IMG/VR virus record: IMGVR_UViG_3300032242_003291
Location: 253,260-317,259 of that record
Direction: 5' to 3' (one strand)
Length of the DNA: 64,000 bases
Shown: positions 1 through 64,000 of the stretch, piece by piece
Numbering within the stretch: position 1 is the first letter of the stretch
Layout: each line of letters starts with the position of its first letter
Program-made: the position numbers and the translations under genes
The notes under the pieces: model-generated
Database searches by the model: none
Seen by the model: only the letters and a program-made list of their open reading frames with translations
What the model was told of the DNA's origin: nothing

Positions 1-483
1 TCAGAACAAGGTCATCCTGATTATGTCGAAGTTAACATGGAAAATGTTAAAAGAATAGTTGACGACAAAGAATCTATGATTGAACTTTTAGATAACCAAC
101 TACACGATTTGAAAAGTGAGTTGTATTCAATCCATAGTAGTGCATATAACGACGCATATGAATCAGAGATTTGGGACGAGATATTTGATGAATTAAAAAT
201 TTATATAATAGGTTCAGGTGAATGGATAACCAAATCACACCCTTATAAAAAAAATACAGAAATTCAATATTTTAAGGTACCTTTGGTAGACTTTGAATCA
301 AATATAAACGATTACTTAATTAATAATAAAGGTTACGGTCAATCGGGGACGTTGGAGTATCACGGTAGTTACATCGATATCATGGCTGAAGATAGAGATT
401 GTTTAAGTATAAGAGTACCTGATTATCCTGATTCAAGGAAAGTTGATAAAAATATTAATTTATACTTCAAAGATTATATTTAA
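1..483 (+). CDS. hypothetical protein, probably 5'-truncated by the window
   Basis: Frame is open from base 1 (SEQGHPDYVEVN precedes the ATG at 37); its stop overlaps the next ATG (TAATG). Confidence 0.7.
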   Translation, partial: SEQGHPDYVEVNMENVKRIVDDKESMIELLDNQLHDLKSELYSIHSSAYNDAYESEIWDEIFDELKIYIIGSGEWITKSHPYKKNTEIQYFKVPLVDFESNINDYLINNKGYGQSGTLEYHGSYIDIMAEDRDCLSIRVPDYPDSRKVDKNINLYFKDYI

Positions 484-1271
484 TGAAAATTGAACAAATG
501 ATACATAAAGTTTTAGAGGAACAAAGAGGTTTTACCCCACACAAAAATCCTCCTAAGAACATCAAGAATATTCTATCTCAGATTGAATTGTTTGAAATGT
601 ATCCAAAGATTTTTGCCCTTGTGATTAAAGATGATAAGTTAAGAGCCAGAGTATTCATGCGTTACCAAGAGTTCTACGAATCGGACTCTGATTCATTCAG
701 AGGTAAAGGATTCAAATGGTATGACTACGTTAAATTCTATAAAGAAAAGACAAAGAAAGATTACTTCTCATATCACGAAGATTGGGCAGGATATAATATT
801 CCATGTACTTCTATTGAGTCATGTATGGCTGTTATCCCCGACCTTAACTTCTATGATTTAATAATGTTCAGTGTTGTTGATACAATCAGAGAACAAGTTG
901 GTAGTGAAAACTTTTATTTAATTGGTATTGACCAATCAACAGGAGAAGACCCATCACTTATATTCCATGAGGTTGCTCACGGATTATGGTTTTCATCCGC
1001 AGTATACAAAGCAAAACAATCTAAGAACATAGAAAGATTAAAACCTTTTGTTAGAGATGCAGTTGCGAAAAAGATTACTGGTATGGGTTATGGTGAAAAC
1101 GTTGTGGATGATGAGATTCAAGCATATTTATCTACAGGTATTGGTGATAACATGACAAGAATAAAAGATATCAAACAAGCCCAAATTCCATTCAAAGAAA
1201 CATTTGATTCTTATGCTGGTAAAATAAAACCAAAAAAGATTCAAATTGATTGGAGTACTGACTTAGACTAA
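483..1271 (+). CDS. HEXXH (zincin-like) putative metallopeptidase
   Basis: HEVAH followed by a downstream DEIQAY Glu; N-terminal MKIEQMIHKVLEEQ tag. Confidence 0.6.
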   Translation: MKIEQMIHKVLEEQRGFTPHKNPPKNIKNILSQIELFEMYPKIFALVIKDDKLRARVFMRYQEFYESDSDSFRGKGFKWYDYVKFYKEKTKKDYFSYHEDWAGYNIPCTSIESCMAVIPDLNFYDLIMFSVVDTIREQVGSENFYLIGIDQSTGEDPSLIFHEVAHGLWFSSAVYKAKQSKNIERLKPFVRDAVAKKITGMGYGENVVDDEIQAYLSTGIGDNMTRIKDIKQAQIPFKETFDSYAGKIKPKKIQIDWSTDLD

Positions 1272-2125
1272 TGATTAAATTTATTAACATATTAGAAAAC
1301 GTTATATCAGAACAAAAGAAATATCAATTTCATCCTGAAGTACTTCAGAAGTTAAAAGATATTACAAATAGACTTTGGAATGATAGAAAAAAGAAATACA
1401 AAGGGAGAACATTAGTCGACTCTTTAATATTTCACGTTGCTGATGGTACTGAAGGTTTAGTTAAGTTTTATGTAAATCCTGATTTACCATACATTGGTTT
1501 CATGGATACTGAACCAAAAAAATCTACAAATCCTAAAGATATATACATTGATGTTAATCCTAAAAACTACGAAAGTAAAAAGAATTTATATCTCACACTA
1601 TATCATGAAATGATTCATGCGTCAGACCCTAATTTGTCAACCAAGATGACTAAAAAATACATGTCAACTTATGATGAGAATAGTGATGAAAAGTATTGGG
1701 GTCATCCAATTGAATTCTTTGCAATAACTAACGAATTTTTGGAAGGCTTGATAAATGAATTCCAACTAAGAGTGTTCAGATTAAGAAATGTTGAAAATAA
1801 AAAAGCACTAATCAAATCATTTAATAACATATTAAATTATTTTTCAAAAGGTGAAAAGTTATCAAGATTATCTTTGAATATTTTGGACAGAATAAATGAT
1901 ACTGGTGTAGTTGAAGATAAATTCAAAAGAGTTTTTTCAGATATTTCAGTTGAAAGTCCAATTTCTTCTGAATTAGTTAAGTCTGAAGATGAAGAACCAT
2001 ATTATTTAACATATATTAATTTAATCAAAAAATACAATCCGAAAATTTGGACAAGGTTTTTAACGATGTTATATAAAGCAAAGGAAGATGTTGAAGATGT
2101 GATAAATAAAAAGGGACTTAAATAA
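1271..2125 (+). CDS. HEXXH (zincin-like) putative metallopeptidase
   Basis: LYHEMIH followed by [10 protein letters not shown]; N-terminal [15 protein letters not shown] tag. Confidence 0.6.
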
Positions 2126-2134
2126 GTCCCTTTT
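2109..2134. terminator. bidirectional intrinsic terminator overlapping two convergent stop codons
   Basis: AAAAGGGACTT-AAAT-AAGTCCCTTTT perfect inverted repeat. Confidence 0.8.
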
Positions 2135-3941
2135 CTTTTGCTATTAATTCCAATTTGTCTAATTTGTTTTGACTAACTTCAAGAATAACCGATTGTTCTT
2201 TTATTGCTTCAATACATAATGCAACAATATCTTGATATTTAACTCTTAAAATTTCAGGTTCTTCACCCATTACTACTTCGGGTAATGCGATTTTAAGCTC
2301 TTGAGCGATAAACCCTATGTCTCTTCTTTCATTATTTCCACCTGCTCCGTTTTTCCAAAAGAAACTAACCCCTCTAATTTTTTTAATTGTATTAATTGAA
2401 TCTTTTATTATTTGGATATCTTTCTTAAACCTTTGGTCTGATGGACCTGGAGGACCCGTTGGTCCTGTTGGTCCTGGCGCTCCTGTATCACCTGGTGCGC
2501 CTCCAGGTCCTGTCGGTCCTGTAGGTCCTTGAGGACCTTGTGGACCTGTATATCCTGTTGGTCCTCTACCTCCTTGTGGACCTGTTGGTCCTTGTGGTCC
2601 TGTTGGTCCTGTTGGACCTGGTGCACCACCACCACCTTGGCTTCCTTGAGCTCCTGTAGCACCTCCACCTCCTTGAGCACCCTGAGCACCTCCAGGTCCT
2701 GTTGGTCCTGTTGCACCTTGTGGTCCTCTTGGTCCCTGTGGCCCCGTTGCCCCTTGGGCTCCTTGACCTCCTGTTCCTCCTTGGGCTCCCTGAGCTCCTT
2801 GAGCTCCACCAGCTCCTTGAGCTCCCTGAGCTCCTACGGGTGATGGTCCTGGTATTCCTGTTGCACCTTGAGCACCTTGAGCTCCTGTAGCACCTCCACC
2901 TCCTTGTGCACCTTGTGCACCTTGGCTTCCTCCAGGACCTTGTGCACCTTGGTTTCCTCCAGGACCTTGAGCTCCTTGCGCACCTTGTCCTCCTGTAGCA
3001 CCTTGGGCTCCTGTTGAACCTCCGCCTCCTTGTGCACCTTGCGCACCCTGTCCTCCTGTTGCTCCTTGAGCCCCTTGTGGTCCTTGGACTAAAATTCCTG
3101 TTGGTCCTTGAGCACCTGTAGCACCTTGTGGACCTGTAGCTCCTTGAGCACCTGTGATTCCCTGAGCTCCTTGAAACCCTTGTGCTCCTTGACCTCCTTG
3201 AGCACCTACTGAACCTAAACTTCCTTGAGCACCTTGTCCTCCTGTAGTTCCTTGAGCACCTTGTGGTCCAGCATTTCCTTGAGCACCTTGAAATCCTTGG
3301 GCTCCGATTGCACCTTGTGAACCTGTTGCTCCCTGTCCTCCCTGAGCCCCTTGGGCACCTTGTCCTCCTGTTGAACCCGCACCCCCCTGTGCACCTTGTC
3401 CTCCTTGAGCACCTTGAGCTCCTTGTCCTCCTGTCGGTCCTTGAGCACCTTGTGCTCCTGAAGCACCTTGAGCACCCTGAGCGCCTTGTCCTCCCTGAGC
3501 ACCCTGAGCGCCCGTTGCTCCTCCTCCTCCTTGAGCACCCTGAGCACCTTGTCCTCCTTGAGCACCCTGAGTTGTACTGTTAGCTCCTTGTGCTCCCGCA
3601 GTTCCTTGGGCTCCTTGCGCACCTTGGATTCCCTGAGCTCCTTGAGCTCCTTGAGCACCTTGAGCCCCTGTTGGTCCTGATGGTCCTGCTGGTTGAGCAC
3701 TTCCTTTCCAACCTGTACTATCTATTAAAGTTCCAAATGAATTAATTAAAGATGTACCTAATCTTAAGTCAGCATTCGAAACTGCTATTGTTGGTTGAGT
3801 CGAATTAAATGCTATATAGGTTGTTGCACCTCTTTTGAATTTAATTGAACCAGATTCAATGACCATTGTTGTTACTGTACTCGCAGTATCACTAAAATCA
3901 ATTTTGCCCGACCCTGGGGTTATAATTATATCTTCAGCCAC
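2118..3941 (-). CDS. collagen-like fibre with C-terminal intramolecular chaperone (peptidase S74)
   Basis: About 415 aa of Gly-X-Y (GAQ/GPT/GAT), then SDQRFKKDI...GFIAQE...Y and a terminal coiled coil. Confidence 0.9.
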
Positions 3942-5820
3942 CTATTAACTCTTTTAGTTTGTTTATTCTTTGATAGATAGAATCAATTATTTTTTGTTGT
4001 TCTTGTATTGAACCAATACCCAAACTAACCATCGCACCATATTCTACGGATTTGTATCCGTCTTCATCAGTAAATACTAATTCGGGAACTATATTTTCAA
4101 CTTGTTGAGCAATAACACCAATAGCATTACCTTGAAAGGCTTCAGGTACTTCAATATTTTTGTCATTTATAATTTTCGGATGATTATAATCCCAAACGAA
4201 ACTAACTCCTTCTATTTGTTTTGTTTTGCCGTAAACATCAGACAAAGGTTTAATATTATCTTTTAATCTTCTATCTGATGGAGGGCCTTGTGGTCCTTGA
4301 GGTCCTGTTGGTCCTTGAGCACCTTGGGCACCTTGTCCTCCCATACCACCCTGTGGTCCTGTAGGTCCTACGTTTCCTTGAGGTCCTGTGTATCCGTATG
4401 GTCCTTGTGGTCCTGTGGCACCTTGTGGTCCTGTGGCACCTTGAGGTCCTGTTGGTCCTCCAACACCTTGAGCACCTGTTGCTCCTCCACCACCCTGAGA
4501 ACCTTGCGCACCTGTTGCTCCTCCACCACCTGTCGCTCCTTGAGCTCCTTGGAATCCTTGAGCACCTCCTGGTCCTCCTGGCCCTTGAGCACCTTGTGGA
4601 CCACCTGGTCCTGTGGCACCCGTCGCACCTGCAGTTCCACTTGCTGCCCCTTGAGCTCCTTGAGCTCCTTGACCTCCAGTTCCACCTTGAGGTCCCGTAG
4701 GTCCTTGAGCACCTGTTGCTCCTCCTCCACCTGCGGTTCCTTGAGCTCCTTGAGCTCCAGTTGTGGCACTTGCAGCACCTTGAGCACCTGTTGGTCCCTG
4801 AGAACCTTGAGCACCTTGAGCACCTGTTGTTCCACCCTGAGCACCTTGAGCACCAGTACCTCCTTGAGCGCCTTGGGCACCTTGAGCACCTGTTGTTCCA
4901 CCTTGTGCTCCTTGAGCTCCTGTGGCACCTTGAGGACCTAATCCTCCTTGAGCCCCTGTGGCACCTTGAGCACCTGTTGAACCTTGAGCACCTTGAGCAC
5001 CTGTTGAACCTTGAGCACCTTGTACACCACCTTGAGCTCCTTGAGCTCCTTGAGCACCTTGTGGACCTTGTGGGCCTTGAGCACCTTGAGTAAGTCCTTG
5101 AGCTCCTTGAGCACCTGTAGCTCCTTGAAAACCCTGAGCTCCTTGAGCTCCTGTTACCACACTTGCACTTCCTTGAGCTCCTTGGGCTCCTGTATTCCCT
5201 GTGGCTCCCTGAGCTCCAGTTGTCACACCTTGAGCCCCTTGTGCTCCCTGAGCTCCCGTATTTCCTGTAGCTCCTTGAGCCCCTGTATTAGCACCTTGTG
5301 CACCTTGAGCACCTGTTGAGCCTTGAGCCCCTGTATTACCTTGAGCCCCTGTGTTGGCACCTTGTGCACCTTGGGCACCTGTCGAACCTTGAGCACCTGT
5401 TGCCCCTTGAGCACCTGTCGCCCCTTGAGCACCTGTTGTACCTATAGTACCTTGAGCCCCTGCTGAACCTTGAGCCCCTGTAGGACCTGTGTTACCTGGA
5501 GCTCCTGTTGCTCCTTGAGCACCTTGACCACCTTGTGCACCTGCGGAGCCTTGAGCACCTGCTATACCTGATGTGGGTCCAACCCAAACTCCTGTATTAT
5601 CAATCATCTTAAGACCACCAACATATAAATTACCTGTTACTGAAGTTCCACTTGAAACCATAGTATCTGTAATTGTTGATGAACTTGTGTTAGTTGAAGA
5701 TGAAAAAACAATTTGACCATTTTGTACATCTATTGCCATCAAATTTGTTCCGTCATTAAACAACGCGTAAGGGTCAGTAATAGTTCCTTTACCTTGTGGA
5801 TATATAATTACATTAGCCAT
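3934..5820 (-). CDS. collagen-like fibre with C-terminal intramolecular chaperone (peptidase S74)
   Basis: About 425 aa of Gly-X-Y, then SDRRLKDNI...GVIAQQVE...VEY. Confidence 0.9.
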
Positions 5821-8800
5821 TAATTCAATTTATTTTCTAAGTCTTTTAATTGTTCTTCGATGTCTTCAATAAATACTTGTTGTTCTTTTATACCTTCAAC
5901 TAAAACCGCATTTAATTTAGCATACTCAACTTTATAATATCCATCTTCCGTAGTTTGTATTACTTCAGGGTAATATTCTCTAACGTTTTGTGCAATTAAT
6001 CCAATTGAGTGTAATCTATCTTGTTTTTGATAATAAACGTATTGACTTGGATTTAATTTTTCGTTCCAATCAAATTCAACAACATCAAACTTCAATATAG
6101 ATTTCAATGTATCAGGAATTGTTTCAATTCCTTGTTTTAATCTTCTATCTGAACAAAATCCCTGTGCAGACCAATAACTTCGATTATCTAAGTAACCGTA
6201 AACACCACAGATTTTAACGTAATTATTTTCAATTCCTGTACCCGAGTTATTAAATGTTTGACATGCATAGTACGTAGGATATAAAAGTCCATATCCTCTT
6301 GATGAAATATTACATGCATAGTCATTTCCAAAAACTAAACCACCATTACCATAATAACAAGCATAGCTTATAGAAGGTCCCCATTCGATACTAAGACTAT
6401 AACAAGTTTGATATGCTGATGGACCTGTCGGACCTGCTGGACCTGATGGGCCTTGAGCTCCTTGCGCTCCTTGATAACCAGTAGGTCCTGTATATCCGTA
6501 TGGTCCTGGAGGGCCGTAGGGTCCTGTTGGTCCTTGTGGCCCTGTTGGTCCTGTTGGTCCTGTACCACCTTGAGGTCCTTGTGGTCCAGTACCTCCCTGT
6601 GCCCCTGTTGCACCTCCACCACCTTGTGACCCTTGTGCACCTGTCGCACCTTGTGGGCCTGTTGGACCTGTCGGTCCCGTGGCTCCTTGTGCTCCTGTGG
6701 CACCACCTCCTCCTGTGCTACCTTGAGCTCCTTGAGCTCCTGTTGGACCTCCTGGACCTGTTGGACCTGTGGGTCCACGAGAACCTTGACCTCCTGGTGC
6801 TCCTGTTGAACCTTGTGGTCCCGCCGCGCCTCCACCTCCTTGAGCTCCTTGAGCTCCTTGTCCTCCTTGTGCTCCTGTATTACCTGTGGCTCCTTGTGGA
6901 CCTCTTGTTCCTGTAGCACCTGGTGAACCTTGAGCTCCTGTGGCACCTCCCGCTCCTTGTGGACCAACATTACCCGTATTTCCTTGTGCACCTTGGTTCC
7001 CTGTACCACCCGTAGCACCTGTTGGACCTCTAAAACCTACAGCTCCTTGTGCCCCTGTTGGTCCTACTGGACCTTGAGCACCTTGTGGTCCTGTGGCTCC
7101 TTGTGCCCCTGTATTACCTTGAGCCCCTTGTGGACCTTGAGCACCTTGTGGGCCTGAAGCTCCTTGTGCACCTGTAGGTCCTTGTGCCCCTGTACTACCT
7201 TGAGCCCCTTGTGGTCCTACAAAACCTGTATTACCTTGTGCACCTATATTACCTTGAGCTCCTTGTCCACCTGTTGGTCCACGTGAACCTTGTGCTCCTT
7301 GTCCTCCTTGAGCTCCTGTATCCCCTCCCGTTCCTGTTGGACCTACAGCACCTGTGGCACCTCCCAAACCTTGTGAACCATTTGCTCCCGTCGCACCTTG
7401 TGGTCCTGGTGCACCTGTTTTTTTTATGATTAAGTTGTAGTTATTACCAATAGTTAGAGAACCAACAAAAGAATCATTAGTAAGTATAGCATAAAATGTA
7501 CCAAAATCAGTTACACTTGTAATTAAAGTATTTATCCAACCATTAGTACCATCAGTATATGTAAGTGAATCACCAACATAAGGTAAAGCTAATGTATTTC
7601 CATTAAAATCAGTTTTGTTTACATTTGCTCTTTTTGCTAATGATTTATATAATTGTCCTGCGTCATTCGAAAAAGCATATTGATACGGGTTTGTATTACC
7701 TGCATAACCTTGAGCCCCTTGACCTCCTTGCGACCCTGTATTACCTGTGCTACCTTGGGAGCCTGTTGCACCTTGAGCACCTGTATTACCTTGAGCACCT
7801 GTATTACCTTGAGCCCCTTGTCCTCCTTGTGCTCCTGTTGTACCAACAGCTCCTTGAGCTCCTGTTGTACCTTGTGTACCTTGCGGTCCTTTATATCCAA
7901 CACATTTACCTACACAACTTGTATATGCATATCCTGTTGGACAAGTGTATCCTGATGAAATATATATTCCATTTACGTTTTGAACAACTTCTGCACTTGT
8001 TTTACCACTTGATGATGAAATAATATTCAATTGGGAAACACTTGTAGCTGCCGTTAATTGGGCTAATGTATTATCATAAACTTCATATCCAAAACCTTGG
8101 ATTGAACCTTCGTTCAGTCCATAAAGTTCTAAAGTATGATTTCCCCCAGACAAAGTAATTGGATAGACGTTCCAATATTTGAATGTATTAGGACTTCCTG
8201 AAGTTGAAGGGGTATATGTATTTACAACATCTGTTGAATCTAATCTAAGTCTGTATTCGTTGTCCGCACCAACACCAATATAGTAGGTTTTACCAGCAGT
8301 TATTCCTGACAAACATGTAGAATAACCATACCAATAATAATCTTGTACTGTTGAACCTGATTTACCAGACCTATTTAATGGTCCGTCAAGTCCACTTGGT
8401 TGAGTTCTTCTCCAAACACCAGCATTTAATGACGTTGCTTGAACAGTACCAGAACCATCAGTGGCATATCCTGAAGCGAAAAATCTTGTTCCAAAATCAC
8501 TATATTCAATAGCGGCCGTATTTGTTAATGAAACCGTAAAGGCTGGTGGTGTTGGGTCTATAATGTTACCTGTGTATCCTTGTGCACCTGCAGCACCTTG
8601 TGCACCTGAAATATTTGTGGTTGGTCCAACCCAACTTGATGTTGCGTTTATGACTTGAGTTCCGTTAACTCCAAAGTAACCTGTGACATTTAATGAACTA
8701 CCAATTGATATAATTGCGTTACTTGGCTGAATTGATAATACACTACTTTGTGTGGTCGAACTAAATTGTACTGTCGCACCTGATAAAACTTGTAAAGTAA

Positions 8801-8891
8801 GAGTTCCTGTATTAGTAAAATTGATGTAAGGTATACGTGTTGCCAACCTTGATACCGCATTACTCGGATAGATTATTATATTTTTAGCCAT
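5820..8891 (-). CDS. collagen-like fibre with inserted globular (PA14-like) domain, Cys/Tyr-rich tip and S74 chaperone
   Basis: Three Gly-X-Y segments, two globular inserts, then SDRRLKQGI...GLIAQNV. Confidence 0.85.
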
Positions 8892-8911
8892 GAACTAGTT
8901 TTCTATTATCC

Positions 8912-8919
8912 TATAAATA
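8912..8919 (-). promoter_or_regulatory. TATTTATA motif, putative late promoter for the fibre operon
   Basis: Lies 20 nt upstream of the ATG at 8891; the same 8-mer precedes several structural genes. Confidence 0.5.
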
Positions 8920-9008
8920 CAACGAAATTTATTATTAGTGGAATATTTCATTCCTTTTTATTTTTAATTTTACTATAATTTAGCCTACAATAAACACATA
9001 TTAATATT

Positions 9009-9746
9009 ATGACAATAAAGAAACCTTGTAGTAGAATTTTTTTAGTGAACTTATTTGCAGACTTTATATTATCAAAAATCCCTATTACTGAAAACTCAAT
9101 TATAAATGTAGTAGACTGCAAAAACTTTTTTGTTGTGAAAGGAAAAACTTCATCAAAAGATTTATTAAATTTATCTGAAATTATCACAGAATTTTCGAGT
9201 AAGTTTTCAAATTATATTATAGAAAATAAAATTACACATACAATTGATTTAATCGAATACGACCAAGAATTAAATCCATACAAAAATTCAACTTTTACAT
9301 ATTACAATAGTGACAATTGTTCTTACCATTACGAACAAATCAGTGCGTACAAACAAAAAGAATCATCATATGAGTATATTCATTTTCTAAATGAAATTAA
9401 TGATGAGGAATTTATTACACAATCAGAATTCCCACATGGGTACTCATTGGGACAAGGGAGATTATTATATTACTATGGTAAACATATAATGTATAATATT
9501 CCTTCAAATTATCCCGTTACTTATTTAACTTTCAATTTATCAACTGAAAAGAATGAGGATGGTGAACAATTATTTTCTATCGATAAAAATGAGGAATTAA
9601 CTTCTGCAGTATTAGATGTTTTTGATTTTGATATGAGTTGGTTAGAAACAGAAATGAAAAAAGTGGATTGGTCTGTTGAACTTACCAACCCACTTCAGGA
9701 TTATGATTTCTTAAAAAGAATTATTGACGGATTTATTATTATATAA
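9009..9746 (+). CDS. degenerate S-adenosylmethionine synthetase-like protein (catalytic motifs lost)
   Basis: NLFADFILSKI...FFVVKGKTSS..LNLSEII resembles the MetK N-domain; HGYSLGQGRLLYYYGKHIMYNI and LTSAVLDVFDF resemble the MetK C-domain. Confidence 0.55.
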   Translation: MTIKKPCSRIFLVNLFADFILSKIPITENSIINVVDCKNFFVVKGKTSSKDLLNLSEIITEFSSKFSNYIIENKITHTIDLIEYDQELNPYKNSTFTYYNSDNCSYHYEQISAYKQKESSYEYIHFLNEINDEEFITQSEFPHGYSLGQGRLLYYYGKHIMYNIPSNYPVTYLTFNLSTEKNEDGEQLFSIDKNEELTSAVLDVFDFDMSWLETEMKKVDWSVELTNPLQDYDFLKRIIDGFIII

Positions 9747-10038
9747 TTCCAACCTTTTTTCTATGATTATTAATGATATCAACAGCTTCGGTTAATTCCA
9801 TATAATCTCTATCAGGAGCATACAAGAATGATTCATAGGTTTCACCCTCACCTTCAATCACTAATAAAGCAGGTATCATATCATTTTCAGTTATTTTAGA
9901 ATACGTATCATATTCTTTTTCATGTTCGTGAATATCTCTATCAAAAAACTCAATTCCTTCTTTAACTAGCATTTCTTTGAATTGGTCACAAAAAGGACAC
10001 CCTTTCATAGTATAGACAATAACGTTTAAGTCTTTCAT
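9739..10038 (-). CDS. glutaredoxin-like protein
   Basis: VYTMKGCPFC and a cis-Pro loop (MIPAL). Confidence 0.85.
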   Translation of the reverse strand: MKDLNVIVYTMKGCPFCDQFKEMLVKEGIEFFDRDIHEHEKEYDTYSKITENDMIPALLVIEGEGETYESFLYAPDRDYMELTEAVDIINNHRKKVGII

Positions 10039-10039
10039 A

Positions 10040-10363
10040 TTAATCTAATAAGTTTAGCACTTCTCCTGGAGTCATCACACCTGGTCTTGAAAAAACCTCT
10101 TTACCCTCTTTGAAGATTTTTATAGTTGGTACACTTCTAATACCTAATTCATTGACAACGAATTCTTTATCAGTATCGATATCGTATTTGTAGATATTGT
10201 ATTTTGGAGCACTTGTTGATTCTTTAATTAAAGTTTCATTAACCTTTGATAGGTTGTTTAACATTATTTTACAAGGTCCGCACCATGTCGCAAATAAATC
10301 TAATACAAAATCTTCCCCATTTTGCATTTTTTCTTTAAGTTGGTCTGTTGTTAGTTGTTGCAT
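10040..10363 (-). CDS. trxA: thioredoxin
   Basis: FATWCGPCK and GIRSVPT. Confidence 0.9.
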   Translation of the reverse strand: MQQLTTDQLKEKMQNGEDFVLDLFATWCGPCKIMLNNLSKVNETLIKESTSAPKYNIYKYDIDTDKEFVVNELGIRSVPTIKIFKEGKEVFSRPGVMTPGEVLNLLD

Positions 10364-10688
10364 TTTTATATTGTTTTAATAATTGTGATAAGAACATGTA
10401 CAATTCTGTGTACTGTTTTACGTTATAATAAATAGTTAAATTTGAAATTATGTCTGAATGTGGAACTACTCTGAATTTAACGAATAAATAAAAGTTTTGT
10501 TGGCTTTCAAAAATTACTTCTTCAAATTTTATAATACCACTTTCATTCATTGATGACTTTTCATAAACTCTCGTTAACTTTTTTTCGTTTAGATATTTCA
10601 AAAAATCCCCTTTTAATTCAGGTGCAACCATTACCGAGAAGATTCCTTCATTTGATTCTATGTTTTTTATATATTCTGGTTTATCCAT
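10335..10688 (-). CDS. hypothetical protein
   Basis: 117-aa ORF coupled to both neighbours. Confidence 0.7.
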   Translation of the reverse strand: MDKPEYIKNIESNEGIFSVMVAPELKGDFLKYLNEKKLTRVYEKSSMNESGIIKFEEVIFESQQNFYLFVKFRVVPHSDIISNLTIYYNVKQYTELYMFLSQLLKQYKNATTNNRPT

Positions 10689-12322
10689 TATAAAAAAATA
10701 TTATTGAAAAATAATGATTGATTACTATCAATAGTTTTATGTGTCCATCTAAGATTTCCTTGTTCATCCCAATATGAATCCGACTTAAGGGTCGTACCAT
10801 TATTACACTCTTTGGTTAACTTTACAGTATCAAATCTTTTGTCTCTTACACAAGATAATACTTGTTGGTCTAATTTCAATAGAACCGAAGTCCACACATC
10901 ATCTAATTTTTGATTAAACTTACCTAAACTTTGAACTCTATTAGCACTTACCAATGCTCCACTCATGTTCATCCTGTATTCAATAGTTGCCCTTTCATCA
11001 CCTTTTTGTACAGAGATAATCAAAGAACCAGGTTTACCAATATAACCTTTAACACAATTAGATTGGAAATTACTCTCATCATTATAGTTTTTACTACTAT
11101 CTAACAATGTTGGGTGGTAGACTTCGAATATTGGTTTAGAAATTTTTTCATACATATATTCGGGATAGTGTCTACTATAAGTTCCCATCTTATAATGTTG
11201 TAATTTGTCACTCCAATCCAAATGTTCTTTTCTAAAATCTTCTTTACTCTCAACTGATTGCCACCTCAAATCACGTTCACCAAACATTTTCAATTCTGTA
11301 TACATTCTGATATGGTCATGAAATGTATATGAATCTAAATTTTGATGAATGAAAACTTGTTTGAAAAGAATATATACTCTCCTCAATTCTTCTTTTGAAA
11401 TGAGTTCAGAAAACAATCGAGGGTAATTAATTGAACCTAAAAGTGAGTTAGGTGAGTTTAATATATCTACAATAATATTTTCTTCGTCTTGGTTTAACCA
11501 ATCATCTCCAAAAAGTTTTCTCGCCGCTTGATATAATTCAATATTTAATTTATCACATGTATGTAATGCATGTTTAACTTTTTTTCCTGATAACTGATGT
11601 TTAATCATAATGGCATCAACTAATTTGTTACCATTCTTTTTCAGGATTTTTTTAATCTCAGGACCTACTAATTGACTCGGAAATATTTTGAAATTATTTG
11701 GGTACTTGTAATTTCTCTTATCAAGATAAAATCTGAATAGTCTATCCCCAAAATTTAGTGTTTCGAAATTTTGTCTTTGGTCTATTTGAAACATAAATTC
11801 AGAAAACGCAATTGATACTTCATCATAAGAATTTTCAGTAAATCTTGTAAGAATGTTTTTAATTTTAGACTTGAGTGATTCAATAGGTTCTAAATAAAAA
11901 GCATTTCTCTTAACCGCCTTTACACATTTTTTCTTCCTTTGATATCCACGGATATGACCGCTATACACATCACCAGTTTTAGTATTAACTGAAATATAAT
12001 CTACATTCTTTTCAACTTTGAACCATAGCTTACCTTCCCCTCTATGCCTAAATCCTGTAAATAATTTAATTACAACCTTGTCTTCATTTTTTTCGACAAC
12101 AATCATCACGTATTCTTTTGAAATGGAACACAATGGATTGAATAGATTTTCAGTATAACACTCTTCGCCCTCAACATTACCATTATTTATAAACAACGGA
12201 TGTTTTTCTGTCACATAAAAAATATTGTCATCATTATTTAATGGAAATATTTTTGTTTGGTCTTTATACTTGACTGTATTGTATCTCTCAAAATTTTTCT
12301 TGTAGATTTCCTCTTTCATCAC
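10688..12322 (-). CDS. PcfJ-like domain protein
   Basis: C-terminal ESNFQSNCVKGY...ERATIEY...VQSLGKFN matches the PcfJ pattern. Confidence 0.7.
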   Translation of the reverse strand: MMKEEIYKKNFERYNTVKYKDQTKIFPLNNDDNIFYVTEKHPLFINNGNVEGEECYTENLFNPLCSISKEYVMIVVEKNEDKVVIKLFTGFRHRGEGKLWFKVEKNVDYISVNTKTGDVYSGHIRGYQRKKKCVKAVKRNAFYLEPIESLKSKIKNILTRFTENSYDEVSIAFSEFMFQIDQRQNFETLNFGDRLFRFYLDKRNYKYPNNFKIFPSQLVGPEIKKILKKNGNKLVDAIMIKHQLSGKKVKHALHTCDKLNIELYQAARKLFGDDWLNQDEENIIVDILNSPNSLLGSINYPRLFSELISKEELRRVYILFKQVFIHQNLDSYTFHDHIRMYTELKMFGERDLRWQSVESKEDFRKEHLDWSDKLQHYKMGTYSRHYPEYMYEKISKPIFEVYHPTLLDSSKNYNDESNFQSNCVKGYIGKPGSLIISVQKGDERATIEYRMNMSGALVSANRVQSLGKFNQKLDDVWTSVLLKLDQQVLSCVRDKRFDTVKLTKECNNGTTLKSDSYWDEQGNLRWTHKTIDSNQSLFFNNIFL

Positions 12323-12324
12323 TG

Positions 12325-12355
12325 CAAATATAAGAAAATAAAAAAGGAGAACAAA
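12325..12355 (-). promoter_or_regulatory. Bacteroidota sigmaA-type promoter
   Basis: TTTG-N19-TATATTTG immediately upstream of the start codon. Confidence 0.75.
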
Positions 12356-12365
12356 CGTTCTCCTT
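12338..12365 (-). terminator. intrinsic terminator
   Basis: AAGGAGAAC-AAAC-GTTCTCCTT with a minus-strand U-tract, just after the stop at 12369. Confidence 0.7.
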
Positions 12366-12368
12366 ATA

Positions 12369-12650
12369 TTAATTTAGACAAATTAGTCCGTATTTTGTTG
12401 TTATGAATATGTCTTTGATTTTCTTATCCAAGACAGGGTCTTTACCATTAATCTTAACACAAATCTCCATTAATTGAGTTTGAGTTAAACTAGCTTCTTC
12501 TCCTTTATCAAAGTTTTTTGAAGCTTGTTCACGAATTTTGACATAAAATTCTTCTTCTTTATCTTTAGGTACCAAATTTAATAAATCATTTGGGTTCTCC
12601 CTGAAGAATTTTAAGATGTTATTCATGTATATGTCAACATCAACACTCAT
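12369..12650 (-). CDS. hypothetical protein
   Basis: 93-aa ORF in the operon. Confidence 0.75.
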   Translation of the reverse strand: MSVDVDIYMNNILKFFRENPNDLLNLVPKDKEEEFYVKIREQASKNFDKGEEASLTQTQLMEICVKINGKDPVLDKKIKDIFITTKYGLICLN

Positions 12651-12667
12651 AGATTAAATTTTTGAGA

Positions 12668-13981
12668 TTACTCTTGAAGGTCCCACATTCCTCCACCCAT
12701 ATCAGTACCTTTTGCTTTGATTGATTCAGGAACATTAACATTATTACTTCCTTTTAAGTTTAAGAAGTATAAGTTTGGAATGTCCGCAATACATTCAGGA
12801 ATTGATTTCAACTTAGGGTTATTAATTAACGCTAAGAATCTTAACTTAGGTAATGAACAAATTGCATCTGGTACACTTTCAATACAGTTATCCAAAAGAA
12901 TCATATGTAAGTTTTTGAATCTTCCGATTTCCTGTGGAATATTAATAGTGATATCACTCTTGTTATCTCTATTTTGAATTTGGAATTCTTGTAGAGTATC
13001 AGGTAAATTACCAATCAAATCATCTAAACCATAAAGAGCAATGAATTTACCAATTGCACCATGACTGAAACTATCAATTATTAATTTTTCACCACCAACC
13101 GTAAGTCCTTTCGCAAATTCAGGTTTGAATAACTCTTTCAACTCTTTCATTGGACCATTTAAGTATTGAACCAAATCAATCTGATGGTCATGAATATCCA
13201 TGAATTGATTGGATGGGAAATGGAATTGATATCTTTCTTTTGGTAAACCTGATGGGTGAACGTTTGTATCAGTTGGTTTGTAAACCACATATAATGGACC
13301 ATCCTTAATATATCTATCGAACCAATTCAAACCAGGTCCTGAAGTACACCATCTTGTTTCTTGTTGATTACCACCGTAAAAACATGCAGCTTCTTTTCCT
13401 AACGCACCTTTATCTTTGATTTCAACAACTCTCCACTCATCACCATCATATAAAAGTTTTGAGCCAGGATGAACTGTTGCCGTTTTTCTTTCAGTTTTAG
13501 TTGTTGTTGCAAGAGTCAAATCAAAATCTTTAACCGCATCAAATAACTGACGAGGAGTTAATTTGTTAATATCTTTTTCACCTTTAATCTTATTCTTGAA
13601 TCTATCGAATTTTGTAAGGTCCTCAGTTACTTTATATAAATCCTCCATAAAAAGGTCCTTAACTTGCTTAACCTCTTTCTCATATCCATTATCACCAGGT
13701 TGTCTTTCTGTTGTTGGAGTTAAGTAATTTTTAATTAACCATTGAACATACTTACCCACCTTGATTTTCTCAAGTTCTTTTGGGTCTTTACTATCAGGGT
13801 CAACGTTGTTCATTCTTGACGTTGGGTCAGCCTGAACTAATGCCATGAACTCTTGTTTAGTCAGTTTTGGTTTAGTTTTATTCCCTTTTTTATCCTCACT
13901 AGGTTTTGTTAGTGCGTTGTATAAAACCTCAAACCTTGACTGTTCTGATATTATTGATTTAAGTATTGACGTAAATTTCAT
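12668..13981 (-). CDS. YG..TxWCT-domain protein with C-terminal leucine-rich repeats
   Basis: FYGGNQQETRWCTS; LRRs IPQEIGRFKNLHMILLDN, VPDAICSLPKLRFLALINN, IPECIADIPNLYFLNLKGS. Confidence 0.75.
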   Translation of the reverse strand: MKFTSILKSIISEQSRFEVLYNALTKPSEDKKGNKTKPKLTKQEFMALVQADPTSRMNNVDPDSKDPKELEKIKVGKYVQWLIKNYLTPTTERQPGDNGYEKEVKQVKDLFMEDLYKVTEDLTKFDRFKNKIKGEKDINKLTPRQLFDAVKDFDLTLATTTKTERKTATVHPGSKLLYDGDEWRVVEIKDKGALGKEAACFYGGNQQETRWCTSGPGLNWFDRYIKDGPLYVVYKPTDTNVHPSGLPKERYQFHFPSNQFMDIHDHQIDLVQYLNGPMKELKELFKPEFAKGLTVGGEKLIIDSFSHGAIGKFIALYGLDDLIGNLPDTLQEFQIQNRDNKSDITINIPQEIGRFKNLHMILLDNCIESVPDAICSLPKLRFLALINNPKLKSIPECIADIPNLYFLNLKGSNNVNVPESIKAKGTDMGGGMWDLQE

Positions 13982-13996
13982 CTAAAAAGATTTAAT

Positions 13997-14004
13997 TATA
14001 AATA
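13997..14004 (-). promoter_or_regulatory. TATTTATA motif, putative late promoter
   Basis: 15 nt upstream of the ATG at 13981. Confidence 0.45.
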
Positions 14005-14024
14005 TATTGTGAGAGCAAAAATAA

Positions 14025-14864
14025 CTAATAATTCAATATCAACAGCTCTTCACCCATATTTTGTTTGGTATTTTTTTTCGCAGAAGCTGCTTTAGCAAAT
14101 TCTTTACGTTCCCAACGGTATAAATCTTCAGGAAACCAATCATGTAATAGCGGAAAATCGTAATATGATAGACTGAATTTACCTTGAATACCTTGAAGGG
14201 TATTTGCAAGTCTTTCGTGGTCTTGTCGGTCAAAATCATGATTAGAATAGTAATTCTCTGTTTTCCAATATGGTGGGTCTAAGTAGATGTATGTTGATTT
14301 TGAATCATATTTGTTTATTACATCCCCAAAATCCATATTCTCAACATCTGTAATCTTCAAAAAATGGTCAATCCAGTTAGGTTTACTTAACTTATCCCTG
14401 AAAGAAAGGTATTTGGACCTATATTTCCCCTTCAAATCTATAAATGAAGATGTCTCAGGCTTACTACCTGAAAACACCTGTGTGAGGACATAAGCGTACT
14501 TAGCAGCCACTTCATAATCAGGATAATTGATTGTAAATCCAGAGCTGAATAATTCTTGTTGGAATGTATTAAATCTTTCTTTGTGTTCGGGCGGAGTAAC
14601 ATCAACTCCGATTTGTTGTACGGATATTGAATCTAACGCTCTTTGCAGTTCAGATGGATTCTGAACACACTTAAATAGATTATAATTTAATGGGTTAAAG
14701 TCATTATAAACAACTTTCTTAAGATTTGGGTACTGACTCAAATTCATATTAAAGAAACACCAAAACATCCCTCCGAATGTTTCAACATATGTTTCCATGT
14801 CCTGTGGGTAATATGGAACTATCCATTTACCAATTTTTGATTTTCCACCGATATAACTTAGCAT
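14025..14864 (-). CDS. Dam-family (D12 class) N6-adenine DNA methyltransferase
   Basis: YIGGKS, YVETFGG, VVYND and YLDPPY motifs. Confidence 0.9.
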   Translation of the reverse strand: MLSYIGGKSKIGKWIVPYYPQDMETYVETFGGMFWCFFNMNLSQYPNLKKVVYNDFNPLNYNLFKCVQNPSELQRALDSISVQQIGVDVTPPEHKERFNTFQQELFSSGFTINYPDYEVAAKYAYVLTQVFSGSKPETSSFIDLKGKYRSKYLSFRDKLSKPNWIDHFLKITDVENMDFGDVINKYDSKSTYIYLDPPYWKTENYYSNHDFDRQDHERLANTLQGIQGKFSLSYYDFPLLHDWFPEDLYRWERKEFAKAASAKKNTKQNMGEELLILNY

Positions 14865-14935
14865 ACTTCAATAATAAAACAAAATGTTGAAAAAGCAAAT
14901 TTATTGTCGTATTATTTATAAATAAATCAATTACT

Positions 14936-15085
14936 ATGTCAGAAGAAAAAGAATGTAAAAAGTGTAAACAAAAAAATACGTCACCTAAACAACTATTGAT
15001 GGCAATTGGAGGTTTTTATTTATTGTTTTCATCAATCTATGGAACCATCCAAATCGTTCACAACATCATCAACTTATTTAGATAG
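14936..15085 (+). CDS. small CxxC membrane protein (not in the ORF track)
   Basis: MSEEKECKKCKQKNTSPKQLLMAIGGFYLLFSSIYGTIQIVHNIINLFR*, 49 aa; fills the gap and is preceded by TATTTATA at 14913-14920. Confidence 0.6.
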   Translation: MSEEKECKKCKQKNTSPKQLLMAIGGFYLLFSSIYGTIQIVHNIINLFR

Positions 15086-15995
15086 GTCTTTCAAACCTTA
15101 CATTAAGTTTTACATACATATCCCCACCATCAAAACCTTTTCCTCTTAGTCTTAGAGGTCTACCTGTGTCAAATATTTTTGGTGCGTCCATGTTCAGGTC
15201 ACCATCTGGATGTGGAATTAAAAATTTATCTTTTTGTATTTCTTCTAAGTTCAATGTTAGTTTATAGATTAAATCGTTATTCATTTTTTCAAACCCATCT
15301 TTTTCTATAAGTTCAATCTGAACAACTAAGTCTCCATAGTCCCCATTCCTATAATCTCCAAGATTCTGTAATTTCAAGAACTGACCACTATCAACTCCAA
15401 CAGGAATATTGATTCTGACTTCATTTGAATTTGGTTTACTTCCTCTACCATCACAATAATAACATTTGTGTATCAAAGTATAACCTCTACCACCGCAAGT
15501 CTGACAAGAAGTTCTTATCTGTTGAACCATAAATCCAGTACCAAAGGTTTTAACTTGAGCTCCGCTACCACCACAAGTTGAACACAATTGCTGGTCACCA
15601 CCTGACCCATTACATATATTACAATTAATATCCCTTACATAATATAAAGTTTTTTCAACACCTTTATAAGATTCTATTGGTGTTATCTGAAGTTTAATTA
15701 TTTTATCTGGTGCGGATTTTCTATGTCTTGGTTGTGCATGTGCCTGTTGGTGCATAGCATTGAATATGTCTTGGAATGGTGTTCCTGCATATGGATTGCT
15801 TTTGGATTGATTATATTGAGCTTTCTTGGTCTTATCACTTAATATATCATAAGCTTCTGCAATCTCCTTAAATTTTTCAGCGCCTTCAGGATTAACATCG
15901 GGATGATATTTCTTAGATAGGTTCCTATAACTTTTTTTTATGTCGTCATCGGACGCATTCTCTTCAACTTCTAAAATTTTGTAGTAATCTTTCAT
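15078..15995 (-). CDS. dnaJ: DnaJ chaperone (class A)
   Basis: MKDYYKIL J-domain with HPD, four CxxCxGxG repeats and a C-terminal domain; the ATG at 15995 is the likely start. Confidence 0.95.
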   Translation of the reverse strand: MKDYYKILEVEENASDDDIKKSYRNLSKKYHPDVNPEGAEKFKEIAEAYDILSDKTKKAQYNQSKSNPYAGTPFQDIFNAMHQQAHAQPRHRKSAPDKIIKLQITPIESYKGVEKTLYYVRDINCNICNGSGGDQQLCSTCGGSGAQVKTFGTGFMVQQIRTSCQTCGGRGYTLIHKCYYCDGRGSKPNSNEVRINIPVGVDSGQFLKLQNLGDYRNGDYGDLVVQIELIEKDGFEKMNNDLIYKLTLNLEEIQKDKFLIPHPDGDLNMDAPKIFDTGRPLRLRGKGFDGGDMYVKLNVRFERPI

Positions 15996-15997
15996 AT

Positions 15998-16636
15998 ATG
16001 GCAAACTACTTAGTAGTCTTATTCAAGGATAAAAAGAGAAAAAGAATAATAAAGAAGTTCATCACACATAAAAAGGCAAAACTTTTTTATGACGGGTTGA
16101 TAAAAAATTCTAATGAGGTAATCTTCAATACCGAAGTTGAAAATGGCAAGCCGTGCAAATATGAACTTGGTATCGTTGAAATGAGTTCAAAACAACTTAT
16201 CCCTGTTTATATGACAGACGAGTTTGGTCGTTCTATTAAAGTAAAGTTGGAAGAAGATGGTATGACTTTATTCCAAATTGCACCTTACAAAAAAGAAGAA
16301 ACAATCTACGACGTTGAAAAGAAAAAGAAAATAACCATCCAACAATTTATTTCAAAATATCTAAAAGGGACGGGTATGAAAATGGTGTCATCATTGAATA
16401 ATAAAATCATTGTACAAGAAGACGAGAAGGTATCGTTGTTCACAACAAAATCTGAATCTGAATCTCAACGATTTATTGATTGTATATCAAATTATTTCTT
16501 TAAAACCAAAAGAGGTGATTGTTTGTTTGTAAAAGATAACTCTATACCGCAAAAAAAATACCTTTATGAATTGTTAGAATCAAAAGGTATTTCTAAAAAA
16601 ATATTATATCGAAAATTTACATCTCTTCCTCAGTAG
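15998..16636 (+). CDS. hypothetical basic protein
   Basis: 212-aa ORF with typical codon usage, divergent from dnaJ. Confidence 0.75.
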   Translation: MANYLVVLFKDKKRKRIIKKFITHKKAKLFYDGLIKNSNEVIFNTEVENGKPCKYELGIVEMSSKQLIPVYMTDEFGRSIKVKLEEDGMTLFQIAPYKKEETIYDVEKKKKITIQQFISKYLKGTGMKMVSSLNNKIIVQEDEKVSLFTTKSESESQRFIDCISNYFFKTKRGDCLFVKDNSIPQKKYLYELLESKGISKKILYRKFTSLPQ

Positions 16637-16868
16637 ATTTTTTCTTTTTCTCAATTAAAACAAAATGAAACTCAGTTCCTGATATGTCAATTGAAAATTG
16701 CTTGTGGTCTCTATCAATTTCTCTAAAATGATTAATAACACTAGTGTATTCTCCTTTAGGTAATTCAAAAAGTATAGTCGCTTTACCTGAAAAAATTGTT
16801 TGTACAGATTCTGCAATAAGGGCAAGTTTTTCTAACTCCCCAATATCAGTATTTTTATCTTTTTCCAT
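16617..16868 (-). CDS. hypothetical protein
   Basis: 83-aa ORF. Confidence 0.65.
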   Translation of the reverse strand: MEKDKNTDIGELEKLALIAESVQTIFSGKATILFELPKGEYTSVINHFREIDRDHKQFSIDISGTEFHFVLIEKKKKSTEEEM

Positions 16869-17026
16869 AGACTTAGTTTTTTTGGTTTTGGAAACATTTG
16901 TTCCTTATTCAACTTCTTTACCTGTTGGGCGAGTTTGTCTCTTTGTTGCTGTAACTCTCTTTGGTCTTTCCTCTTCTCGCTCTCCAACCATTTCAAAAGT
17001 TTCTCGTTCTGACTCGTCTGGCTCAT
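16832..17026 (-). CDS. small coiled-coil protein overlapping both neighbours
   Basis: 64 aa, charged helix plus amphipathic C-terminus LSLWKKIKILILGS. Confidence 0.5.
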   Translation of the reverse strand: MSQTSQNEKLLKWLESEKRKDQRELQQQRDKLAQQVKKLNKEQMFPKPKKLSLWKKIKILILGS

Positions 17027-17417
17027 GTATATCTAAATTTGTATCTTCTTCAGTTTCAAAATCAAAATATAAGTTCTGAAGTTTATCTAAATCAGTCTTT
17101 TCAAATGTTTGTTTTAATTGTTCAACTGTTTGTTTGAAAAGTTTCTCTTTTATCTCTTTTTCTTTATTTAATTTAATCAATTTCGCAATTGTGTATAAAG
17201 TTGCGTCAATTTTCTCGTCTGAAATTTCTGTTACAAAAGATATACCTTTTGTTTCGGTATTTTCAGTTTCAAATCCTACAACTTGATTTTCATCTATTAA
17301 ACTTTTTGGCATTGACCATTTGGTTGGAAATTCCATGTCAAAACTTAAATAGTTCTTAAGCTTTCTTATTGAACGAATGTATTCAATAAATGGTGATAAT
17401 TGTGTATAAAAACTCAT
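16905..17417 (-). CDS. hypothetical protein
   Basis: 170-aa ORF with an ATGA overlap to the upstream gene. Confidence 0.75.
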   Translation of the reverse strand: MSFYTQLSPFIEYIRSIRKLKNYLSFDMEFPTKWSMPKSLIDENQVVGFETENTETKGISFVTEISDEKIDATLYTIAKLIKLNKEKEIKEKLFKQTVEQLKQTFEKTDLDKLQNLYFDFETEEDTNLDIHEPDESERETFEMVGEREEERPKRVTATKRQTRPTGKEVE

Positions 17418-17626
17418 TTTGAAATTAAGTATGTGATTATGTAACTTATTGATAATGCTAGGAAAGTGAGTTCCCTGTTACTATAAAATAACGGTTTAGG
17501 GTCTTTTTGTAACAGGGCACCTACAAACTTTGTGACATTTTTCAACGACACTAATATTGTGAATACAAATATAAAAAGGTATATAGTATCAATATTATGC
17601 ATTATCTTGTGTCTTGTTGTGTTCAA
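17414..17626 (-). CDS. small two-TM membrane protein
   Basis: Two hydrophobic stretches; the real start is probably MHNID. Confidence 0.65.
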   Translation of the reverse strand: MNTTRHKIMHNIDTIYLFIFVFTILVSLKNVTKFVGALLQKDPKPLFYSNRELTFLALSISYIITYLISK

Positions 17627-17777
17627 GGACTTCTCCTCTTAATTGTTGAAGAAGTGCTTTTAACTCTTGAGCAGTTTTTCTAGCTCTTGTACCAGCACTC
17701 TTGTTACCTTTGAAGAACTTCGTAGTATCAACAGAAAGTACCTCCGTCAATTCTTTAATTTTTTCTAATGTTTCCAT
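17595..17777 (-). CDS. histone H1-like Hc1-family protein
   Basis: KGNKSAGTRARKTAQELK matches the GNKAAGTRARK signature. Confidence 0.85.
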   Translation of the reverse strand: METLEKIKELTEVLSVDTTKFFKGNKSAGTRARKTAQELKALLQQLRGEVLEHNKTQDNA

Positions 17778-17860
17778 TTTAAGAATATTAAGTTTTGTTT
17801 ATTGTAATATCAAAAATATTAACTTTTTTTACCCTGGTGTAAATAGAAATGAGGTTTTTT

Positions 17861-18328
17861 TTATTCTATATTTTTTTCTAACAATTTATAAAGTTCAGTA
17901 AGAACATCTAAATCTGATTTGGTAAAAGGCTTATCAACATCAAAAACGTCGGACAAAAAGTTAGGAATTGCTTCTCTGATATTTTTTTCTGTTGGATTAT
18001 AAAAAGTATCTAAGTAAAAATCTTTAAAGTAATCTTTATGTGTCCCTTCCAACTTAATTTCGATATTTTCTTTTTTGAAGGACTCTACGGTTTTTTTCCA
18101 ACACCATTCAAAATGAGATTCTTTCTCATCTTCAGACATTGTTATTTTAGTTTCAGTATTGTCATCACCCATGTACGTGTCGGAAACCGTTTGATTAAGT
18201 GATTTGAATACGTCACCGTATAGCTCAATCTTCTCATAATTCATGTTATGAATATTGAACCAAATTACAATATCTTCTTGTGGTACTGGCTTGGACATCC
18301 AATTAAAAAAATTCTCCATAGAGTTCAT
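17861..18328 (-). CDS. hypothetical protein
   Basis: 155-aa ORF. Confidence 0.75.
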   Translation of the reverse strand: MNSMENFFNWMSKPVPQEDIVIWFNIHNMNYEKIELYGDVFKSLNQTVSDTYMGDDNTETKITMSEDEKESHFEWCWKKTVESFKKENIEIKLEGTHKDYFKDFYLDTFYNPTEKNIREAIPNFLSDVFDVDKPFTKSDLDVLTELYKLLEKNIE

Positions 18329-18367
18329 CTATGGAGAATATAAGTTATTGATTCTAAATGTGAATTT

Positions 18368-20053
18368 TTATTGAGTTTTTCTACTATAAGATATTAAATT
18401 TTTCATCTTATTCATTTCTTCATTAACAATATTTTGTTTTTTTTCATCTTTAGACTCAGACAATTTATTAAGAACTTTAGTCCCTTTACTTGATTTCAAA
18501 TTTGCTGTTGCTTTGTCATCACCTGCATTATCAACTGGTGTTGGGTATCTCTGATAAGACGCTGACTTTTGTTCTTTTCCAAATTCATTGTTTTTGTAGT
18601 TCTTCATAAATCTTTCTCCAACTTTACTTGGAACTACATTTCCTAAAGCATTTCCTTCTTCATCCATCTCTGCGTTTCCCGTAGTTCTATGACCTTTCAA
18701 ATACTTTTCGATATTCTTATCGTTAGGTTTGATTTCATCATAAACAATGTTTGTTTGACCAGGATATGAAAAGTATTCAATATATTCTTCAACTGCATCT
18801 GAAGGCATATATTTTTTTACCTTGGGATTTTTCTCTAAATTGTAATTACTTTCAGGAAAATTATCGGGACTTTCACTATATTCACCTTTACTACCAGCTT
18901 TAACGTAATCTTTCATTTTTTTAACAACTTCTTTAGCATAGTCGTCGTTTTCTTTTTTAGATGCGTCTTGAGCCTTAACAGTTTTTTTCAAACCTTCAGG
19001 TGATTTTTTTGCTATGTTATCTTTCTCAGCCTTATCTTTAACTTTTTGTTCAACAACTAATTTTTCAATTAAGTCAATTAATTCGTTTTCAGTTAATTTA
19101 AGACTATTAGTATTTTCTTTAATTCCTTTAAGTGTTAAAGCAAGATTAACTTGTTTTAATAATTTAGCGTCAGCTGCAGATAACTTTTTATCACCTTCAC
19201 CTTTCTTCATCAATTCTTTTTTCAAAGATTTTAATTTAGCTTGTGGGATTTTGTCTCCTTCAGCAACACCTAATTTCTTGTGTAGCGCTCCTTTTTTCAT
19301 TCCTGTTTTTTGAATCCACTTTTCTTTACCTTCTTTAACAGGATATTTGTGACCATCAACTTCAAAACTATCTTCATGATTTTTTTTAGCATTAGCTAAA
19401 GCACCTGAGAAAGCATTACCTTCTTCAGTTTCTGCCTCGTCCATATCTCTTGCAGTTCTAACTCTAAATGGTTTACCTCCAAACTTATCTTTATATCTAT
19501 TAAAAAACTTATCTCCGTGTTCTTTATCAAACCAAATTTGATTACTTCCATGTTTGTCCATCAATGATGGAAAATCATGAAATTCTTCTTCATCATAATC
19601 TTCCAAATCATCTGCATTTGCAGGTCTATCATGTTCGTCGAACCAACCATGTTCGTCATCAAATGAACCCATCATTTTTGGTTTCTTCAATCCTTTTCCA
19701 ACATAAGTTGGTTCATTTTGAGATAATTCTTCTGCTTCGTCTTCAGCATCCTCATCTCCATCATAATCACCTGGTGTTGATGATTCTTCTCCGTCTTTAT
19801 CAAAATAGAACCATTCGTCCATTTCTTCACTTTCTTTCGTTTCTTTCTTTTTACTTCTAAGTTTTTTGAAATCAGCAGCATCAAGTTCACCTTTCGGCTC
19901 TGCAACATCTAATTTCTTTTGGTTACCTTTAAGAGACTCTTTAGTCTCAACTTCAGTCCAATCTTCAGTTAGTTGTTTTACTTTACTCTCGATTTCCTCA
20001 TTCAAAATTTTGGAAACCAATTTATCAATATTTGTGTTAGTTTTATTCATCAC
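18368..20053 (-). CDS. probable internal head/scaffold-like protein
   Basis: Highly charged, mosaic modules separated by (I/L/V)xE motifs; TATTTATA at 20065-20072 upstream. Confidence 0.55.
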   Translation of the reverse strand: MMNKTNTNIDKLVSKILNEEIESKVKQLTEDWTEVETKESLKGNQKKLDVAEPKGELDAADFKKLRSKKKETKESEEMDEWFYFDKDGEESSTPGDYDGDEDAEDEAEELSQNEPTYVGKGLKKPKMMGSFDDEHGWFDEHDRPANADDLEDYDEEEFHDFPSLMDKHGSNQIWFDKEHGDKFFNRYKDKFGGKPFRVRTARDMDEAETEEGNAFSGALANAKKNHEDSFEVDGHKYPVKEGKEKWIQKTGMKKGALHKKLGVAEGDKIPQAKLKSLKKELMKKGEGDKKLSAADAKLLKQVNLALTLKGIKENTNSLKLTENELIDLIEKLVVEQKVKDKAEKDNIAKKSPEGLKKTVKAQDASKKENDDYAKEVVKKMKDYVKAGSKGEYSESPDNFPESNYNLEKNPKVKKYMPSDAVEEYIEYFSYPGQTNIVYDEIKPNDKNIEKYLKGHRTTGNAEMDEEGNALGNVVPSKVGERFMKNYKNNEFGKEQKSASYQRYPTPVDNAGDDKATANLKSSKGTKVLNKLSESKDEKKQNIVNEEMNKMKNLISYSRKTQ

Positions 20054-20075
20054 GTGATTTTTTATATAAATATCT

Positions 20076-21005
20076 TTATTTAGTTCTTTTGTTTAATTTT
20101 TCATATTCGTATTCCAAAATTGTTGTAATCACATTCTCACTTAGATTCAATTGTTTTGCAACGTTTTTGATTGCTTCTTTAACTGATTCGTTTTTTGATA
20201 TGTTGAGTGCATTTATGTCACCTTGATTACAGTAAGGAAATTTGGTACACTTCTTTTTTACAGATACAAATTTTCCGCCAGGTACTTGTGTCTTTCTACT
20301 TGGTCCCCAATCTTTTTTCTTTGTAGATTTAGCCCACATAGCAGGACTTGAGTATCCACCAACTGAACCTGAGCCTGTAGCTTCTGTAGCTTCAACTTTT
20401 TCAGTCTCTTCTTTAAGTTTTTTAACATTCATTTTTGGTTTTGTTAAACCATCAATATGTATTTCTTGAGCACCATGGTCATTTTTATATCCAGCTTTGA
20501 TACCACCGTCTTTTTTAGATAAGTAATCAATTTTGATATTTTCTTTTGTATCTAACGTTTTAGCTTCATCTCCCACTCTAAATGACTCTCCATCATTATT
20601 AGTTGCTTTTTTAACTTTAGGAGATTCTTTGAATGGTTTTCTTCCTTCTTTAAGTTTGTTTGCTGGGTATGATTCCGCTCTACTTTTTTCCCAAAATTCA
20701 TTATCTCCATCTCCACCAAAAACAGGTGCTGAGAATGCCCCAGCCGAACCTGACCCTGTAGCTTCTTTAGTTTCAGATTTACTTTTCTTTTTCTTTCCCT
20801 GACAATGAGCTCTCTGACTGAACCCTTTTGGATGTGAACAATCTATAGACCTTTTATATTTTTCAGTCCATTTTTCAGTAACATCTTCTTCTTTCATACC
20901 TTGTTTAGCATTCATCATATCTAACATAGTATCACCATTGAGTGTTACTTGTGAGAAAGCCTTATCTAATCCTTTCTTAAACATTTCTCCTGATGTGTTG
21001 TCCAT
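20076..21005 (-). CDS. probable internal head protein
   Basis: Modules EKWTEKYKRSIDC...FSQRAHC and two EATGSGS(A/V)G repeats. Confidence 0.55.
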   Translation of the reverse strand: MDNTSGEMFKKGLDKAFSQVTLNGDTMLDMMNAKQGMKEEDVTEKWTEKYKRSIDCSHPKGFSQRAHCQGKKKKSKSETKEATGSGSAGAFSAPVFGGDGDNEFWEKSRAESYPANKLKEGRKPFKESPKVKKATNNDGESFRVGDEAKTLDTKENIKIDYLSKKDGGIKAGYKNDHGAQEIHIDGLTKPKMNVKKLKEETEKVEATEATGSGSVGGYSSPAMWAKSTKKKDWGPSRKTQVPGGKFVSVKKKCTKFPYCNQGDINALNISKNESVKEAIKNVAKQLNLSENVITTILEYEYEKLNKRTK

Positions 21006-21007
21006 TA

Positions 21008-21253
21008 TTAAGCGTTTTTAAGTCTTGGTTCCCAATAGCTTCTATTCATCCACATAAATTGATAGAACTCACGGAACATTCTTAGTGTGATATCTTTAAC
21101 GTCACCTTCGAGTTTTCCTTTTTTGATTTCCTTCTTCAATTTGTCAATGAACTTATCTTCGTATTGTCTTAGCGTACTTGCTTCCATAAAGCTTTTTATT
21201 TCTTTACGAATCAATACTTCGATTTCATTCTTTTCTGCGCTTGAAAGTGCCAT
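21008..21253 (-). CDS. hypothetical protein
   Basis: 81-aa ORF, translationally coupled. Confidence 0.7.
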   Translation of the reverse strand: MALSSAEKNEIEVLIRKEIKSFMEASTLRQYEDKFIDKLKKEIKKGKLEGDVKDITLRMFREFYQFMWMNRSYWEPRLKNA

Positions 21254-21663
21254 TATTTAGTAATTAAGAAAAAGGTTAATACTGCAACCATACCAGTACC
21301 TAAAATTGATTTGAATTTACTTTTTACTTTTTCTTTCTTGAGGTCCCACTCTAATCTTTTTGAATAATTTTCCATTAAATCATACTTTTGATTTTGAGCA
21401 TCAATTATTTTAACGTAGTTAGCTTCTTTGACTTGCATAGTATTAATAACACTATCTTTTAAGTTAACTTTAGTTTCAAGACCTGAGATATGTTGATTAG
21501 CTAAAGTTAATTCAGCTTTTGCAGAATCTCCTGACAATAAGTCTTTAGCGATTAATTTGAATACACTAATAGGTAAACACTTAGTTTTAATAGTGGTATC
21601 TTGCTGAGAAAAAGCTGTCAAGCTGAGGCTCAGTATAGTTACCAGCGCGATTAATTTCTTCAT
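21253..21663 (-). CDS. exported coiled-coil protein with C-terminal TM (spanin-like)
   Basis: Signal peptide ...LTAFS|QQ, coiled coil and hydrophobic C-terminus; overlaps the upstream gene. Confidence 0.55.
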   Translation of the reverse strand: MKKLIALVTILSLSLTAFSQQDTTIKTKCLPISVFKLIAKDLLSGDSAKAELTLANQHISGLETKVNLKDSVINTMQVKEANYVKIIDAQNQKYDLMENYSKRLEWDLKKEKVKSKFKSILGTGMVAVLTFFLITK

Positions 21664-21952
21664 GGTAGATTTCTTTTACGATTGTTTTTTGTCCCTTGAT
21701 GTTATTGATATCATTATCAACCGCATCAATTTTTTTATTGTAACCTTCTATGTTACTATCCAACTTTTGTTGGTCTTTGTAAATGTCTTTAATTACTTGA
21801 TTCAATGAATCAATTTTAGCCTTTTCATCTGCAGGCATTCCTACTTTTGGTGTAAGTACAAAAACAACCCAATACAATAGGAATAATCCTACTAATACTT
21901 TAGCAATTGTTTTGTAATTACCTTTCAAAAAATTTAAAATTAACTGTACCAT
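21587..21952 (-). CDS. i-spanin-like membrane-anchored coiled-coil protein
   Basis: N-terminal TM followed by a periplasmic-type coiled coil; near the endolysin. Confidence 0.55.
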   Translation of the reverse strand: MVQLILNFLKGNYKTIAKVLVGLFLLYWVVFVLTPKVGMPADEKAKIDSLNQVIKDIYKDQQKLDSNIEGYNKKIDAVDNDINNIKGQKTIVKEIYHEEINRAGNYTEPQLDSFFSARYHY

Positions 21953-22521
21953 TATTGTGGTGATTCTTTTGTTTTCTTTCTACTTGCAAGAACTTTACCC
22001 CATTTGGATTTGAACTTTTGGTAGAACTGTTGTAGTTTATTCATCGTGTTCATAAAGTCTTGGTCAACTTTAAGCATTTGACCATTAATATATACTCCAC
22101 TATTTTCACCAATTGTGAAAATAAAATCGATGTCTTCATCAATTAGTTTACCAGACCATTCAACATTATTAGGATAAACATTCAATGTTTCAAAGTCTGA
22201 TAAATCAGAAACTTCATTAACAAACTCATCCATAGTCTCTTGGAATGCAACTTTCTCATCTGTAGTAATATCTAAATCACTTCTACTTTTACCGTGAAGT
22301 GCTAATATACCACCTGAAATTCTGTACTTTTGAACCTTGTCTGATGGAGATGGTGTTTCATCATCTTCAATATCATCTTCGGCTGTTTCATAATCATTAT
22401 CTTGGTCAATCTTATCTTCTACATCTTGACCAACATTAATTTGTTCTTGTTCAAACAAGAATCTTGATTTCTTAAGGAGAGATTTAATCTCATCGTATCT
22501 TTCGTTATGCGTATTGCTCAT
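21952..22521 (-). CDS. hypothetical protein
   Basis: Likely start MSNTHNERY at 22521; N-terminal IKSLLKKSRFLFEQ. Confidence 0.7.
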   Translation of the reverse strand: MSNTHNERYDEIKSLLKKSRFLFEQEQINVGQDVEDKIDQDNDYETAEDDIEDDETPSPSDKVQKYRISGGILALHGKSRSDLDITTDEKVAFQETMDEFVNEVSDLSDFETLNVYPNNVEWSGKLIDEDIDFIFTIGENSGVYINGQMLKVDQDFMNTMNKLQQFYQKFKSKWGKVLASRKKTKESPQ

Positions 22522-23110
22522 TTTCAATGTATTTTGTAAAAGATGCAAAGTCAAAAGATGGATTTAGGTCTGTGTATTTTGAATCCAAATTACTTTTTGA
22601 GAATATACCTTCAAAGTTTTGAATTCCTTCTACTTTTGTATTATGACCAATACATCTTTTTTCTATATGAAGTGATTCAGTTAATTGTGAACATAGACCA
22701 GCTGCCGCTTGTAATTGGCTTGTGGTATAAGGTTCCCAAAAAAAGAAGTCTCTCCATTTTTTTTCGTACACCTGTTGATTATAAATACTCCCTTTCCAAT
22801 TAATGTAATCATTGCTCAATGGTTTCTTTTCTAACCAACCTAAATTCTCCAAACAAATTATGATGGAGCTCTTATTTAATGTTTCTTCTGTTAGGAAATT
22901 GGCGAATGTATCATCAGGTAATAATTGTAATATCTTACCTTCCTTGGTTATAACATAATGAGGTATCTTGTCATACTTACCGTAGTATCTAAATTTAAGG
23001 GAGGTTAAGTATTCCTCAACCTCCCTTGATGTATGACATAAGACAATCTTAGTCTTCTTTTTATGTTTCCCTATAAACTTGAAATTTCCGTATTTTTCAA
23101 TGTTAAGCAT
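22505..23110 (-). CDS. N-acetylmuramoyl-L-alanine amidase (Amidase_2 family), putative endolysin
   Basis: IVLCHTS, PHYVITKEGKILQL, NKSSIIICLEN, YTTSQL, IGHN, DLNPSF. Confidence 0.8.
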   Translation of the reverse strand: MLNIEKYGNFKFIGKHKKKTKIVLCHTSREVEEYLTSLKFRYYGKYDKIPHYVITKEGKILQLLPDDTFANFLTEETLNKSSIIICLENLGWLEKKPLSNDYINWKGSIYNQQVYEKKWRDFFFWEPYTTSQLQAAAGLCSQLTESLHIEKRCIGHNTKVEGIQNFEGIFSKSNLDSKYTDLNPSFDFASFTKYIENEQYA

Positions 23111-23807
23111 CTCTTCTTAAATAACTTAATACTTTTTTAATAGGACCAGGTTTTTCTTCCTCTATGGGTTCTTCAACAACTGATTCTTCAACAATTGGTT
23201 CAGGTATTGTTTCTTCAACTAATACTCCAAACTTGTCTTCGTTTATTTTACTTAACACAACTTCAAGTTTTTCCAAATCTTCTTTTGTTGCAGTCAATTT
23301 TGGTTCTTCAATTTCAGGTAATGGTTCTGTTGGTACCTTCTTTTTCTCCTCTTCTTCAAACTTAACTAACATGTGTAAAAACGAAAGAGAAATAATTGGT
23401 AACATTCCTCCTGCAAAGAATGCCAAAAATCTTTTATGTCCTACCAAATCTCCATTCTCAATCCCTAAGTATTGAACTAAAGGACTAACTAAGTCAACCC
23501 AGTCTTTGAATGATTGACTTGCAATGTCGATGAATTGATAAGCAAAAAAGACGTTACCGATAAATTGAATAAGGGTAACGATTGCAAATGGGAAATATAC
23601 TTTTCTTCCCATTCTAGCAGCAATTGCTGCCAAGGTTGATAATGCCGCAATCTCAACAGCAACAGATAGATAGATGGACCAACTTGTTGGGTTGGAGATA
23701 CCATACCATTTCGTTACGTGGGAGATTGATACAAGAGCAACCAATAAGATTGGAATAAGGAAAGCAATGTAAATTACTTTCTTCAGATTCTTTTCAATCC
23801 AATTCAT
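23103..23807 (-). CDS. multi-TM membrane protein with acidic Pro-rich tail (holin candidate)
   Basis: About four hydrophobic helices; directly upstream of the amidase. Confidence 0.55.
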   Translation of the reverse strand: MNWIEKNLKKVIYIAFLIPILLVALVSISHVTKWYGISNPTSWSIYLSVAVEIAALSTLAAIAARMGRKVYFPFAIVTLIQFIGNVFFAYQFIDIASQSFKDWVDLVSPLVQYLGIENGDLVGHKRFLAFFAGGMLPIISLSFLHMLVKFEEEEKKKVPTEPLPEIEEPKLTATKEDLEKLEVVLSKINEDKFGVLVEETIPEPIVEESVVEEPIEEEKPGPIKKVLSYLRRDA

Positions 23808-24088
23808 TATTTGTTATTTAATTTTTTTATCTCTTCTTCAATTTCAGACTGTCTTCTCACATCAAGAAGTTTTCTGTCAGTTGCTTGAATCATTCTTTTT
23901 TCTGCTTCAAGACCTGAAATTTTAAGTTCTTTGTTTAACTCACCTTTAGTATAAGTTGAGTCTTTGATAGCTTGAATCTCATTTTTGATTTTAGCTAAAT
24001 CTCTTCCGTCTCCACAGCTTTTGAATAATCCAAGTAATGCGATTACCAAGACAATCGTTGTGAAGTTGTTTTGAATAAATTTTTTCAT
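23807..24088 (-). CDS. putative lipoprotein with coiled coil
   Basis: MKK plus hydrophobic core ending LFKSC. Confidence 0.5.
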   Translation of the reverse strand: MKKFIQNNFTTIVLVIALLGLFKSCGDGRDLAKIKNEIQAIKDSTYTKGELNKELKISGLEAEKRMIQATDRKLLDVRRQSEIEEEIKKLNNK

Positions 24089-24119
24089 AGTTTTTTTATT
24101 TAATACCTTTTAGAAATAT

Positions 24120-24148
24120 AAAAGGTGTACTTAATAAATACACCTTTT
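24120..24148. terminator. intrinsic terminator after the sigma gene
   Basis: AAAAGGTGTA-N9-TACACCTTTT. Confidence 0.7.
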
Positions 24149-24156
24149 TAATCATT

Positions 24157-24954
24157 TTACATATAATCAAACAAGGAACCCGTCTCATTTCTTAATTTTC
24201 TAAGTGCTTTTTCTTTGATTTGACGGACCCTTTCCTTTGTTAAGTCAAAGTCACTACCAATATCTTCTAAGGTTCTTGTGGACCCTGAAAGACCAAAATA
24301 GTCCTCAATAATAATCTTCTCTCTCTCATCCAATACATCCAACATGGATAATAACTTTTCTTTCAAAGTTTGTTCCGTAGATAGACCAGCATCAGGAGCA
24401 TCTGAGTTTGGGTTATTAATAACGTCAATTAAGGTATCTCCTTCCTCATTCAAAGGACTTTCCAAATTAACTATCTTTGGTAAACTAGTGAATTTATCTG
24501 GTAAATTGTCTCCAGTGATTTCTTGTTCTTTTTTTGCCTTATGCAATTCTTGAACCACATTCACTGGTAGACGAATGGTTCTTGCGTTCTCATTAAGAGA
24601 TTGAAGGATGGATTGTCGAACCCACCAAACCGCATAAGATATGAATCTTAATTTTTTTGTCCAATCGAAGTTTTCGATTGCTTTCAATAATCCGTAGTTA
24701 CCTTCAGCAATCAAGTCAGGTAAATCTAACCCTTGGTTTTGATATTGCTTACTTACGGTAATAACGAATCTGAGGTTACCCTCCACCAATTCTTTTTGGA
24801 TTTCTTGTTTCTCTTGTAATGTTATATTACCTGACATCATCTTCTGAGCCAGTTCTCTTTCCCTTTCAGGAGTCATTACTTTAATCTTTCTAATGTCTTT
24901 AAGGTAGGAATTAATTTCCTCTTGATTGATAGGTATTACTGCTTTTTCTTTCAT
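24157..24954 (-). CDS. RNA polymerase sigma70 factor, Bacteroidota RpoD-like
   Basis: NLRFVITVSKQYQNQGL, FISYAVWWVRQSILQ, TLEDIG..FDLTKERVRQIKEKALRKLR; no region 1.1. Confidence 0.95.
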   Translation of the reverse strand: MKEKAVIPINQEEINSYLKDIRKIKVMTPERERELAQKMMSGNITLQEKQEIQKELVEGNLRFVITVSKQYQNQGLDLPDLIAEGNYGLLKAIENFDWTKKLRFISYAVWWVRQSILQSLNENARTIRLPVNVVQELHKAKKEQEITGDNLPDKFTSLPKIVNLESPLNEEGDTLIDVINNPNSDAPDAGLSTEQTLKEKLLSMLDVLDEREKIIIEDYFGLSGSTRTLEDIGSDFDLTKERVRQIKEKALRKLRNETGSLFDYM

Positions 24955-24957
24955 TAT

Positions 24958-25479
24958 TTATTTTTTACTATAACCGTCTAAAATGTCTTGTTCAAAGGGT
25001 GATAGTGATGGGTAACCTTTAGATAATATTTTATCAAGGATTTGGTCTAAGGTAGGTCTTCTAAGATACTGTTCTCGTTCTCCCAAAAGTAATGCCACAA
25101 AATCGTCTTCTTCCTCTTCATCCATATATAAGTCAGGATTGTTTTTCACCTGTCTCATATCTATATTAATACTTACATCGTCACTTACATTTTCTAAATC
25201 AAATAAGTGAGTTTTTATATCTTCAGGTACTGAAACTGACACATTGTCAGTAATCTCTGTCAAAATGAACGTTTCGGTAATTCCGAACAGTACGGTTTGA
25301 ATATAAACAAATACCTCTTCTTTATCGACCTCAGTCTCAAAATGGAACAATAAAATTCCTTTACTATGTTGAAACTTAAGGTGTTGTGAATCCACAATTG
25401 GTGTAATTGCCATCGCAATCTCAGTACACTCATCCTCCGACTTAAAGTCGCCAATAATCGTTAGCAAATATCTATCCAT
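24958..25479 (-). CDS. hypothetical protein with C-terminal DUF6576-like helix pair
   Basis: LDQILDKILSKGYPSLSPFEQDIL; likely ATG at 25479, with TATCTTTG at 25498-25505. Confidence 0.65.
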   Translation of the reverse strand: MDRYLLTIIGDFKSEDECTEIAMAITPIVDSQHLKFQHSKGILLFHFETEVDKEEVFVYIQTVLFGITETFILTEITDNVSVSVPEDIKTHLFDLENVSDDVSINIDMRQVKNNPDLYMDEEEEDDFVALLLGEREQYLRRPTLDQILDKILSKGYPSLSPFEQDILDGYSKK

Positions 25480-25549
25480 AATTTTTTGTAATTTAGTCAA
25501 AGATATGGGTTTAGTTTGAAAATCAGTATTTATACTGAATATTTTTGAA

Positions 25550-25577
25550 AAAAAACCTTAACAACGTAAGGTTTTTT
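25550..25577. terminator. bidirectional terminator after the R-M gene
   Basis: AAAAAACCTTA-ACAACG-TAAGGTTTTTT. Confidence 0.7.
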
Positions 25578-25583
25578 ATTATT

Positions 25584-27929
25584 TTAAAGTGAATCTAAAA
25601 ATTGTAAATTATGCGAATATGAACAACTTTTGATATATCTTGACATAAATTCTGTATTCAAATTACCATTTGAATCAATTGGTAGTTTTAATTTTAATTC
25701 AGCTAATCTAGTTTTACTTGCCCCTCTTCCATAATTAAATCTATAATTTTCTCTATTAATAAGTGTAACAATAAATAAAAGAATATATTGATTGTTTTCA
25801 AATTTTGGTTTCAATTTTTCAACGTGGTCACTAGCGGCAAAATTTAAATGTTGGTAATTACAAAATCCCAAAACAGAACTTTCAACAGTAATTACTTGTC
25901 CACTTTCTGTTTGGATGTCAGTGAATCTTTCAACACCATTATTTGTTGCTTGTGTTGTAACATAGGGATATTCACCGCCATCAGCAAACTTAATAATATC
26001 AGGTGGCGTTGTTTTCGTTCCAGTTATTTCAAAGATTTCAGGTAAATAAAAAGTTTTCCATTCAACTTGAGATAATTCAATTTGTTCCTCTTCTTGAGAT
26101 TTCATATAAACTTCCTCAACAAGTCTATTTGAAAATAAAAATGTTGAATATCTATGTAACTCATCGACAAATGAATTTTTATTTAGAGTTGAATAGTCTG
26201 TTTCCAAATAATTTTCTGCGGACCATTCAGATAAGGGTGTTATTGTTTTACAAACGGAAAACCCTGGTTCGTCTTGTCTGTTAATATAATCATTAACCCA
26301 TTTTTGTTTTATTTTAGTCCACTTACTATGAAAATCTACTCTACCTGAAGTTTTTCTCTTTACAAATCCATCGTCTTTATAATACCCAAAATAAACTTTT
26401 TTATCAAAATTGTGTGGTTTATGTGCTGTGAATATCATAATACAAGAAACTACACCGACGTTTGAATTATGAAATAGTTCATTGGGCATAGATAATACTG
26501 CCTCGAGTGTATGATTTTGTAGAATTTTGTCTTTTACTGCCATAACTTTCTTGCTCACAGTCACCGCTGAGGACATCGGTAAAATCGCTATACAAGTACC
26601 GTTCACTTCCAAACAATCAAGATTTGTATATACAAATTCTAATTCTTCAGTGTCATTTTTTTTATCACCTTTATACGGTGGATTTAAAAATCCGACTGTT
26701 GGTTTTTTTTCTTTGATTGTAATAATATTTTTTTCATCAAAACAACTTCCGCTTAATAAATTTTTTGTTTTCATATTATGTATCAAAAAATTTGAAATTA
26801 ATAAAGAATATATGTGAGACGAATATTCGACTCCTATTAAATTATTTTCTTTAATTTTTGAAATTAAAGATTCATCTCCTTTAGCATCTTCAATCATATA
26901 CTTCATTGCAGAGATTAGAAATCCTCCTGTACCTGTGCAATTATCCAAAACGACACTATTTTTATTAACTTGAGCTAATTCTGAAAAAAATTCAGTAATG
27001 TGAGGTGGCGTCAACACAATACCTAATCCTTTGTCTGAGTTAGAATATGATAAAAAAATGTTATATATCTCACCTAAAACGTCTCTAAATTTGTATGTGT
27101 CAATAAAATTTTTGATATTTAATTCAACATCAATTATTATATCTCTCAAAACATTTGGATTTGTAGTAAGTGCTGTATCAGTTTTAATAAAATCAAAATG
27201 GGTTTTCATTATTTCTAATTGGCGTTTACTCAAATCAACTTCTTTATCTAAGTATGAGTAAAAAGAAGTTATTAAATACTCCGCAAGTTGTGTAGGGTCA
27301 ATAAGATTTCTATATGAATTTTGAAAATTTATATTTTCTAAAGCAACTAAAATAGCACTTAGGAGTAAACTACGATAATTTTCAGCTATTTTCGCACTAT
27401 GAAGTTTTGTGTTTAAATTTTGAGCAAAAGTTCTCAATTTTTCATAATCTTGTAATATTACTTTTTCATTTTTAGTGTAAAAATTGGAGTATGATTCAAT
27501 ATCCAAAAGTTTATTACCTAAAACATTTTCTATTTTATATGAATTACGCTCCTGAAAAAAGTGACTTACTTTATAGTTTGAAGGGGAATTTCCACTTATC
27601 GCAATAGATAAAACATCATAATGTTTTGATAAAAAATTGGAGTAGTGTTTAACACCGTCTACAGCATATTTGACTTCATCAACATTACCATTGTTTTCAT
27701 GTAAGGAAATCTCACCCTTACATTCAGTAATAATCACTAAATCAGGGTGATTAAAAATTTGTATTATATGCTCAGGATATCCCGCACCTCCTTTCTTTGA
27801 TTTAGACGCACCTTTTAATGCATTTTTGATTTTATTGTTATCAGATTGATGGGTTTCTATTTTTCCGATACCTTCTAATTGAGATTTGAAATGGTCTCTT
27901 GTAAATTCTTGAATAATTGTTTCGTTCAT
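25584..27929 (-). CDS. single-chain type IIG/IIB (BcgI-like) restriction-modification enzyme with fused specificity domain
   Basis: N-terminal GYPE...IITECK nuclease, VLDNCTGTGGFL and NPPY MTase motifs, C-terminal HsdS-like TRD (WKTFYLPEIF...YPYVTTQATNNGV). Confidence 0.85.
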   Translation of the reverse strand: MNETIIQEFTRDHFKSQLEGIGKIETHQSDNNKIKNALKGASKSKKGGAGYPEHIIQIFNHPDLVIITECKGEISLHENNGNVDEVKYAVDGVKHYSNFLSKHYDVLSIAISGNSPSNYKVSHFFQERNSYKIENVLGNKLLDIESYSNFYTKNEKVILQDYEKLRTFAQNLNTKLHSAKIAENYRSLLLSAILVALENINFQNSYRNLIDPTQLAEYLITSFYSYLDKEVDLSKRQLEIMKTHFDFIKTDTALTTNPNVLRDIIIDVELNIKNFIDTYKFRDVLGEIYNIFLSYSNSDKGLGIVLTPPHITEFFSELAQVNKNSVVLDNCTGTGGFLISAMKYMIEDAKGDESLISKIKENNLIGVEYSSHIYSLLISNFLIHNMKTKNLLSGSCFDEKNIITIKEKKPTVGFLNPPYKGDKKNDTEELEFVYTNLDCLEVNGTCIAILPMSSAVTVSKKVMAVKDKILQNHTLEAVLSMPNELFHNSNVGVVSCIMIFTAHKPHNFDKKVYFGYYKDDGFVKRKTSGRVDFHSKWTKIKQKWVNDYINRQDEPGFSVCKTITPLSEWSAENYLETDYSTLNKNSFVDELHRYSTFLFSNRLVEEVYMKSQEEEQIELSQVEWKTFYLPEIFEITGTKTTPPDIIKFADGGEYPYVTTQATNNGVERFTDIQTESGQVITVESSVLGFCNYQHLNFAASDHVEKLKPKFENNQYILLFIVTLINRENYRFNYGRGASKTRLAELKLKLPIDSNGNLNTEFMSRYIKSCSYSHNLQFLDSL

Positions 27930-28033
27930 AATGTTTTTTTATAAATATAATAATATTGTACAAAAGTTCAAATACTAAATATGGAAATATTGTACGATAA
28001 TTTTTTAACTGAAGACATGTTGATAAATCTTTT

Positions 28034-28507
28034 TTACAAATATACTCTATTTTTTATACCCGAATATTGTTCGTACCACTTATTTTCTTTATCCATCCAA
28101 ACATATGGATTGGTAGGGTCTACTTGCCATCTGTACTTTGAATAAAACTCAAAGTCTTTCTTCAATAAATTGGACTTATGTGAATCGTGAAACTTTTGAT
28201 TACCCCACCACTCAGGATAAGTTACCGATTCATCAATCACTTCCTTATTCATGGTATTTTTGAATCCACGTTTAACCCACTCGTCAATACTTACATTCAA
28301 GTACATCTTAAGTAATGGTACGTATTGTCTCCACATAACAGAACACGGATGGTTTAACCAACCCTTGTAAGGAGTTCCATCTAACTTTGGTCTACCTGTT
28401 ATAGCATTGATGATTTGGAATGTTTCAACTCTCTGTTTTCCCAAACGTTTATCATCAAGTACTCTCAGTGATTCTGTAATGTCTGAATAGGGTAAGAATG
28501 TTTGCAT
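28034..28507 (-). CDS. pyrimidine dimer DNA glycosylase / endonuclease V family protein
   Basis: MQTFLPY...LDDKRLGKQRVE, HPCSVMW, SHKSNLLKKD. Confidence 0.85.
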   Translation of the reverse strand: MQTFLPYSDITESLRVLDDKRLGKQRVETFQIINAITGRPKLDGTPYKGWLNHPCSVMWRQYVPLLKMYLNVSIDEWVKRGFKNTMNKEVIDESVTYPEWWGNQKFHDSHKSNLLKKDFEFYSKYRWQVDPTNPYVWMDKENKWYEQYSGIKNRVYL

Positions 28508-28511
28508 GGTG

Positions 28512-28542
28512 CAAATATATGATGTTTAATTTAAATGGCAAA
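28512..28542 (-). promoter_or_regulatory. Bacteroidota sigmaA-type promoter
   Basis: TTTG-N19-TATATTTG, 4 nt from the ATG. Confidence 0.75.
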
Positions 28543-28544
28543 AT

Positions 28545-28569
28545 AAAACCCCACTTCATGGGTGGGGTT
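28545..28569 (-). terminator. intrinsic terminator after the sbcC-like gene
   Basis: AACCCCAC-N7-GTGGGGTT with a minus-strand U-tract. Confidence 0.7.
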
Positions 28570-28575
28570 AATTAA

Positions 28576-30954
28576 TTATTGTGAAACTTTACTTACGTTA
28601 TCTGTCTTAGTAATATGAACTACGTTATCCGCCCAATTGGATATAAGTGGGTTATGACTGATTACAAATATCTTTTCAAAGTAATCCTTCAACTTCATAA
28701 AGAAGTCCCCAACCATCTCTAAATTATCATTAGATACCTTACCCCACGTCTCATCGTAGACAGATATGTTTGGTTTTGGAAGTGAACATACCTTAGCGAG
28801 TACCGCTCTGATAGCCAAGGCTCCCACCGTCTTCTCATATCCTGAACCTGCGGTCATAGGTTTTTCAATACCTGTTCCGTTGTCAATCATGATGAAGTCA
28901 ACCTCATTCTTATCGTTAATACGAATCTCCAAGTTGAAGAAACAAGAGTCCTGAAGTAATCTCTGAAGTTCAGAGTTAATCAATGGCATCATTGTCTTCA
29001 TAATGATTTTAGATATTCCGTTCTTACCGAAGACATCAACGTAGATTTTATAAATCTTCTCACGTTCAAACTCTTCAGCAATCTTAAGGATGATATCGTT
29101 ATTCTTTTCAATACGACCTTCAAGGTTTTTGATTTGAGTTGCATTACTTGCTTGAATTCTTTCATACCCTCTCTTCTCACCAATCAATTCGTCAATACGA
29201 AGACCAGCTTTAACCAACTGAGCATCCACCTCGTTGTTCTTCTTAATCTTATCTTGAACCTCTTGATATCTCTTAAGTTTATCTTTGGCTTGTTCCAACT
29301 TAAGGTCATTGGATTCCAAAGATATCTCGTACTTCTCCTTGATAAGTTTGTTTCTCTCATACTCATCGAAGTCCTTCTTAAGTTGAGTGAATGATTGTTC
29401 TTTCTTTTCAAGTTTGGATTGTTCCTTTTCAAGGTCCTTAACTTTTTTCTCCCAATCTTTCAACTCATCAATCTTTTTCATTGTAAGTGCCGCCTCCATC
29501 AATTTGATTCCGCAGTGCTCACACTGAATACCATCACCATACTTCTTGATAAGTTCTTTGATGTCATCAACTTGTTTCTGTGCAAGGATTAACTCACCAG
29601 AAACTCTTTTGATTTCACCCTTAACCTCATCATGTTGGTCCTCGTGATAATATTCCTTTGGCTCAACAATCTTAACCTCTTTAATTTGACCTTTAATCTT
29701 CTCACTACCTTCTTCATAACCTGTGATGTCTGATTGAAGTTTGATTGGGTTAAGAACAATTAACTCTTGGTCCAAGTCGGTATGCTTTGAGTTTAATAAC
29801 CCATCCTTGTACTCCTGACCCTTCTGAAGTCTTTTGTTAACATCCTCAATCTTTGTTTCAGATGAATCAATCTCGTCCTGAAGTCTTTCAATCTCTTCCT
29901 TGTTGTTCACATTGTCTTGTTTCAATGACTCTGTGTTGTATATGTTGGACATCATACCCTTTGAGAACTCAGCAAAGATTTCTTTGCCAGTCTCTTCCTT
30001 CTTCTTCAAGAACTCAAGACCCAAGAATCTACTTAACACCTGACCACGAGCTGTTGGTTTTGCCTCCAACAGGTCCTCAAGGTTTGATGCTGTCGTCACA
30101 ATCGTCATTAGGAAGTCATCCATGTCCCCAATTGATGTCTTGATGAAGTTCTCAGTCTCACGTCTTTGCTCCCCTGTAAAGTTCTGTAATTGACCGTCAG
30201 CTAACTTCTTAAAGAAGTCCAAGTCAGTCTTAACATTCCATTCACCAGCTTTGGATTTCTTTCTCTCAATTTTACGAGCAATGATATACTCCTCACCATC
30301 AATGATGATATCACCTTTAACCGATACCACATTCTTATCTGTGAATCTGTTAAAAATTTCTTCAGCTTTCTGTGTCTTTGTTGTCGTGTTAAAGAACAAG
30401 AATAATAACAAGTCCACAGTTAATACCGTCTTACCTCCAAAGTTTGGTGGGTCTGACTCAACTACAGTGATACCATTACACTTGTCAAAATCAATCACTT
30501 GGTCCTCACCATAAGATAAGAAGTTACTGAACTCAATCTTCTTGATGTACCATCTTTTGAATGGTGTCACCTCAACCTCGTTCTCCATCATTCTGTTCTC
30601 AACCGCAAGGTCAATGTTCATTACTTGGTCGTAATACTGGTCTTGTTGTTTAGACTCAAGAAGTGATTTGATAAGTTCCTTCTGATAATTCTTATCCATG
30701 ATGTTAACCGCAACATCAATCGTCTGTTGTGTATCATCAACGGTCTTTGCCTTAGTAATAACATTAATGTTGTTAGACACATACTTCTTCATGAAGTACT
30801 GTTTAACAGACTTGATTCTCTCTTGTGTAAAGTTCTCAGGAGTGTCCTCCCAAATTACTTGGATATAAGGATTCTCCAACGTAGTTATGTCTAACTTTGT
30901 TGCCATATTGGTGTAATTAAATTCTGGTATCGGATTGAATAAATCCCATTTCAT
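28576..30954 (-). CDS. SbcC/Rad50/gp46-like recombination ATPase with N-terminal extension
   Basis: IEFSNFLSYG, NFGGKT Walker A, coiled coil with CEHC hook, SGYEK, VYDE, VISHN. Confidence 0.9.
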   Translation of the reverse strand: MKWDLFNPIPEFNYTNMATKLDITTLENPYIQVIWEDTPENFTQERIKSVKQYFMKKYVSNNINVITKAKTVDDTQQTIDVAVNIMDKNYQKELIKSLLESKQQDQYYDQVMNIDLAVENRMMENEVEVTPFKRWYIKKIEFSNFLSYGEDQVIDFDKCNGITVVESDPPNFGGKTVLTVDLLLFLFFNTTTKTQKAEEIFNRFTDKNVVSVKGDIIIDGEEYIIARKIERKKSKAGEWNVKTDLDFFKKLADGQLQNFTGEQRRETENFIKTSIGDMDDFLMTIVTTASNLEDLLEAKPTARGQVLSRFLGLEFLKKKEETGKEIFAEFSKGMMSNIYNTESLKQDNVNNKEEIERLQDEIDSSETKIEDVNKRLQKGQEYKDGLLNSKHTDLDQELIVLNPIKLQSDITGYEEGSEKIKGQIKEVKIVEPKEYYHEDQHDEVKGEIKRVSGELILAQKQVDDIKELIKKYGDGIQCEHCGIKLMEAALTMKKIDELKDWEKKVKDLEKEQSKLEKKEQSFTQLKKDFDEYERNKLIKEKYEISLESNDLKLEQAKDKLKRYQEVQDKIKKNNEVDAQLVKAGLRIDELIGEKRGYERIQASNATQIKNLEGRIEKNNDIILKIAEEFEREKIYKIYVDVFGKNGISKIIMKTMMPLINSELQRLLQDSCFFNLEIRINDKNEVDFIMIDNGTGIEKPMTAGSGYEKTVGALAIRAVLAKVCSLPKPNISVYDETWGKVSNDNLEMVGDFFMKLKDYFEKIFVISHNPLISNWADNVVHITKTDNVSKVSQ

Positions 30955-31142
30955 TATTGTCCTGTAGTAATTGTAGCTCCTGACTCAGCTTCATACTTCT
31001 TTTTTAATTCTTCGATTTGCGTTCTCATTGATTCATTCATCAACTTTTGCATGGCATTTTGTTGTGCCTTGATATGTTGATTTCTTGCTTCAATTTTTTT
31101 TCTGTGTTCTTTTGCTCCACCTCTAACTTTAGCCTTTGCCAT
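30954..31142 (-). CDS. small basic protein
   Basis: 62-aa coupled ORF. Confidence 0.65.
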   Translation of the reverse strand: MAKAKVRGGAKEHRKKIEARNQHIKAQQNAMQKLMNESMRTQIEELKKKYEAESGATITTGQ

Positions 31143-31147
31143 TGATA

Positions 31148-31504
31148 TTAATTTTGATTTTGTTGTGGTCTGTTTTGTTCAAACCATTCGATTATTGAGT
31201 TTATTGCCCAAACTGAGCCAGATGCCAACATTCCATCGAAAAACCACGATACGAATGGTGTAACATTTAATAATTCGTGTACAGGTGAATAAATTGAAAT
31301 GGATAAAAACCATCCACAATGAAACCCAAAACACATCATACATTTAATCATGTTGGATATAAAAATCCAGAACCCATTAAATGGTGTAAATTCATTGTCT
31401 GCCCATCGATTGATTGCGTTTCTTGGTCCATTAAAAATACTACCGTAAACTACAATATTACTTAACCCATAAGCAATAATCATCCATAATACTAATTGTG
31501 TCAT
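31148..31504 (-). CDS. DUF1360-like membrane protein
   Basis: TM segments with CMMCFGFHCG. Confidence 0.55.
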   Translation of the reverse strand: MTQLVLWMIIAYGLSNIVVYGSIFNGPRNAINRWADNEFTPFNGFWIFISNMIKCMMCFGFHCGWFLSISIYSPVHELLNVTPFVSWFFDGMLASGSVWAINSIIEWFEQNRPQQNQN

Positions 31505-31515
31505 ATATTTTATTT

Positions 31516-32235
31516 TTATTTATAAAGTGTGTCGTTTAAGTTTGACCCTCTTAAAAAAGCCGCTTTTTTATCTTGTTGAAACTTTTGAATCTCTTCAATT
31601 GTTTTTTCATATTCTTTAAGTTGTCTATCTTTTTCAATATTGTCCTGTTTCAATTTTTGAACCGTATTTTGAAGAGCTTCAAGTTTGGGTTTCCAATTCC
31701 CATCAGACTCCTTTTCTATAATTATCTCCTTAACCACTTCAACAGGAACCTCAACTATCTTCTCAACTTCCTTGATAACTTCAACTATCTTTTCAATAAT
31801 AACCTCTCTGATTTCAGGTTCAGGTTTGTCGTAAATATTGTCATTATTTGAGACAAAAACTTCCTTAATCACCTCTTTAATAACCTCTCTATCAACGTAT
31901 TCTATAACTTTTATTTCAGTGGGAGGGCTCGGGATTTCCTTAATGACCTCAATAATTCTGTCAACAGGAACCTCCACTCTTTTTTCAACTTCCACATACT
32001 CAATCTTCACAACCTCTTTCTCTTTCACCACAGGGACTTCAACATACTTGATAACCTCTTTGATTACCTCTTTTTCCTTTGTCTCAACCCCCGCATTTAA
32101 AAGACCATACCTTTCAATATTGAATCCAGTTGTAAAGGAGTCCTTGACAACTGAACTAATTAGCAAATCATTAAGGTTACAATAGGACAAAAGGTCTTTA
32201 TGTTCACTACTTGAAAGTTTTAATTTAATCTCCAT
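31516..32235 (-). CDS. protein with E/K/V/I/P (alveolin/articulin-like) repeats and a coiled coil
   Basis: EVIKEVIKYVEVPVVKEKEVVKIEYVEVEKRVEVPV, EKIVEVPVEVVKE. Confidence 0.7.
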   Translation of the reverse strand: MEIKLKLSSSEHKDLLSYCNLNDLLISSVVKDSFTTGFNIERYGLLNAGVETKEKEVIKEVIKYVEVPVVKEKEVVKIEYVEVEKRVEVPVDRIIEVIKEIPSPPTEIKVIEYVDREVIKEVIKEVFVSNNDNIYDKPEPEIREVIIEKIVEVIKEVEKIVEVPVEVVKEIIIEKESDGNWKPKLEALQNTVQKLKQDNIEKDRQLKEYEKTIEEIQKFQQDKKAAFLRGSNLNDTLYK

Positions 32236-32854
32236 TAATTATTTTGTCTCGTTTTCTTATATTATCTAAAGCCCATAGTGGTTGTAAATTAGTATAATGA
32301 CACAACCTTTTCAATTCTTCATCATTTTTTGCCGATGATATTGGTATAATGTGGTCAATATGCCAACCAAATAATCCGTGATTTTCCCAAGTCATCCCCA
32401 TCCAAAATTGTTTTTCAAGATATTCTTTTAATTGTAATGGAGAACATCCAATTAAATCAAAAGTTTTTTCCTTTTTTGACCTAAGAATTTTATTAATTTT
32501 AGACCTATACAACATTTTCAATTTTAATATAGGTTCATTTTTTTTCCTTTCAGACATTCTTTCATTTATAATATCTCTTTTATTTTTTACATAACTTTTC
32601 TTATATTCTTTAACTTTGTCTTGATTATTTTCACCCCATAATTTAACTCGTTCTATCACATGACCCTTATTATGTTCGTAATAAATTTTTGATTTTTCTG
32701 AAATTTTACTTTTGTTTTTTAGGTAATATTCCAATTTATATTCTTTATTACAAACTTTACATATTGGTTGTAATCCGTCATTTCTATTTTTATCTTTATT
32801 AAAGTCACAAATATTTTTAGATAATTGGCATTTAAGACAAGTTTTTGTTTCCAT
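32225..32854 (-). CDS. HNH endonuclease with N-terminal Cys4 finger
   Basis: CLKC...CKVC; WHIDHIIP...HYTNLQPLWALDN. Confidence 0.85.
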   Translation of the reverse strand: METKTCLKCQLSKNICDFNKDKNRNDGLQPICKVCNKEYKLEYYLKNKSKISEKSKIYYEHNKGHVIERVKLWGENNQDKVKEYKKSYVKNKRDIINERMSERKKNEPILKLKMLYRSKINKILRSKKEKTFDLIGCSPLQLKEYLEKQFWMGMTWENHGLFGWHIDHIIPISSAKNDEELKRLCHYTNLQPLWALDNIRKRDKIINGD

Positions 32855-32996
32855 TGTTCTTATAGTTTTTAAGTAACTGATTTACTAATGAAGATAAATT
32901 AATATGAATACTTCTATAATACGCCAATAATTCTGGGTCTAACGCAACCGATACTTTAGTTTTTTTCTCTTCTAATGTTTTTAATTTTCTCCCCAT
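32832..32996 (-). CDS. ribbon-helix-helix DNA-binding protein (not in the ORF track)
   Basis: MGRKLKTLEEKKTKVSVALDPELLAYYRSIHINLSSLVNQLLKNYKNNGNKNLS*, 54 aa; overlaps the HNH start. Confidence 0.7.
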   Translation of the reverse strand: MGRKLKTLEEKKTKVSVALDPELLAYYRSIHINLSSLVNQLLKNYKNNGNKNLS

Positions 32997-33003
32997 ATTA
33001 ATA

Positions 33004-33042
33004 AATATTCACAAATATAATAAAAGTGTGAATATTAACAAT
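33004..33042 (-). promoter_or_regulatory. promoter with overlapping inverted-repeat operator
   Basis: TATATTTG at 33012-33019 is straddled by AATATTCACA-N13-TGTGAATATT. Confidence 0.6.
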
Positions 33043-33047
33043 TTTTT

Positions 33048-33827
33048 TTAAAAATTAATTAACTTCTCAGTCCCTTCACTTAACGCATCAAACGAATTAA
33101 TGTAAAAAGAAAGGAAAGGTTTAGGATTAGGTAAATCCACAAAAGAATATTCGTCTTTTTCAATTTCATATACACCATACCCATGTTTTCTAACTGTTTC
33201 CCCAAAATTTTGTTGGATGGTCGAACCGACCATGTACGCCTTCTTTCCACCAGGGATATCAAAAATTTGTCGTTTATGGATATCACCACAAAGAACCAAA
33301 TCACACCCTTTGAATTTACTTACATCAAATCCATCTTCAAACTTATAACCTATGTCCGTATATAAACCTTGAACTGGTCCGTGAAATAATCCAATATTCT
33401 TATTCTTTGATTTTTGTATGTCTGGTGGAATATTATGTTCCATTAATGAAAATACACACCAATTAACATTATCGTCCTCATATACCCCTCTATTCTTTAA
33501 ATAAACAATATTCTCACTATTCAAAGAATTAATAACTGGTGTCAACGCATCTAATCTTTGTAAATTGGATTCAATCATATCATGATTTCCGATTATCACT
33601 ATTGTTTTAGCAATTTTAGAACATTCTAAAAATACCCAAGCAACAAACTCCACCAATTCAGGTGTCATTTGGTTTTTGGAATGAACTAAGTCTCCTGTGA
33701 ATACTATTCTATCAGGTTGTAATGTCTTCCATTCCTTCAATGCAGATTCAAGGATTCCACGATATAAATCGTGGTCCTTGAATAATCTGATATGTAAATC
33801 TGAAAAGTGTACTAATCTTTTAATCAT
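33048..33827 (-). CDS. SbcD/Mre11/gp47-like metallophosphoesterase nuclease
   Basis: SDLH, GDLVH, GNHD, FHG and GDIH motifs. Confidence 0.9.
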   Translation of the reverse strand: MIKRLVHFSDLHIRLFKDHDLYRGILESALKEWKTLQPDRIVFTGDLVHSKNQMTPELVEFVAWVFLECSKIAKTIVIIGNHDMIESNLQRLDALTPVINSLNSENIVYLKNRGVYEDDNVNWCVFSLMEHNIPPDIQKSKNKNIGLFHGPVQGLYTDIGYKFEDGFDVSKFKGCDLVLCGDIHKRQIFDIPGGKKAYMVGSTIQQNFGETVRKHGYGVYEIEKDEYSFVDLPNPKPFLSFYINSFDALSEGTEKLINF

Positions 33828-33969
33828 TGTCTGTCATTAATGAGAATCCAAGTATCATAAAAATTGAACCTACAGCCCAATTTTCAAACACTATGAATTG
33901 TGAAATACCTGTACCGATAAGGATATAAGGTCCGAACTTTCTCCAAAGTTTTGTAAATTTATTCTTCAC
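33820..33969 (-). CDS. small two-TM protein (not in the ORF track)
   Basis: GTG start; MKNKFTKLWRKFGPYILIGTGISQFIVFENWAVGSIFMILGFSLMTDND*, overlapping both neighbours. Confidence 0.55.
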   Translation of the reverse strand: MKNKFTKLWRKFGPYILIGTGISQFIVFENWAVGSIFMILGFSLMTDND

Positions 33970-34195
33970 TGATTATTGGGTTTTGTTGTTCTTCAAATGG
34001 ATTTTGTCCTTTATTTATGTGTCCACATTCGTCACACTTATAAATTGGAAATGGTACTGTTGTATCTTCAGGAGCTCCTTGTAATCTTGAAACAAATTTC
34101 AAGTAAATTACCTCTCTGAAGTATACCGAATCACACTTATCGCATTTAACTGTGGGAGAATCCCTTAAATTAACCCTCCGTCCTAAATCTTGCAT
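33959..34195 (-). CDS. zinc-ribbon protein
   Basis: CDKC...CDECGH. Confidence 0.75.
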   Translation of the reverse strand: MQDLGRRVNLRDSPTVKCDKCDSVYFREVIYLKFVSRLQGAPEDTTVPFPIYKCDECGHINKGQNPFEEQQNPIISEE

Positions 34196-35057
34196 ATTCT
34201 TCGTTTTTTAATGTTTTATGTAGGTTGTTTATTGTTTCCTGTAAATTAGAAATATAAGTAAGATTTCTGGTTTGTTCAAGTATTTGAATGTGTTCTGATA
34301 ATGTTTTGAAATCTAAAGAACCTAATGTTGTTGTAAATTTATCTATGAAATCTTTTGATTTTCTTGTTTTTTTCATGTGAACGAAATAAGCCCTAAAATA
34401 CCAAAAAATTGTTTGGAGTTCATTTTCAGTCCACCCATTATTCAAAAGAGCGGTATCTGCAACATCTGAATCATTAGCATTATAAACTAAAACTTCACCT
34501 GAGAACGCACTAAAATTATACTCAAGATACAATGCGAATTTATTATAGTTTGTTTGTCTTTTACCTGTCTTATCAATAATATAACCAAGTAATCCGTTTC
34601 TAACGTATCGTTGAAAGGTGCTTGTATCATTTCTACTAGCCGTACACCATTTGGTGCCTGCACCGTATTTTAATGAACCTCTATGAGTTAAAGGTGATAA
34701 TAACAAATAATCATCAGTCTCATGTAAAACTATAACATGTTCGTCTCGGATAAAAGTTTTTTCATCTTTGATTTCTTCTGCCCGAAGTATAGTTTTTCTT
34801 AACAGACTAAGACTGGTATAATCCTTGGCGTAAATGTCTTTGTTATCTATGTAAGGTAACAACTCATCGAACTTGTTCACTAAATCTATAAGACCATCAG
34901 TTGTCGATGGACAATCGTTATAACCTCTATTTGACCAACTTTTTAATAAGTAATCTAAATATTTTTTTGTTGGTGTCTTATCTGCATCGACAAGTTTATT
35001 AAATGTTCTTGCTATGACTCCCTCATATTTGAGTTTTAATTCATCAACTTTTGACAT
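34170..35057 (-). CDS. YG..TxWCT-domain protein, paralog of 12668-13981
   Basis: ADKTPTKKYLDYLL, KYGAGTKWCTAS. Confidence 0.7.
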   Translation of the reverse strand: MSKVDELKLKYEGVIARTFNKLVDADKTPTKKYLDYLLKSWSNRGYNDCPSTTDGLIDLVNKFDELLPYIDNKDIYAKDYTSLSLLRKTILRAEEIKDEKTFIRDEHVIVLHETDDYLLLSPLTHRGSLKYGAGTKWCTASRNDTSTFQRYVRNGLLGYIIDKTGKRQTNYNKFALYLEYNFSAFSGEVLVYNANDSDVADTALLNNGWTENELQTIFWYFRAYFVHMKKTRKSKDFIDKFTTTLGSLDFKTLSEHIQILEQTRNLTYISNLQETINNLHKTLKNEEYARFRTEG

Positions 35058-35078
35058 ATATTAATTTTTTACGAAAGA

Positions 35079-35110
35079 CAAAGGTAAGTGAAAACTATTA
35101 CTTAACCAAA
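35079..35110 (-). promoter_or_regulatory. Bacteroidota sigmaA-type promoter
   Basis: TTTG-N20-TACCTTTG. Confidence 0.7.
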
Positions 35111-35955
35111 TATTTTTTGATGTCCATATCTAAAACAGTCTTGATGATGTCTTGAGGGACTCTATATTCATCAAAGAACGTATCCTCTTTCAAATGTGAG
35201 ATGATACAACCATAAAGTTTGATGTTCTCATATTTTGTACCCTGTAACATCTTAATCAACAACTTACCATATAAAGGTAATTGAAGATAGTAGTGACCTA
35301 ACGCATTGTCAGGATATTGTTCGAATGGGTCTTTTAATCTTTTGGTATAACTGTTCTCTTGGAAATTCTTTGGTTTATTAGTCTTCCAATCTGTAATCAA
35401 AAGACCGAATTCATCACCAGTCTTGTTCAATGTCAACCATACTTTATCGGGTTGTCCTGTATATCCCAAATCAGGGTCACCTAATACCATCTCCGTATCA
35501 AGTAATTCCACCTTTCTATTTTCCATTAACTCAAGGTATCGTTTACCCGCAAAAATCATATTATCACTCTTCATTAACTGAGTAAGGTCACAATCAAATA
35601 TTGGTTGCCTTACTTCTTTGTATCCACCATATTTTTCTATAAGAGTCTTCTCCAACATAAAGTGAACTCTACTTCCTAAATTAGTTGAGTAGTCACCAGC
35701 AGCTGCCCACTCCTCAATTAATTGTTGTTGTTTTTGTGGGTCCCCACCAGCTTTGTTATACGCCGCTTCTTCAGTTGGAAATTCAGTGTAGAATTTTTTT
35801 AATACTTTTGATACTGAAGGATAATCTCTACGACCATTCATAGTGTAGATGTGTTTATCTTCTTCGAATGTTAATCCAAGTGACTCTTGTCTTACTTTGA
35901 TTAAATCTCTAATCTCTTTGGCTATGTTACTTAAATTCATAATAGTATTCTTCAA
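35098..35955 (-). CDS. PD-(D/E)xK exonuclease (Cas4/RecB-like)
   Basis: GSRVH, GQPDKV, ITDWKT, YLQLPLY. Confidence 0.85.
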   Translation of the reverse strand: MKNTIMNLSNIAKEIRDLIKVRQESLGLTFEEDKHIYTMNGRRDYPSVSKVLKKFYTEFPTEEAAYNKAGGDPQKQQQLIEEWAAAGDYSTNLGSRVHFMLEKTLIEKYGGYKEVRQPIFDCDLTQLMKSDNMIFAGKRYLELMENRKVELLDTEMVLGDPDLGYTGQPDKVWLTLNKTGDEFGLLITDWKTNKPKNFQENSYTKRLKDPFEQYPDNALGHYYLQLPLYGKLLIKMLQGTKYENIKLYGCIISHLKEDTFFDEYRVPQDIIKTVLDMDIKKYLVK

Positions 35956-36841
35956 TTTGTCCCCTTAAATCACAAATGTCTTTGTCTAAAGGTAGTTTAA
36001 CAATTTTTATTTTATTATATAATTTTCCACCATTCAACTCGTTATAAACTTTCACACCATCTGTCCAAGCATCTCCATCGGTACAAATGATGATGTTTCC
36101 CTCAGCTCTTTCGTATAATGTTTGGAAAAGAAGTTTACTCATTTTCTTACCTAACATCACAATTGAATTCTCAATGAAGAATCCGTCAAACGCACCTTCC
36201 ACCAAATATACATCTTTTGTCCAATCTATCAGTCCCTCGTTGAATATTATCTCATCTTTTGGTACCGCAGGATTCTTATATTTCATCTTCCTTGGTGTCC
36301 AAGCTCTTGCAACATAATAGTTCAATACCCCATCCTTGTCGAACGAAGGTACGATAATTCTGAATGCAAAATCACCTTTTACAGTATAACCTATCTTATA
36401 TTTTTCAATCATTTCGTCATTTATACCCCTTGATTGCAAATACTTGTAAGCTTCTATATGTGGAATGAACCTTGGATTGGAGTCTTTGAAGGTCGTGTAA
36501 CCCTCAGGAAGTCTTAATTTTGGTCGTTTCTTTTCTTCCTGCTTGAGTTCTTCAGGTTTAATTAAGTTGTAGAGTTTCTTTTGGGCTTTGGTTGCATAAC
36601 CATCGAATAACTTACCCAACGGACCGTGAGTTCCGTGTGTCTCACCACAAGCCCAACATTTGTATACGTGTCTTGAATAGTTGATTTCAAGGTTTCCCTT
36701 ACCATCACCTTGGTCTAACCCTTTCTCTTCAGCACAAACAGGACAGTCGAAAGATATCTGACCCTTCGACTCATAGTGTTGTTTTGGTGTACCTAATACA
36801 TCAGTTAACAACTCAACCAATACTTCAACTTCATCTGACAT
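35927..36841 (-). CDS. DnaG-type DNA primase
   Basis: CPVC...CWAC zinc finger; TOPRIM VEGAFD, TDGDA, KD; TATATTTG at 36846-36853. Confidence 0.9.
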   Translation of the reverse strand: MSDEVEVLVELLTDVLGTPKQHYESKGQISFDCPVCAEEKGLDQGDGKGNLEINYSRHVYKCWACGETHGTHGPLGKLFDGYATKAQKKLYNLIKPEELKQEEKKRPKLRLPEGYTTFKDSNPRFIPHIEAYKYLQSRGINDEMIEKYKIGYTVKGDFAFRIIVPSFDKDGVLNYYVARAWTPRKMKYKNPAVPKDEIIFNEGLIDWTKDVYLVEGAFDGFFIENSIVMLGKKMSKLLFQTLYERAEGNIIICTDGDAWTDGVKVYNELNGGKLYNKIKIVKLPLDKDICDLRGQIEEYYYEFK

Positions 36842-36858
36842 ATTACAAATATAGTAAA

Positions 36859-37020
36859 TTATTTGTCAATATCATCAGGATGGATTCCTATAACGTGTGC
36901 TCTCCACCATTTTTTTACTGGATGTGATTCTTCTAAGTTTTTTTCAATTACTATTGCCACGATAATGAACGTTACTACCGATAATAGACAAAGTAAGTAC
37001 AAGTAAGCTAATGCTATCAT
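36859..37020 (-). CDS. small single-TM protein
   Basis: Likely start MIALAY at 37020; hydrophobic helix. Confidence 0.55.
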   Translation of the reverse strand: MIALAYLYLLCLLSVVTFIIVAIVIEKNLEESHPVKKWWRAHVIGIHPDDIDK

Positions 37021-37021
37021 A

Positions 37022-37381
37022 TTATTCCCATTTAATTTTTCCAATATTGTAATAATCACCAATTTCAACACCAAAATATTTCATCCTTGTTTTAACATCA
37101 AATAAAGATGATTTTCTCAAAAATCTATTAAGTTTAATTTTTGAAATATTATGAGTTTTTAATATTGTATTGGTATGCCAAGCTCTTTTCTCACGACCCA
37201 TCCTAACAAAGATGTTTCCTTCGAAAACAACATCAACTTCTTCGGAGAAACTATATTTTCTGTAATTTTTAATCTTGACGATACCTTCTACATGCTCAGT
37301 ACAGATAGGTATTTCACCCCACTTTTTAAGTGACTTCTTAATCGCCTTAGTCTCATCATTTTGAATTATGTATCTCGCCAT
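37022..37381 (-). CDS. hypothetical basic protein
   Basis: Likely start MARYII at 37381, given the promoter position. Confidence 0.7.
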   Translation of the reverse strand: MARYIIQNDETKAIKKSLKKWGEIPICTEHVEGIVKIKNYRKYSFSEEVDVVFEGNIFVRMGREKRAWHTNTILKTHNISKIKLNRFLRKSSLFDVKTRMKYFGVEIGDYYNIGKIKWE

Positions 37382-37387
37382 AGATGA

Positions 37388-37419
37388 CAAAGATACGGAG
37401 AATAAATTAAACTACCAAA
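37388..37419 (-). promoter_or_regulatory. Bacteroidota sigmaA-type promoter
   Basis: TTTG-N20-TATCTTTG. Confidence 0.7.
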
Positions 37420-38014
37420 TTTCTTGCATCTTCATATAACCCAAAGCCGCACAATATGCGTCGGTTTGGTCATAATTTTCCTTTTTAAGGGTATTGTTTT
37501 TGGTATATTGCCAAGTGATTTGAGGTTCACGTTTAGCAACCAACTCCCATATTATAACTTTTTTATCTATGTCTTTAGGGAACCCTCCAAATAAAACATG
37601 CTTACCTTTGTCGTTCTGTTGAACTAAATGTGGAAAGGCGAATTTTCTTGAGTTGTAAGTAGATACAAATTCAGGCACCACACCTAAAACATCGTAGACT
37701 TCTTTACAAACTAATGTATTGAATCTCATTAATGTCCCTACAGTGTAAACGTTGTTTGAGTTAAGTAATGGTTCTTCGATAACCACACTTGTAATTCCCA
37801 TGTTGACGTAGTCTTCTAATTTTTTTCTAAAAATACCACTCTTAAGGATTAATTCCTCAATCTTGTTTTCAACTTTAGGTTTAGGGATTGGAGATATGTG
37901 AGTTAACTCTAATAAGTTTTTACTTTCAATATCAAATAATGCCCACCCAATTGTTTTTGTGGATACATCTAAGCCTAATACTTTTGGAGAATCTTTACCT
38001 ATTGTTTTTGCCAT
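37412..38014 (-). CDS. RuvC-like Holliday junction resolvase
   Basis: VLGLDVS, VVIEE and DQTDA catalytic carboxylates. Confidence 0.8.
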   Translation of the reverse strand: MAKTIGKDSPKVLGLDVSTKTIGWALFDIESKNLLELTHISPIPKPKVENKIEELILKSGIFRKKLEDYVNMGITSVVIEEPLLNSNNVYTVGTLMRFNTLVCKEVYDVLGVVPEFVSTYNSRKFAFPHLVQQNDKGKHVLFGGFPKDIDKKVIIWELVAKREPQITWQYTKNNTLKKENYDQTDAYCAALGYMKMQEIW

Positions 38015-38016
38015 GA

Positions 38017-40215
38017 TTAAAAATCTAATTTAACTACATATTGCTGAATACCTTGTCTCAATTCAGGAGATTGTAGTTTAGATATAACCATAAGGTCTTT
38101 ATTACTATTGTAAAGACCAATTTCAGTAACATAGGATGTTGTACCAGAAACCCAAGTTGGATTTGACGTATTGGTAAATTGATTTCTACCAAGATTAATT
38201 AGGTATTTCATCTCGTATATCGTTGCAGATATGTCAGTAGTTAGATTACCATAGAAATAATACTCATCACCAAAATTCAATGTGTCTGGTTGACCATTCA
38301 TTGGTATGTCGATGTAGTTATTCAATTGGTAAATTGTTGCTCCTGTTGCAGGATAATAGTCATCTTGATTGATTTGGAATGTAACACCTGTTAACGAATC
38401 TGTTGTAATAAATCCATTGTTCAAAGTCATTGCTGATGTAACATCAATCTCTCTCCATGCAGTTGCGGATGGTCTTGTATCACCTGTAACAAGTTGACAT
38501 AATAACTTCATCGAAGTTGCTGTGAATCCTGTCATACCTGATTGTGATAAGAACGGGAACTCAGCTCCGAATCTAACCGCCACGTTTTCAGTGTTTGCAG
38601 TTACGGAGTCAGCGGCTTTAATAACAGAATAGTAATTACAATGTAAAGATGATGTTGCACCTGACACAGTATCAAATCTATAAGTAACCCATAATCTTTG
38701 AGCTGGATTTGTCATTATACCTTCTTGTGTTGAACCATTTGGATAACAGATATTTGGTGTTATCAACGAAAGTTTTGGTGCTGGTAGAGTCCAGTTTCTG
38801 TTTGATTTGTTAGATAATGCGGCAATTACTTCTTCATCATCAATAACCACAATCTCTTGGTCTGGAAATACTTTTCCAATTCTATTTAAGTTGGCATTAC
38901 TATCAGGATTCAAATCCCATAGATGATAATATCTAATACCAGGGTCATTCATATCCAAATTCTTTGTTGATTTAATGTAATAAGGTATACATAAATCATA
39001 ACCTGGAGGGTCTATCCAAAATGTCTCACCTATAGTAGAACCTGTTGATTTGTGCCACATCAATGTAGGTATGTTAAGTTTGAAGTGTCTTGCCAAACCT
39101 ATATTATCATTTGGATTTTGTGGGTCAAATGGAACAGTTGAGAACTTCTCACCATATACGTTATCAATGTTTTGATTTGTATAGTGAATGATTGCAATCG
39201 CCTTTTGATTCTTTGGTGTAACTATAATTTTTTCATCGAAGGAGTTATAGTAAAATACCTTACTCGTATCTGTTTGACCACTCGGCTCTTGATATCCGAG
39301 ATATTCTTTAGTTCCAATATAAGTTACTGAATTATACATGTCATACCCTTGATAATAACTTGTGAATACGCCTGCAGGATTTTCAGACCAAGGAATATTC
39401 ATATTCCATATTGGTGTATCCAAACGTTGTGCAACATTACAAGGAGATTCAAAGTTCAGTACATCATTAGACCAATAAGGTGCTGGTGTATTAAAATCAT
39501 ATAATTGAGTCATGCCAGATGGGTAAATGTACGCTCTTGCATAATAGGTACCTGTATTAAGTAATGGGTATGATGGAACTGCTCTATCCAATGTAAGTGT
39601 GAAAGTTGTACCAGTTACTCCTGTTGTTGGAGTCATTGACTGAATCTTATATGTTAAAATTTGATTAGTGCCAAAAGTACCACATCCACCATTACCATCA
39701 AGAACTAATGTAACAAAATCATTAACTTGCGGAGTTCCTGTACAAGTTGGTGAACAAACTGAATAATCATATTCAACTGTAATTGATGTTTGACCTGTCA
39801 ATGTTGACATATCAACCCAATAGTTTGAAGTGATTGTGTAGGCTGAAGATGTTTGTATTTGAGTATTACCTGTTGTAAAAAATCCTTTTGGTCCCGCAGA
39901 ATTATATACCTCCTGAACAATACTATCCATATAAGGAATACCATATGTGTTACCCGCGCCACCTTGAACGTAATATGGATATTTTACGTTTTGTTTGTTT
40001 GATTCAGGAGAACCAGTATCATTTTGAGCATTGAATGCAGGCATCAAAATATTATTATTAACTTGATTATAATTGGTTACAGCTGAATAATTAACTTCAC
40101 TATCACCTATTTGGAAATAAGCAATATTAAAATTACCTTGGGAGATATATCTTCTTCCAACATCTGTAACTCTTGTGTTAATTAATCCTGAGGTATTTTT
40201 TAGAATATATGACAT
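38017..40215 (-). CDS. baseplate/tail structural protein
   Basis: N-terminal TDVGRRYIS...FQIGDSE and C-terminal YVTEIGLYN...ISKL typical of baseplate/fibre-attachment proteins; TATTTATA at 40220-40227. Confidence 0.7.
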   Translation of the reverse strand: MSYILKNTSGLINTRVTDVGRRYISQGNFNIAYFQIGDSEVNYSAVTNYNQVNNNILMPAFNAQNDTGSPESNKQNVKYPYYVQGGAGNTYGIPYMDSIVQEVYNSAGPKGFFTTGNTQIQTSSAYTITSNYWVDMSTLTGQTSITVEYDYSVCSPTCTGTPQVNDFVTLVLDGNGGCGTFGTNQILTYKIQSMTPTTGVTGTTFTLTLDRAVPSYPLLNTGTYYARAYIYPSGMTQLYDFNTPAPYWSNDVLNFESPCNVAQRLDTPIWNMNIPWSENPAGVFTSYYQGYDMYNSVTYIGTKEYLGYQEPSGQTDTSKVFYYNSFDEKIIVTPKNQKAIAIIHYTNQNIDNVYGEKFSTVPFDPQNPNDNIGLARHFKLNIPTLMWHKSTGSTIGETFWIDPPGYDLCIPYYIKSTKNLDMNDPGIRYYHLWDLNPDSNANLNRIGKVFPDQEIVVIDDEEVIAALSNKSNRNWTLPAPKLSLITPNICYPNGSTQEGIMTNPAQRLWVTYRFDTVSGATSSLHCNYYSVIKAADSVTANTENVAVRFGAEFPFLSQSGMTGFTATSMKLLCQLVTGDTRPSATAWREIDVTSAMTLNNGFITTDSLTGVTFQINQDDYYPATGATIYQLNNYIDIPMNGQPDTLNFGDEYYFYGNLTTDISATIYEMKYLINLGRNQFTNTSNPTWVSGTTSYVTEIGLYNSNKDLMVISKLQSPELRQGIQQYVVKLDF

Positions 40216-40249
40216 CTTATATAAATATTTTTGTTTTTACTTTATGGTA

Positions 40250-43204
40250 TTACATACAACACTCCAAACTATTTGTTACTGTTGAACCTCCATTTAAGAC
40301 AATAGCATTATTGTTATAATGTCCATATAAAGTTGGAGTACCATACACGTTATTGTTACAAATTGCATGATAATAGTTGTCAGCTTGAGTATAATATATG
40401 TCTACAGGGACTTTACTAATACAATCATAGTATCTTAACCAAACTGTATTATTCCAATTAGGAGTTGAGTTACCATAAGAAGCATCAAAATCCGAGGTGG
40501 TTAAAACAAGATTATAATACGTACAATCACATGACGATACAGGGTCAGCATTTTTCTGATATGATGTCGTAACATCAATTGTATCTACAGTATCTCCTGC
40601 AACTGATGTACAACAAATACATCCATTTATTATAGGATTAGTTATATGTCCACTAATTTTTCCTTCCAAAACAGTAACACAACTATTTGTACTTATTTGT
40701 CCGTCAGTTATTACTAAATCTGATGTGCTTGTTACTAATATAGTAGAGGTACTTGATAAAGTAATATTATATGATTGGGTGTCCGTTATTGTTGTTTGAG
40801 ACTCAGGACTACAATTTGGTCTCGTTGTTGTATTGGTAGTTGTTTTTGGATTTAATGCAACAAGATTATTACCGTCTTGTGATACCACAATTCCATTTGA
40901 TATTGTACCAGTACCTGGTCCGTTCACAATTTTGAATGAAGAGAAGTCCAAGGTAGCTTGTATTGTTACTCCCGTTGGTATTGCTGGTGTTGAAATTATA
41001 TTATATCTACTTACTCCCGAATTTTTATTCGATGAAGGATTTGTTTGTGAATCGACTAATTTAAATGATAATTGATATGTTGTTGGTGCTTGATTAAATC
41101 CAATTGTAATAACATTTGATAAAGTTGTCCCTGAAGAATCTTTAACCAATGTAGTATATGTGTTCGGACATAAATTGAAGAAGAAGTTACTTGTTTGCCA
41201 AGTCAATCCATTATTGATTGAATATACATATGGTGATGTACCATAAGATGCAGCAATCGTAATTGAACCATCACAGTTTTGTGTTCCATTACAAGTACTA
41301 TTTTGATAAGTAACTTGAGCTTGTAAAGGTACTTTGGTAGGACAATCACCTTCAGTCATTGTGACTGTATAAGTTATACTTCCTCCAGCCACTTGCCATA
41401 AAGCCGTTGGAATATTAGATGTTGTTGTACTTACGAATATTCCACCTCCATCGGAAATAAATGGTGTCTTCATATCTTGTTCAACAATTTCCCAAACAAG
41501 ATTATTCCAAATAATATTATAAGTCCCGTTTGTCCAAGTAGTTTTTCCATTAAACATACCATTACATGTAAATTGTAATGGACCATAGGAAGTTGTACTA
41601 CTAATTGCAACAAAACATAATTTAGGACATGTACCTGAAGGAGTAACAGTTGGAGTTGCAGTCACTGTTGGTGTTGGAGTTGATGTAGGTGCAAAAATAC
41701 TACAAATTGTTGTTGCTGTATAATCACGATAATAATCAATAACCGTGCATTGATAAGTTCCTCCTGAAATTCCTGATAATGTTTGATTTCTTTGTCCATT
41801 ATCCCAATAAAACGAATAAGGGCTTGTTCCACCAGTTACATTCAAAGATAAAATTCCATCATTTGAGTTTGCAGAAGATGGATACTTAATAACATTACAA
41901 GTTGCACCCATGTCAAACAATGTGAACACCTGACAATCGTTTTGAGGTTTATATACTGGTAAATTACTTGAGGTTGGAGTAATTGATGGAGTTAATGTAG
42001 GAGTTGGTGAAGATGTGATTGAAGGTGTGGGTGTAACTGCTGGTGTCGATGTTGTTGTTGGCGTAGGTGTTGGTGTTGGTGTTACACAATTTGCGGCATA
42101 ACTGACGTATAACTTAGTCACACCATTTGTTGCTTTTGAATAATCTAATGTGATAGGTAAACCGACTTGTGTTCCTTGAACAAAATTTCCACAGCAATCG
42201 GTATAATAATAATTTCCTGTTGTAATACCTTGACCACAATTAAGTTGTGTAGTTGTAGGTGTTGGGTTGGGCGTTCTTGTCATTGTAGGTGTATTAGTAG
42301 GTGTAGAAGTGTTTGTTGGTGTTGGCGTGGGTGTATTTGAAGGTGCTGGTGTACTGGTTGATGTTGGTGTTGGCGTCGGTGTATTACTAGATGTTGGTGT
42401 CGGTGTTGGTGCAACGCAGTATTGATAACTAACACAATTTCCACTACATGTTGAATAAACGTATCCTGATGGACAAGTATATCCTGAAGATGTGTAGTTT
42501 CCATTTATGTCTTGAGCAAGAGTAAATTGTGTAACATTACCTGTTGTAAAGATAATATTCAAATCATTCATTGTAGTTGCTCCTGTTAATTGAGCCAATG
42601 TGTTGTCGTAAATTTCACATCCGAAACCAGCAGGATTTGTACTTCCACCTGGGTCGTTCAATCCGTATAATTCCAACGTATGATTTCCAGCCCCAATTTC
42701 AACAGGGTATACATGCCAGTAGGTAAATGCACTATATTGACCTGAATAAGGTGCTGGTGAAGCCTTTGTGTTCAAGATTTGAACTCCGTCTAATACAAGT
42801 CTAAATTCATTATCCGCAGCAATACCAACATAATAGGTTTTTGTTGCAATAAATCCTGTTAAACATTTTGAAAATCCTAACCAAGTGTTAATCGGAGTCG
42901 CATTTAATGCAGTTGTATCCCAAATTGCGGTTCTATTCAAAGGTCCTTGACTTGAAGATAAACCTGGGTTAGCCCAAATATTGTTTGTTGTAACTATACC
43001 ATAAGTTGTACCTGTACCACAAACTGAAAATCCTGGTTCATAAAATACAGTACCGTATCTTGAATATAAATTGTATGACGTTCTTACAACAGGTAAGATT
43101 GTTGTAGGAGGCGTAGCCCCAACCACAACCTCTCTAAAACAAGAGTTGTCGTCATATGGGTACCAAGTATACGCTGGATTACAATCTGAACAGTTATATG
43201 CCAT
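40250..43204 (-). CDS. Cys-rich, Pro/Thr-linker surface protein with PA14-like domain and SprB repeats
   Basis: PTPT linkers; two SprB-like repeats; N-terminal domain shared with the fibre at 5820-8891. Confidence 0.75.
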   Translation of the reverse strand: MAYNCSDCNPAYTWYPYDDNSCFREVVVGATPPTTILPVVRTSYNLYSRYGTVFYEPGFSVCGTGTTYGIVTTNNIWANPGLSSSQGPLNRTAIWDTTALNATPINTWLGFSKCLTGFIATKTYYVGIAADNEFRLVLDGVQILNTKASPAPYSGQYSAFTYWHVYPVEIGAGNHTLELYGLNDPGGSTNPAGFGCEIYDNTLAQLTGATTMNDLNIIFTTGNVTQFTLAQDINGNYTSSGYTCPSGYVYSTCSGNCVSYQYCVAPTPTPTSSNTPTPTPTSTSTPAPSNTPTPTPTNTSTPTNTPTMTRTPNPTPTTTQLNCGQGITTGNYYYTDCCGNFVQGTQVGLPITLDYSKATNGVTKLYVSYAANCVTPTPTPTPTTTSTPAVTPTPSITSSPTPTLTPSITPTSSNLPVYKPQNDCQVFTLFDMGATCNVIKYPSSANSNDGILSLNVTGGTSPYSFYWDNGQRNQTLSGISGGTYQCTVIDYYRDYTATTICSIFAPTSTPTPTVTATPTVTPSGTCPKLCFVAISSTTSYGPLQFTCNGMFNGKTTWTNGTYNIIWNNLVWEIVEQDMKTPFISDGGGIFVSTTTSNIPTALWQVAGGSITYTVTMTEGDCPTKVPLQAQVTYQNSTCNGTQNCDGSITIAASYGTSPYVYSINNGLTWQTSNFFFNLCPNTYTTLVKDSSGTTLSNVITIGFNQAPTTYQLSFKLVDSQTNPSSNKNSGVSRYNIISTPAIPTGVTIQATLDFSSFKIVNGPGTGTISNGIVVSQDGNNLVALNPKTTTNTTTRPNCSPESQTTITDTQSYNITLSSTSTILVTSTSDLVITDGQISTNSCVTVLEGKISGHITNPIINGCICCTSVAGDTVDTIDVTTSYQKNADPVSSCDCTYYNLVLTTSDFDASYGNSTPNWNNTVWLRYYDCISKVPVDIYYTQADNYYHAICNNNVYGTPTLYGHYNNNAIVLNGGSTVTNSLECCM

Positions 43205-43271
43205 TTATGATGTTATTATATCCTATAAGTATAGGTTTTAATGATATTTTGTATAGGTTTATCATATCTAA

Positions 43272-43916
43272 CTAACACTGTACAAAGTTTACTATCTCAC
43301 CAACAACGTTAATCTGCACCGCATAATAATTACTTCCCCACCCCATTTTAATCCATCTATTTTGACCATTAAATGGATTATATAAAGTAATACCAACTTT
43401 AGTTTGATAAACCACAGCACCATTAACAGGGACTGAATTTGCTTGACTAATGTAAGTGTAATAGTTATTAACCGTAATGGTTTCATTACAAGTATTTGCT
43501 GAGGTCACGGAAGTTGTTTGACCGATAGCGTGTGTTGCGATTGCTGGCGTTAAGGATGGTGTTGGTGTAAAAGTTGGTGTAACTGTAGGTGTTGCAGATT
43601 GTGTTGGAGTTATTGTTGGTGTTACTGATTCAGTTGGTGTTTGTGTTATAGTTTGACTTGGAGTTATTGTTGGTGTTGGTGTATGACTGGCTGTGGGTGT
43701 AGGTGTGATTAATACAACATTACCGTCAATACATCCTTGTGTATCAACAATCTTTACAACAAAATCTACTGTATCATAAGGGTCTGGTACATCAAATACA
43801 AATGGAAATGTTGATACAGTTGCAACATAAACACAACTTGCACTATATGAATCACAATAGTATATGTTTACTGGTGTGTTAGCCGTTACTGATGTTATGG
43901 TTACTTGTTGACTCAT
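43272..43916 (-). CDS. Pro/Thr-linker surface protein
   Basis: Likely start MSQQ at 43916 (ATGA overlap); small beta domain, PT linker, C-terminal domain. Confidence 0.75.
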   Translation of the reverse strand: MSQQVTITSVTANTPVNIYYCDSYSASCVYVATVSTFPFVFDVPDPYDTVDFVVKIVDTQGCIDGNVVLITPTPTASHTPTPTITPSQTITQTPTESVTPTITPTQSATPTVTPTFTPTPSLTPAIATHAIGQTTSVTSANTCNETITVNNYYTYISQANSVPVNGAVVYQTKVGITLYNPFNGQNRWIKMGWGSNYYAVQINVVGEIVNFVQC

Positions 43917-44131
43917 TGAACTACTGTTACTCCTGAAATTATACAATTATTATTATCAATCACTTTCAACATATAAGATGGTGAAGTGTTGTATGGCGAT
44001 GGTATGTCAAATATGTATGGAGTTGAACTTATTGTTGTAATATAAAAACAAGCCGAGCCATTGGGTTGACAAACAAACACATCGTATGGTGATTGTCCTG
44101 TTATACTATCTATTGTTACTTGAATTGCCAT
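43913..44131 (-). CDS. small beta-rich protein, paralog of the N-domain of the downstream gene
   Basis: QVTIDSITGQSPYDVFVC...KVIDNNNCI versus QVTITSVTANTPVNIYYC...KIVDTQGCI. Confidence 0.75.
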   Translation of the reverse strand: MAIQVTIDSITGQSPYDVFVCQPNGSACFYITTISSTPYIFDIPSPYNTSPSYMLKVIDNNNCIISGVTVVQ

Positions 44132-44144
44132 TATCTTAAATATT

Positions 44145-47100
44145 TTAACAAGCTACCGAACTATATGTTACGTTAGGATTATCGGTACCTGAAACACAAC
44201 TTCCACAAATACTTGCACCCTGAGGGAAGTATTGTCCTTGTCCGTTACATACATCAGTTTGTCCACTATTTGTTCCCGCCTGAACAAGGACAAAGAATGA
44301 TGCCGTACTATTCAAATAAATAGGGTTAAGACATTGTGTACCACTATTACCATTTTGATAATAAACAGTAACATTCACTAGTGTATCCACACTAACATTA
44401 TTATCCAAATAAACTGATGCACCCATAAAGTCATCAATAGTTCCTCCAACGCAAGGTTGCATAAACCCACCTGCTTGAGTTACTTTTGATGGTGGTTTTG
44501 TTTGACAAGTATTACAATCATCATAGGTTATTGTAGGTGCGGAAGAGAAATAATCTCCTGTAAACGTAATTGGCGTTGTATTTTGCGGTGCAATATAGTT
44601 AGAATCATATCTACCTAAATAAATCCAACAATTACCACTACCATCTTTGAATGTTTGATTTGCCGATATTGTGAATGATAATGGTAATGTTTGTATTACT
44701 GTTATTATGTTTCCTGATATTGTTGAACAACTTTGGGCAACATAGACATATACTGGCGATGGAGTCATAGTCGGAGTTTCAGTTGGCGTTGGTGTGTTGG
44801 TCGCGGTTTCTGTAGGTGTTTGTGTCATAGTTGGAGTCGGTGTAGGTGTATCACTACCTGTTGGAGTTGGAGAACTACCAATAGTTGGAGTAGTCGATGG
44901 TGTTGCTGTTTGGCTTGCAGTTTGAGTTGGTGTTACAGGAGATGTTGTAACAGGTGTACTTGTTTGAGTTGGTGTAGGTGTAGGGGTGTTTGTTGCTGTA
45001 GTTGTAACTGATGGGGTAGGAGTTGGATAGATTGAACAATAAGCACAAGAACCATATATTTGATATATGAAGTTAACAGTAGAATTAGATGAAATATTAC
45101 TGTCGTCTCTTGTATACGTAACACACATATTTTCATTGTTGATGTTTGCAAAGAATGTTGTTCCTGTAATAATACTTACCCCACTAAACACTAATGAATC
45201 TGAAGTATATAATTCTTTACCTGTATCACAATTTGTTAAAACTTTTGCAGATACACAACTAAATCTCTCATCTAACATAACAAATGTTGCCTTACCTTGA
45301 ACATCAACAGTTCTTGTTAACGTCACAGATGGTGTATTTGTTATTGTTGGAGTAATTGCTGGTGTGTAACCACTCATAGTGAATGAAATTGCTTTGTTAT
45401 CACAAATCATTCCTGTTGGTGAAGGTGTTGGTGTTAAACCAAATGAGTTTATATCAAAATTAACATCAGCACAAGCAACACTCGGTGTTGGTGTTGGCAA
45501 TGGTTCCCAATCACAATCAAAATATGCATTGAAATCAAAAGTATTACAATTGATTGGCGTTGGTGTTGGTGTAGGACAAACTCCTCCTGTGAATTCATTT
45601 GCAGAAATATCAGGACATTGAGAATAACATGGTGTTGCTCCTTGTAATATACAAGAACCACCAAGACTATTACTTAAACACCATGCACTTCCGTTATAAT
45701 AAATGTATGCTGTTGTAACACCATCCCCAACATAATACTGTCTTGTATTATATGTTCCCGCATCCGTGTAATTTCCATTGTAATTCAATAGACTTGATAA
45801 AGATGACCTTAAACAAAATGTACTATAAGAACATGGTGCTGCGGTTGATGAAACCGTTGGTGTCATTGTTGGTGTTGTATATGGTGTTGGTGTTGGACTT
45901 GGATTTAATAAACACGATTTACAATCAGAATAACTTGGTGCACCTAAATCGGGACCACCAGGACCTGAGAATTCAATCCAAGAATAACATTCTCCACTAT
46001 AAATGTAAGTCGCACCAACAAATGCAGTGTCTTCTTCAACGTTTGCATAAAATACCGTTTGGTCTGTACACTTACTAAGTAAAGAGGCTTTATTAGCTGA
46101 CCTTGGACAAATATTATCACCACATCCTCCATCAGTCATCAAGAAAGAAACCCCATATCCATTATATTGTGGACCTGTACCATCATTTATCACACTCGTT
46201 GCACAACCTGTAAATTGAGTGCTACCTGTAATATAATATGTGACACCAATTGTGGATGGAATTGCTGGGTCATTAAATCTAAAAATGTTAGTTGCGTTAG
46301 AACAATCTACAAATTGAACAGTATAACCTAATGTAGGTGAAGGTGTTGGAGTCTGTGTTGGCGTCTGTGTTGGCGTTTCAGTATTAGTTGGAGTTGGTGT
46401 TGGAGTATCACTACCTGTCGGTGTTGGCGTTTCAGTATTAGTTGGAGTTGGTGTTGGAGTATCACTACCTGTTGGTGTTGGCGTTTCAGTATTAGTTTGA
46501 GTTGGAGTCTGAGTTGGCGTTTCAGTATTAGTTGGAGTTGGTGTTGGAGTATCACTACCTGTAGGAGTTTGAGTTGGAGTTATTGTTGGGTCAGGTGTTG
46601 AAGTTGGTGTCGGGTCTGGTGGAGGTGCAATACATGCCAAATCAAAACAATCCGCAGGTGCTGGAAATAATAAAGTATCTAAATCAAAATCAAATGGCTG
46701 TGGTGTTTGACTTGGAGCAACGTCAGGTAACAAATAACAAGTGTATATAGAAGTTTGAACCCAACTACCTTGTAAACCACCATTTGTACTTCTTCCTATT
46801 TTTGTACCTACACCAGTACAAGGTGACATACTATAATAGTAGTAGGACACGGAAGGTGTAGATGCTGGTGTTGAATCAGGTGTAGATGCTGGTGTTGAAT
46901 CAGGTGTAGATGCTGGTGTTGAATCAGGTGTTGGTGTTGGTGTAGTAATATCACCTGGACAATATTGACCACAAGAACCCAAGTCGGTTAAAAATCCAAC
47001 ATATGGGCCAGTTATACTAATTGCACATACACTATCACCATAATTTATATCTACGTTACTGTAACTTACATTATTACAATCTGTATAATAAAACCCACCG

Positions 47101-47465
47101 TAATTACCAGAATTATTATAATATGTGGTACATTGAATACATGGGATTGTAGGTGTAACAGTTGGAGTTGGGTCTGGTGTTGGTGGTGGTCCACAAAGGA
47201 TTCCAGTGTTAATGAATGAACTATTTAATGCATCAATTTGTGCATCATTCTGATAATAGAAAGCAGTTGTAGTTCCAAATTCATCAAAACAGGTTGAAGC
47301 ACTATAAGTTCCTGAAGAAGTGTAACTTTCAGTTATTGTGTTACCTAAACAGTCTTGATACATCATATAAACTGTTCCGTCAACATATGGATAACTTCCG
47401 CTGTTGCCGAATGAGTTTGCAATGTCAACACCATCAATATAAAGCTCTAAATATTTACACGCCAT
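44145..47465 (-). CDS. large Cys-rich, mucin-like Pro/Thr surface protein
   Basis: Many small Cys domains separated by TPTPT linkers; TATTTATA at 47481-47488. Confidence 0.8.
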   Translation of the reverse strand: MACKYLELYIDGVDIANSFGNSGSYPYVDGTVYMMYQDCLGNTITESYTSSGTYSASTCFDEFGTTTAFYYQNDAQIDALNSSFINTGILCGPPPTPDPTPTVTPTIPCIQCTTYYNNSGNYGGFYYTDCNNVSYSNVDINYGDSVCAISITGPYVGFLTDLGSCGQYCPGDITTPTPTPDSTPASTPDSTPASTPDSTPASTPSVSYYYYSMSPCTGVGTKIGRSTNGGLQGSWVQTSIYTCYLLPDVAPSQTPQPFDFDLDTLLFPAPADCFDLACIAPPPDPTPTSTPDPTITPTQTPTGSDTPTPTPTNTETPTQTPTQTNTETPTPTGSDTPTPTPTNTETPTPTGSDTPTPTPTNTETPTQTPTQTPTPSPTLGYTVQFVDCSNATNIFRFNDPAIPSTIGVTYYITGSTQFTGCATSVINDGTGPQYNGYGVSFLMTDGGCGDNICPRSANKASLLSKCTDQTVFYANVEEDTAFVGATYIYSGECYSWIEFSGPGGPDLGAPSYSDCKSCLLNPSPTPTPYTTPTMTPTVSSTAAPCSYSTFCLRSSLSSLLNYNGNYTDAGTYNTRQYYVGDGVTTAYIYYNGSAWCLSNSLGGSCILQGATPCYSQCPDISANEFTGGVCPTPTPTPINCNTFDFNAYFDCDWEPLPTPTPSVACADVNFDINSFGLTPTPSPTGMICDNKAISFTMSGYTPAITPTITNTPSVTLTRTVDVQGKATFVMLDERFSCVSAKVLTNCDTGKELYTSDSLVFSGVSIITGTTFFANINNENMCVTYTRDDSNISSNSTVNFIYQIYGSCAYCSIYPTPTPSVTTTATNTPTPTPTQTSTPVTTSPVTPTQTASQTATPSTTPTIGSSPTPTGSDTPTPTPTMTQTPTETATNTPTPTETPTMTPSPVYVYVAQSCSTISGNIITVIQTLPLSFTISANQTFKDGSGNCWIYLGRYDSNYIAPQNTTPITFTGDYFSSAPTITYDDCNTCQTKPPSKVTQAGGFMQPCVGGTIDDFMGASVYLDNNVSVDTLVNVTVYYQNGNSGTQCLNPIYLNSTASFFVLVQAGTNSGQTDVCNGQGQYFPQGASICGSCVSGTDNPNVTYSSVAC
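46372..46562. repeat. intragenic repeat encoding GSDTPTPTPTNTETP
   Basis: GGCGTTTCAGTATTAGTTGGAGTTGGTGTTGGAGTATCACTACCTGT occurs three times. Confidence 0.85.
46855..46926. repeat. perfect 24-bp tandem repeat x3 (DSTPASTP)
   Basis: GGTGTAGATGCTGGTGTTGAATCA x3. Confidence 0.9.
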
Positions 47466-47569
47466 ATCATTATCTTACACTATAAATAACCAGTTATTTG
47501 TTTTTATACAAGAAAATATAGTTTTATCTAAAACTAAATAAAGGGCGGTCAGGACTATATTTATGATAT

Positions 47570-47746
47570 ATGAAACTTCTAAAGACAATAAAAAAAATTA
47601 TACAAGAGGCTGAGGAGCAATACAACGCTGCGTCCGAAACAAATTTACCATTAGAAGAAATCGACAGATTAGAGAAACATTATAAAGATTCTCTCAGATT
47701 ACTTAGATTGTATAATTCGAAACAAGAAAAAAAAGAAAAAAAATAA
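47570..47746 (+). CDS. small helical protein (not in the ORF track)
   Basis: MKLLKTIKKIIQEAEEQY...KEKK*, 58 aa; preceded by TATTTATG; carries the N-terminal tag. Confidence 0.65.
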   Translation: MKLLKTIKKIIQEAEEQYNAASETNLPLEEIDRLEKHYKDSLRLLRLYNSKQEKKEKK

Positions 47747-48595
47747 TTATTTTATAGCCATACCAATTCCACCTTTGGAATATATTTTATATCCATTATT
47801 CTCAAGATAAGAAACTAAAGTATTTTTTTCATCATTTTCCAAATTAAAATCTTCGTAGATAATGAAATTAGGTAATTCATCAATTTTAATCGACAATAGT
47901 AATTTAGCATCAAGTCCTTCAACGTCTAAATGTATCCAATCCAATTTTTTATTATACGCTGAAAAATGATTAAATATTAAGTCATTTATTGATATTGAAC
48001 TTCTTTTTGTAGAGTGTATTTCTTCTTTCTCCCAAAAATCAATAACCCTTTTTATCACGCTATTTGTATACCCTTTTCCTCCTTCGTAAAACTCGACATC
48101 AGAACCATCGGTTGTAATTAAATTATTTACAAGAGTTACCCCTTGTTTTCCTTCGTAGTTTTTTTTCAACTCAATGAATTGTTTTTCACTTCCTTCTACA
48201 AGAACCATATCTGACATAAAATTTCTAACTAGTGGTACCCATTCACCAAATTCACCGTCATGAGTTCCAATAACAAGACCTTTAGGTTTAATTCCTTTAT
48301 TAATTAGTGATTTACAATAAAGCCATAACGATTTGTAAAATATTGACCCGTGTTGAATTACATCCCACCTGTATTGATAAATAAAATTGCCTTGGGCATC
48401 TCTAACTACAACATCATTCATTTCAGTATTTGGAAATTTAGCCCACATTTCATTAGTTAAATTTGTTTCCCAAACAATTTTTTTTGATAAGGCATTTTTA
48501 ATTTGAAAATTAATCGGCAATTGTTCGGGTGTAAAAATACCCGTAAGGTTACCAGTTTCTATTTTAATATCATCGGAATAGATTATGTTAATCAT
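47747..48595 (-). CDS. FkbM-like methyltransferase
   Basis: VIGTHDG, LVEG and IHLDVEGLD. Confidence 0.75.
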   Translation of the reverse strand: MINIIYSDDIKIETGNLTGIFTPEQLPINFQIKNALSKKIVWETNLTNEMWAKFPNTEMNDVVVRDAQGNFIYQYRWDVIQHGSIFYKSLWLYCKSLINKGIKPKGLVIGTHDGEFGEWVPLVRNFMSDMVLVEGSEKQFIELKKNYEGKQGVTLVNNLITTDGSDVEFYEGGKGYTNSVIKRVIDFWEKEEIHSTKRSSISINDLIFNHFSAYNKKLDWIHLDVEGLDAKLLLSIKIDELPNFIIYEDFNLENDEKNTLVSYLENNGYKIYSKGGIGMAIK

Positions 48596-49137
48596 AAATG
48601 TTTGTCTATAAAGTTATCTATATTATCTGACCATAAGTCCATGGCCTCTGTTTTTATTCTATCTTCAGTCCAATCCCACCAAGAAATTTTTAATAAAGAT
48701 TCTATTTGTTTTTCACTGAATCGGTATTTTACTACTTTACTAGGATTTCCAACCACTATCGCATACGGTGGTACATCTTTAGCAATAGTCGCTGTTGAGC
48801 CAATTATTGCTCCGTGACCAATCTTAACTCCTGACATAATTGTAGACTTAGCGCCAATCCATACGTCGTTTCCAATTACAATATCCCCCTTACACGCAGG
48901 ATGACCCATACTCATATGCATGTCTGCAATCTCAGGTGTGACTGGTCCCCACAATTGTGAACTTGTTGTCACCCAATCAGGTCTATGATTTGCATGTAAA
49001 AAGAAATTGCAATCTCTTCCTATTGAAGTGTATTTTCCAACGTGGATATGGTATTGGTCACTCCAAGAAATTATGTTAACATTTCGGTCAAAATACGTTC
49101 CTCTATCCGCGTGCCAAAGATGAAGATTTTCTATCAT
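48592..49137 (-). CDS. CatB/Vat-like hexapeptide O-acetyltransferase
   Basis: IGNDVWIG, GVKIGHGAIIG, DVPPYAIVVGNP, WWDW. Confidence 0.9.
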   Translation of the reverse strand: MIENLHLWHADRGTYFDRNVNIISWSDQYHIHVGKYTSIGRDCNFFLHANHRPDWVTTSSQLWGPVTPEIADMHMSMGHPACKGDIVIGNDVWIGAKSTIMSGVKIGHGAIIGSTATIAKDVPPYAIVVGNPSKVVKYRFSEKQIESLLKISWWDWTEDRIKTEAMDLWSDNIDNFIDKHL

Positions 49138-52046
49138 TTTATTTGTAGTACGTTATTATAAAGTTTAGTTTTACTGTTTGTTCCAACTATTTCAATAATA
49201 TATGTCTTATCTGTTAAATGAATATTTGAAATGTAAAATAAAAAATATTGAAATAAATTTTGATTAGATAATGATTCGACAATTTCTCCATTAATTTGTT
49301 TTATTACAAAATCAACATTTTCGTTAATGCGTTTTGAGCCTAAAAAAGAATTTTTTTCAAAGAAAATTGTATCATTTTGATAATAAACCAAGACCTCTTC
49401 AGAATCTAAAACTGTGTTACCATAGTCTTTTTGTATACCTATAAATCTTTCTTTTGTTTTTAGTCCGTGAAATACTGCAATATCATTTTGATGGTTTGGT
49501 AATTTAACATAATTAGAAATTCCTGTCATATGGAACGGATGATTTACATCTGTAAACTTATCCATTTCAATATTATTTGTTTCTTCGATATCACATAAAT
49601 GTAAAGCTTTTTGAAGATTATGTTTTGATAAAACCACATTAGCAGAATCTTCGTCATGTAATGTAAAAATTCCAACTTCAGTTCCTTTATATTCTTGATA
49701 CATTTGAATTTGTTCTTCAAAAAACCATTTGGAGTTTGCATCAAACAACATTACATTAGTTTTTCTCCTTGGATATACACAAACATTAACTCCTGCTTTG
49801 TCTGCCAAAATACCAACAGTATCTGTCCATTTTTCGCCTTCCCTAATTCCACTTAGGTATAGTCTATCATGGATATGGGAATTAATCAACGGATAATTTT
49901 CTAATTGGTTGAAATAAGTTGATATGTCGTCAGCCGATACCGTTAGATAAATGTCACTATCAATAAAAATAAATTTTTTATCAGGATATTGATTGATAAC
50001 ATCAATCATTAATTTTGGTTTACTGCTGATTATATTTTCATCTCTACCCTTATCGTCTTTGTTACCTTTTTCAATATCAATTCTTCTTAAAATAAATTGC
50101 TCACTTGTTAAAAATTTAGATGGTATTTGATAATCAAAATTAATTGTATAAATGACACACTTTCTATTGGAATAATTATGTATTGATTCCATTAGATATT
50201 TTACTGTGGATGAATAATTTTCTGTAAATCCAAAAACCCAATAAAAATCATCTATGAATTTTTTATCATATTTGGCATAAATTTGATTTCCAACTTTATC
50301 AAATTTTGTATGTTCTTTTTTATAAAAATGATACAAAAATATTTCATCTTCGTTAATGAAGTTTTTACCTCCTCTCCAAACACAATCATATAAGTTTTTT
50401 CCAAATGAATTTGTGTTCATAGAATAAATCAACTTAACATCAAATTTATTCTTAGCCAATCTATCCATAACATCTTCTTCATAACATTTGACATCAGGAC
50501 TTTGAAAACATTCAATAAATTCATTTGTTTTATAAAATGTTCTTAACTCCTCAGTATTTTTTATTATTAAAAAAGGGCCCGATAACCTATCATGATATGT
50601 TTTTTCAGCGACAGAAATTATATCATGTTTTCCGAGTAAAGGGTAAACGTATTTAACAACATCACCAAATAAAGTATCAATATCATAACATCCAAAATAC
50701 TCATAATCCATTATATACTCCGAGAATATATCACCAAGAGATGCTTTCAAGTCACAAGTTTTCTTGTTATTTTTCAATTCAATTTTTGAACCAACTAAGT
50801 TTGATATTTTATCAACAATATTATTAAGGTCTGTTTTGATAACTCTATAATTTGGAGAATCTAGACTTATATCTTGGTCGGTTACAAATAAAAAATCAAC
50901 ATTTTTTAAATTTTTTGTTGTTTCATAATGAAACCAAAAATAATCGGGTATTTTACCAAGCCATAATTGTATCAAAACAATTTTTTTTCTGTAATCTTTT
51001 TGTAATATGATTTCTTTTGTTTCCCTATCACGAAAAACTATTTTTTTATCATCAAACCCTTTTTCGACAAATATCCAATAATTTAATTGAGGTTGTAAAT
51101 CAAGACTAAAAAAATCAATTAAATTATTTTCAAACCCTTCATATACTGAAATTTCAACTCTTTGCTCACTATATTTTTTATTTAAAAAATGAATCTTTTT
51201 TTTGTCGTCAGAAAAATAGGTTATTTCAATTTTTTTAGGATTATTTTTCATGTACCTATTTTTTATTTTATTTTCGATTGCTATCTTATATTCGTCAGCA
51301 TACTTATATTTTATTTTATCATTACTTTGAACTGAATTAACAGGTTTTTGCCATCTAGTTTTATCTGAATCTATTGATACCGCAAACTGTACTCTTTCAC
51401 ACTCTTCTATTAAATGATTGATACCATTGTGTTGGTAACATAATAAAAGAGCTCTCTCAATATTTAATGAATCTTGTTTTTCAAGAAATTTAAAATTATT
51501 TTCATCACATATATAATTACCTCCTCCTAATACTTTGTCTGAAAATTTACTGTCAAAAATATGATGTCTATCAGTGACACCGAAATATGATTCCGCTTCA
51601 GGAACGTATAACTTTCCCAAAGGTAATATAGGATGGTCTTTTACATAATAATAATCTGAACGAGATAATATTATCCTATCATATTCCAACAAGACATCTT
51701 TTTTATTTTTGAGGATATAATCTCTAAAAGCCAAAATTATAGCACCAGAACCGATGGCATTATCTATTCCACCCATAAAACCACTATGTTTATTAAGTTT
51801 GAAAATATAATCCCAGTTTCCTTCAAATGAATTTGAATAATAATCTCTCCAATTATCATATTCGGGCAACTCCCAAATATATTTTGCTCTTTTGTATAAT
51901 GAAGGAGTTTTATCATTTGTTTCTCCAAAACATAATGCTAAATCTGCATTATAAGGAGATAGAAGATGTTTATAAATTGTCTCCCAAGTTTCTTCACCAC
52001 CACGAGGATTACCCATTAATATGACTAAAGTTTTTTCCATTAACAA
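49134..52046 (-). CDS. multidomain glycosyltransferase-like protein (includes DUF6625-like and GT-A DxD domains)
   Basis: LSRSD..TDRH; WLGKIPDYF...KTCDLK...YDIDTLFG; SKP...FIDSD...DED. Confidence 0.7.
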   Translation of the reverse strand: MLMEKTLVILMGNPRGGEETWETIYKHLLSPYNADLALCFGETNDKTPSLYKRAKYIWELPEYDNWRDYYSNSFEGNWDYIFKLNKHSGFMGGIDNAIGSGAIILAFRDYILKNKKDVLLEYDRIILSRSDYYYVKDHPILPLGKLYVPEAESYFGVTDRHHIFDSKFSDKVLGGGNYICDENNFKFLEKQDSLNIERALLLCYQHNGINHLIEECERVQFAVSIDSDKTRWQKPVNSVQSNDKIKYKYADEYKIAIENKIKNRYMKNNPKKIEITYFSDDKKKIHFLNKKYSEQRVEISVYEGFENNLIDFFSLDLQPQLNYWIFVEKGFDDKKIVFRDRETKEIILQKDYRKKIVLIQLWLGKIPDYFWFHYETTKNLKNVDFLFVTDQDISLDSPNYRVIKTDLNNIVDKISNLVGSKIELKNNKKTCDLKASLGDIFSEYIMDYEYFGCYDIDTLFGDVVKYVYPLLGKHDIISVAEKTYHDRLSGPFLIIKNTEELRTFYKTNEFIECFQSPDVKCYEEDVMDRLAKNKFDVKLIYSMNTNSFGKNLYDCVWRGGKNFINEDEIFLYHFYKKEHTKFDKVGNQIYAKYDKKFIDDFYWVFGFTENYSSTVKYLMESIHNYSNRKCVIYTINFDYQIPSKFLTSEQFILRRIDIEKGNKDDKGRDENIISSKPKLMIDVINQYPDKKFIFIDSDIYLTVSADDISTYFNQLENYPLINSHIHDRLYLSGIREGEKWTDTVGILADKAGVNVCVYPRRKTNVMLFDANSKWFFEEQIQMYQEYKGTEVGIFTLHDEDSANVVLSKHNLQKALHLCDIEETNNIEMDKFTDVNHPFHMTGISNYVKLPNHQNDIAVFHGLKTKERFIGIQKDYGNTVLDSEEVLVYYQNDTIFFEKNSFLGSKRINENVDFVIKQINGEIVESLSNQNLFQYFLFYISNIHLTDKTYIIEIVGTNSKTKLYNNVLQIK

Positions 52047-52086
52047 ATTACCAATTGATTATTTAATTTAGTTTTTAAAACCACAC

Positions 52087-52665
52087 TTATTTTTTTTTGA
52101 ATTTTGCAGGGACTCCAACGTAAACCCCACTTGTTACTATGTTTTTAACCACAGTCGCATTAGCACCTATTATTACATTTGAACTAACGTGTATTTTTTC
52201 TTTAATTGATGAGTTATTACCCATATAAACATTTGAACTAATATTAACGTTTCCAGATACAATAGAACCTGGCATCGCACTAAAATAATCTCCAATCTTT
52301 GAATCATGACCTATTTGAACTCCTCTATTTAGTATTGCATGTGAACCTATTTTTATATTTGTTGTCAGTATTGAATAGGCCCCAATAAAACTACCTTCTC
52401 CTACTTCAATATAATCCAAAATTAATGCAGTTGGATGAACAAATGTAAAAAATTGGAGCCCTTTAGGTAATCGTTGAACCATTTCATACCTATCCTTGGA
52501 GTTTCCAATTGCAATCATTGCAACATGTTCGTTTGGGTCTAACATAGATAATGGTGATGTTTCGCTGTCAACATATTTGTCGTCAACAAATCGTTCTAAT
52601 TTAACCCCCATTTGTGCCATTACTTCTCTTGCATGACCACCATTTCCAATTAATACTTTTTTCAT
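52087..52665 (-). CDS. NeuD/PglD-like sugar N/O-acetyltransferase
   Basis: IGNGGHAREV, AIGNSKDR, VHPTA, GHDS, hexapeptide repeats, GVPAK. Confidence 0.9.
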   Translation of the reverse strand: MKKVLIGNGGHAREVMAQMGVKLERFVDDKYVDSETSPLSMLDPNEHVAMIAIGNSKDRYEMVQRLPKGLQFFTFVHPTALILDYIEVGEGSFIGAYSILTTNIKIGSHAILNRGVQIGHDSKIGDYFSAMPGSIVSGNVNISSNVYMGNNSSIKEKIHVSSNVIIGANATVVKNIVTSGVYVGVPAKFKKK

Positions 52666-53306
52666 TGTTTGTAAATTTCGTATTTTGATAAATCTGGATA
52701 TGGTAATTCCAAATCTAAATTATCTTTTTTACTTCCATCCAGATTATAAAATTGAGTCATCATCAACAATCCTCTTGCTGCAAGTTCAGGCATCATATAA
52801 AAATTCCAACCTAACATATCAAAATTATCGTCATGGTAAGAACATTCTCTTCTACCACTAAATCTGGCTCTCTTAAACCATAACATCGCCTGATAGTCAT
52901 CAGTAATTATTGCGCCTCCTTTACTCAATTTTAATGTCTTATAAGGTCCTGTAAATGATAGACACATATGTGTCCCTGAGACGTACATATCCGCAGTAAA
53001 CCTCAATGCTGAGTCAACAACATTACTTGGAAATAATCTGTAAGCCCCTTTAATTGTTTTTCCTTCAACAGGTGTGAAATTAACCTTCAATCCTGCATGA
53101 ATTATCTCACAAGGAACCGAAGGATATGTCTTCGAAGGACAGTCTACAGTGTCTCCTGTAAATGACTTCTTAACATGTTTTTCATAATATAACGCTAAGA
53201 ATAATGCGTTACTCATATTATCTAATGCAATAGCATGAGGAGCACCTGTGTAATCACACAATGTTTTCTCAAAATCTTCAGTAATTTTATGTACACCTTG
53301 TGCCAT
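52662..53306 (-). CDS. shortened DegT/DnrJ/EryC1-family sugar aminotransferase
   Basis: FEKTLCDYTGAPHAIAL, VDSA, SFTGPYKTL..KGGAIITDD, GWNFYM. Confidence 0.8.
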   Translation of the reverse strand: MAQGVHKITEDFEKTLCDYTGAPHAIALDNMSNALFLALYYEKHVKKSFTGDTVDCPSKTYPSVPCEIIHAGLKVNFTPVEGKTIKGAYRLFPSNVVDSALRFTADMYVSGTHMCLSFTGPYKTLKLSKGGAIITDDYQAMLWFKRARFSGRRECSYHDDNFDMLGWNFYMMPELAARGLLMMTQFYNLDGSKKDNLDLELPYPDLSKYEIYKQ

Positions 53307-53387
53307 TTAATTTAAGTTTTAGATTAAAAATATAATTGACATGTTTTATATTTTCAACTTTATATTTTGTGAAACAAATCACCTTTT

Positions 53388-54353
53388 TTATGACCGATAC
53401 ATAATCTCGACGTCATTTATCAAAGTTAAATTTTCCTCAATAGTGAAATCAATGTTAAAATATTTTATATCATTAATGAATGCCTTTGCGTTTTTTATAT
53501 CTGTAATTTCAACTTTTTTTGTATTCCAAGTTTTTGGTTGAATTTTTAAATTTGTAAAAAAATTGTCATTGATTATTAAATCAAGAGAAACTTCAATACT
53601 TGTTCCGTTATGAATAAAATAATTTAAATCATCACCACTTCTAAAAAAAGTAAAAGCAATTTTACTTAAAATATTTTCTGACATAATTTCACATTTTCCA
53701 AAATCTAAGAATTTCTCTAACTCTTGGTGATTCAATTTTAATACTTTTTGATTTTCAAATAACAACTCATAAACAGTTCTTTCACTTGAAAATAAATCAC
53801 TATCTAAATGAACTTTTTTATACAAGTCAAAGATTTTTTTATAGTTGTATTCAAATGTTTCAAAGTGAAATTTTTCCAAATTTATTGAAATTAAATTTCC
53901 AATAATATTACCTCTGTCGCTCTCATAGATAACAACATCGTTGTTTTCAAGTTTACTTTTGTTTATTTCAAGAATACTCAAATCTTTGATTAGTGCGTCA
54001 TATTCAAGAACATGAACTATTTTATATTCGGCATTTTTTAAAAAGGACAAAGGAAGTTGCCACAATCTAAGTATCGCAGGTACATGACTTGAAGGAAAGA
54101 AATAAGATTTATGCATAATATAAAAATCATCGTTGGCAAAGAATCTTTTTCCTTTCAATGAGTTGTCAGTAATAAATGGATTATTTTTATCATAAAAATA
54201 AAAATCAACATCTTCTACAATATCAAAAGGTAACACACAATGACTGGCAATACAAATTTTATACTTTGAATTAATTTGACGAATTAATTTTTTTAAAATA
54301 AGTTTTTTTTCGCTTGTGTTTGAAAAATCCGTTATAAGTACTATCTCACTCAT
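53388..54353 (-). CDS. glycosyltransferase-like hypothetical protein
   Basis: IASH, YDKNN, LEYDAL (DxD-like); lies in the glyco-locus. Confidence 0.55.
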   Translation of the reverse strand: MSEIVLITDFSNTSEKKLILKKLIRQINSKYKICIASHCVLPFDIVEDVDFYFYDKNNPFITDNSLKGKRFFANDDFYIMHKSYFFPSSHVPAILRLWQLPLSFLKNAEYKIVHVLEYDALIKDLSILEINKSKLENNDVVIYESDRGNIIGNLISINLEKFHFETFEYNYKKIFDLYKKVHLDSDLFSSERTVYELLFENQKVLKLNHQELEKFLDFGKCEIMSENILSKIAFTFFRSGDDLNYFIHNGTSIEVSLDLIINDNFFTNLKIQPKTWNTKKVEITDIKNAKAFINDIKYFNIDFTIEENLTLINDVEIMYRS

Positions 54354-54404
54354 TATTCAATAATTTATTTCCATTTGTAATTTTATTTCAAAAAATAAAA
54401 CCTT

Positions 54405-55169
54405 TTAAACCCAAAAATCGATATTTAGCCATTCGTCATTTACTGTATGACAATTTATTGATGGTTGTACTGTCCCTATTTTACAACTCTCACTATTAAT
54501 TAAATTAATTAAATCTTCGTCATTTTTATAGTTTAAAATACACGGATATTTATAAAAATTTTCATTTAGTATTGTTTTTCTACCCATTAATGCCATTTCT
54601 ATTGCTGTTGCCATTCCATTACCGTCAGACAAATTTAAGTTAAGAAAAGATTTATCGTAATAATTATTTTTCAAATAATTTATATCATAGTAATCATTAA
54701 TATTAAAATGATTCGTAGTTATTATTTCATAATTAATTTGTTTTTGTATTTGTTTTAATTTTTCAACGTTAAATTGATTACTCCATCCATTTTTAAAACC
54801 AGTATATGCATATATTTTATCCCCCAAAACATTAGGTTCAAACAATGAGTAATCTTTAACTTCTATCGTTACGTTTCTACAATTAACATTATCAGGTATT
54901 TTTGAAATTAATCTAACTTCTTCTAATATATTAATAATGAACAAATCATCTGTATTTGTGACTATATCAAAATTTGGTAGGTCATATGGGTTTGTAAGAA
55001 ATATAAATTTGTATGATTTATGATTTTGTATTTGATGAGATAATTCGTTTCCGCCAAAAAATATACATGGTTTGTTCACATCATAATATTCATCAAAATT
55101 ATATCTTTCAATAAAACCTTTTTTAAAAAAATTAACAGAAGGGGCAACAAGTGTTTGAGATATTCTCAT
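54405..55169 (-). CDS. glycosyltransferase-like hypothetical protein
   Basis: DGNGMATAIEMALMGRK resembles the GT-B E-x7-E region. Confidence 0.5.
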   Translation of the reverse strand: MRISQTLVAPSVNFFKKGFIERYNFDEYYDVNKPCIFFGGNELSHQIQNHKSYKFIFLTNPYDLPNFDIVTNTDDLFIINILEEVRLISKIPDNVNCRNVTIEVKDYSLFEPNVLGDKIYAYTGFKNGWSNQFNVEKLKQIQKQINYEIITTNHFNINDYYDINYLKNNYYDKSFLNLNLSDGNGMATAIEMALMGRKTILNENFYKYPCILNYKNDEDLINLINSESCKIGTVQPSINCHTVNDEWLNIDFWV

Positions 55170-55243
55170 TATATTATTATTTTTTTTATTTTTTATTTAT
55201 TTTTGAATTTGACAGCAACACCCACATTCAAATAACGCTAATT

Positions 55244-55870
55244 TCATTTTTTCTTATAATAAGAATATTCACCAAAATCGCCAACCAACTCACAATGTGG
55301 TGTTAAAAATTTATTAATAGAATTACGAACACTATCCCAACTGGAATCGTCCATAATAATATATCCTCCCTTCTTAACTAAAGGTAAATAAAGTAAAATG
55401 TCTCTTGATACATTCATCTCATTGTGATTTCCGTCAATATGTAATACATCTATCGATTCTTTTTCAAAATGAATGAATGAGTCCTCTGATGGTTCTCTAA
55501 TTATTGTAATTGTTTTCGATAAATCATTATTTTCAATAATTTCACAAACATTTTTGTAAATTGAATCAAAGGTTTCTTGTCCTTTTAATAATTCGTTATA
55601 AAAAAATTCTTCTTGATTTTTATCCCAAAAAGGGATTTCATTTTTTGACATTTCAAAAGACCATGGGTCAATACCAATAATTTTTCCTTCAATTTTTTCT
55701 AAAACCTCTGCAAAAGAAAATAAAGAACTACCTTTATACACTCCAATTTCAACACAAACTTTACTGTGAGTTGTTTTAATTAAATTATGTATAAGATTTC
55801 TTTTCTCATCAATACACCAACCTCCTTGGTCATAAACATCATTTTTAATTAATCCTCTTAAATTTCTCAT
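55244..55870 (-). CDS. class I SAM-dependent methyltransferase
   Basis: VEIGVYKGSS, GIDPW, LHIDGNH, GGYIIMDD. Confidence 0.9.
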   Translation of the reverse strand: MRNLRGLIKNDVYDQGGWCIDEKRNLIHNLIKTTHSKVCVEIGVYKGSSLFSFAEVLEKIEGKIIGIDPWSFEMSKNEIPFWDKNQEEFFYNELLKGQETFDSIYKNVCEIIENNDLSKTITIIREPSEDSFIHFEKESIDVLHIDGNHNEMNVSRDILLYLPLVKKGGYIIMDDSSWDSVRNSINKFLTPHCELVGDFGEYSYYKKK

Positions 55871-55871
55871 G

Positions 55872-56576
55872 TTATTTTTTTTGTATTATAATTTTTATAT
55901 TATCGTAACTATCGTAGTGTGTCCCAATTAGTTTCCAATCGGTGTTACCTTTCAAAACGTGTTGGTAAATATGAACCCCTTTACCGACCATTGGATAAGG
56001 AATAACCATATTATCTTCTTGACCATTAGCATGAAACCACTGAACATATGTACCTTGTTTATAATTGTCATCGATTACAATAATACTACCTTTTAACATT
56101 TTTGATTCGATTGCTTTAAACTCTTCCCAACCATGTAATGCACTTGGAAATGCATCAAATAAATTAAAATCCCAACTGTCTAAATGGACAAAATTAGGTA
56201 TTTCTTCAATATTTTTTAAAAACGAAACAGAATCACTTACGTGTATTGAATAATCCAAATTAGGAATAGCATCTTCAAATATTTTTACACTTTTTTCAAC
56301 AATGTTAGATGAGATGTCAACTGACGTCATTTTACCATTTGTGTTTTTTGCAACATACCCTAAAAAAAGACCAAATAACCCATCGTTATAGTTTGATGAT
56401 GCTCCAGTTTCTAAAACAATCAATTTATCAAAATTGAATTCATCATTAATTGAGTCAATAACTGTTTCACATTGTTGTCTCCTAATTCTGTGTGCATTTG
56501 AATTTTCATAATCAAAAATGACTGTCTTCATATGACTTAAGTATTCCTCATATCCCTCTAAAAAATTTTGTTTCAT
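55872..56576 (-). CDS. class I SAM-dependent methyltransferase
   Basis: VLETG, SVDIS, DSVSFL, HLDSWD, IVIDDN. Confidence 0.8.
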   Translation of the reverse strand: MKQNFLEGYEEYLSHMKTVIFDYENSNAHRIRRQQCETVIDSINDEFNFDKLIVLETGASSNYNDGLFGLFLGYVAKNTNGKMTSVDISSNIVEKSVKIFEDAIPNLDYSIHVSDSVSFLKNIEEIPNFVHLDSWDFNLFDAFPSALHGWEEFKAIESKMLKGSIIVIDDNYKQGTYVQWFHANGQEDNMVIPYPMVGKGVHIYQHVLKGNTDWKLIGTHYDSYDNIKIIIQKK

Positions 56577-56693
56577 TATTTATATATTTTGTATTTTGAT
56601 AAATCAGGATATGGTAATTCCAAATCTACATTATGTTTTTTACTTCCATTTAAATTATAAAATAAAGTCATCATAAGTAATCCCTTGTACCAT
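56576..56693 (-). pseudogene. internally deleted remnant of the DegT-like gene
   Basis: MVQG joined out of frame to GLLMMTLFYNLNGSKKHNVDLELPYPDLSKYKIYK*, matching both ends of 52662-53306. Confidence 0.85.
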
Positions 56694-56710
56694 TTAATTT
56701 AAGTTTTGGA

Positions 56711-56744
56711 TTGAAAATATAATTGATATGCATTATATTTTCAA
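56711..56744. promoter_or_regulatory. symmetric divergent promoter/operator
   Basis: TTGAAAATATAAT-N8-ATTATATTTTCAA perfect 13-bp inverted repeat between divergent genes. Confidence 0.6.
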
Positions 56745-56765
56745 CATTAAAAAGACATAATTGAA

Positions 56766-59054
56766 ATGAGTAAATCAAAAATTTTTGCACATGGTTCCTA
56801 TGTTGGTAACACAGGATATAATCAACACACAAGAGATTTTTTCAGACATCTTAGTAAACACGCAGATATAAAAGTTAGAAACTTTACGATAGGTAATTCT
56901 TGGAAGGGTTATTCCGAAAGACCACATGATAACGAAACTTACTTTAATGCAACCGATGAAAAACTATTATATCAACAAGTTCTTTGGAATGGTGACAACA
57001 CAAGAAGTAATTTTCCAATTTATTCAGATAAATCAAAAAATTTCACACCTGATGTTAACATTATATTATGTGAAACAAATCACCACCTTTTTTATGACCA
57101 ATACAATGGTCCGAAAATTGCATATAACGTATGGGAGTCTACATTGCAACCTAAAGAATACTTCAACAAATTAAAAGAATTTGATGAAATGTGGGTACCA
57201 TCAAAATGGCAAAGAGACTGTACCATAGCTCAAGGTTATGACCCAAACAAAATTAAAGTCGTTCCTGAAGGTGTTGATGTTAATACATTTTACCCCGATA
57301 ACTCAGTAAATCATCCATTAACAAAAGACAAGTTTACATTCTTTTTAGCGGGAAGATGGGATTATAGAAAATCTATCAAGGAAATTATTGAAACATTTAT
57401 AAAGACTTTTAATAACAACGAACCTGTTGAGTTAATTGTTTCTGTTGATAATCCATTTTCGAATGATGGATTAAACTCAACTGAAGAAAGATTGAAACAT
57501 TATGGGTTAGAAGATGATAGAATTAAAATTCTCCATTTCCCACCAAGAGAGGAATACATTAGATTGTTAAAATCTTGTAATGTATTTGTATCATGCGCAA
57601 GAGCAGAAGGTTGGAACTTACCACTTATTGAGGCTATGGCTTGTGGTACTCCGTCAATTTATTCAGATTGTTCAGGTCAGTTGGAATTTGCAGAGGGTAG
57701 AGGTATACCTGTTAAAATATCGCATGAATTACCTGTAAGTGCTAGTACATATAATCACTTCAACGATAATGTTGGAAACTATTATGAACCTGATTTTTAT
57801 GATTTGGGTATCAAAATAAAAAATGTGTTTGAGGATTATAAAAAGTATAAAATTTTTGCATTAGTAGAATCAGAACAAATTAGAGAAGAGTTTAGTTGGG
57901 AAAATGTTGCTAAAATAGGTATTGATACTATTAATGATTTTTTAGACAGAAAACCTTGGTTAAATAAACCAATCAAAACTAATGAAATTAAAATTAGTTA
58001 TTTAGATGGTCCAAGAGTTGAAGTATCAGGTGACGAAAAGAAAGATTATTTTGTTGAATTTATTGATAGTACCGATGGAAAGGTAATACATTCTCAAACT
58101 ATTAGTAATAACATGTGGGTTTCTTGTAGTAAAAAATACTATATTCCTTGGATAATTAAAATTAATGGTGAAGTTTACGATGAACTGAATTTAGAAGGAA
58201 AAACGGTAATGATTTCACTTGAATCAAAAGCTTTAGGTGATACTATATCTTGGGCACCATATGCTGTTGAATTTCAAAAGAAACATAATTGTAAGGTGTT
58301 ATTGTCCACTTTCAAAAATAACTTCTTTGAAGGTTTAGAATCATATAAAAATATAACCTTTATCAAACCAGGTGAATCTCATGGTTGTGATGTAATATAC
58401 AGAATCGGTTGGTTTAAAAAAGATAAGAAATGGGAAGATAGAGACAAAAATCCAAATCAACCAAACTTGATTCCACTTCAACAAGCAGCAACCGACATTT
58501 TAGGTTTAGAATATAAAGAACTTAACTTTGGTTTAAATTTTGAAAAAAAGGAAAAACCTATGGAAAAAGATTATGTAGTGTTCGCACCAAATGCAACTTC
58601 AGGTTGTAAAGAGTGGGATTATAATCATTGGGTGACATTATCTAAACTCATTAAAGAATTAGGATATGATGTTTTAACATTAACACAAAAACCATTTCAC
58701 ATAGATGGTGTATTAAATATTTGGGATGAACCTTTGGACGTTGTTGCAAACTACCTTTATCATGCCAAGGCTTACGTAGGGTTGGGTTCGGGATTATCTT
58801 GGTTTAATTGGGCTTTAGGGAATTATTCATTTATGGTTAATGGTTTTGCAAGACCTGACCACGAATTTACAACAAACATTACAAAAATTTATAACGAAAA
58901 TACTTGTATATTCTGTTGGAATGATGAAGTTTTTGTTTTTGACCCTGGTAATTGGAATTGGTGTCCAGTATATGAAGGGACAAAAAAACAACACGTTTGT
59001 CAAAGGTCTATTACACCATTACAAGTATTTCAACAACTAACAACTAAAATATAA
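56766..59054 (+). CDS. GT4 glycosyltransferase fused to a TibC/AAH-like protein O-heptosyltransferase
   Basis: EGWNLPLIEAMACG (GT4); SKKYY, SKALGDTISW, VGLGSGLSW, CIFCWN...WCP...C..SITP. Confidence 0.85.
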   Translation: MSKSKIFAHGSYVGNTGYNQHTRDFFRHLSKHADIKVRNFTIGNSWKGYSERPHDNETYFNATDEKLLYQQVLWNGDNTRSNFPIYSDKSKNFTPDVNIILCETNHHLFYDQYNGPKIAYNVWESTLQPKEYFNKLKEFDEMWVPSKWQRDCTIAQGYDPNKIKVVPEGVDVNTFYPDNSVNHPLTKDKFTFFLAGRWDYRKSIKEIIETFIKTFNNNEPVELIVSVDNPFSNDGLNSTEERLKHYGLEDDRIKILHFPPREEYIRLLKSCNVFVSCARAEGWNLPLIEAMACGTPSIYSDCSGQLEFAEGRGIPVKISHELPVSASTYNHFNDNVGNYYEPDFYDLGIKIKNVFEDYKKYKIFALVESEQIREEFSWENVAKIGIDTINDFLDRKPWLNKPIKTNEIKISYLDGPRVEVSGDEKKDYFVEFIDSTDGKVIHSQTISNNMWVSCSKKYYIPWIIKINGEVYDELNLEGKTVMISLESKALGDTISWAPYAVEFQKKHNCKVLLSTFKNNFFEGLESYKNITFIKPGESHGCDVIYRIGWFKKDKKWEDRDKNPNQPNLIPLQQAATDILGLEYKELNFGLNFEKKEKPMEKDYVVFAPNATSGCKEWDYNHWVTLSKLIKELGYDVLTLTQKPFHIDGVLNIWDEPLDVVANYLYHAKAYVGLGSGLSWFNWALGNYSFMVNGFARPDHEFTTNITKIYNENTCIFCWNDEVFVFDPGNWNWCPVYEGTKKQHVCQRSITPLQVFQQLTTKI

Positions 59055-59935
59055 TGAAGACAATATTAATTGAACTTATGTCAGGTTCTCTTGGTGACAC
59101 CATAGCAATTATGCCATGTGTAGAATATTTTATATCAAAAAATGATGATGATGTTCTTTTGAAGATAAATCCAAGATATCATTTTTTATTCACTAACTCA
59201 TACCCAACAATTAAATTCTACCAAGGCAACGAACATTTTGATAAAAAAATTCAACTACATTATAATTTTAATTTACCCCTACAAACAGGATTTGCACAAC
59301 AACTTGGATATGTTAATTGGACCTATATCAGACCAAAAGTCGATGTTAATGTAAAAGAAAGACCTATAAAATCCAAGTATGTTTCAATTAGCATACATTC
59401 AACATCTCAACTCAAATATTGGAATCATCCAATTGGAAAAAAATCACAACCATTATCTCCTTATTGGACCGAATTAAACGGATTATTGAGAAAGTCAGGT
59501 TATACTCCTGTTGTTGTAGAAAAAGATGAAATGTTTGGAATACCCCCACTCAGAAATGGTATGCCATCAAAATCAAATAATAAAATTGGTCTTAGTTTAG
59601 AAGACACAATAAATTATATATATCACTCAGATTTTTTCATAGGACTATCTTCAGGACTATCTTGGCTTGCACATGCAATGGGAAAAAAAGTTGTAATGAT
59701 ATCAAACTTCTCGGATGAAACTCATGAATTTGATTTATCCTGTGAAGATTATATAAGAATAACTAATAAATCAGTTTGTCATGGTTGTTGGAATAAAATT
59801 AATCAAGATTATAATTTTGATTCATCTGATTGGTATTGGTGTCCCAAACATAAAGATACTCCAAGAGAGTTTGAATGTCATACTTCAATAACACCTGATT
59901 ATGTTATTGAACAAATTAAACAATGGATAAATTAA
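59054..59935 (+). CDS. TibC/AAH-like protein O-heptosyltransferase
   Basis: SLGDTIA, KYWNHP, FIGLSSGLSWLAHAMGKKVVMISNFS, CHGCWN...WCPKH...FECHTSITP. Confidence 0.88.
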   Translation: MKTILIELMSGSLGDTIAIMPCVEYFISKNDDDVLLKINPRYHFLFTNSYPTIKFYQGNEHFDKKIQLHYNFNLPLQTGFAQQLGYVNWTYIRPKVDVNVKERPIKSKYVSISIHSTSQLKYWNHPIGKKSQPLSPYWTELNGLLRKSGYTPVVVEKDEMFGIPPLRNGMPSKSNNKIGLSLEDTINYIYHSDFFIGLSSGLSWLAHAMGKKVVMISNFSDETHEFDLSCEDYIRITNKSVCHGCWNKINQDYNFDSSDWYWCPKHKDTPREFECHTSITPDYVIEQIKQWIN

Positions 59936-59939
59936 AATT

Positions 59940-60938
59940 ATGTTTGAATTATTAAGTTACGATATACAAAAAGATGAAAAAAAAATTGTAATACAAATTT
60001 TCTTTCGTAACAACTCGGACAACTCCTATGATGTTAATACATTATTTGAGGATTCAATCTTCAATCAATGTCAGAAATTTAGAACTATGACAGTAAACCC
60101 AAATTCAACTCATTGGGTTTCTTGGGATTTATCTCAGGATTTGGATACCGCATCAGATGAGATAAATGGATTACAGTTGAGGGCATTATGGGGTGCCAAT
60201 TTCAAAATATTAATTGATGACAAAGTTGTTGCAGAATTTCCATTAAAATATACTTTTACCAATTTAAATCTAAGAAAAGGATTGAAAAATTTTTCACCAT
60301 TCAATAAGAAAAAGTTTTGGATTCTTGGCGATTCTCATTCAGGATTTTACACAAACACGTCCCCTGATTATTTAAAAACATCAAAATACGACATAATACC
60401 GTCAGGTTTATTGGGGCTATCGTTAAATAACTTTTTAAATGAAGAATTTGATAGATGGTTTGACTCTTTACCAATTTGGGATAATGATATTGTTGCAATT
60501 GATGTTGGTGAACTCGATATAAGATGTGGTCTTTTTCACTTTGCAAGTAAAAATGACTTAAATGTATATTCCATTACTGATGATTTATTAAAAAGATACT
60601 TTGATTTTCTATTAAGATTTAAACAAAAGTACAAAAATGAGTTGGTTATATTGACACCTAACAGACCAATAAAAGATGGGTGCCTCGATGGAAACGCAGA
60701 ATATTTCAAATTAACCATATCTAATACAAGTGAAAGACTTGAACTATGGAATTATTTCAATATTAAATTAAAATTATTCTGTGAAGAAAACTCAATAAAA
60801 TACTGGGATATCAAACACATGTATACAGATAAAGATGGAACATTGTTCAATGACATACTTTATTACAACGATATACACATAAAAGTCAAAGAACCAATGT
60901 TGTTTGACTTAAGACATAAAATAGAAAATAATTTTTAA
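59940..60938 (+). CDS. SGNH/GDSL-like esterase or acyltransferase
   Basis: ILGDSH, GELDIR, DIH. Confidence 0.65.
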   Translation: MFELLSYDIQKDEKKIVIQIFFRNNSDNSYDVNTLFEDSIFNQCQKFRTMTVNPNSTHWVSWDLSQDLDTASDEINGLQLRALWGANFKILIDDKVVAEFPLKYTFTNLNLRKGLKNFSPFNKKKFWILGDSHSGFYTNTSPDYLKTSKYDIIPSGLLGLSLNNFLNEEFDRWFDSLPIWDNDIVAIDVGELDIRCGLFHFASKNDLNVYSITDDLLKRYFDFLLRFKQKYKNELVILTPNRPIKDGCLDGNAEYFKLTISNTSERLELWNYFNIKLKLFCEENSIKYWDIKHMYTDKDGTLFNDILYYNDIHIKVKEPMLFDLRHKIENNF

Positions 60939-60939
60939 C

Positions 60940-61659
60940 ATGGATTTATCTAAATTTGATTGGGGTTGGATGGACAAACCAACAACTAGAACACTATCAA
61001 GTAAAGGGATTACAAAGTCATATGGACAATGGCATAAAGACATCATTACAGATGAAATATTCGAACAAAAATTATATGAACAATTTTTTCCTGTTGAAGA
61101 AGGAGATATTGTTATGGACTTCGGTGCAAGTGTAGGTCCATTTACATATTCCATCTTAGATAAGAAACCAAAACATGTTTATTGTTTTGAGCCGAGTCCA
61201 CAAGAAATTAGTACATTAATTAAAAACACTCAAGACGGACCTGTTACAGTAATAAATAAGGGTATTTCTGACGTTGAGGGTGAGTTTGAATTTAATTTGT
61301 TTGGTGTTGAAGATGGAACAAGAATCGCTAAATCAACTACGTTTGATTCCATTAAAAAAGAGTTTAATATTACTAAAATTGATTTTATCAAAACAGATTG
61401 TGAAGGTGGTGAATACTCTATTTTTAACAATAAAAATATTTTTTGGATTAAAGAAAATGTTAGAAAGGTAGTCGGTGAGTGGCATTTAGATAGTCCTCAA
61501 AGAAAGGAGCAATTCAGAGTTTTCAGAGATACTTATTTACGTTTGTTTCCAAATATTGAAGTTTTTGCTATTGATGGTGTCAATATTAAATGGGAATTAT
61601 GGAAAGACCATTTTATTGATTATTATCGTCAAATTATAGTTTATATCGATAATAGATAA
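60940..61659 (+). CDS. FkbM-family methyltransferase
   Basis: VMDFGASVG, FEP, IKTDCEGGE, GEWH. Confidence 0.9.
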   Translation: MDLSKFDWGWMDKPTTRTLSSKGITKSYGQWHKDIITDEIFEQKLYEQFFPVEEGDIVMDFGASVGPFTYSILDKKPKHVYCFEPSPQEISTLIKNTQDGPVTVINKGISDVEGEFEFNLFGVEDGTRIAKSTTFDSIKKEFNITKIDFIKTDCEGGEYSIFNNKNIFWIKENVRKVVGEWHLDSPQRKEQFRVFRDTYLRLFPNIEVFAIDGVNIKWELWKDHFIDYYRQIIVYIDNR

Positions 61660-61660
61660 A

Positions 61661-61689
61661 AAAAAAGGGGAGTTTAGCTCCCCTTTTTT
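61661..61689. terminator. bidirectional terminator
   Basis: AAAAAAGGGGAG-TTTAG-CTCCCCTTTTTT between convergent genes. Confidence 0.85.
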
Positions 61690-61695
61690 ATTTTA

Positions 61696-64000
61696 TTACT
61701 TTATTGGTTTGTATTCTAAAAGAACCTTTTCAATATCTTTACGTTCAGCTTGAATGAAGAAACTTGTATTTATTTTTTCTGTCTCAGAATCTATATACAC
61801 TTTATTATCTTCGACTTTAACAACGTAGTGAATTGTTGCTGTCCCAATTGGTGTAAGTTGAACTGTGATAGTATCTTCGTGTACTAAATTTACCCAATAT
61901 TCAGGTAATTCAATTACATTTGAAGTTACTATACCTCTTACGTAAACTCCATGTTCTGGTCCTTCTAACACACCGTATCTTAATCTGAATCCTTCTTTTG
62001 TTGGGTGAGTGATATCAAATGATTTAGATGCCGCTGTTAAATTACCTGTCATCGTAGTATCTCCTGTCACATTCAAGGTTGCTCCATCATATCTTAGACC
62101 TGCATTACCTTGAACCGTGCCAGCTGTTCCCGTTGCAGTTACAATCCAAGTATTTGTATTGTTATTGATAACTGCTGAGTTTCCTGACGTACCAGAACTT
62201 CCTGAGCTACCACTCGAACCAGATGTTCCAGAACTTCCTGACGTGCCGCTAGCACCTGAAACACCACTTGTTCCTGAAGAACCAGATGAACCTGAGCTAC
62301 CACTTGTTCCTGAGCTTCCTGAAGAACCAGATGTTCCTGAGCTTCCTGAAGAACCAGATGTTCCTGAGCTACCACTTGAACCAGATGTTCCTGAGCTACC
62401 ACTTGAACCAGATGTTCCTGAAGAACCAGATGAACCTGAGCTACCACTTGTTCCCGAAGAACCGCTCGAACCAGAAGTTCCTGAGCTACCACTTGAGCCA
62501 CTTGTTCCTGATGAACCAGAGCTACCACTTGTTCCTGATGAACCTGATGAACCTGAGCTACCACTTGTTCCTGAGCTACCGCTTGAACCAGACGTCCCTG
62601 ATGAACCAGACGTTCCAGAGCTTCCTGAAGTACCACTTGAGCCACTTGTTCCTGATGAGCCAGAGCTACCACTTGTTCCTGATGAGCCAGAGCTACCACT
62701 TGAACCAGACGTTCCTGAAGAACCTGAACTACCACTTGTTCCTGAAGAACCACTTGAGCCAGATGTTCCTGAACTACCAGATACACCTCTTAAACCTGCA
62801 ATAGATATTGTCCATGAAGACGCTAAAGTAGTTCCAGAGTTATAATCAGCAGCAATCGCGAAAGTTGTTCCTGTTATACTTACTGTACCTTCAAAGAAAT
62901 TAGAAGTAGTATTTATCGCTCTTACTCTGTCACCTGTAACGAATGCACCTTGTTGATTCACAGTTAAAGTTATTGTACCAGTAGATGCTGGAGTTGCGGA
63001 TGTAGTTGAAGTTACATTATTATAACCAAGTCCTGAAGTTCCTGATGTTCCTGATGAGCCAGAGCTACCACTTGTTCCTGATGAGCCTGAACTACCACTT
63101 GTTCCAGAAGAACCTGATGAACCTGAGCTACCAGATGTTCCTGATGAACCTGATGAACCTGAAGTTCCTGAGCTACCACTTGAGCCACTTGTTCCTGATG
63201 AACCTGATGAACCTGAGCTACCACTTGTTCCAGAAGAACCTGAGCTACCACTTGTTCCTGATGAACCAGATGTTCCAGAGCTTCCTGAAGTACCACTTGA
63301 GCCACTTGTTCCTGAAGAACCTGAGCTACCACTTGTTCCAGAAGAACCAGATGAGCCAGAGCTACCACTTGTTCCCGAAGAACCTGAGCTACCACTTGTT
63401 CCTGATGAACCAGATGTTCCAGAGCTTCCTGAAGTACCACTTGAGCCACTTGTTCCTGATGAGCCAGAGCTACCACTTGTTCCTGAAGAACCCGAGCTAC
63501 CCGATGTTCCTGATGAACCAGATGTTCCAGAGCTTCCTGAAGTACCACTTGAGCCACTTGTTCCTGAAGAACCTGAAACGCCTCTCACACCTGCGATAGA
63601 TATTGTCCATGAAGACGCTAAAGTCGTTCCCGAGTTATAATCAGCTGCAATTGCGAAAGTTGTTCCAGTTATACTCACAGTACCTTCAAAGAAGTTAGAT
63701 GTAGTGTTCACTGCTCTTACTCTATCACCTGTTATAAACGCTCCTTGTTGATTTACGGTTAATGTTATAGTTCCTGTTGATGCTGGTGTTACCGATGTAG
63801 TTGAAGTTACATTACTATAACCAAGTCCTGATGTTCCTGATGTTCCTGAAGAACCTGAGCTACCACTTGTTCCTGAGCTACCACTTGAGCCAGATGTTCC
63901 TGATGAACCTGAGCTACCACTTGTACCTGAGCTACCGCTTGAACCACTTGTTCCAGAAGAACCAGATGAGCCAGAGCTACCACTTGTTCCTGAGCTACCG
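61696..64000 (-). CDS. Gly-Ser/Thr repeat fibre protein, 5'-truncated by the window
   Basis: Frame is open to the window edge; (GSS/GTS)n blocks, duplicated ~85-aa domain, C-terminal KSFDITHP...LEGPEHGVYVRG...AERKD fibre domain. Confidence 0.9.
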   Translation of the reverse strand, partial: GSSGTSGSSGSSGSSGTSGSSGSSGTSGSSGSSGTSGSSGSSGTSGSSGSSGTSGTSGLGYSNVTSTTSVTPASTGTITLTVNQQGAFITGDRVRAVNTTSNFFEGTVSITGTTFAIAADYNSGTTLASSWTISIAGVRGVSGSSGTSGSSGTSGSSGTSGSSGTSGSSGSSGTSGSSGSSGTSGSSGTSGSSGTSGSSGTSGSSGSSGTSGSSGSSGSSGTSGSSGSSGTSGSSGTSGSSGTSGSSGTSGSSGSSGTSGSSGSSGSSGTSGSSGSSGTSGSSGSSGTSGSSGSSGSSGTSGSSGSSGTSGSSGSSGTSGTSGLGYNNVTSTTSATPASTGTITLTVNQQGAFVTGDRVRAINTTSNFFEGTVSITGTTFAIAADYNSGTTLASSWTISIAGLRGVSGSSGTSGSSGSSGTSGSSGSSGTSGSSGSSGSSGTSGSSGSSGTSGSSGTSGSSGTSGSSGTSGSSGSSGTSGSSGSSGSSGTSGSSGSSGTSGSSGSSGTSGSSGSSGTSGSSGSSGSSGTSGSSGSSGTSGSSGSSGTSGSSGSSGTSGSSGSSGTSGSSGSSGSSGTSGVSGASGTSGSSGTSGSSGSSGSSGTSGNSAVINNNTNTWIVTATGTAGTVQGNAGLRYDGATLNVTGDTTMTGNLTAASKSFDITHPTKEGFRLRYGVLEGPEHGVYVRGIVTSNVIELPEYWVNLVHEDTITVQLTPIGTATIHYVVKVEDNKVYIDSETEKINTSFFIQAERKDIEKVLLEYKPIK

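What the first reader, a model, noticed from the sequence alone, without database searches (positions are those of the whole stretch)
9009..9746. MetK (SAM synthetase) pseudoenzyme
Seen by eye: VNLFADFILSKI~CDQISDAILDAI; FFVVKGKTSS..LNLSEII~LVLVAGEITT..VDIPKIV; HGYSLGQGRLLYYYGKHIMYNI~HGGGAFSGKD..DRSAAYAARYVAKNI; LTSAVLDVFDF~LTLLVREFFDL. The catalytic GHPDK, GAGDQG and GKD motifs are missing, and the protein is 245 aa versus about 390. Known: MetK active sites form between subunits, and T3 SAMase inhibits MetK to blunt SAM-dependent defences (type I R-M, BREX). Inference: a dominant-negative or regulatory MetK mimic. It could instead boost SAM supply for the many phage MTases.
Basis: partly seen in the sequence, partly recalled or inferred. 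Interest (0 to 1): 0.72.

Follow-up and report, generated by a model that had tools for sequence, protein, structure and literature searches.

The report
Shrunken, inactive MetK-fold phage protein
A 245-residue protein of a freshwater jumbo phage has the three-lobed fold of the enzyme that makes S-adenosylmethionine but has lost every catalytic motif; hundreds of related phages keep it under strong selection, so it has some other, still unknown, job.

Summary
ORF 9009..9746 (+) encodes 245 aa with no direct Pfam, PHROG, NCBIfam or PDB-sequence hit. Its AlphaFold model (pLDDT 95) matches only methionine adenosyltransferases (MetK/MAT): VIA Z 14.7/14.1/10.5 then 5.0, all top Foldseek hits, ESM-Atlas TM 0.74. 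An independently folded subfamily at about 30% identity gives the same result (Z 16.4). None of 217 family members keeps any MAT catalytic signature, whereas 79 of 79 real MetKs keep them all. The family has its own invariant loop, S-x-F-P-x-G-Y-S...G-R. The gene is single-copy, under purifying selection (dN/dS about 0.1), and a syntenic core gene of a freshwater T4-like jumbo-phage lineage (193 clusters at 50% identity). So it is a MAT-fold protein that cannot make SAM by the MAT mechanism. Its actual role is unresolved. The proposed MetK-poisoning mechanism got no computational answer, and the phage's three own SAM-dependent DNA methyltransferases and the loss of the MetK interface motifs argue against it. 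I favour a non-catalytic binding module that re-uses the old active-site face.

The parts
9009..9746 (+). CDS of the 245-aa MAT-fold (MetK-like), catalytically degenerate protein. It is single-copy in the 317-kb phage genome.
   Evidence: ORF and translation; AF2 model and fold searches; single copy; dN/dS 0.09-0.14.
9033..9257 (+). Residues 9-83: helix, beta-hairpin, helix, strand, equivalent to the first part of the MetK central domain (MetK about 16-100). It carries the family-conserved N14, D36, N39-F40, G45 (invariant), T47, D80, I82 and, just downstream, Y84. The MetK GHPDK motif would lie at residues about 5-9, where the family consensus is x-x-x-S-R.
   Evidence: DSSP of the model; hhalign and HMMER registers; column composition; P0181 residues 18-71 hit TIGR01034 positions 23-77.
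9285..9422 (+). Residues 93-138: strongly reduced counterpart of the MetK N-terminal domain (about 105 aa in MetK, about 45 here). The GAGDQG loop is absent.
   Evidence: hhalign gaps; DSSP; motif census 0 of 217. Domain boundaries are inferred and not read from a residue-level superposition.
9423..9461 (+). Residues 139-151, the family signature loop S-E-F-P-H-G-Y-S-L-G-Q-G-R (S139, F141, P142 invariant, G144, S146, G150, R151). It sits where MetK has RF(VIGG)P ...[about 24 aa including GDxGLTGRK deleted]... HGGG [AFSGKDP deleted] ..DR, which is the remnant of the former active-site and phosphate loops.
   Evidence: Conservation (signature in 202 of 217 members, 0 of 79 MetKs); profile alignments (low confidence on the N-terminal side of H143, higher from residue 148 on).
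9459..9737 (+). Residues 151-243: counterpart of the MetK C-terminal domain (MetK about 272-378), the best-conserved stretch at sequence level. It includes the helix S199-x-x-L-D203-x-F-D-F, which matches MetK L-V-R-E-F-F-D-L.
   Evidence: BLASTP local hit; hhalign; PF02773 hits in 5 members; own MetK-HMM hits in a consistent register.
8974..8994 (+). Putative own promoter and leader: a TATAAT box (8974-8979) and CAATAAA (8988-8994), 15-35 nt before the ATG. There is no Shine-Dalgarno sequence.
   Evidence: Sequence. A -10-like box followed by CAATAAA recurs upstream of homologs, and L090 and L091 have a terminator hairpin just upstream. This is a consensus-level inference only; the scan showed no enrichment of sigma-70-like sites.
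9739..10363 (-). Context: glutaredoxin (9739-10038) and thioredoxin (10040-10363), convergent with the MetK-like gene and overlapping it by 8 nt. This arrangement is kept in every relative examined, down to about 30% identity.
   Evidence: Pfam; synteny.

Best explanation
The ORF encodes a miniaturised, very diverged homolog of methionine adenosyltransferase (MetK/MAT). It keeps all three lobes of the MAT fold in 245 aa, but every sequence element that MetK uses to hold the triphosphate, Mg2+/K+ and methionine is deleted or replaced, so it cannot make SAM by the MAT mechanism. It is an independently transcribed, single-copy core gene of a lineage of freshwater T4-like jumbo phages and is under strong purifying selection, so it has a function. 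Shown here: fold, homology, loss of motifs, selection, synteny. Inferred: it most likely works as a non-catalytic binding module that re-uses the former active-site face. The family's own near-invariant loop (S-x-F-P-x-G-Y-S...G-R) sits there. By profile alignment, that loop fuses the MetK strand carrying the adenine-stacking Phe with the start of the HGGG phosphate loop. A cluster of conserved polar residues (N14, D36, T47, D80, Y84) lies in the equivalent of the central domain. The probable ligand is an adenine-nucleoside-type metabolite (SAM, SAH or a related compound) or a partner protein, bound by a MetK-style face-to-face dimer. My probabilities: MAT-fold homolog that is MAT-dead but functional, about 0.9; binding module at the old active-site face, about 0.35.
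For: Fold: model pLDDT 95.1. Only MATs match, with Z 14.7/14.1/10.5 against the next hit at 5.0, Foldseek 50 of 50 and 30 of 30, and Atlas TM 0.74 with 237 residues aligned. A second model, built from an alignment that excludes the window's subfamily, gives Z 16.4/16.2/10.7. Homology: recurrent metK and S-AdoMet_synt_C hits; collinear hhalign over 229-255 columns with E 0.012 and 0.0017, against reversed-profile controls of 0.12 and 0.074; a MetK HMM hits family members in two consistent registers. Loss of catalysis: 0 of 217 members against 79 of 79 MetKs for five signatures. Function retained: dN/dS 0.09-0.14, like the neighbouring Grx and Trx genes; 677 clusters at 90% identity and 193 at 50%, all 220-280 aa; conserved synteny. 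Conservation is concentrated in the 139-151 loop.
Against: No ligand, oligomeric state or partner has been tested, and I had no model coordinates, so the placement of conserved residues on the old active-site face rests on low-confidence profile alignment and on the known MetK architecture. Conserved Asp, Ser, Tyr and Arg residues could equally form a new catalytic site. No expression data were available (no RNA run was listed). The conserved neighbours (Grx, Trx and unknown proteins) give no functional hint and lie on the opposite strand.
Confidence: 0.5

Rival explanations
1. The protein mimics a MetK subunit and co-assembles with host MetK into dead heterodimers, because MetK active sites are built from both subunits. 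This lowers SAM and blunts SAM-dependent defences (type I/III R-M, BREX), giving the same outcome as T3 SAMase.
For: The MAT fold is retained across the whole protein. The catalytic residues that a partner subunit would need are missing. There is precedent that phages target MetK (PMC8406200; 10.1101/2023.02.27.530186).
Against: The phage encodes three SAM-dependent DNA methyltransferases of its own, within 35 kb of the gene. Identity to MetK is 7-12%, and the loops that line the MetK interface and active site are deleted. The family itself diverges to about 25-30% identity, although MetK is highly conserved. From general knowledge, MetK is a tight obligate oligomer, so only newly made subunits could be captured. 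The complex job gave no answer (not counted as evidence).
Confidence: 0.12
2. Neo-functionalised enzyme. The remodelled cleft (D36, D80, S139, S146, R151, Y84, Y155/156, D203, D206) catalyses a different reaction, for example on a nucleoside, a nucleotide or a SAM-derived substrate.
For: There are many near-invariant polar residues, and selection is as strong as on the neighbouring enzymes.
Against: There is no recognisable catalytic constellation and no co-conserved pathway partner. The phosphate- and metal-binding loops of the ancestor are lost.
Confidence: 0.15
3. Scaffold or structural role unrelated to SAM, for example an assembly factor or a partner of another phage protein, with the MAT fold used only as a stable dimeric platform.
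For: It is a core gene of one phage lineage with fixed synteny. It shows no metabolic context.
Against: Conservation is focused on one loop at the ancestral ligand site, not spread over a surface. There is no virion or assembly gene in the conserved neighbourhood; the adjacent fibre genes in the window are an insertion that is absent from L002-L008.
Confidence: 0.13
4. Positive regulator of SAM supply, like a prozyme or MAT2B. It would bind host MetK or the phage methyltransferases to raise or channel SAM for phage DNA methylation.
For: The phage depends on SAM (three methyltransferases). Dead paralogs that activate their enzyme are known (AdoMetDC prozyme, PMC6221367).
Against: In MetK both active sites need residues from both subunits (general knowledge), so a heterodimer with this protein should be inactive, not activated. 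There is no evidence of any interaction (one search gave no answer).
Confidence: 0.07
5. It is still a working SAM synthetase with an unorthodox active site, or the fold similarity is convergent and not homologous.
For: Archaeal MATs show that the fold survives near-total sequence divergence (7p82 matches at Z 10.5).
Against: Archaeal MATs are still about 400 aa. Here all five catalytic signatures are absent in 217 of 217 members, and about 140 residues including the phosphate loops are missing. Recurrent, collinear sequence hits to MetK models argue against convergence.
Confidence: 0.03

Closest known systems
Bacterial and eukaryotic methionine adenosyltransferase (MetK/MAT; Pfam PF00438, PF02772, PF02773; TIGR01034)
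   Same: The same three-lobed fold across the whole chain (Z 14-16, 236-262 residues aligned), a collinear domain order, and residual sequence similarity in the first helix plus hairpin and in the C-terminal domain.
   Different: It is 245 aa, not about 384-400, with a strongly reduced N-terminal domain. GHPDK, GAGDQG, GGPxGDxGLTGRK and GGGAFSGKD are all absent. Scores are far below the family cut-offs (19.7 against 309 bits). It has its own signature loop. It is found only in phages.
Archaeal MAT (for example M. jannaschii, PDB 7p82)
   Same: It shares the fold (Z 10.5-10.7) with almost no sequence identity.
   Different: From general knowledge, archaeal MATs are full-length, active enzymes. 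The phage protein is a third shorter and lacks the catalytic loops.
Phage- and prophage-encoded MetK (Streptococcus Javan prophages, 12/111phiA; Staphylococcus phage UPMK_1)
   Same: A MetK-derived gene carried by a phage, and some of these are shortened (a 135-aa truncation is reported for 12/111phiA, PMC8223999). ESM Atlas also shows short MetK-like clusters of 299 aa (viral) and 260 aa (Bacillota).
   Different: Those proteins are 41-65% identical to E. coli MetK over about 95% of its length and are annotated as SAM synthetase. The family here has no detectable BLAST similarity and no catalytic motifs. Recognisable MetK occurs in only 138 of 50,697 phage records, none of them related to this phage.
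T3 SAMase (SAM lyase), which degrades SAM and inhibits MetK
   Different: The fold and the mechanism are unrelated. T3 SAMase cleaves SAM and polymerises with MetK, whereas no activity or MetK binding is shown for this protein.
Regulatory dead paralogs (pseudoenzymes), for example the trypanosome AdoMetDC prozyme
   Same: A catalytically degenerate homolog of a SAM-pathway enzyme that is kept under selection (PMC6221367 for the paradigm).
   Different: The prozyme is a close paralog in the same genome and provably heterodimerises with its enzyme. Here the homolog is viral and extremely diverged, and no partner is known.

Membership tests
MetK/MAT enzyme family (EC 2.5.1.6) | Three-domain MAT fold with pseudo-threefold beta-alpha-beta-beta-alpha-beta repeats | tested here: met
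   VIA Z 14.7 and 16.4 with 236 of 245 and 256 of 270 residues aligned; only MATs score above Z 8; Foldseek and Atlas agree.
MetK/MAT enzyme family (EC 2.5.1.6) | Score above the curated cut-off of the family models (TIGR01034, PF00438, PF02772, PF02773) | tested here: not met
   The window protein has no hit. The best family member scores 19.7 bits against a cut-off of 309.4. The own-genome scan for PF00438 and PF02773 is empty.
MetK/MAT enzyme family (EC 2.5.1.6) | Catalytic signatures GHPDK, GAGDQG, GGPxGDxGLTGRK and GGGAFSGKD-x5-D | tested here: not met
   0 of 217 family members against 79 of 79 MetKs for HPD, GDQG, GP.GD, SGKD and D[RK]S[AG]AY. hhalign places deletions at these loops.
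MetK/MAT enzyme family (EC 2.5.1.6) | Length of about 380-400 aa with a complete N-terminal domain | tested here: not met
   245 aa; family range 220-280 aa.
MetK/MAT enzyme family (EC 2.5.1.6) | Face-to-face dimer or tetramer with inter-subunit active sites | tested here: inconclusive
   The only complex job scored MetK as the partner of two copies and gave no answer. Self-pairing was not reported.
MetK/MAT enzyme family (EC 2.5.1.6) | Synthesis of SAM from ATP and methionine | not testable with these tools
   This needs an enzyme assay.
Pseudoenzyme (catalytically dead homolog that is retained) | Demonstrable homology to an enzyme family | tested here: met
   Fold plus recurrent collinear sequence signal.
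Pseudoenzyme (catalytically dead homolog that is retained) | Loss of the catalytic residues across the family | tested here: met
   Motif census; column composition.
Pseudoenzyme (catalytically dead homolog that is retained) | Maintained by purifying selection and not a decaying gene | tested here: met
   dN/dS 0.09-0.14 in six pairwise comparisons, like Grx and Trx; intact ORFs of constant length in 193 clusters at 50% identity.
Pseudoenzyme (catalytically dead homolog that is retained) | No enzymatic activity of any kind | not testable with these tools
   A new activity cannot be excluded in silico.
Phage inhibitors of host MetK (functional class, T3 SAMase-like) | Physical binding to host MetK | tested here: inconclusive
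   The complex prediction score of 0.08 is below the 0.32 mark. The tool states that this is no evidence either way. The host is also unknown.
Phage inhibitors of host MetK (functional class, T3 SAMase-like) | Lowers cellular SAM and relieves SAM-dependent defence | not testable with these tools
   This needs expression and SAM measurement. Indirectly it is disfavoured by the phage's own three SAM-dependent methyltransferases.

The most novel reading that the evidence does not exclude
A phage-specific, catalytically dead MetK subunit co-assembles with host MetK, or with the phage's own DNA methyltransferases, to reprogramme SAM metabolism during infection. This would be a new class of host-takeover or anti-defence protein and the first non-enzymatic use of the MAT fold, which in the PDB is otherwise seen only in MAT enzymes.
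Probability: 0.12. Interest if true: 0.85.

Novelty: new variant of a known kind. Interest (0 to 1): 0.63.

Why it matters
In the exhaustive PDB comparison, the MAT fold is seen only in SAM synthetases: three MAT clusters score above Z 8 and nothing else does. This is a large, unannotated, phage-only family (about 680 clusters at 90% identity and 193 at 50%, widespread in lake metagenomes). It keeps the fold, has shed the chemistry, and is conserved as tightly as the thioredoxin next to it. SAM sits at the centre of phage-host conflict through restriction-modification, BREX, phage self-methylation and T3 SAMase. A conserved dead MetK in phages that methylate their own DNA is therefore an obvious candidate for unexplored SAM-linked biology: sensing, sequestration, channelling or interference with MetK. 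Even if the role turns out to be unrelated, it would be the first documented repurposing of this fold, and it gives Pfam and PHROGs a new family to define. The hypotheses can be tested directly with a small soluble protein.

Tried and rejected
1. Direct single-sequence annotation of the window protein found nothing: Pfam, PHROGs, NCBIfam, PDB phmmer, PDB profile search, tblastn against 50,697 phage records, and ESM Atlas by features.
2. hhalign in global mode failed, aligning 2 columns. Local mode with low mact worked.
The single protein worked.
4. Complex prediction with two copies of the phage protein plus Flavobacterium johnsoniae MetK as partner scored 0.08 against a mark of 0.32. That is no answer, and I did not use it for or against binding. 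It also did not report self-pairing.
5. The T4-type late promoter idea is rejected. TATAAATA lies 90 nt upstream, but the motif is not enriched in the genome (95 observed against about 90 expected) and is not conserved in relatives.
6. The vestigial active-site string EGHTDK at the N-terminus of P0169 occurs in 1 of 296 sequences and is one helical turn out of register. I treat it as probable coincidence.
7. The co-oriented upstream 334-aa gene gave no functional clue. It has no domain, it is not adjacent in more distant relatives, and in the window it is separated by an 8.5-kb insertion.
8. Expression could not be checked: no RNA run was listed.
9. NCLDV origin is rejected. There is no NCLDV capsid match (that search's controls were also silent), whereas a T4-like portal, a tail sheath and PolB are present.
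10. Host assignment rests only on an indirect hint, the complete lack of Shine-Dalgarno motifs. The nearest database phages are extremely distant.

Full report
**What is there.** The window is the last 64 kb of a 317,259-bp IMG/VR virus record with 32.9% GC and 20 tRNAs, rated 100% complete by CheckV. The genome encodes a T4-type portal (Gp20), a tail sheath, a family-B DNA polymerase, and ClpB and DnaJ chaperones, so it is a jumbo T4-superfamily myovirus. It is very distant from any cultured phage. The DNA runs that hold it are freshwater and lake metagenomes. It is a lone plus-strand gene between minus-strand genes. It ends 8 nt inside the convergent glutaredoxin gene, which is followed by thioredoxin.

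**Is it MetK-like?** Single-sequence methods see nothing. Pfam, PHROGs, NCBIfam, PDB sequences and the phage database are all empty, and BLASTP against E. coli MetK gives 15.8 bits, E=1.3. The protein nevertheless belongs to a large unnamed family. There are 677 clusters at 90% identity and 193 at 50% identity, 127 of them at E<=1e-10. All members are 220-280 aa, and some lie on contigs of up to 330 kb.

- An 83-sequence alignment (A1) gave an AlphaFold2 model with pLDDT 95.1 and pTM 0.91.
- Every structural search returns methionine adenosyltransferase and essentially nothing else. This holds for the Foldseek PDB top 50, the Swiss-Prot top 30 and the AFDB clusters.
- The Foldseek-independent exhaustive VIA-align search gives Z 14.7 (236 of 245 residues aligned over MAT residues 10-394), 14.1 and 10.5 for the three MAT cluster representatives. 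The next hit scores 5.0.
- ESM Atlas gives TM 0.74, with 237 residues aligned at rmsd 4.0 A.
- As a robustness test I folded the roughly 270-aa subfamily, which is about 30% identical, from an alignment that excludes the window's subfamily (A2). That model has pLDDT 94.9 and again matches only MATs, at Z 16.4, 16.2 and 10.7, with the next hit at 6.0.

**Homology or convergence?** The sequence signal is weak but consistent. Among the 83 members scanned one by one, the only families hit more than three times are metK TIGR01034 (5 members, best 8.3e-5) and S-AdoMet_synt_C (5 members, best 4.3e-5). A MetK HMM that I built from 79 gammaproteobacterial MetKs hits family members in just two collinear registers: HMM 14-105 with family 4-94, and HMM 271-351 with the family C-terminal domain. 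hhalign gives collinear alignments of 229 columns (A1, E 0.012) and 255 columns (A2, E 0.0017). Reversed-profile controls give E 0.12 and 0.074, with alignments of only 25-90 columns. I conclude that this is divergent homology.

**Is it catalytically dead as a MAT?** A motif census shows HPD, GDQG, GP.GD, SGKD and D[RK]S[AG]AY in 0 of 217 full-length family proteins and in 79 of 79 MetKs. The profile alignments give the following picture.

- GHPDK falls on a variable x-x-x-S-R stretch.
- The GAGDQG loop is removed.
- The N-terminal domain shrinks from about 105 to about 45 residues.
- The roughly 24 residues that contain GDxGLTGRK are deleted.
- AFSGKDP is deleted from the phosphate loop.

What remains is S-E-F-P-H-G-Y-S-L-x-x-G-R (residues 139-151), which is the most conserved element of the family (P142 invariant; S139, F141, G144 and S146 at 90% or more). 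From my knowledge of the E. coli enzyme, the lost positions include His14, Asp16, Asp238, Arg244, Lys245, Lys265, Lys269 and Asp271, which bind triphosphate, Mg2+ and methionine. F141 aligns with the adenine-stacking Phe230, although that part of the alignment has low confidence. The phage has no genuine MetK and no second copy of this family.

**Is it functional?** Yes. dN/dS against three close relatives is 0.09-0.14. The neighbouring glutaredoxin gives 0.03-0.10 and thioredoxin gives 0.05-0.12. Synteny is kept down to 30% identity: MetK-like (+), convergent with Grx, Trx, a protein of about 110 aa, one of about 550 aa, (DUF932), one of about 95 aa, an LRR protein of about 450 aa, and Dam methyltransferase. 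Relatives show a -10-like box and a conserved CAATAAA before the ATG, and two have a terminator hairpin just upstream. The gene is therefore its own transcription unit. This is an inference from consensus matches.

**How does it work?** This is unresolved. I favour a non-catalytic binding module that re-uses the ancestral active-site face, probably as a MetK-like dimer, binding an adenine-nucleoside-type ligand or a partner protein (about 0.35).

- The phage carries three SAM-dependent adenine methyltransferases of its own, within 35 kb of the gene. It has no C5 methyltransferase and no radical-SAM enzyme.
- The loops that line the MetK interface and active site are gone.
- The family diverges far more than would be expected for a ligand of a highly conserved target.
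- MetK oligomers are tight (general knowledge).

The single complex job, with two copies plus F. johnsoniae MetK, gave no answer. The host is unknown. The complete absence of Shine-Dalgarno motifs (4.8% of genes against a 5.4% background) and an A-rich leader fit a Bacteroidota-type host but prove nothing.

**Comparison with what is known.** Recognisable phage MetKs exist in 138 of 50,697 records, mainly Streptococcus prophages. They are 41-65% identical to E. coli MetK over about 95% of its length and are annotated as SAM synthetase. One shortened prophage MetK has been studied phenotypically (PMC8223999). ESM Atlas shows further short MetK-like clusters that still hit PF00438. BFVD holds only one uncharacterised relative of the present family. 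My literature searches found T3 SAMase-MetK work (PMC8406200; 10.1101/2023.02.27.530186) but nothing on a phage MAT-fold pseudoenzyme. The protein therefore belongs to the MAT-fold superfamily but fails the membership tests for the MetK enzyme family. I rate it a new variant of a known kind.

Noticed in passing
window 61696-63999 (-), continuing at genome positions 1-4076: The minus-strand ORF that runs off the end of the window and contig joins in frame with the minus-strand ORF at the contig start. The result is one 2,128-codon Gly/Ser/Thr-rich repeat (fibre-like) gene. The record is therefore effectively circular and complete, with the assembly broken inside a repeat.
   Followed up: yes
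window 2118-8891 (-): Three tandem collagen-repeat fibre genes of 607, 628 and 1023 aa. The last has a Peptidase_S74 intramolecular-chaperone domain. GC is 46-48% against about 30% around them. Together with two plus-strand genes (483-2125), they form an 8.5-kb block that is absent at this position in relatives L002-L008 but present in the closest relatives L113 and L114.
   Followed up: partly
whole genome (G000): There is no Shine-Dalgarno signal at all: 13 of 270 genes (4.8%) against a 5.4% background. Instead there is an A-rich tract at -14 to -10. This fits a Bacteroidota-like, or possibly cyanobacterial, host.
   Followed up: partly
window 14025-14864 (-), 25584-27929 (-); genome 247111-247839 (-): Three SAM-dependent adenine DNA methyltransferases (D12/Dam class, N6_Mtase, N6_N4_Mtase) lie clustered within about 35 kb around the MetK-like gene. 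The Dam gene is part of the conserved syntenic block.
   Followed up: partly
window 10335-13981 (-): A conserved block of proteins without any family match (117 aa, 544 aa, 93 aa) plus a 437-aa protein with weak LRR hits. The block is kept next to Grx and Trx in all relatives, some of which also insert a DUF932 gene.
   Followed up: no
window 15078-16004 (-); genome 118445-120457 (+): The phage encodes its own full-length DnaJ (J domain, CXXCXGXG and C-terminal domain) and a ClpB-like double-AAA chaperone.
   Followed up: no
window 38017-47465 (-) and 49134-52046 (-): Very large ORFs of 732, 984, 1106 and 970 aa have no Pfam or PHROG match, apart from DUF6625 in the last one.
   Followed up: no
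window 1271-2125 (+): A weak, sub-threshold hit to Peptidase_M91 (an effector-type zinc metalloprotease family): E 7e-4, 20.3 bits against a cut-off of 25.
   Followed up: no
genome 252738-253742 (+) = window 1-483 (3' part): A 334-aa protein of unknown function has 944 homologs, many 73-76% identical. In relatives L002-L008 it sits 65 bp upstream of the MetK-like gene on the same strand. One JGI record calls a homolog 'ASC-1-like (ASCH)', but Pfam gives no such hit here.
   Followed up: partly
ESM Atlas clusters (no coordinates): Other short MetK-like protein clusters exist: 299 aa in Uroviricota (69% of members hit PF00438) and 260 aa mainly in Bacillota (98% hit PF00438). They may be evolutionary intermediates or parallel truncations.
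   Followed up: no

What the first reader, a model, noticed from the sequence alone, without database searches (positions are those of the whole stretch)
47747..64000. Candidate phage virion O-glycosylation system: protein glycosyltransferases and sugar-tailoring enzymes sandwiched between Ser/Thr-rich structural substrates
Seen: 14 kb encoding two TibC/AAH-like transferases, GT4 and GT-A-like domains, a DegT plus NeuD/PglD pair, a second acetyltransferase, an SGNH enzyme and four methyltransferases. It is flanked by mucin-like Pro/Thr proteins on the left and a (Gly-Ser/Thr)n fibre on the right. Known: TibC/AAH hyper-glycosylate Ser residues in repetitive autotransporters; DegT plus PglD-type enzymes make acetamido-deoxy sugars; Mimiviridae use similar clusters to glycosylate fibrils. 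Inference: the phage builds a methylated and acetylated glycan coat on its fibres, for stability, shielding or host-range tuning.
Basis: partly seen in the sequence, partly recalled or inferred. Interest (0 to 1): 0.88.

Follow-up and report, generated by a model that had tools for sequence, protein, structure and literature searches.

The report
Phage sugar-coating kit for serine-rich fibre
A 317-kb uncultured phage carries a 14-kb set of soluble sugar-transfer and sugar-tailoring enzymes, led by two relatives of the bacterial protein-glycosylating enzyme TibC, next to a collagen-like fibre gene made almost only of Gly-Ser/Thr-Ser/Thr repeats; the same enzyme-repeat pairing recurs in many phages and in bacterial chromosomes, so the repeat is very probably the enzyme's target, though no glycosylation has been shown.

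Summary
Window 47747-61659 encodes 13 soluble proteins. Two are TibC/AAH-family (BAHT) transferases: both pass the curated NCBIfam cutoff and match PDB 4RAP at E about 1e-32 to 1e-35. One of them is fused to a GT4 domain. The rest include a three-module protein with a GT-A-like domain, a PglD/NeuD acetyltransferase, a truncated 214-aa DegT, a second hexapeptide acyltransferase, a GDSL-like protein, and three solid plus one weak methyltransferase.

The right-hand neighbour is a collagen-type (Gly-Ser/Thr-Ser/Thr)n gene, cut off by the contig end.

Of 115 fetched loci with a TibC-like gene, 81 hold such a repeat protein; of 133 loci without one, none does. In bacterial chromosomes, 18 of 38 TibC-like genes lie within 3 kb of small (Gly-Thr/Ser-Ser)n proteins, several with lipoprotein-type signal peptides.

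Catalytic and iron-finger residues are invariant, but the Arg that reads adenine in ADP-heptose is lost, so the donor sugar is unknown.

Caveats: only 5 of 34 Ser/Thr-collagen genes in an unbiased sample have TibC nearby; the Pro/Thr proteins show no specific link; nothing is shown biochemically.

Verdict: a new variant of protein O-glycosylation, well supported by comparative genomics.

The parts
56766..59054 (+). 762-aa fusion protein. The N-terminal part is a GT4 glycosyltransferase (aa about 100-383). The C-terminal part is a TibC/AAH-family (BAHT) domain with its N-terminal beta-barrel (aa 406-759) but with the beta-hairpin thumb deleted.
   Evidence: Pfam PF00534 57 bits, TibC_1st, Glyco_transf_9. 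TIGR04414 218 bits against cutoff 200. PDB 4RAP E=5e-35, with D110, T226, K230, W305 and the four Cys aligned and R286 replaced by V. Thumb gap seen in alignment A1.
59054..59935 (+). 293-aa stand-alone TibC/AAH-family catalytic domain. It lacks the N-terminal beta-barrel and keeps thumb-length sequence.
   Evidence: PDB 4RAP residues 98-376, E=6.8e-32. TIGR04414 201 bits against 200. 29% identical to the C-half of the 762-aa protein. R286 replaced by T, P300 by S.
61696..64000 (-). Proposed acceptor: a collagen-type (Gly-Ser/Thr-Ser/Thr)n fibre protein. (GSS/GTS)n tracts alternate with repeated globular spacers of about 75 aa and end in a 144-aa fibre-tip domain. The gene is 5'-truncated by the contig end.
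   Evidence: Pfam Collagen 187 bits. X/Y positions are S 208 and T 45 of 264. Frame open to 63999. Tail-fibre PHROGs. C-terminal domain 57.7% identical to the 'putative tail fiber-like protein' of Flavobacterium phage immuto.
61661..61689 (.). Bidirectional intrinsic-terminator-like hairpin between the + strand transferase operon and the convergent fibre gene.
   Evidence: 13-bp stem with T-runs on both strands.
60940..61659 (+). FkbM-family methyltransferase. After GT4, it is the most constant partner of the TibC-like gene.
   Evidence: PF05050 44 bits, TIGR01444 62.8 bits. Its homolog lies directly downstream of TibC in many loci and is fused to it in L040/L044.
59940..60938 (+). 332-aa protein with an N-terminal beta-sandwich and a C-terminal GDSL/SGNH-like alpha/beta domain. 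Possibly an esterase or O-acetyl-handling enzyme.
   Evidence: No Pfam, NCBIfam or PDB sequence hit. AF2 pLDDT 66; Foldseek hits 4hf7/3p94 GDSL-like lipases at TMt 0.5-0.58. GDSH 130-133 invariant.
55872..56576 (-). 234-aa protein, weakly similar to Methyltransf_24. A tentative fourth methyltransferase.
   Evidence: PF13578 E=0.035, 15.4 bits, below cutoff. phrog_24975, unknown function. 80% identical homolog in L004.
55244..55870 (-). Class I SAM methyltransferase of the Methyltransf_24 / CmcI / TylF-like type.
   Evidence: PF13578 75.9 bits.
54405..55169 (-). 254-aa protein of unknown function.
   Evidence: No hit in Pfam, NCBIfam or PHROGs. No homolog in the related loci.
53388..54353 (-). 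321-aa protein of unknown function, with weak homologs in other TibC loci.
   Evidence: No family hit. 24-34% identical ORFs in L012, L015, L018, L025 and L042.
52662..53306 (-). 214-aa 'mini-DegT'. The PLP lysine motif is retained, but about 40 internal residues and the C-terminal domain are missing. It is the most conserved protein of the cluster.
   Evidence: PF01041 52 bits over profile positions 26-98 only. Perosamine synthetase 3BN1 alignment. 85-94% identity in relatives, all at 214 aa.
52087..52665 (-). NeuD/PglD-type sugar N-acetyltransferase.
   Evidence: PglD_N and Hexapep. TIGR03570 160.6 bits.
49134..52046 (-). 970-aa protein of three modules: an N-terminal GT-A-like domain (aa 1-260), DUF6625 (aa 354-600), and a C-domain (aa 590-970) with a DSD motif.
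   Evidence: Module boundaries from homolog coverage. AF2 and Foldseek for the N-domain. DUF6625 97 bits. C-domain homolog fused to TibC in L024/49/66/83.
48592..49137 (-). Hexapeptide-repeat acyltransferase (the second acetyltransferase).
   Evidence: PF00132 40.9 bits.
47747..48595 (-). FkbM-family methyltransferase.
   Evidence: PF05050 27 bits against cutoff 22.7.
40250..47465 (-). Three Cys-rich modular proteins (984, 224 and 1106 aa) joined by TPTPTP-type linkers. They may be additional acceptors, but no specific link to the enzymes was found.
   Evidence: Translations. No Pfam hit. Homologs sit beside TibC in some clades, but PT-rich proteins are also in 28 of 80 control loci.

Best explanation
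This is a cytoplasmic protein O-glycosylation module of a jumbo phage.

Proposed mechanism:
- Two TibC/AAH-family GT-B transferases start the glycan. They attach a sugar from a nucleotide-sugar donor to Ser/Thr hydroxyls in the (Gly-Ser/Thr-Ser/Thr)n tracts of the fibre protein encoded convergently next door. This would occur while the fibre is still in the host cytoplasm, before virion assembly.
- The fused GT4 domain and the GT-A-like/DUF6625 protein extend the glycan.
- The FkbM and Methyltransf_24 methyltransferases, the hexapeptide acyltransferases and the GDSL-like protein tailor it. The mini-DegT and PglD may supply or modify an amino sugar.
- The result would be a densely glycosylated, bottle-brush-like fibre.

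Shown: family membership, conserved catalytic residues, solubility of all components, and recurrent enzyme-repeat adjacency and domain fusions.

Inferred: that the repeat is the acceptor, the order of steps, the donor sugar (probably not ADP-heptose), virion location, and biological role.
For: 1. Family membership. Both enzymes pass the curated TIGR04414 cutoff and align to TibC over the whole catalytic domain.

2. Conserved residues. The residues that mutagenesis showed to be needed in TibC (PMC4358343) are nearly invariant in 85 distinct phage and 40 bacterial domains. These are Asp110, Thr226, Lys230, Trp305 and Cys339/342/358/370.

3. Adjacency in phages.
- 49 of 80 IMG/VR TibC loci hold a Ser/Thr-type collagen ORF, against 0 of 80 primase control loci from the same clade.
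- Over all fetched loci the counts are 81 of 115 with TibC and 0 of 133 without.
- 21 of 30 TibC clusters at 70% identity are positive.
- Among 80 loci sharing the fibre-tip domain, all 23 with Ser/Thr collagen have TibC, and none of the 52 without repeats does.

4. Internal control. The phage's three other collagen fibres (2118-8891) have ordinary Q/A/P/T composition (16-25% Ser/Thr) and lie about 39 kb or more from the cluster.

5. Independent context. In Gammaproteobacterial chromosomes, 18 of 38 TibC-like genes have a small (Gly-Thr/Ser-Ser)n protein within 3 kb, often 80-180 bp away. Several of these carry lipoprotein-type signal peptides, and the surroundings are ordinary cellular genes. 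The only shared feature is the repeat.

6. Rosetta-stone fusions. GT4-TibC occurs in three distant phages. TibC-FkbM and 970-aa-C-domain-TibC fusions also occur.

7. Solubility. None of the 17 proteins has a predicted membrane segment, and no Und-P transferase, flippase, polymerase or ligase is present. This fits direct cytoplasmic protein glycosylation, as known for BAHTs.

8. Precedent. Known BAHT enzyme-substrate pairs (TibC-TibA, AAH-AIDA-I) are also encoded side by side (established knowledge).
Against: - There is no biochemical evidence of any glycosylation.
- Arg286, which contacts adenine N1 and whose Ala mutant is inactive in TibC, is Thr or Val here and is Arg in only 6 of 85 phage domains. 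The donor is therefore unknown.
- The 293-aa enzyme lacks the beta-barrel and the 762-aa enzyme lacks the thumb. Both features are needed for the TibC dodecamer.
- In an unbiased sample of Ser/Thr-collagen ORFs in IMG/VR, only 5 of 34 with 4 kb or more visible downstream have a TibC-like gene. Only a few more have any other glycosyltransferase nearby. The repeat therefore does not need TibC.
- About 30% of TibC loci show no Ser/Thr repeat within 10 kb.
- The cluster encodes no nucleotidyltransferase or 4,6-dehydratase, and the DegT is truncated.
- Virion location of the fibre rests on homology to 'putative' tail-fibre annotations.
Confidence: 0.6

Rival explanations
1. The enzymes glycosylate a different virion protein, such as the capsid, tail tube or the Pro/Thr-linker proteins. 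The Ser/Thr collagen gene would be next door only because both sit in a hypervariable structural-accessory island.
For: - Pro/Thr-linker proteins lie immediately beside TibC fusions in some loci that lack Ser/Thr collagen (L027, L049, L066, L086), and they flank the cluster here.
- Within one phage clade (primase 82% identical) the cluster varies from 14 kb to a single fused gene, which is typical of a variable island.
- Mycobacteriophage glycosyltransferases act on capsid and tail-tube proteins (reference 80 in PMC12582341; details from my own knowledge).
Against: - The bacterial pairing with small (GTS)n proteins cannot be explained by a phage structural island.
- No locus among the 133 without TibC has the repeat.
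- PT-rich proteins are equally present in control loci.
Confidence: 0.15
2. The cluster remodels a host cell-surface glycan (LPS, capsule or S-layer glycan) during infection. The purpose might be superinfection exclusion or preventing progeny from re-adsorbing to infected cells.
For: - GT4, FkbM, PglD/DegT and hexapeptide acyltransferases are all common in O-antigen and capsule loci (established knowledge; NCBIfam side hits).
- GC is lowest in the cluster (0.26-0.30), as in many glycan islands.
Against: - There is no membrane protein, Und-P transferase, flippase, polymerase or ligase.
- The lead enzymes belong to a family known only as protein O-glycosyltransferases (PMC4358343).
- The conserved partner is a repeat protein, not a polysaccharide gene.
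Confidence: 0.07
3. The TibC-like proteins are not active transferases here. They may be structural or chaperone-like partners of the repeat protein, and the fibre is unglycosylated.
For: - The adenine-contact Arg is lost, and each paralogue lacks either the beta-barrel or the thumb.
- Most Ser/Thr collagens in phages have no TibC nearby.
Against: - The catalytic base, the beta-phosphate-binding Thr/Lys, the sugar-binding Trp and the four Fe-finger Cys are near-invariant over 125 domains.
- There are recurrent fusions to a GT4 domain and to methyltransferases.
Confidence: 0.08
4. The enzymes modify phage DNA (glycosylated, hypermodified bases).
For: Large phages often glycosylate DNA. The window also carries two DNA methyltransferases.
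Against: - There is no similarity to known DNA glucosyltransferases.
- The lead family is protein-specific.
- The methyltransferases in the cluster are FkbM and Methyltransf_24 types, not DNA methyltransferases.
- The repeat-protein pairing also occurs in bacteria.
Confidence: 0.02

Closest known systems
BAHT family: TibC (ETEC) and AAH (DAEC), 'autotransporter strand-loop-strand O-heptosyltransferases' (TIGR04414; PDB 4RAP/4RB4)
   Same: - Homologous over the whole GT-B catalytic domain.
- Catalytic Asp, Thr/Lys beta-phosphate site, Trp305 and the four-Cys iron finger are conserved.
- Soluble, cytoplasmic enzymes.
- Encoded beside a highly repetitive Ser-rich protein, with many acceptor sites per substrate.
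   Different: - The acceptor is not an autotransporter beta-helix with 19-residue repeats. It is a Gly-X-Y tract with Ser/Thr at X and Y.
- The adenine-reading Arg286 is lost, so ADP-heptose is doubtful.
- One paralogue lacks the beta-barrel and the other lacks the thumb, so the dodecamer ring is doubtful.
- Fused to GT4, FkbM or other transferase domains.
- Phage-borne.
Mycobacteriophage virion glycosylation (Freeman et al. 2023, cited as reference 80 in PMC12582341)
   Same: Phage-encoded glycosyltransferases beside structural genes, thought to decorate virion proteins in the host cytoplasm.
   Different: From my own knowledge: different glycosyltransferase families, acceptors are C-terminal extensions of capsid and tail-tube subunits, and no BAHT enzyme or collagen-like acceptor is involved.
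BclA-type collagen-like exosporium glycoproteins of the Bacillus cereus group
   Same: A collagen-like Gly-X-Thr repeat region is heavily O-glycosylated with an oligosaccharide capped by a methylated, acylated amino-deoxy sugar. That sugar's pathway uses a DegT-type aminotransferase, an acyltransferase and a methyltransferase (PMC6222408 abstract; PMC9614988 reference 237; pathway details from my own knowledge).
   Different: A cellular spore-surface protein with a Pro-rich GPT repeat. Its initiating transferases are unrelated to BAHT.
Mimivirus fibril glycosylation clusters (PMC9614988)
   Same: A virus-encoded cluster of sugar-nucleotide tailoring enzymes, several glycosyltransferases and a methyltransferase that builds a glycan coat on surface fibrils.
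   Different: A eukaryotic giant virus. Polysaccharides sit on a GMC-oxidoreductase-type carrier, complete nucleotide-sugar pathways are encoded, and there is no BAHT enzyme.

Membership tests
BAHT (TibC/AAH) protein O-glycosyltransferases | Sequence reaches the curated equivalog threshold of TIGR04414 | tested here: met
   218.0 and 201.0 bits against a cutoff of 200. The Mel-JY01 homolog scores 317 bits.
BAHT (TibC/AAH) protein O-glycosyltransferases | Catalytic base Asp110, beta-phosphate ligands Thr226/Lys230, sugar-contact Trp305 | tested here: met
   All aligned in both window proteins. Near-invariant in 85 phage and 40 bacterial domains.
BAHT (TibC/AAH) protein O-glycosyltransferases | Arg286 hydrogen-bonding adenine N1 (ADP-sugar specificity) | tested here: not met
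   Thr in the 293-aa protein and Val in the 762-aa protein. Arg in 6 of 85 phage domains and 14 of 40 bacterial ones.
BAHT (TibC/AAH) protein O-glycosylt­ransferases | Four-cysteine iron-finger motif (Cys339/342/358/370) | tested here: met
   All four Cys are invariant. Iron binding itself cannot be tested here.
BAHT (TibC/AAH) protein O-glycosyltransferases | N-terminal beta-barrel and beta-hairpin thumb that build the dodecameric ring | tested here: not met
   The 293-aa protein starts at TibC residue 98, so it has no barrel. The 762-aa protein has the barrel but a gap of about 10 residues at the thumb, and Phe265/Val266 are not conserved. Oligomeric state cannot be tested here.
BAHT (TibC/AAH) protein O-glycosyltransferases | Acceptor is an autotransporter passenger domain encoded next to the enzyme | tested here: not met
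   The window has no autotransporter. The conserved neighbour is a (Gly-Ser/Thr-Ser/Thr)n protein.
BAHT (TibC/AAH) protein O-glycosyltransferases | Transfers heptose from ADP-heptose | not testable with these tools
   No heptose-pathway gene was seen in the window or beside the Mel-JY01 homolog. Loss of Arg286 argues against it.
GT4 glycosyltransferases | Passes Pfam Glycos_transf_1 gathering score | tested here: met
   57 bits against 26.4, aa 182-308 of the 762-aa protein.
Collagen triple-helix repeat proteins | Uninterrupted Gly-X-Y repeats passing Pfam PF01391; trimeric helix | tested here: inconclusive
   The repeat passes Pfam at 187 bits, in tracts of 63 and 69 triplets. There is no Pro at X/Y, so triple-helix formation is uncertain and cannot be tested here.
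DegT/DnrJ/EryC1 sugar aminotransferases | Full fold-type-I PLP enzyme of about 370 aa with the Schiff-base lysine | tested here: inconclusive
   Passes Pfam (52 bits against 19.8) and the lysine aligns. However, only 214 aa are present, with an internal deletion and no C-terminal domain.
NeuD/PglD sugar N-acetyltransferases | PglD_N domain plus left-handed beta-helix | tested here: met
   PF17836 26.9 bits against 23.4, and PF00132 46.9 bits. TIGR03570 scores 160.6 against 160.8, marginally below.
SGNH/GDSL hydrolases | Flavodoxin-like fold with the GDS(X) block I Ser and block V Asp/His | tested here: inconclusive
   GDSH is invariant. Fold match to GDSL-like lipases is TMt 0.5-0.58 from a pLDDT-66 model. 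Block V is D-x-H rather than D-x-x-H. No sequence-family hit.
GT-A fold glycosyltransferases | Rossmann-like GT-A fold with an acidic metal-binding motif | tested here: inconclusive
   The N-domain model (pLDDT 87.8) hits GT6/GT8 enzymes at prob 1.0 and E about 1e-6, but TM is only about 0.4. Asp131 and Asp159 are invariant. There is no sequence hit to PDB.

The most novel reading that the evidence does not exclude
A subfamily of TibC-like enzymes forms a widespread, so far undescribed cytoplasmic O-glycosylation system dedicated to (Gly-Ser/Thr-Ser/Thr)n tracts. It would act on fibres of jumbo phages and cyanophages and on small secreted proteins of methanotrophs and other Gammaproteobacteria, several of which have lipoprotein-type signal peptides. 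It would use a donor other than ADP-heptose. Dense glycosylation would replace hydroxyproline in stiffening or stabilising a proline-free collagen-like helix.
Probability: 0.35. Interest if true: 0.85.

Novelty: new variant of a known kind. Interest (0 to 1): 0.72.

Why it matters
Virion glycosylation in phages is known from very few systems, and BAHT enzymes are known only as virulence-associated modifiers of autotransporter adhesins.

If the link holds, it would matter in four ways:
- It gives this enzyme family a second, much more widespread class of substrate. At least 570 stretches in IMG/VR encode a relative, and the word-index protein search returned 1,765 hits.
- It explains an odd, proline-free class of collagen-like phage fibres.
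- It points to glycan-coated fibres as a variable surface trait in jumbo phages of lakes and oceans.
- It offers a compact, soluble, sequon-defined (GSS/GTS) glycosylation tool that can be tested directly in laboratory E. coli.

A cultured carrier, Microcystis phage Mel-JY01, makes the claim testable now.

Tried and rejected
- **Near-identity DNA search.** The cluster had no match in 50,697 GenBank phage records. Only four records hold a TibC-like gene by tblastn.
- **PHROGs.** No family for either TibC-like protein or for five other cluster proteins.
- **PDB searches.** The 332-aa protein (sequence) and the GT-A-like domain (profile) found nothing useful. Structure prediction was needed.
- **Low-threshold Pfam scan** of the unknown ORFs and of the 970-aa C-domain gave only noise.
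- **Sigma-70 promoter scan.** No more sites than in shuffled sequence, so operon starts are not defined. No tRNAs to hint at a host.
- **Heptose pathway in Mel-JY01.** The 'cytidylyltransferase-like' neighbour and four other neighbours of the Mel-JY01 enzyme hit no NCBIfam model, so no heptose pathway was found there.
- **Pro/Thr proteins as specific partners.** Rejected as unsupported, because they are equally frequent in control loci.
- **'Every Ser/Thr collagen comes with TibC'.** Rejected by the unbiased pattern scan.
- **Host.** Not determined. The best cultured relatives of the primase and the fibre tip are Flavobacterium phage immuto (31% and 58% identity), followed by cyanophages.
- **Literature.** The searches found no description of phage BAHT enzymes. 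The Freeman 2023 paper is not held in the library.
- **Not done.** A phylogeny including classical TibC/AAH sequences, and a census on whole contigs.

Full report
**Where the window comes from.** The window is the last 64 kb of IMG/VR contig IMGVR_UViG_3300032242_003291 (317,259 bp, 100% match). GC is about 30%. It carries phage and jumbo-phage genes: DNA primase, SbcCD-like nuclease, a large DNA methyltransferase, a Dam methylase, a sigma-70 factor, DnaJ, an amidase and collagen-like tail-fibre proteins. No GenBank phage is close at the DNA level. The best cultured relatives of the primase (about 31% identity) and of the fibre-tip domain (58%) are Flavobacterium phages of the 'immuto' group, followed by cyanophages. 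The host is not established.

- The - strand block 47747-56576 encodes the following, listed by rising window coordinate (transcription runs the other way):
  - an FkbM methyltransferase;
  - a hexapeptide acyltransferase;
  - a 970-aa three-module protein;
  - a PglD/NeuD acetyltransferase;
  - a 214-aa DegT-like protein;
  - two unknown proteins (321 and 254 aa);
  - a Methyltransf_24 enzyme;
  - a 234-aa protein with only a sub-threshold methyltransferase hit.
- The divergent + strand block 56766-61659 encodes a 762-aa GT4-TibC fusion, a 293-aa TibC-like protein, a 332-aa protein and a second FkbM methyltransferase.
- The 332-aa protein has no sequence-family hit. A medium-quality model (pLDDT 66) shows a beta-sandwich plus an alpha/beta domain that matches GDSL-like lipases (TM 0.5-0.58), and it has an invariant G-D-S-H.
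- The N-domain of the 970-aa protein gives a confident model (pLDDT 87.8). Its best PDB matches are GT-A transferases of families GT6 and GT8, at modest TM of about 0.4.
- The DegT-like protein keeps the PLP lysine motif but is about 40% shorter than the family norm. It is nevertheless the best-conserved protein of the cluster, at 85-94% identity and always 214 aa.
- None of the 17 proteins in or beside the cluster has a predicted membrane helix.
- A strong bidirectional terminator-like hairpin (61661-61689) separates the + operon from the convergent fibre gene.

**The two lead enzymes.** Both match TibC (PDB 4RAP) at E about 1e-32 to 1e-35 and pass the curated NCBIfam equivalog cutoff. I checked the residues described in the TibC structure paper (PMC4358343).

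- Conserved: the catalytic base Asp110, the beta-phosphate ligands Thr226 and Lys230, the sugar-contact Trp305 and the four iron-finger cysteines. All are present in both proteins and near-invariant in 85 distinct phage and 40 bacterial homologs.
- Different:
  - Arg286 hydrogen-bonds adenine N1 and explains ADP specificity in TibC. It is Thr or Val here and is Arg in only 6 of 85 phage domains.
  - The 293-aa protein lacks the N-terminal beta-barrel.
  - The 762-aa protein lacks the beta-hairpin thumb.
- Conclusion: these are BAHT-family catalytic domains, but 'heptosyltransferase' and 'dodecamer' should not be assumed.

**The neighbour on the right.** ORF 61696-63711 passes Pfam Collagen (187 bits). 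Its X and Y positions are 96% Ser/Thr. The frame is open to the last base of the window, which is also the contig end, so the gene is truncated. Relatives reach 1,600-3,300 aa. It ends in a 144-aa domain shared with 'putative tail fiber-like' proteins and hits tail-fibre PHROGs. The phage's three other collagen-like fibres (2118-8891) have ordinary Q/A/P/T composition. They serve as an internal control.

**Co-occurrence.**

- The enzyme is common. The word-index protein search returned 1,765 hits, and at least 570 stretches in IMG/VR encode a relative.
- Of 80 IMG/VR loci fetched around the enzyme, 49 hold a collagen ORF with at least 75% Ser/Thr at X/Y. It is usually convergent and starts 0.1-3 kb past the enzyme.
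- Of 80 control loci fetched around the primase of the same phage clade, none does.
- Of 80 loci that share the fibre-tip domain, all 23 with Ser/Thr collagen have the enzyme and none of the 52 without repeats does. The three loci with 'mixed' collagen still contain GSS/GTS blocks, and the single ordinary collagen lacks the enzyme.
- Over all loci fetched up to that point, 81 of 115 with the enzyme and 0 of 133 without it hold at least 12 G[ST][ST] triplets. After clustering the enzyme at 70% identity, 21 of 30 clusters are positive. These counts are not independent events, so I give no p-value.
- Distant carriers show the same pairing: Microcystis phage Mel-JY01 and a 735-kb huge phage.
- Some 'negative' loci carry other Ser-rich repeats beside the enzyme: (SSSYAL)n, or TP-linker proteins.

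**Bacterial chromosomes.** A scan of one genome per species found 38 homologs, mostly in Methylococcales, Arenicellales and other Gammaproteobacteria.

- In 18 of them, an ORF with at least 8 G[ST][ST] triplets lies within 3 kb, often 80-180 bp away.
- These are small (130-330 aa) proteins with signal peptides, several of lipoprotein type. They carry (GTS/GSS)n tracts, and many end in an acidic tail.
- The surrounding genes in one locus I scanned are ordinary cellular genes: a LysR regulator, pirin, a deaminase and a two-component system.
- The only element common to the phage and bacterial contexts is the repeat. This is the strongest argument that the repeat is the acceptor.

**Functional links inside the cluster.**

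- GT4-TibC fusions occur in three distant phages.
- A TibC-FkbM fusion occurs in L040/L044. The FkbM homolog is the gene directly after TibC in many loci.
- A homolog of the 970-aa C-domain is fused upstream of TibC in 1,456-aa proteins.
- PglD and mini-DegT travel together in a subset of loci.
- Within one phage clade the module ranges from a single 1,234-aa fused enzyme to the 14-kb cluster seen here. It is therefore a hypervariable region.

**Evidence that weakens the claim.**

- An unbiased pattern scan for (GGN WSN WSN)x12 shows that Ser/Thr collagen ORFs are frequent in IMG/VR. Only 5 of 34 with at least 4 kb visible past their 3' end have the enzyme.
- Among 120 neighbours in 27 such loci, only about eight are other glycosyltransferases. 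Capsid, portal, tail-tube and baseplate genes are also present. That places these fibres in structural modules, but it shows the repeat does not require TibC.
- PT-rich proteins are not specifically linked to the enzyme.
- The cluster encodes no nucleotide-sugar activation step.
- Nothing has been tested at the bench.

**Comparison with known systems.** The system works like the TibC-TibA and AAH-AIDA-I pairs: a cytoplasmic enzyme hyper-glycosylates a repetitive neighbour. It fails three defining features of that family as described, namely the autotransporter acceptor, the adenine-reading Arg, and the full ring-forming architecture. Its logic resembles mycobacteriophage virion glycosylation, BclA-type collagen-like glycoproteins and Mimivirus fibril clusters, but the initiating enzyme is different. 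No paper in the searchable library links heptosyltransferases with phages or collagen-like proteins. I rate it a new variant of a known kind.

**Verdict.**

| Item | Assessment |
|---|---|
| Observation | Confirmed |
| Repeat fibre is the acceptor of the TibC-like enzymes | About 0.7 |
| Full model (elaborated, methylated or acylated glycan on a virion fibre) | About 0.6 |
| Interest | 0.72 |

Noticed in passing
window 2118-8891 (- strand): Three tandem collagen-like tail-fibre genes (607, 628 and 1023 aa) with ordinary G-P/A/Q/T repeats. By eye, their C-termini look like the self-cleaving intramolecular-chaperone type (SDRRLK motif). GC is 46-48% against a 30% background.
   Followed up: partly
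window 61696-64000 and relatives (L009, L030, L174, L178, L180): Several contigs of about 317-321 kb from this phage clade end inside the Ser/Thr collagen gene. The repeat probably breaks assemblies, so the gene's true 5' end may sit at the other contig end.
   Followed up: partly
L001 (Microcystis phage Mel-JY01, PP395634.1) 2-3049 +: A 1016-codon open frame with S/T-rich Gly-X-Y repeats is not annotated. The record instead annotates CDSs on the opposite strand (1-651 and 739-2298), which look like shadow ORFs. The 1226-aa GT4-TibC protein is labelled only 'methyltransferase FkbM'.
   Followed up: partly
L250, L254, L259, L263, L274, L276, L286 (Gammaproteobacteria MAGs), about 8.2-8.9 kb and 10.9-11.7 kb: Small proteins with lipoprotein-type signal peptides carry (GTS/GSS)n tracts and end in poly-Asp/Glu tails. 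They occur in pairs flanking the TibC-like gene, and a DUF6502 protein sits between them in L276.
   Followed up: partly
L012 11187-12047, L013 1679-2539, L016 2389-3036: A different Ser-rich repeat, (S-S-S-Y-A-L)n, is encoded directly after the TibC-like/FkbM pair in loci that lack Ser/Thr collagen.
   Followed up: no
window 62117-62845 (+), 62139-62786 (-), 62268-62804 (+), 63006-63599 (+), 63012-63557 (-): Long 'ORFs' in other frames and on the other strand of the collagen repeats (PE/LP-rich, QV-rich and similar). These are repeat shadows, not genes.
   Followed up: yes
window 24157-24954, 15078-16004, 14025-14864, 25584-27929: The phage encodes its own sigma-70-type factor, a full DnaJ (J domain, Zn finger and C-terminal domain), a Dam-type methylase and a 781-aa DNA methyltransferase.
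   Followed up: no
window 12668-13981 and 1271-2125: A 437-aa protein has weak leucine-rich-repeat hits at its C-terminus. A 284-aa protein has a weak, sub-threshold Peptidase_M91 hit. Function is unknown for both.
   Followed up: no
window 49134-52046 versus L004 2312-4192 and L005 1941-4109: The GT-A-like N-domain of the 970-aa protein is absent from the orthologs in close relatives (626 and 722 aa). It exists widely as a stand-alone family of about 260-300 aa with no Pfam model or solved structure.
   Followed up: partly

What the first reader, a model, noticed from the sequence alone, without database searches (positions are those of the whole stretch)
56766..59935. Tandem iron-finger TibC/AAH-like transferases, one fused to GT4
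Seen: both keep the four-Cys motif (CxxCWN...WCP...C). Known: TibC is a ferric-iron-binding dodecamer using ADP-heptose. No heptose-synthesis genes are in this window. Inference: a hetero-oligomer with priming and GT4 extension activities, possibly using a non-heptose donor.
Basis: partly seen in the sequence, partly recalled or inferred. Interest (0 to 1): 0.62.

Follow-up and report, generated by a model that had tools for sequence, protein, structure and literature searches.

The report
Phage TibC-like protein glycosylation module
A 317-kb freshwater jumbo phage carries two iron-finger sugar transferases related to the bacterial adhesin enzyme TibC, one fused to a second transferase, and across phages this module travels with serine/threonine-rich collagen-like fibre genes, so it most likely sugar-coats the phage's own fibres.

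Summary
Window 56766-59054 encodes a 762-aa fusion of a GT4 domain, a TibC-type beta-barrel and a BAHT catalytic domain. Window 59054-59935 encodes a 293-aa BAHT catalytic domain with no barrel. Both pass the curated TibC/AAH model. Both keep the four iron-finger cysteines, the catalytic Asp and the phosphate and sugar contacts. TibC is the closest solved structure for both.

The window is the end of a 317-kb phage record. It holds no autotransporter, and the searches found no GmhA or HldE-kinase type gene in the whole record.

Both proteins group with bacterial BAHTs, not with the LPS heptosyltransferases. They belong to a large phage clade that mostly lacks Arg-286, TibC's adenine contact. 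GT4-BAHT fusions, often with methyltransferase domains, recur in phage lineages only 31-38% identical.

BAHT genes are strongly tied to (Gly-Ser/Thr-Ser/Thr)n collagen-like genes: 23 of 72 such phage records carry one, against 0 of 74 with other collagen repeats. One such gene lies 1.7 kb downstream here.

Best reading: a phage protein O-glycosylation module for its collagen-like fibres. A long/short heteromer is supported by a model only. The donor sugar is unresolved.

The parts
56577..56765 (.). Divergent intergenic region upstream of the four-gene + strand operon
   Evidence: 189-bp gap between the - strand gene ending at 56576 and the ATG at 56766. One promoter-like site lies at 56711-56739 (+). 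This is a consensus match only, and such sites are no more frequent here than in shuffles.
56766..59054 (+). P0001, 762 aa: fusion of GT4, TibC-type beta-barrel and BAHT catalytic domain
57063..57935 (+). GT4 (retaining GT-B) domain of P0001, about aa 100-390, with an E-x7-E motif at aa 281-289
   Evidence: Pfam Glycos_transf_1 57 bits (cut-off 26.4) and Glyco_trans_1_4 46 bits. Motif position.
57987..58163 (+). TibC-type N-terminal beta-barrel of P0001 (aa 408-466)
   Evidence: Pfam TibC_1st E 3.2e-5, below gathering. The alignment to TibC starts at TibC residue 28.
58203..59042 (+). BAHT catalytic domain of P0001, with D492, T611, K615 and W679 equivalent to TibC D110, T226, K230 and W305; V at the Arg-286 position
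58905..59000 (+). Iron-finger of P0001 (C714, C717, C733, C745)
59054..59935 (+). P0002, 293 aa: BAHT catalytic domain without the beta-barrel, with D15, T117, K121 and W204; T at the Arg-286 position. Its start overlaps the P0001 stop (TAATG).
   Evidence: AlphaFold model pLDDT 85.8; Foldseek top hit TibC with TM 0.83.
59777..59878 (+). Iron-finger of P0002 (C242, C245, C263, C275)
59940..60938 (+). P0003, 332 aa, same operon. No family match. Has a GDSHS motif. A possible SGNH/GDSL-like esterase or acyltransferase is a lead only.
   Evidence: Not found in the related loci.
60940..61659 (+). P0004, 239 aa, FkbM-family methyltransferase, last gene of the operon
   Evidence: Pfam Methyltransf_21 44 bits and TIGR01444 62.8 bits. 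A homologue lies next to the BAHT genes in many related loci, and FkbM is fused to BAHT in others.
61661..61689 (.). Bidirectional terminator-like hairpin between the operon and the convergent collagen-like gene
   Evidence: This is a pattern match; 2 were found in the region against 2.1 expected from shuffles.
61696..63999 (-). Collagen-like protein made of (Gly-Ser/Thr-Ser)n tracts, roughly 85-aa globular inserts and a conserved C-terminal domain. It runs off the contig end. Proposed acceptor.
   Evidence: Pfam Collagen E 3.2e-56. Sequence. The C-terminal domain matches phrog_17490, of unknown function.
47747..56576 (-). Neighbouring sugar-tailoring genes: FkbM methyltransferase (47747-48595), hexapeptide acyltransferase (48592-49137), DUF6625 protein (49134-52046), PglD-like acetyltransferase (52087-52665), 214-aa DegT-like protein (52662-53306), two unknowns, Methyltransf_24/CmcI-like methyltransferase (55244-55870) and a methyltransferase-like protein (55872-56576)
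   Evidence: Several are syntenic with the BAHT genes in related phage contigs.

Best explanation
This is a phage-encoded, cytoplasmic protein O-glycosylation module.

Proposed steps:
1. The BAHT domains of P0001 and P0002 attach a first sugar to Ser/Thr hydroxyls of the phage's own Ser/Thr-rich collagen-like fibre proteins. The candidates are the convergent neighbour at 61696-63999 and the collagen-like gene at the other contig end. The PT-rich proteins are possible further acceptors.
2. The GT4 domain fused to the long BAHT extends that sugar.
3. The operon's FkbM enzyme and the neighbouring methyl- and acyltransferases tailor the glycan.

The barrel-less short paralogue most likely works bound to, or right after, the long one. 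The donor comes from the host's nucleotide-sugar pool, because the searches found no heptose pathway in the phage.

Shown: the domain identities, conserved catalytic residues, phylogeny, operon layout and co-occurrence statistics.
Inferred: the acceptor, the order of the steps, the heteromer and the donor.
For: 1. Family identity.

2. Both copies look catalytically intact. D110, T226, K230, W305 and the four Cys are invariant in 42 phage homologues.

3. The setting is a phage: 317-kb virus record, tail-fibre PHROGs, SbcC and primase.

4. Domain fusions act as a Rosetta stone:
- GT4-BAHT in 8 of 9 divergent phage proteins scanned.
- Chains combining FkbM, a GT32-like domain, GT4 and BAHT, or GT4, BAHT and FkbM.
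- MT-GT4-BAHT, MT24-BAHT and the 1226-aa Mel-JY01 protein.

5. Co-occurrence with Ser/Thr-type collagen repeats:
- 23 of 72 phage records chosen only for (Gly-Ser/Thr-Ser/Thr)x8 codons carry a BAHT, against 0 of 74 chosen for other collagen repeats. Fisher p is 1e-8.
- Among records at least 90% complete the counts are 6 of 11 against 0 of 13.
- In reverse, 12 of 20 BAHT records hold the repeat, against 0 of 40 controls.

6. Adjacency. 13 of 21 fetched loci have such a collagen gene within 6 kb of the BAHT gene, and 5 have it within 720 bp. These BAHTs fall into 19 clusters at 60% identity.

7. Here, the collagen-like gene ends 1.7 kb downstream of P0002, across a shared hairpin from the operon's last gene.

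8. Heteromer:
- ipSAE 0.66 against a best control of 0.00. That mark was reached by 58 of 80 solved complexes and 2 of 110 mismatched pairs. The three runs agree in at least 95% of contacts, and partner pLDDT is at least 91.
- TAATG overlap of the two genes.
- The long+short tandem recurs in more than 10 contigs.
- Three records that first looked short-only (29, 84 and 100% complete) also hold a long copy. One 100%-complete record has the fusion alone.
Against: - No biochemical or proteomic data exist, so the acceptor rests on association only.
- The co-occurrence test does not control for shared ancestry or habitat of the phages.
- In the first set of relatives, only about 7 of 28 loci had an S/T-rich ORF within 8 kb.
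- The collagen-like protein's C-terminal domain matches only PHROGs of unknown function, so 'fibre' is itself an inference.
- TibC's known substrates are beta-helical autotransporter passengers, not collagen helices (PMC4358343).
- The complex prediction may simply echo the solved TibC homo-oligomer, and its interface is small, about 20 contacts.
- Long and short copies lie 35-50 kb apart in some phages.
Confidence: 0.6

Rival explanations
1. The enzymes glycosylate other phage proteins rather than the collagen-like repeats. Candidates are the large proteins with Pro/Thr-rich linkers (window 40250-47465, and four more elsewhere in the genome) or capsid and tail proteins.
For: 8 of 233 proteins of at least 150 aa in the genome have S/T-rich stretches, and 6 of these are PT-linker proteins. 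Two of them lie 9-16 kb upstream of the operon. From my own knowledge, PT linkers are classic O-glycosylation sites.
Against: The cross-phage association and adjacency were measured for Gly-Ser/Thr-Ser/Thr repeats. PT-linker co-occurrence was not tested. The two readings are not exclusive.
Confidence: 0.15
2. The module modifies host proteins or the host surface during infection, for example adhesins or autotransporters. The purpose would be to block superinfection or re-adsorption, not to decorate the virion.
For: All characterised BAHTs act on bacterial surface adhesins (PMC4358343). From my own knowledge, phage sugar genes have been proposed to remodel host surfaces.
Against: Residues conserved in cellular BAHTs in and near the iron finger, the part reported to contact TibA, are replaced in the phage clade (R360, R372, also D181 and R183). 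The link to phage collagen-like genes is tight. The host is unknown.
Confidence: 0.12
3. P0002 is a non-catalytic scaffold or regulatory subunit of the long enzyme, not a second transferase.
For: It lacks the beta-barrel. Deleting the barrel abolishes TibC activity (PMC4358343). It was not seen without a long copy except in two record fragments, 24% and 28% complete.
Against: Catalytic Asp15, T117, K121, W204 and the G-x-S-G donor loop are invariant across 26 short homologues that average 59% identity.
Confidence: 0.1
4. They are LPS-core type GT9 heptosyltransferases acting on lipid acceptors.
For: Weak Pfam Glyco_transf_9 hits.
Against: Scores against the LPS heptosyltransferase models are 19-20 bits against cut-offs of 185. 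The tree separates them from WaaC/F/U with support 95. The fold match to TibC has TM 0.83, against 0.47-0.62 for WaaC and WaaF. The iron-finger insertion is absent from WaaC/F/U.
Confidence: 0.03

Closest known systems
Bacterial autotransporter heptosyltransferases (BAHT: TibC, AAH, BimC; NCBIfam TIGR04414; PDB 4RAP/4RB4)
   Same: GT-B catalytic core with the four-Cys iron-finger insertion. Catalytic Asp and the T226, K230 and W305 contacts are kept. The long copy has the N-terminal beta-barrel. About 29-34% identity. Both proteins pass the curated cut-off.
   Different: - Encoded by a phage with no autotransporter next door.
- Fused to GT4.
- Accompanied by a second, barrel-less paralogue.
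- The Arg-286 adenine contact is replaced, and a residue is deleted in the 276-279 loop.
- R360 and R372 of the iron finger and D181/R183 are replaced.
- The thumb-tip residues differ.
- The searches found no heptose pathway in the phage.
LPS heptosyltransferases WaaC/WaaF (GT9)
   Same: Same CAZy-type fold, and the catalytic Asp and Lys align. By analogy, successive GT9 paralogues add sugar on sugar. That analogy is from my own knowledge.
   Different: No iron finger, a lipid acceptor, a separate clade and much weaker fold and HMM scores.
Virion O-glycosylation in mycobacteriophages (Freeman et al. 2023, as cited in PMC12619734; otherwise my own knowledge)
   Same: Phage-encoded cytoplasmic glycosyltransferases decorate Ser/Thr-rich parts of structural proteins. 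The GT4 domain here has weak similarity (22-26%) to glycosyltransferases annotated in actinophages.
   Different: Those systems have no BAHT or iron-finger enzyme and no collagen-like acceptors.
Glycosylated collagen-like proteins such as BclA of the Bacillus anthracis exosporium (my own knowledge, not checked here)
   Same: Gly-X-Thr type collagen repeats carry O-linked, methylated and acylated amino-sugar glycans. The sugar-tailoring gene set is similar: aminotransferase-like, acyltransferase and methyltransferase.
   Different: Different glycosyltransferase families, and a bacterial spore surface rather than a phage.
Microcystis phage Mel-JY01 gene product WWT39291.1 (annotated 'methyltransferase FkbM')
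   Same: Closest protein in an isolated phage: 44% identity over 99% of P0001, with GT4 and BAHT domains in one 1226-aa chain.
   Different: It has about 470 extra residues between the two domains, and no separate short paralogue was seen in the fetched region.

Membership tests
BAHT (TibC/AAH, TIGR04414) | Score above the curated equivalog cut-off (200 bits) | tested here: met
   P0001 scores 218 bits. P0002 scores 201 bits, a narrow pass.
BAHT (TibC/AAH, TIGR04414) | Four-cysteine iron-finger insertion (TibC C339, C342, C358, C370) | tested here: met
   All four align in both proteins. They are invariant in the 42 phage and 74 cellular homologues. Iron binding itself cannot be tested here.
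BAHT (TibC/AAH, TIGR04414) | Catalytic base Asp-110 and donor contacts Thr-226, Lys-230, Trp-305 | tested here: met
   P0001 has D492, T611, K615 and W679. P0002 has D15, T117, K121 and W204.
BAHT (TibC/AAH, TIGR04414) | Arg-286, the adenine N1 contact that explains ADP specificity; R286A abolishes or largely reduces activity (PMC4358343) | tested here: not met
   Val in P0001 and Thr in P0002. Arg is present in 70 of 74 cellular homologues, in 1 of 42 close phage homologues and in 5 of 21 distant phage homologues.
BAHT (TibC/AAH, TIGR04414) | N-terminal beta-barrel (TibC residues 1-97), required for TibC activity | tested here: inconclusive
   Present in P0001, with a weak Pfam hit and an alignment from TibC residue 28. 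Absent from P0002, which starts at model position 83. The fold model has no barrel.
BAHT (TibC/AAH, TIGR04414) | Beta-hairpin thumb and ring-shaped dodecamer | not testable with these tools
   The thumb tip F265/V266 is V/L in P0001 and P/L in P0002. F368 is H in P0001 and F in P0002. Only a 1:1 complex was modelled.
BAHT (TibC/AAH, TIGR04414) | Acts on an adjacent AIDA-type autotransporter | tested here: not met
   The bacterial references sit next to AIDA-type genes. The window has none, and the neighbours are phage genes.
BAHT (TibC/AAH, TIGR04414) | ADP-heptose as donor | not testable with these tools
   No GmhA or HldE-kinase match in this record or GmhA match in five other BAHT phage records. 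All five cellular genomes with a BAHT that were checked have a GmhA-like match, two of them above the curated cut-off. The host is unknown.
LPS heptosyltransferases (WaaC/WaaF, GT9) | Score above the family cut-offs and grouping with WaaC/WaaF | tested here: not met
   19.9 and 18.6 bits against a cut-off of 185. Separate clade.
GT4 (Glycos_transf_1) | Pfam gathering score and the E-x7-E motif | tested here: met
   57 bits against 26.4. Motif at P0001 aa 281-289.

The most novel reading that the evidence does not exclude
A widespread, undescribed virion glycosylation system of aquatic phages, with three parts:
- Iron-finger BAHT enzymes fused to GT4, and often to methyltransferases, hyperglycosylate proline-free (Gly-Ser/Thr-Ser)n collagen-like fibres. 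The sugars may stabilise or shield the triple helix.
- In this clade the enzymes have lost the adenine contact and draw on a donor other than ADP-heptose.
- They work as a long/short hetero-oligomer.
Probability: 0.3. Interest if true: 0.8.

Novelty: new variant of a known kind. Interest (0 to 1): 0.66.

Why it matters
BAHTs are known only as virulence-associated modifiers of bacterial autotransporter adhesins. Four things would follow from a large phage branch of the family.

- **Range of the enzyme class.** The word search found 1765 protein clusters at 90% identity for the short paralogue alone. If most of these are viral, which was not tallied, the class is much wider than thought.
- **A testable acceptor.** The link to Ser/Thr-type collagen-like genes names a concrete candidate substrate.
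- **Virion glycosylation beyond actinophages.** No papers in the searched library describe it for phages like this one.
- **Donor specificity.** The Arg-286-less clade is a natural experiment on how donor specificity is set in GT9-type enzymes.

Glycan-coated fibres would also bear on host recognition and on the stability of proline-free collagen helices.

Tried and rejected
- **Near-identical DNA in isolated phages.** None found. Protein-level relatives among isolates are limited to Mel-JY01 and huge metagenomic phages.
- **Literature.** No paper in the searched library links BAHT, TibC or the TIGR04414 name to phages, or links collagen-like proteins to phage glycosylation.
- **Moraphage link.** The 'moraphage' paper (PMC12619734) mentions unspecified core glycosyltransferases in large aquatic phages with predicted Bacteroidota hosts. 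Whether this record belongs to that lineage was not tested.
- **GDP-sugar donor idea.** This genome has Gmd, a GDP-fucose-synthase-like gene and two more SDRs at G000 83.7-88.5 kb. Gmd is absent from five other BAHT phage records, so I dropped it as an explanation for the BAHT donor.
- **Host inference from the phage DnaJ.** Best identity to 301 Bacteroidota genomes is 39-40%. No conclusion is possible.
- **P0003.** No family match. The Atlas gives only a 0.85 lead to GDSL lipases.
- **First adjacency screen.** Within 8 kb of the BAHT genes in close relatives, only about 7 of 28 loci were positive. The whole-record tests replaced this screen.
- **Iron-finger regex.** My strict pattern missed many divergent BAHTs, so I replaced it with an HMM.
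- **Not run.** Read laying was not used. No sequence taken for human was met.
Full report
**What is there.** The window is the last 64 kb of a 317,259-bp IMG/VR virus record, 33% G+C and rated complete by CheckV. It is a jumbo phage. It has collagen-like proteins that match tail-fibre PHROGs, an SbcC-like nuclease and a primase.

Four genes form a + strand operon in an otherwise mostly - strand region:
- P0001 (56766-59054)
- P0002 (59054-59935)
- P0003 (59940-60938)
- P0004 (60940-61659)

The operon starts after a 189-bp divergent gap. It ends at a terminator-like hairpin (61661-61689) shared with a convergent gene. The P0001 stop and the P0002 start overlap as TAATG.

**The two transferases.** P0001 has three parts:
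- a GT4 domain, Pfam Glycos_transf_1 at 57 bits, with an E-x7-E motif at aa 281-289
- a TibC-type beta-barrel, a weak hit at aa 408-466
- a BAHT catalytic domain, TIGR04414 at 218 bits against a cut-off of 200

P0002 is the catalytic domain alone. It starts at model position 83 and scores 201 bits. TibC is the only close solved relative of both, with E 1e-32 to 1e-34. A confident model of P0002 (pLDDT 85.8) matches TibC at TM 0.83, against 0.47-0.62 for WaaC and WaaF.

I used the residue roles given in the TibC structure paper (PMC4358343). Both proteins keep the catalytic Asp-110, Thr-226, Lys-230, Trp-305 and the four iron-binding cysteines. Both replace Arg-286, the adenine N1 contact, with Val in P0001 and Thr in P0002.

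**Where they sit in the family.** The tree used 42 phage homologues, 5 plasmid-borne bacterial BAHTs that mostly lie next to AIDA-type genes, and E. coli WaaC/WaaF/WaaU (references).

| Grouping | Support |
|---|---|
| All iron-finger proteins against the LPS enzymes | 95 |
| Bacterial BAHTs | 100 |
| Phage short paralogues | 100 |
| GT4-fused long domains | 100 |
| Most phage long forms together with the short forms | 95 |

The duplication therefore happened within phages. The two copies are only about 29% identical.

Cellular homologues are common. At least 569 stretches in the species-representative genomes encode one, mostly in Pseudomonadota and Negativicutes. None is more than 39% identical to P0001's domain.

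Arg-286 counts are as follows:

| Set | With Arg-286 |
|---|---|
| Cellular homologues | 70 of 74 |
| Close phage homologues | 1 of 42 |
| More distant phage homologues | 5 of 21 |

Other residues conserved in cells are also lost in the phage clade: D181, R183, D276, G279, R360 and R372. The donor-loop residues G298, S301, G302, W305 and E326 are kept.

**Donor.** This record has no SIS_2/GmhA, PfkB kinase or NTP_transferase match. Five other BAHT phage records, three of them at least 98% complete, also have no GmhA. All five cellular genomes with a BAHT that I checked have a GmhA-like match, two of them above the curated cut-off.

The donor must therefore come from the host pool. The sugar and phosphate contacts are conserved, which argues for a heptose-like sugar. 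The lost adenine contact argues for a changed nucleotide, or at least a changed binding mode. I cannot decide between these. I put ADP-heptose at roughly even odds.

**What the module is for.**

*Domain fusions.* In phage BAHTs only 31-38% identical to this one, 8 of 9 scanned are again GT4-BAHT fusions. Some chains add FkbM, GT32-like or GT25-like domains. Other relatives are MT-GT4-BAHT and MT24-BAHT, and the Mel-JY01 protein has GT4 and BAHT domains in one 1226-aa chain. BAHT, GT4 and methyltransferases therefore act on one product.

*Neighbours.* On the - strand lie a second FkbM, two hexapeptide acyltransferases, a DegT-like protein, a CmcI-like methyltransferase and a DUF6625 protein. 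Several of these are syntenic in relatives.

*The acceptor.* The convergent gene at 61696-63999 is a collagen-like protein built of (Gly-Ser/Thr-Ser)n (Pfam Collagen, E 3e-56).

I tested the link between BAHT genes and such repeats across IMG/VR:

| Records chosen for | Trait scored | All records | At least 90% complete |
|---|---|---|---|
| (GGN WSN WSN)x8 codons | carries a BAHT | 23 of 72 | 6 of 11 |
| Other collagen repeats | carries a BAHT | 0 of 74 | 0 of 13 |
| A BAHT homologue | holds the S/T repeat | 12 of 20 | 3 of 3 |
| Other collagen repeats (control) | holds the S/T repeat | 0 of 40 | 0 of 13 |

Fisher p is 1e-8 for the first comparison and 9e-8 for the reverse one.

Around the BAHT genes of the first set, 13 of 21 loci have such a collagen gene within 6 kb, and five have it within 720 bp. 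These BAHTs fall into 19 clusters at 60% identity.

The tests do not correct for shared ancestry or habitat. They point to an acceptor but do not prove one.

**Heteromer.**
- The complex model of P0001's BAHT part with P0002 passed. ipSAE was 0.66 against a best control of 0.00.
- That mark was reached by 58 of 80 solved complexes and 2 of 110 mismatched pairs. The three runs agree in at least 95% of contacts, and partner pLDDT is at least 91.
- The contacts join the thumb region of the long copy to the N-lobe of the short one.
- The result may echo the solved TibC oligomer, and my own alignments were used.
- Three records that first looked short-only (29, 84 and 100% complete) also hold a long copy, sometimes 35-50 kb away. 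One 100%-complete record has the fusion alone.
- This fits an accessory role for the short copy. Its catalytic residues are invariant, so I expect it to be active.

**Verdict.** The proteins are members of the BAHT superfamily by sequence and fold, but they depart from the characterised family in four ways:
- phage setting
- GT4 fusion
- a barrel-less paralogue
- loss of the adenine contact, with a different likely acceptor

Sequence databases already auto-name these proteins, for example JGI. I found no paper describing them in phages, so I rate this a new variant of a known kind.

Noticed in passing
window 61696-63999 and G000 1 to about 600: Both ends of the 317-kb contig lie inside collagen-like (Gly-Ser/Thr-X)n coding repeats on the - strand. 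The assembly probably broke in one long repeat gene of a circularly permuted genome.
   Followed up: partly
window 52662-53306 (-): A 214-aa protein matches only the N-terminal part of DegT/PLP sugar aminotransferases (profile positions 26-98 of 360). It is nevertheless the best conserved gene of the island, at 88-92% identity in the closest relatives. It may be a truncated but selected form with another role.
   Followed up: no
G000 76,500-88,900 (outside the window): A second sugar cluster. It holds GDP-mannose 4,6-dehydratase (416.7 bits against a cut-off of 415), a GDP-fucose-synthase-like SDR and two more SDRs. The adjacent ORFs look like glycosyltransferases by eye only, including a GT11-like motif; these were not scanned.
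   Followed up: partly
window 40250-43204 and 44145-47465 (-); also 5820-8891: Very large Cys-rich proteins with long Thr-Pro linkers. The 984-aa protein and the 1023-aa collagen-like fibre share an N-terminal domain, seen as the same conserved motifs in both sequences. These proteins are other possible O-glycosylation acceptors.
   Followed up: no
G000 248,147-248,993 (outside the window): An NMNAT-like nucleotidyltransferase (144 aa) lies next to an adenylylsulfate-kinase-like P-loop protein. This is not a heptose pathway.
   Followed up: no
L061 and L064 (genome contigs): The two cellular hits most like the phage enzymes also lack Arg-286. One is a 26-kb contig of a 'Bacteroides sp.' MAG and the other a 238-kb contig of a Pseudobdellovibrionaceae MAG. 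They may be phage contigs binned into MAGs.
   Followed up: no
window 15078-16004 (-), 25584-27929 (-), 12668-13981 (-): The phage encodes a DnaJ-like chaperone, a type I restriction-modification-like N6 methylase and a leucine-rich-repeat protein; all three were named from their sequences only. A DnaJ gene and the large aquatic genome recall the 'moraphages' (PMC12619734), but the best DnaJ identity to Bacteroidota is only 39-40%.
   Followed up: partly
window 59940-60938 (+): P0003 has a GDSHS motif, and the Atlas gives a weak lead to GDSL lipases. It is absent from all related loci fetched, so it is a lineage-specific addition to the operon.
   Followed up: partly
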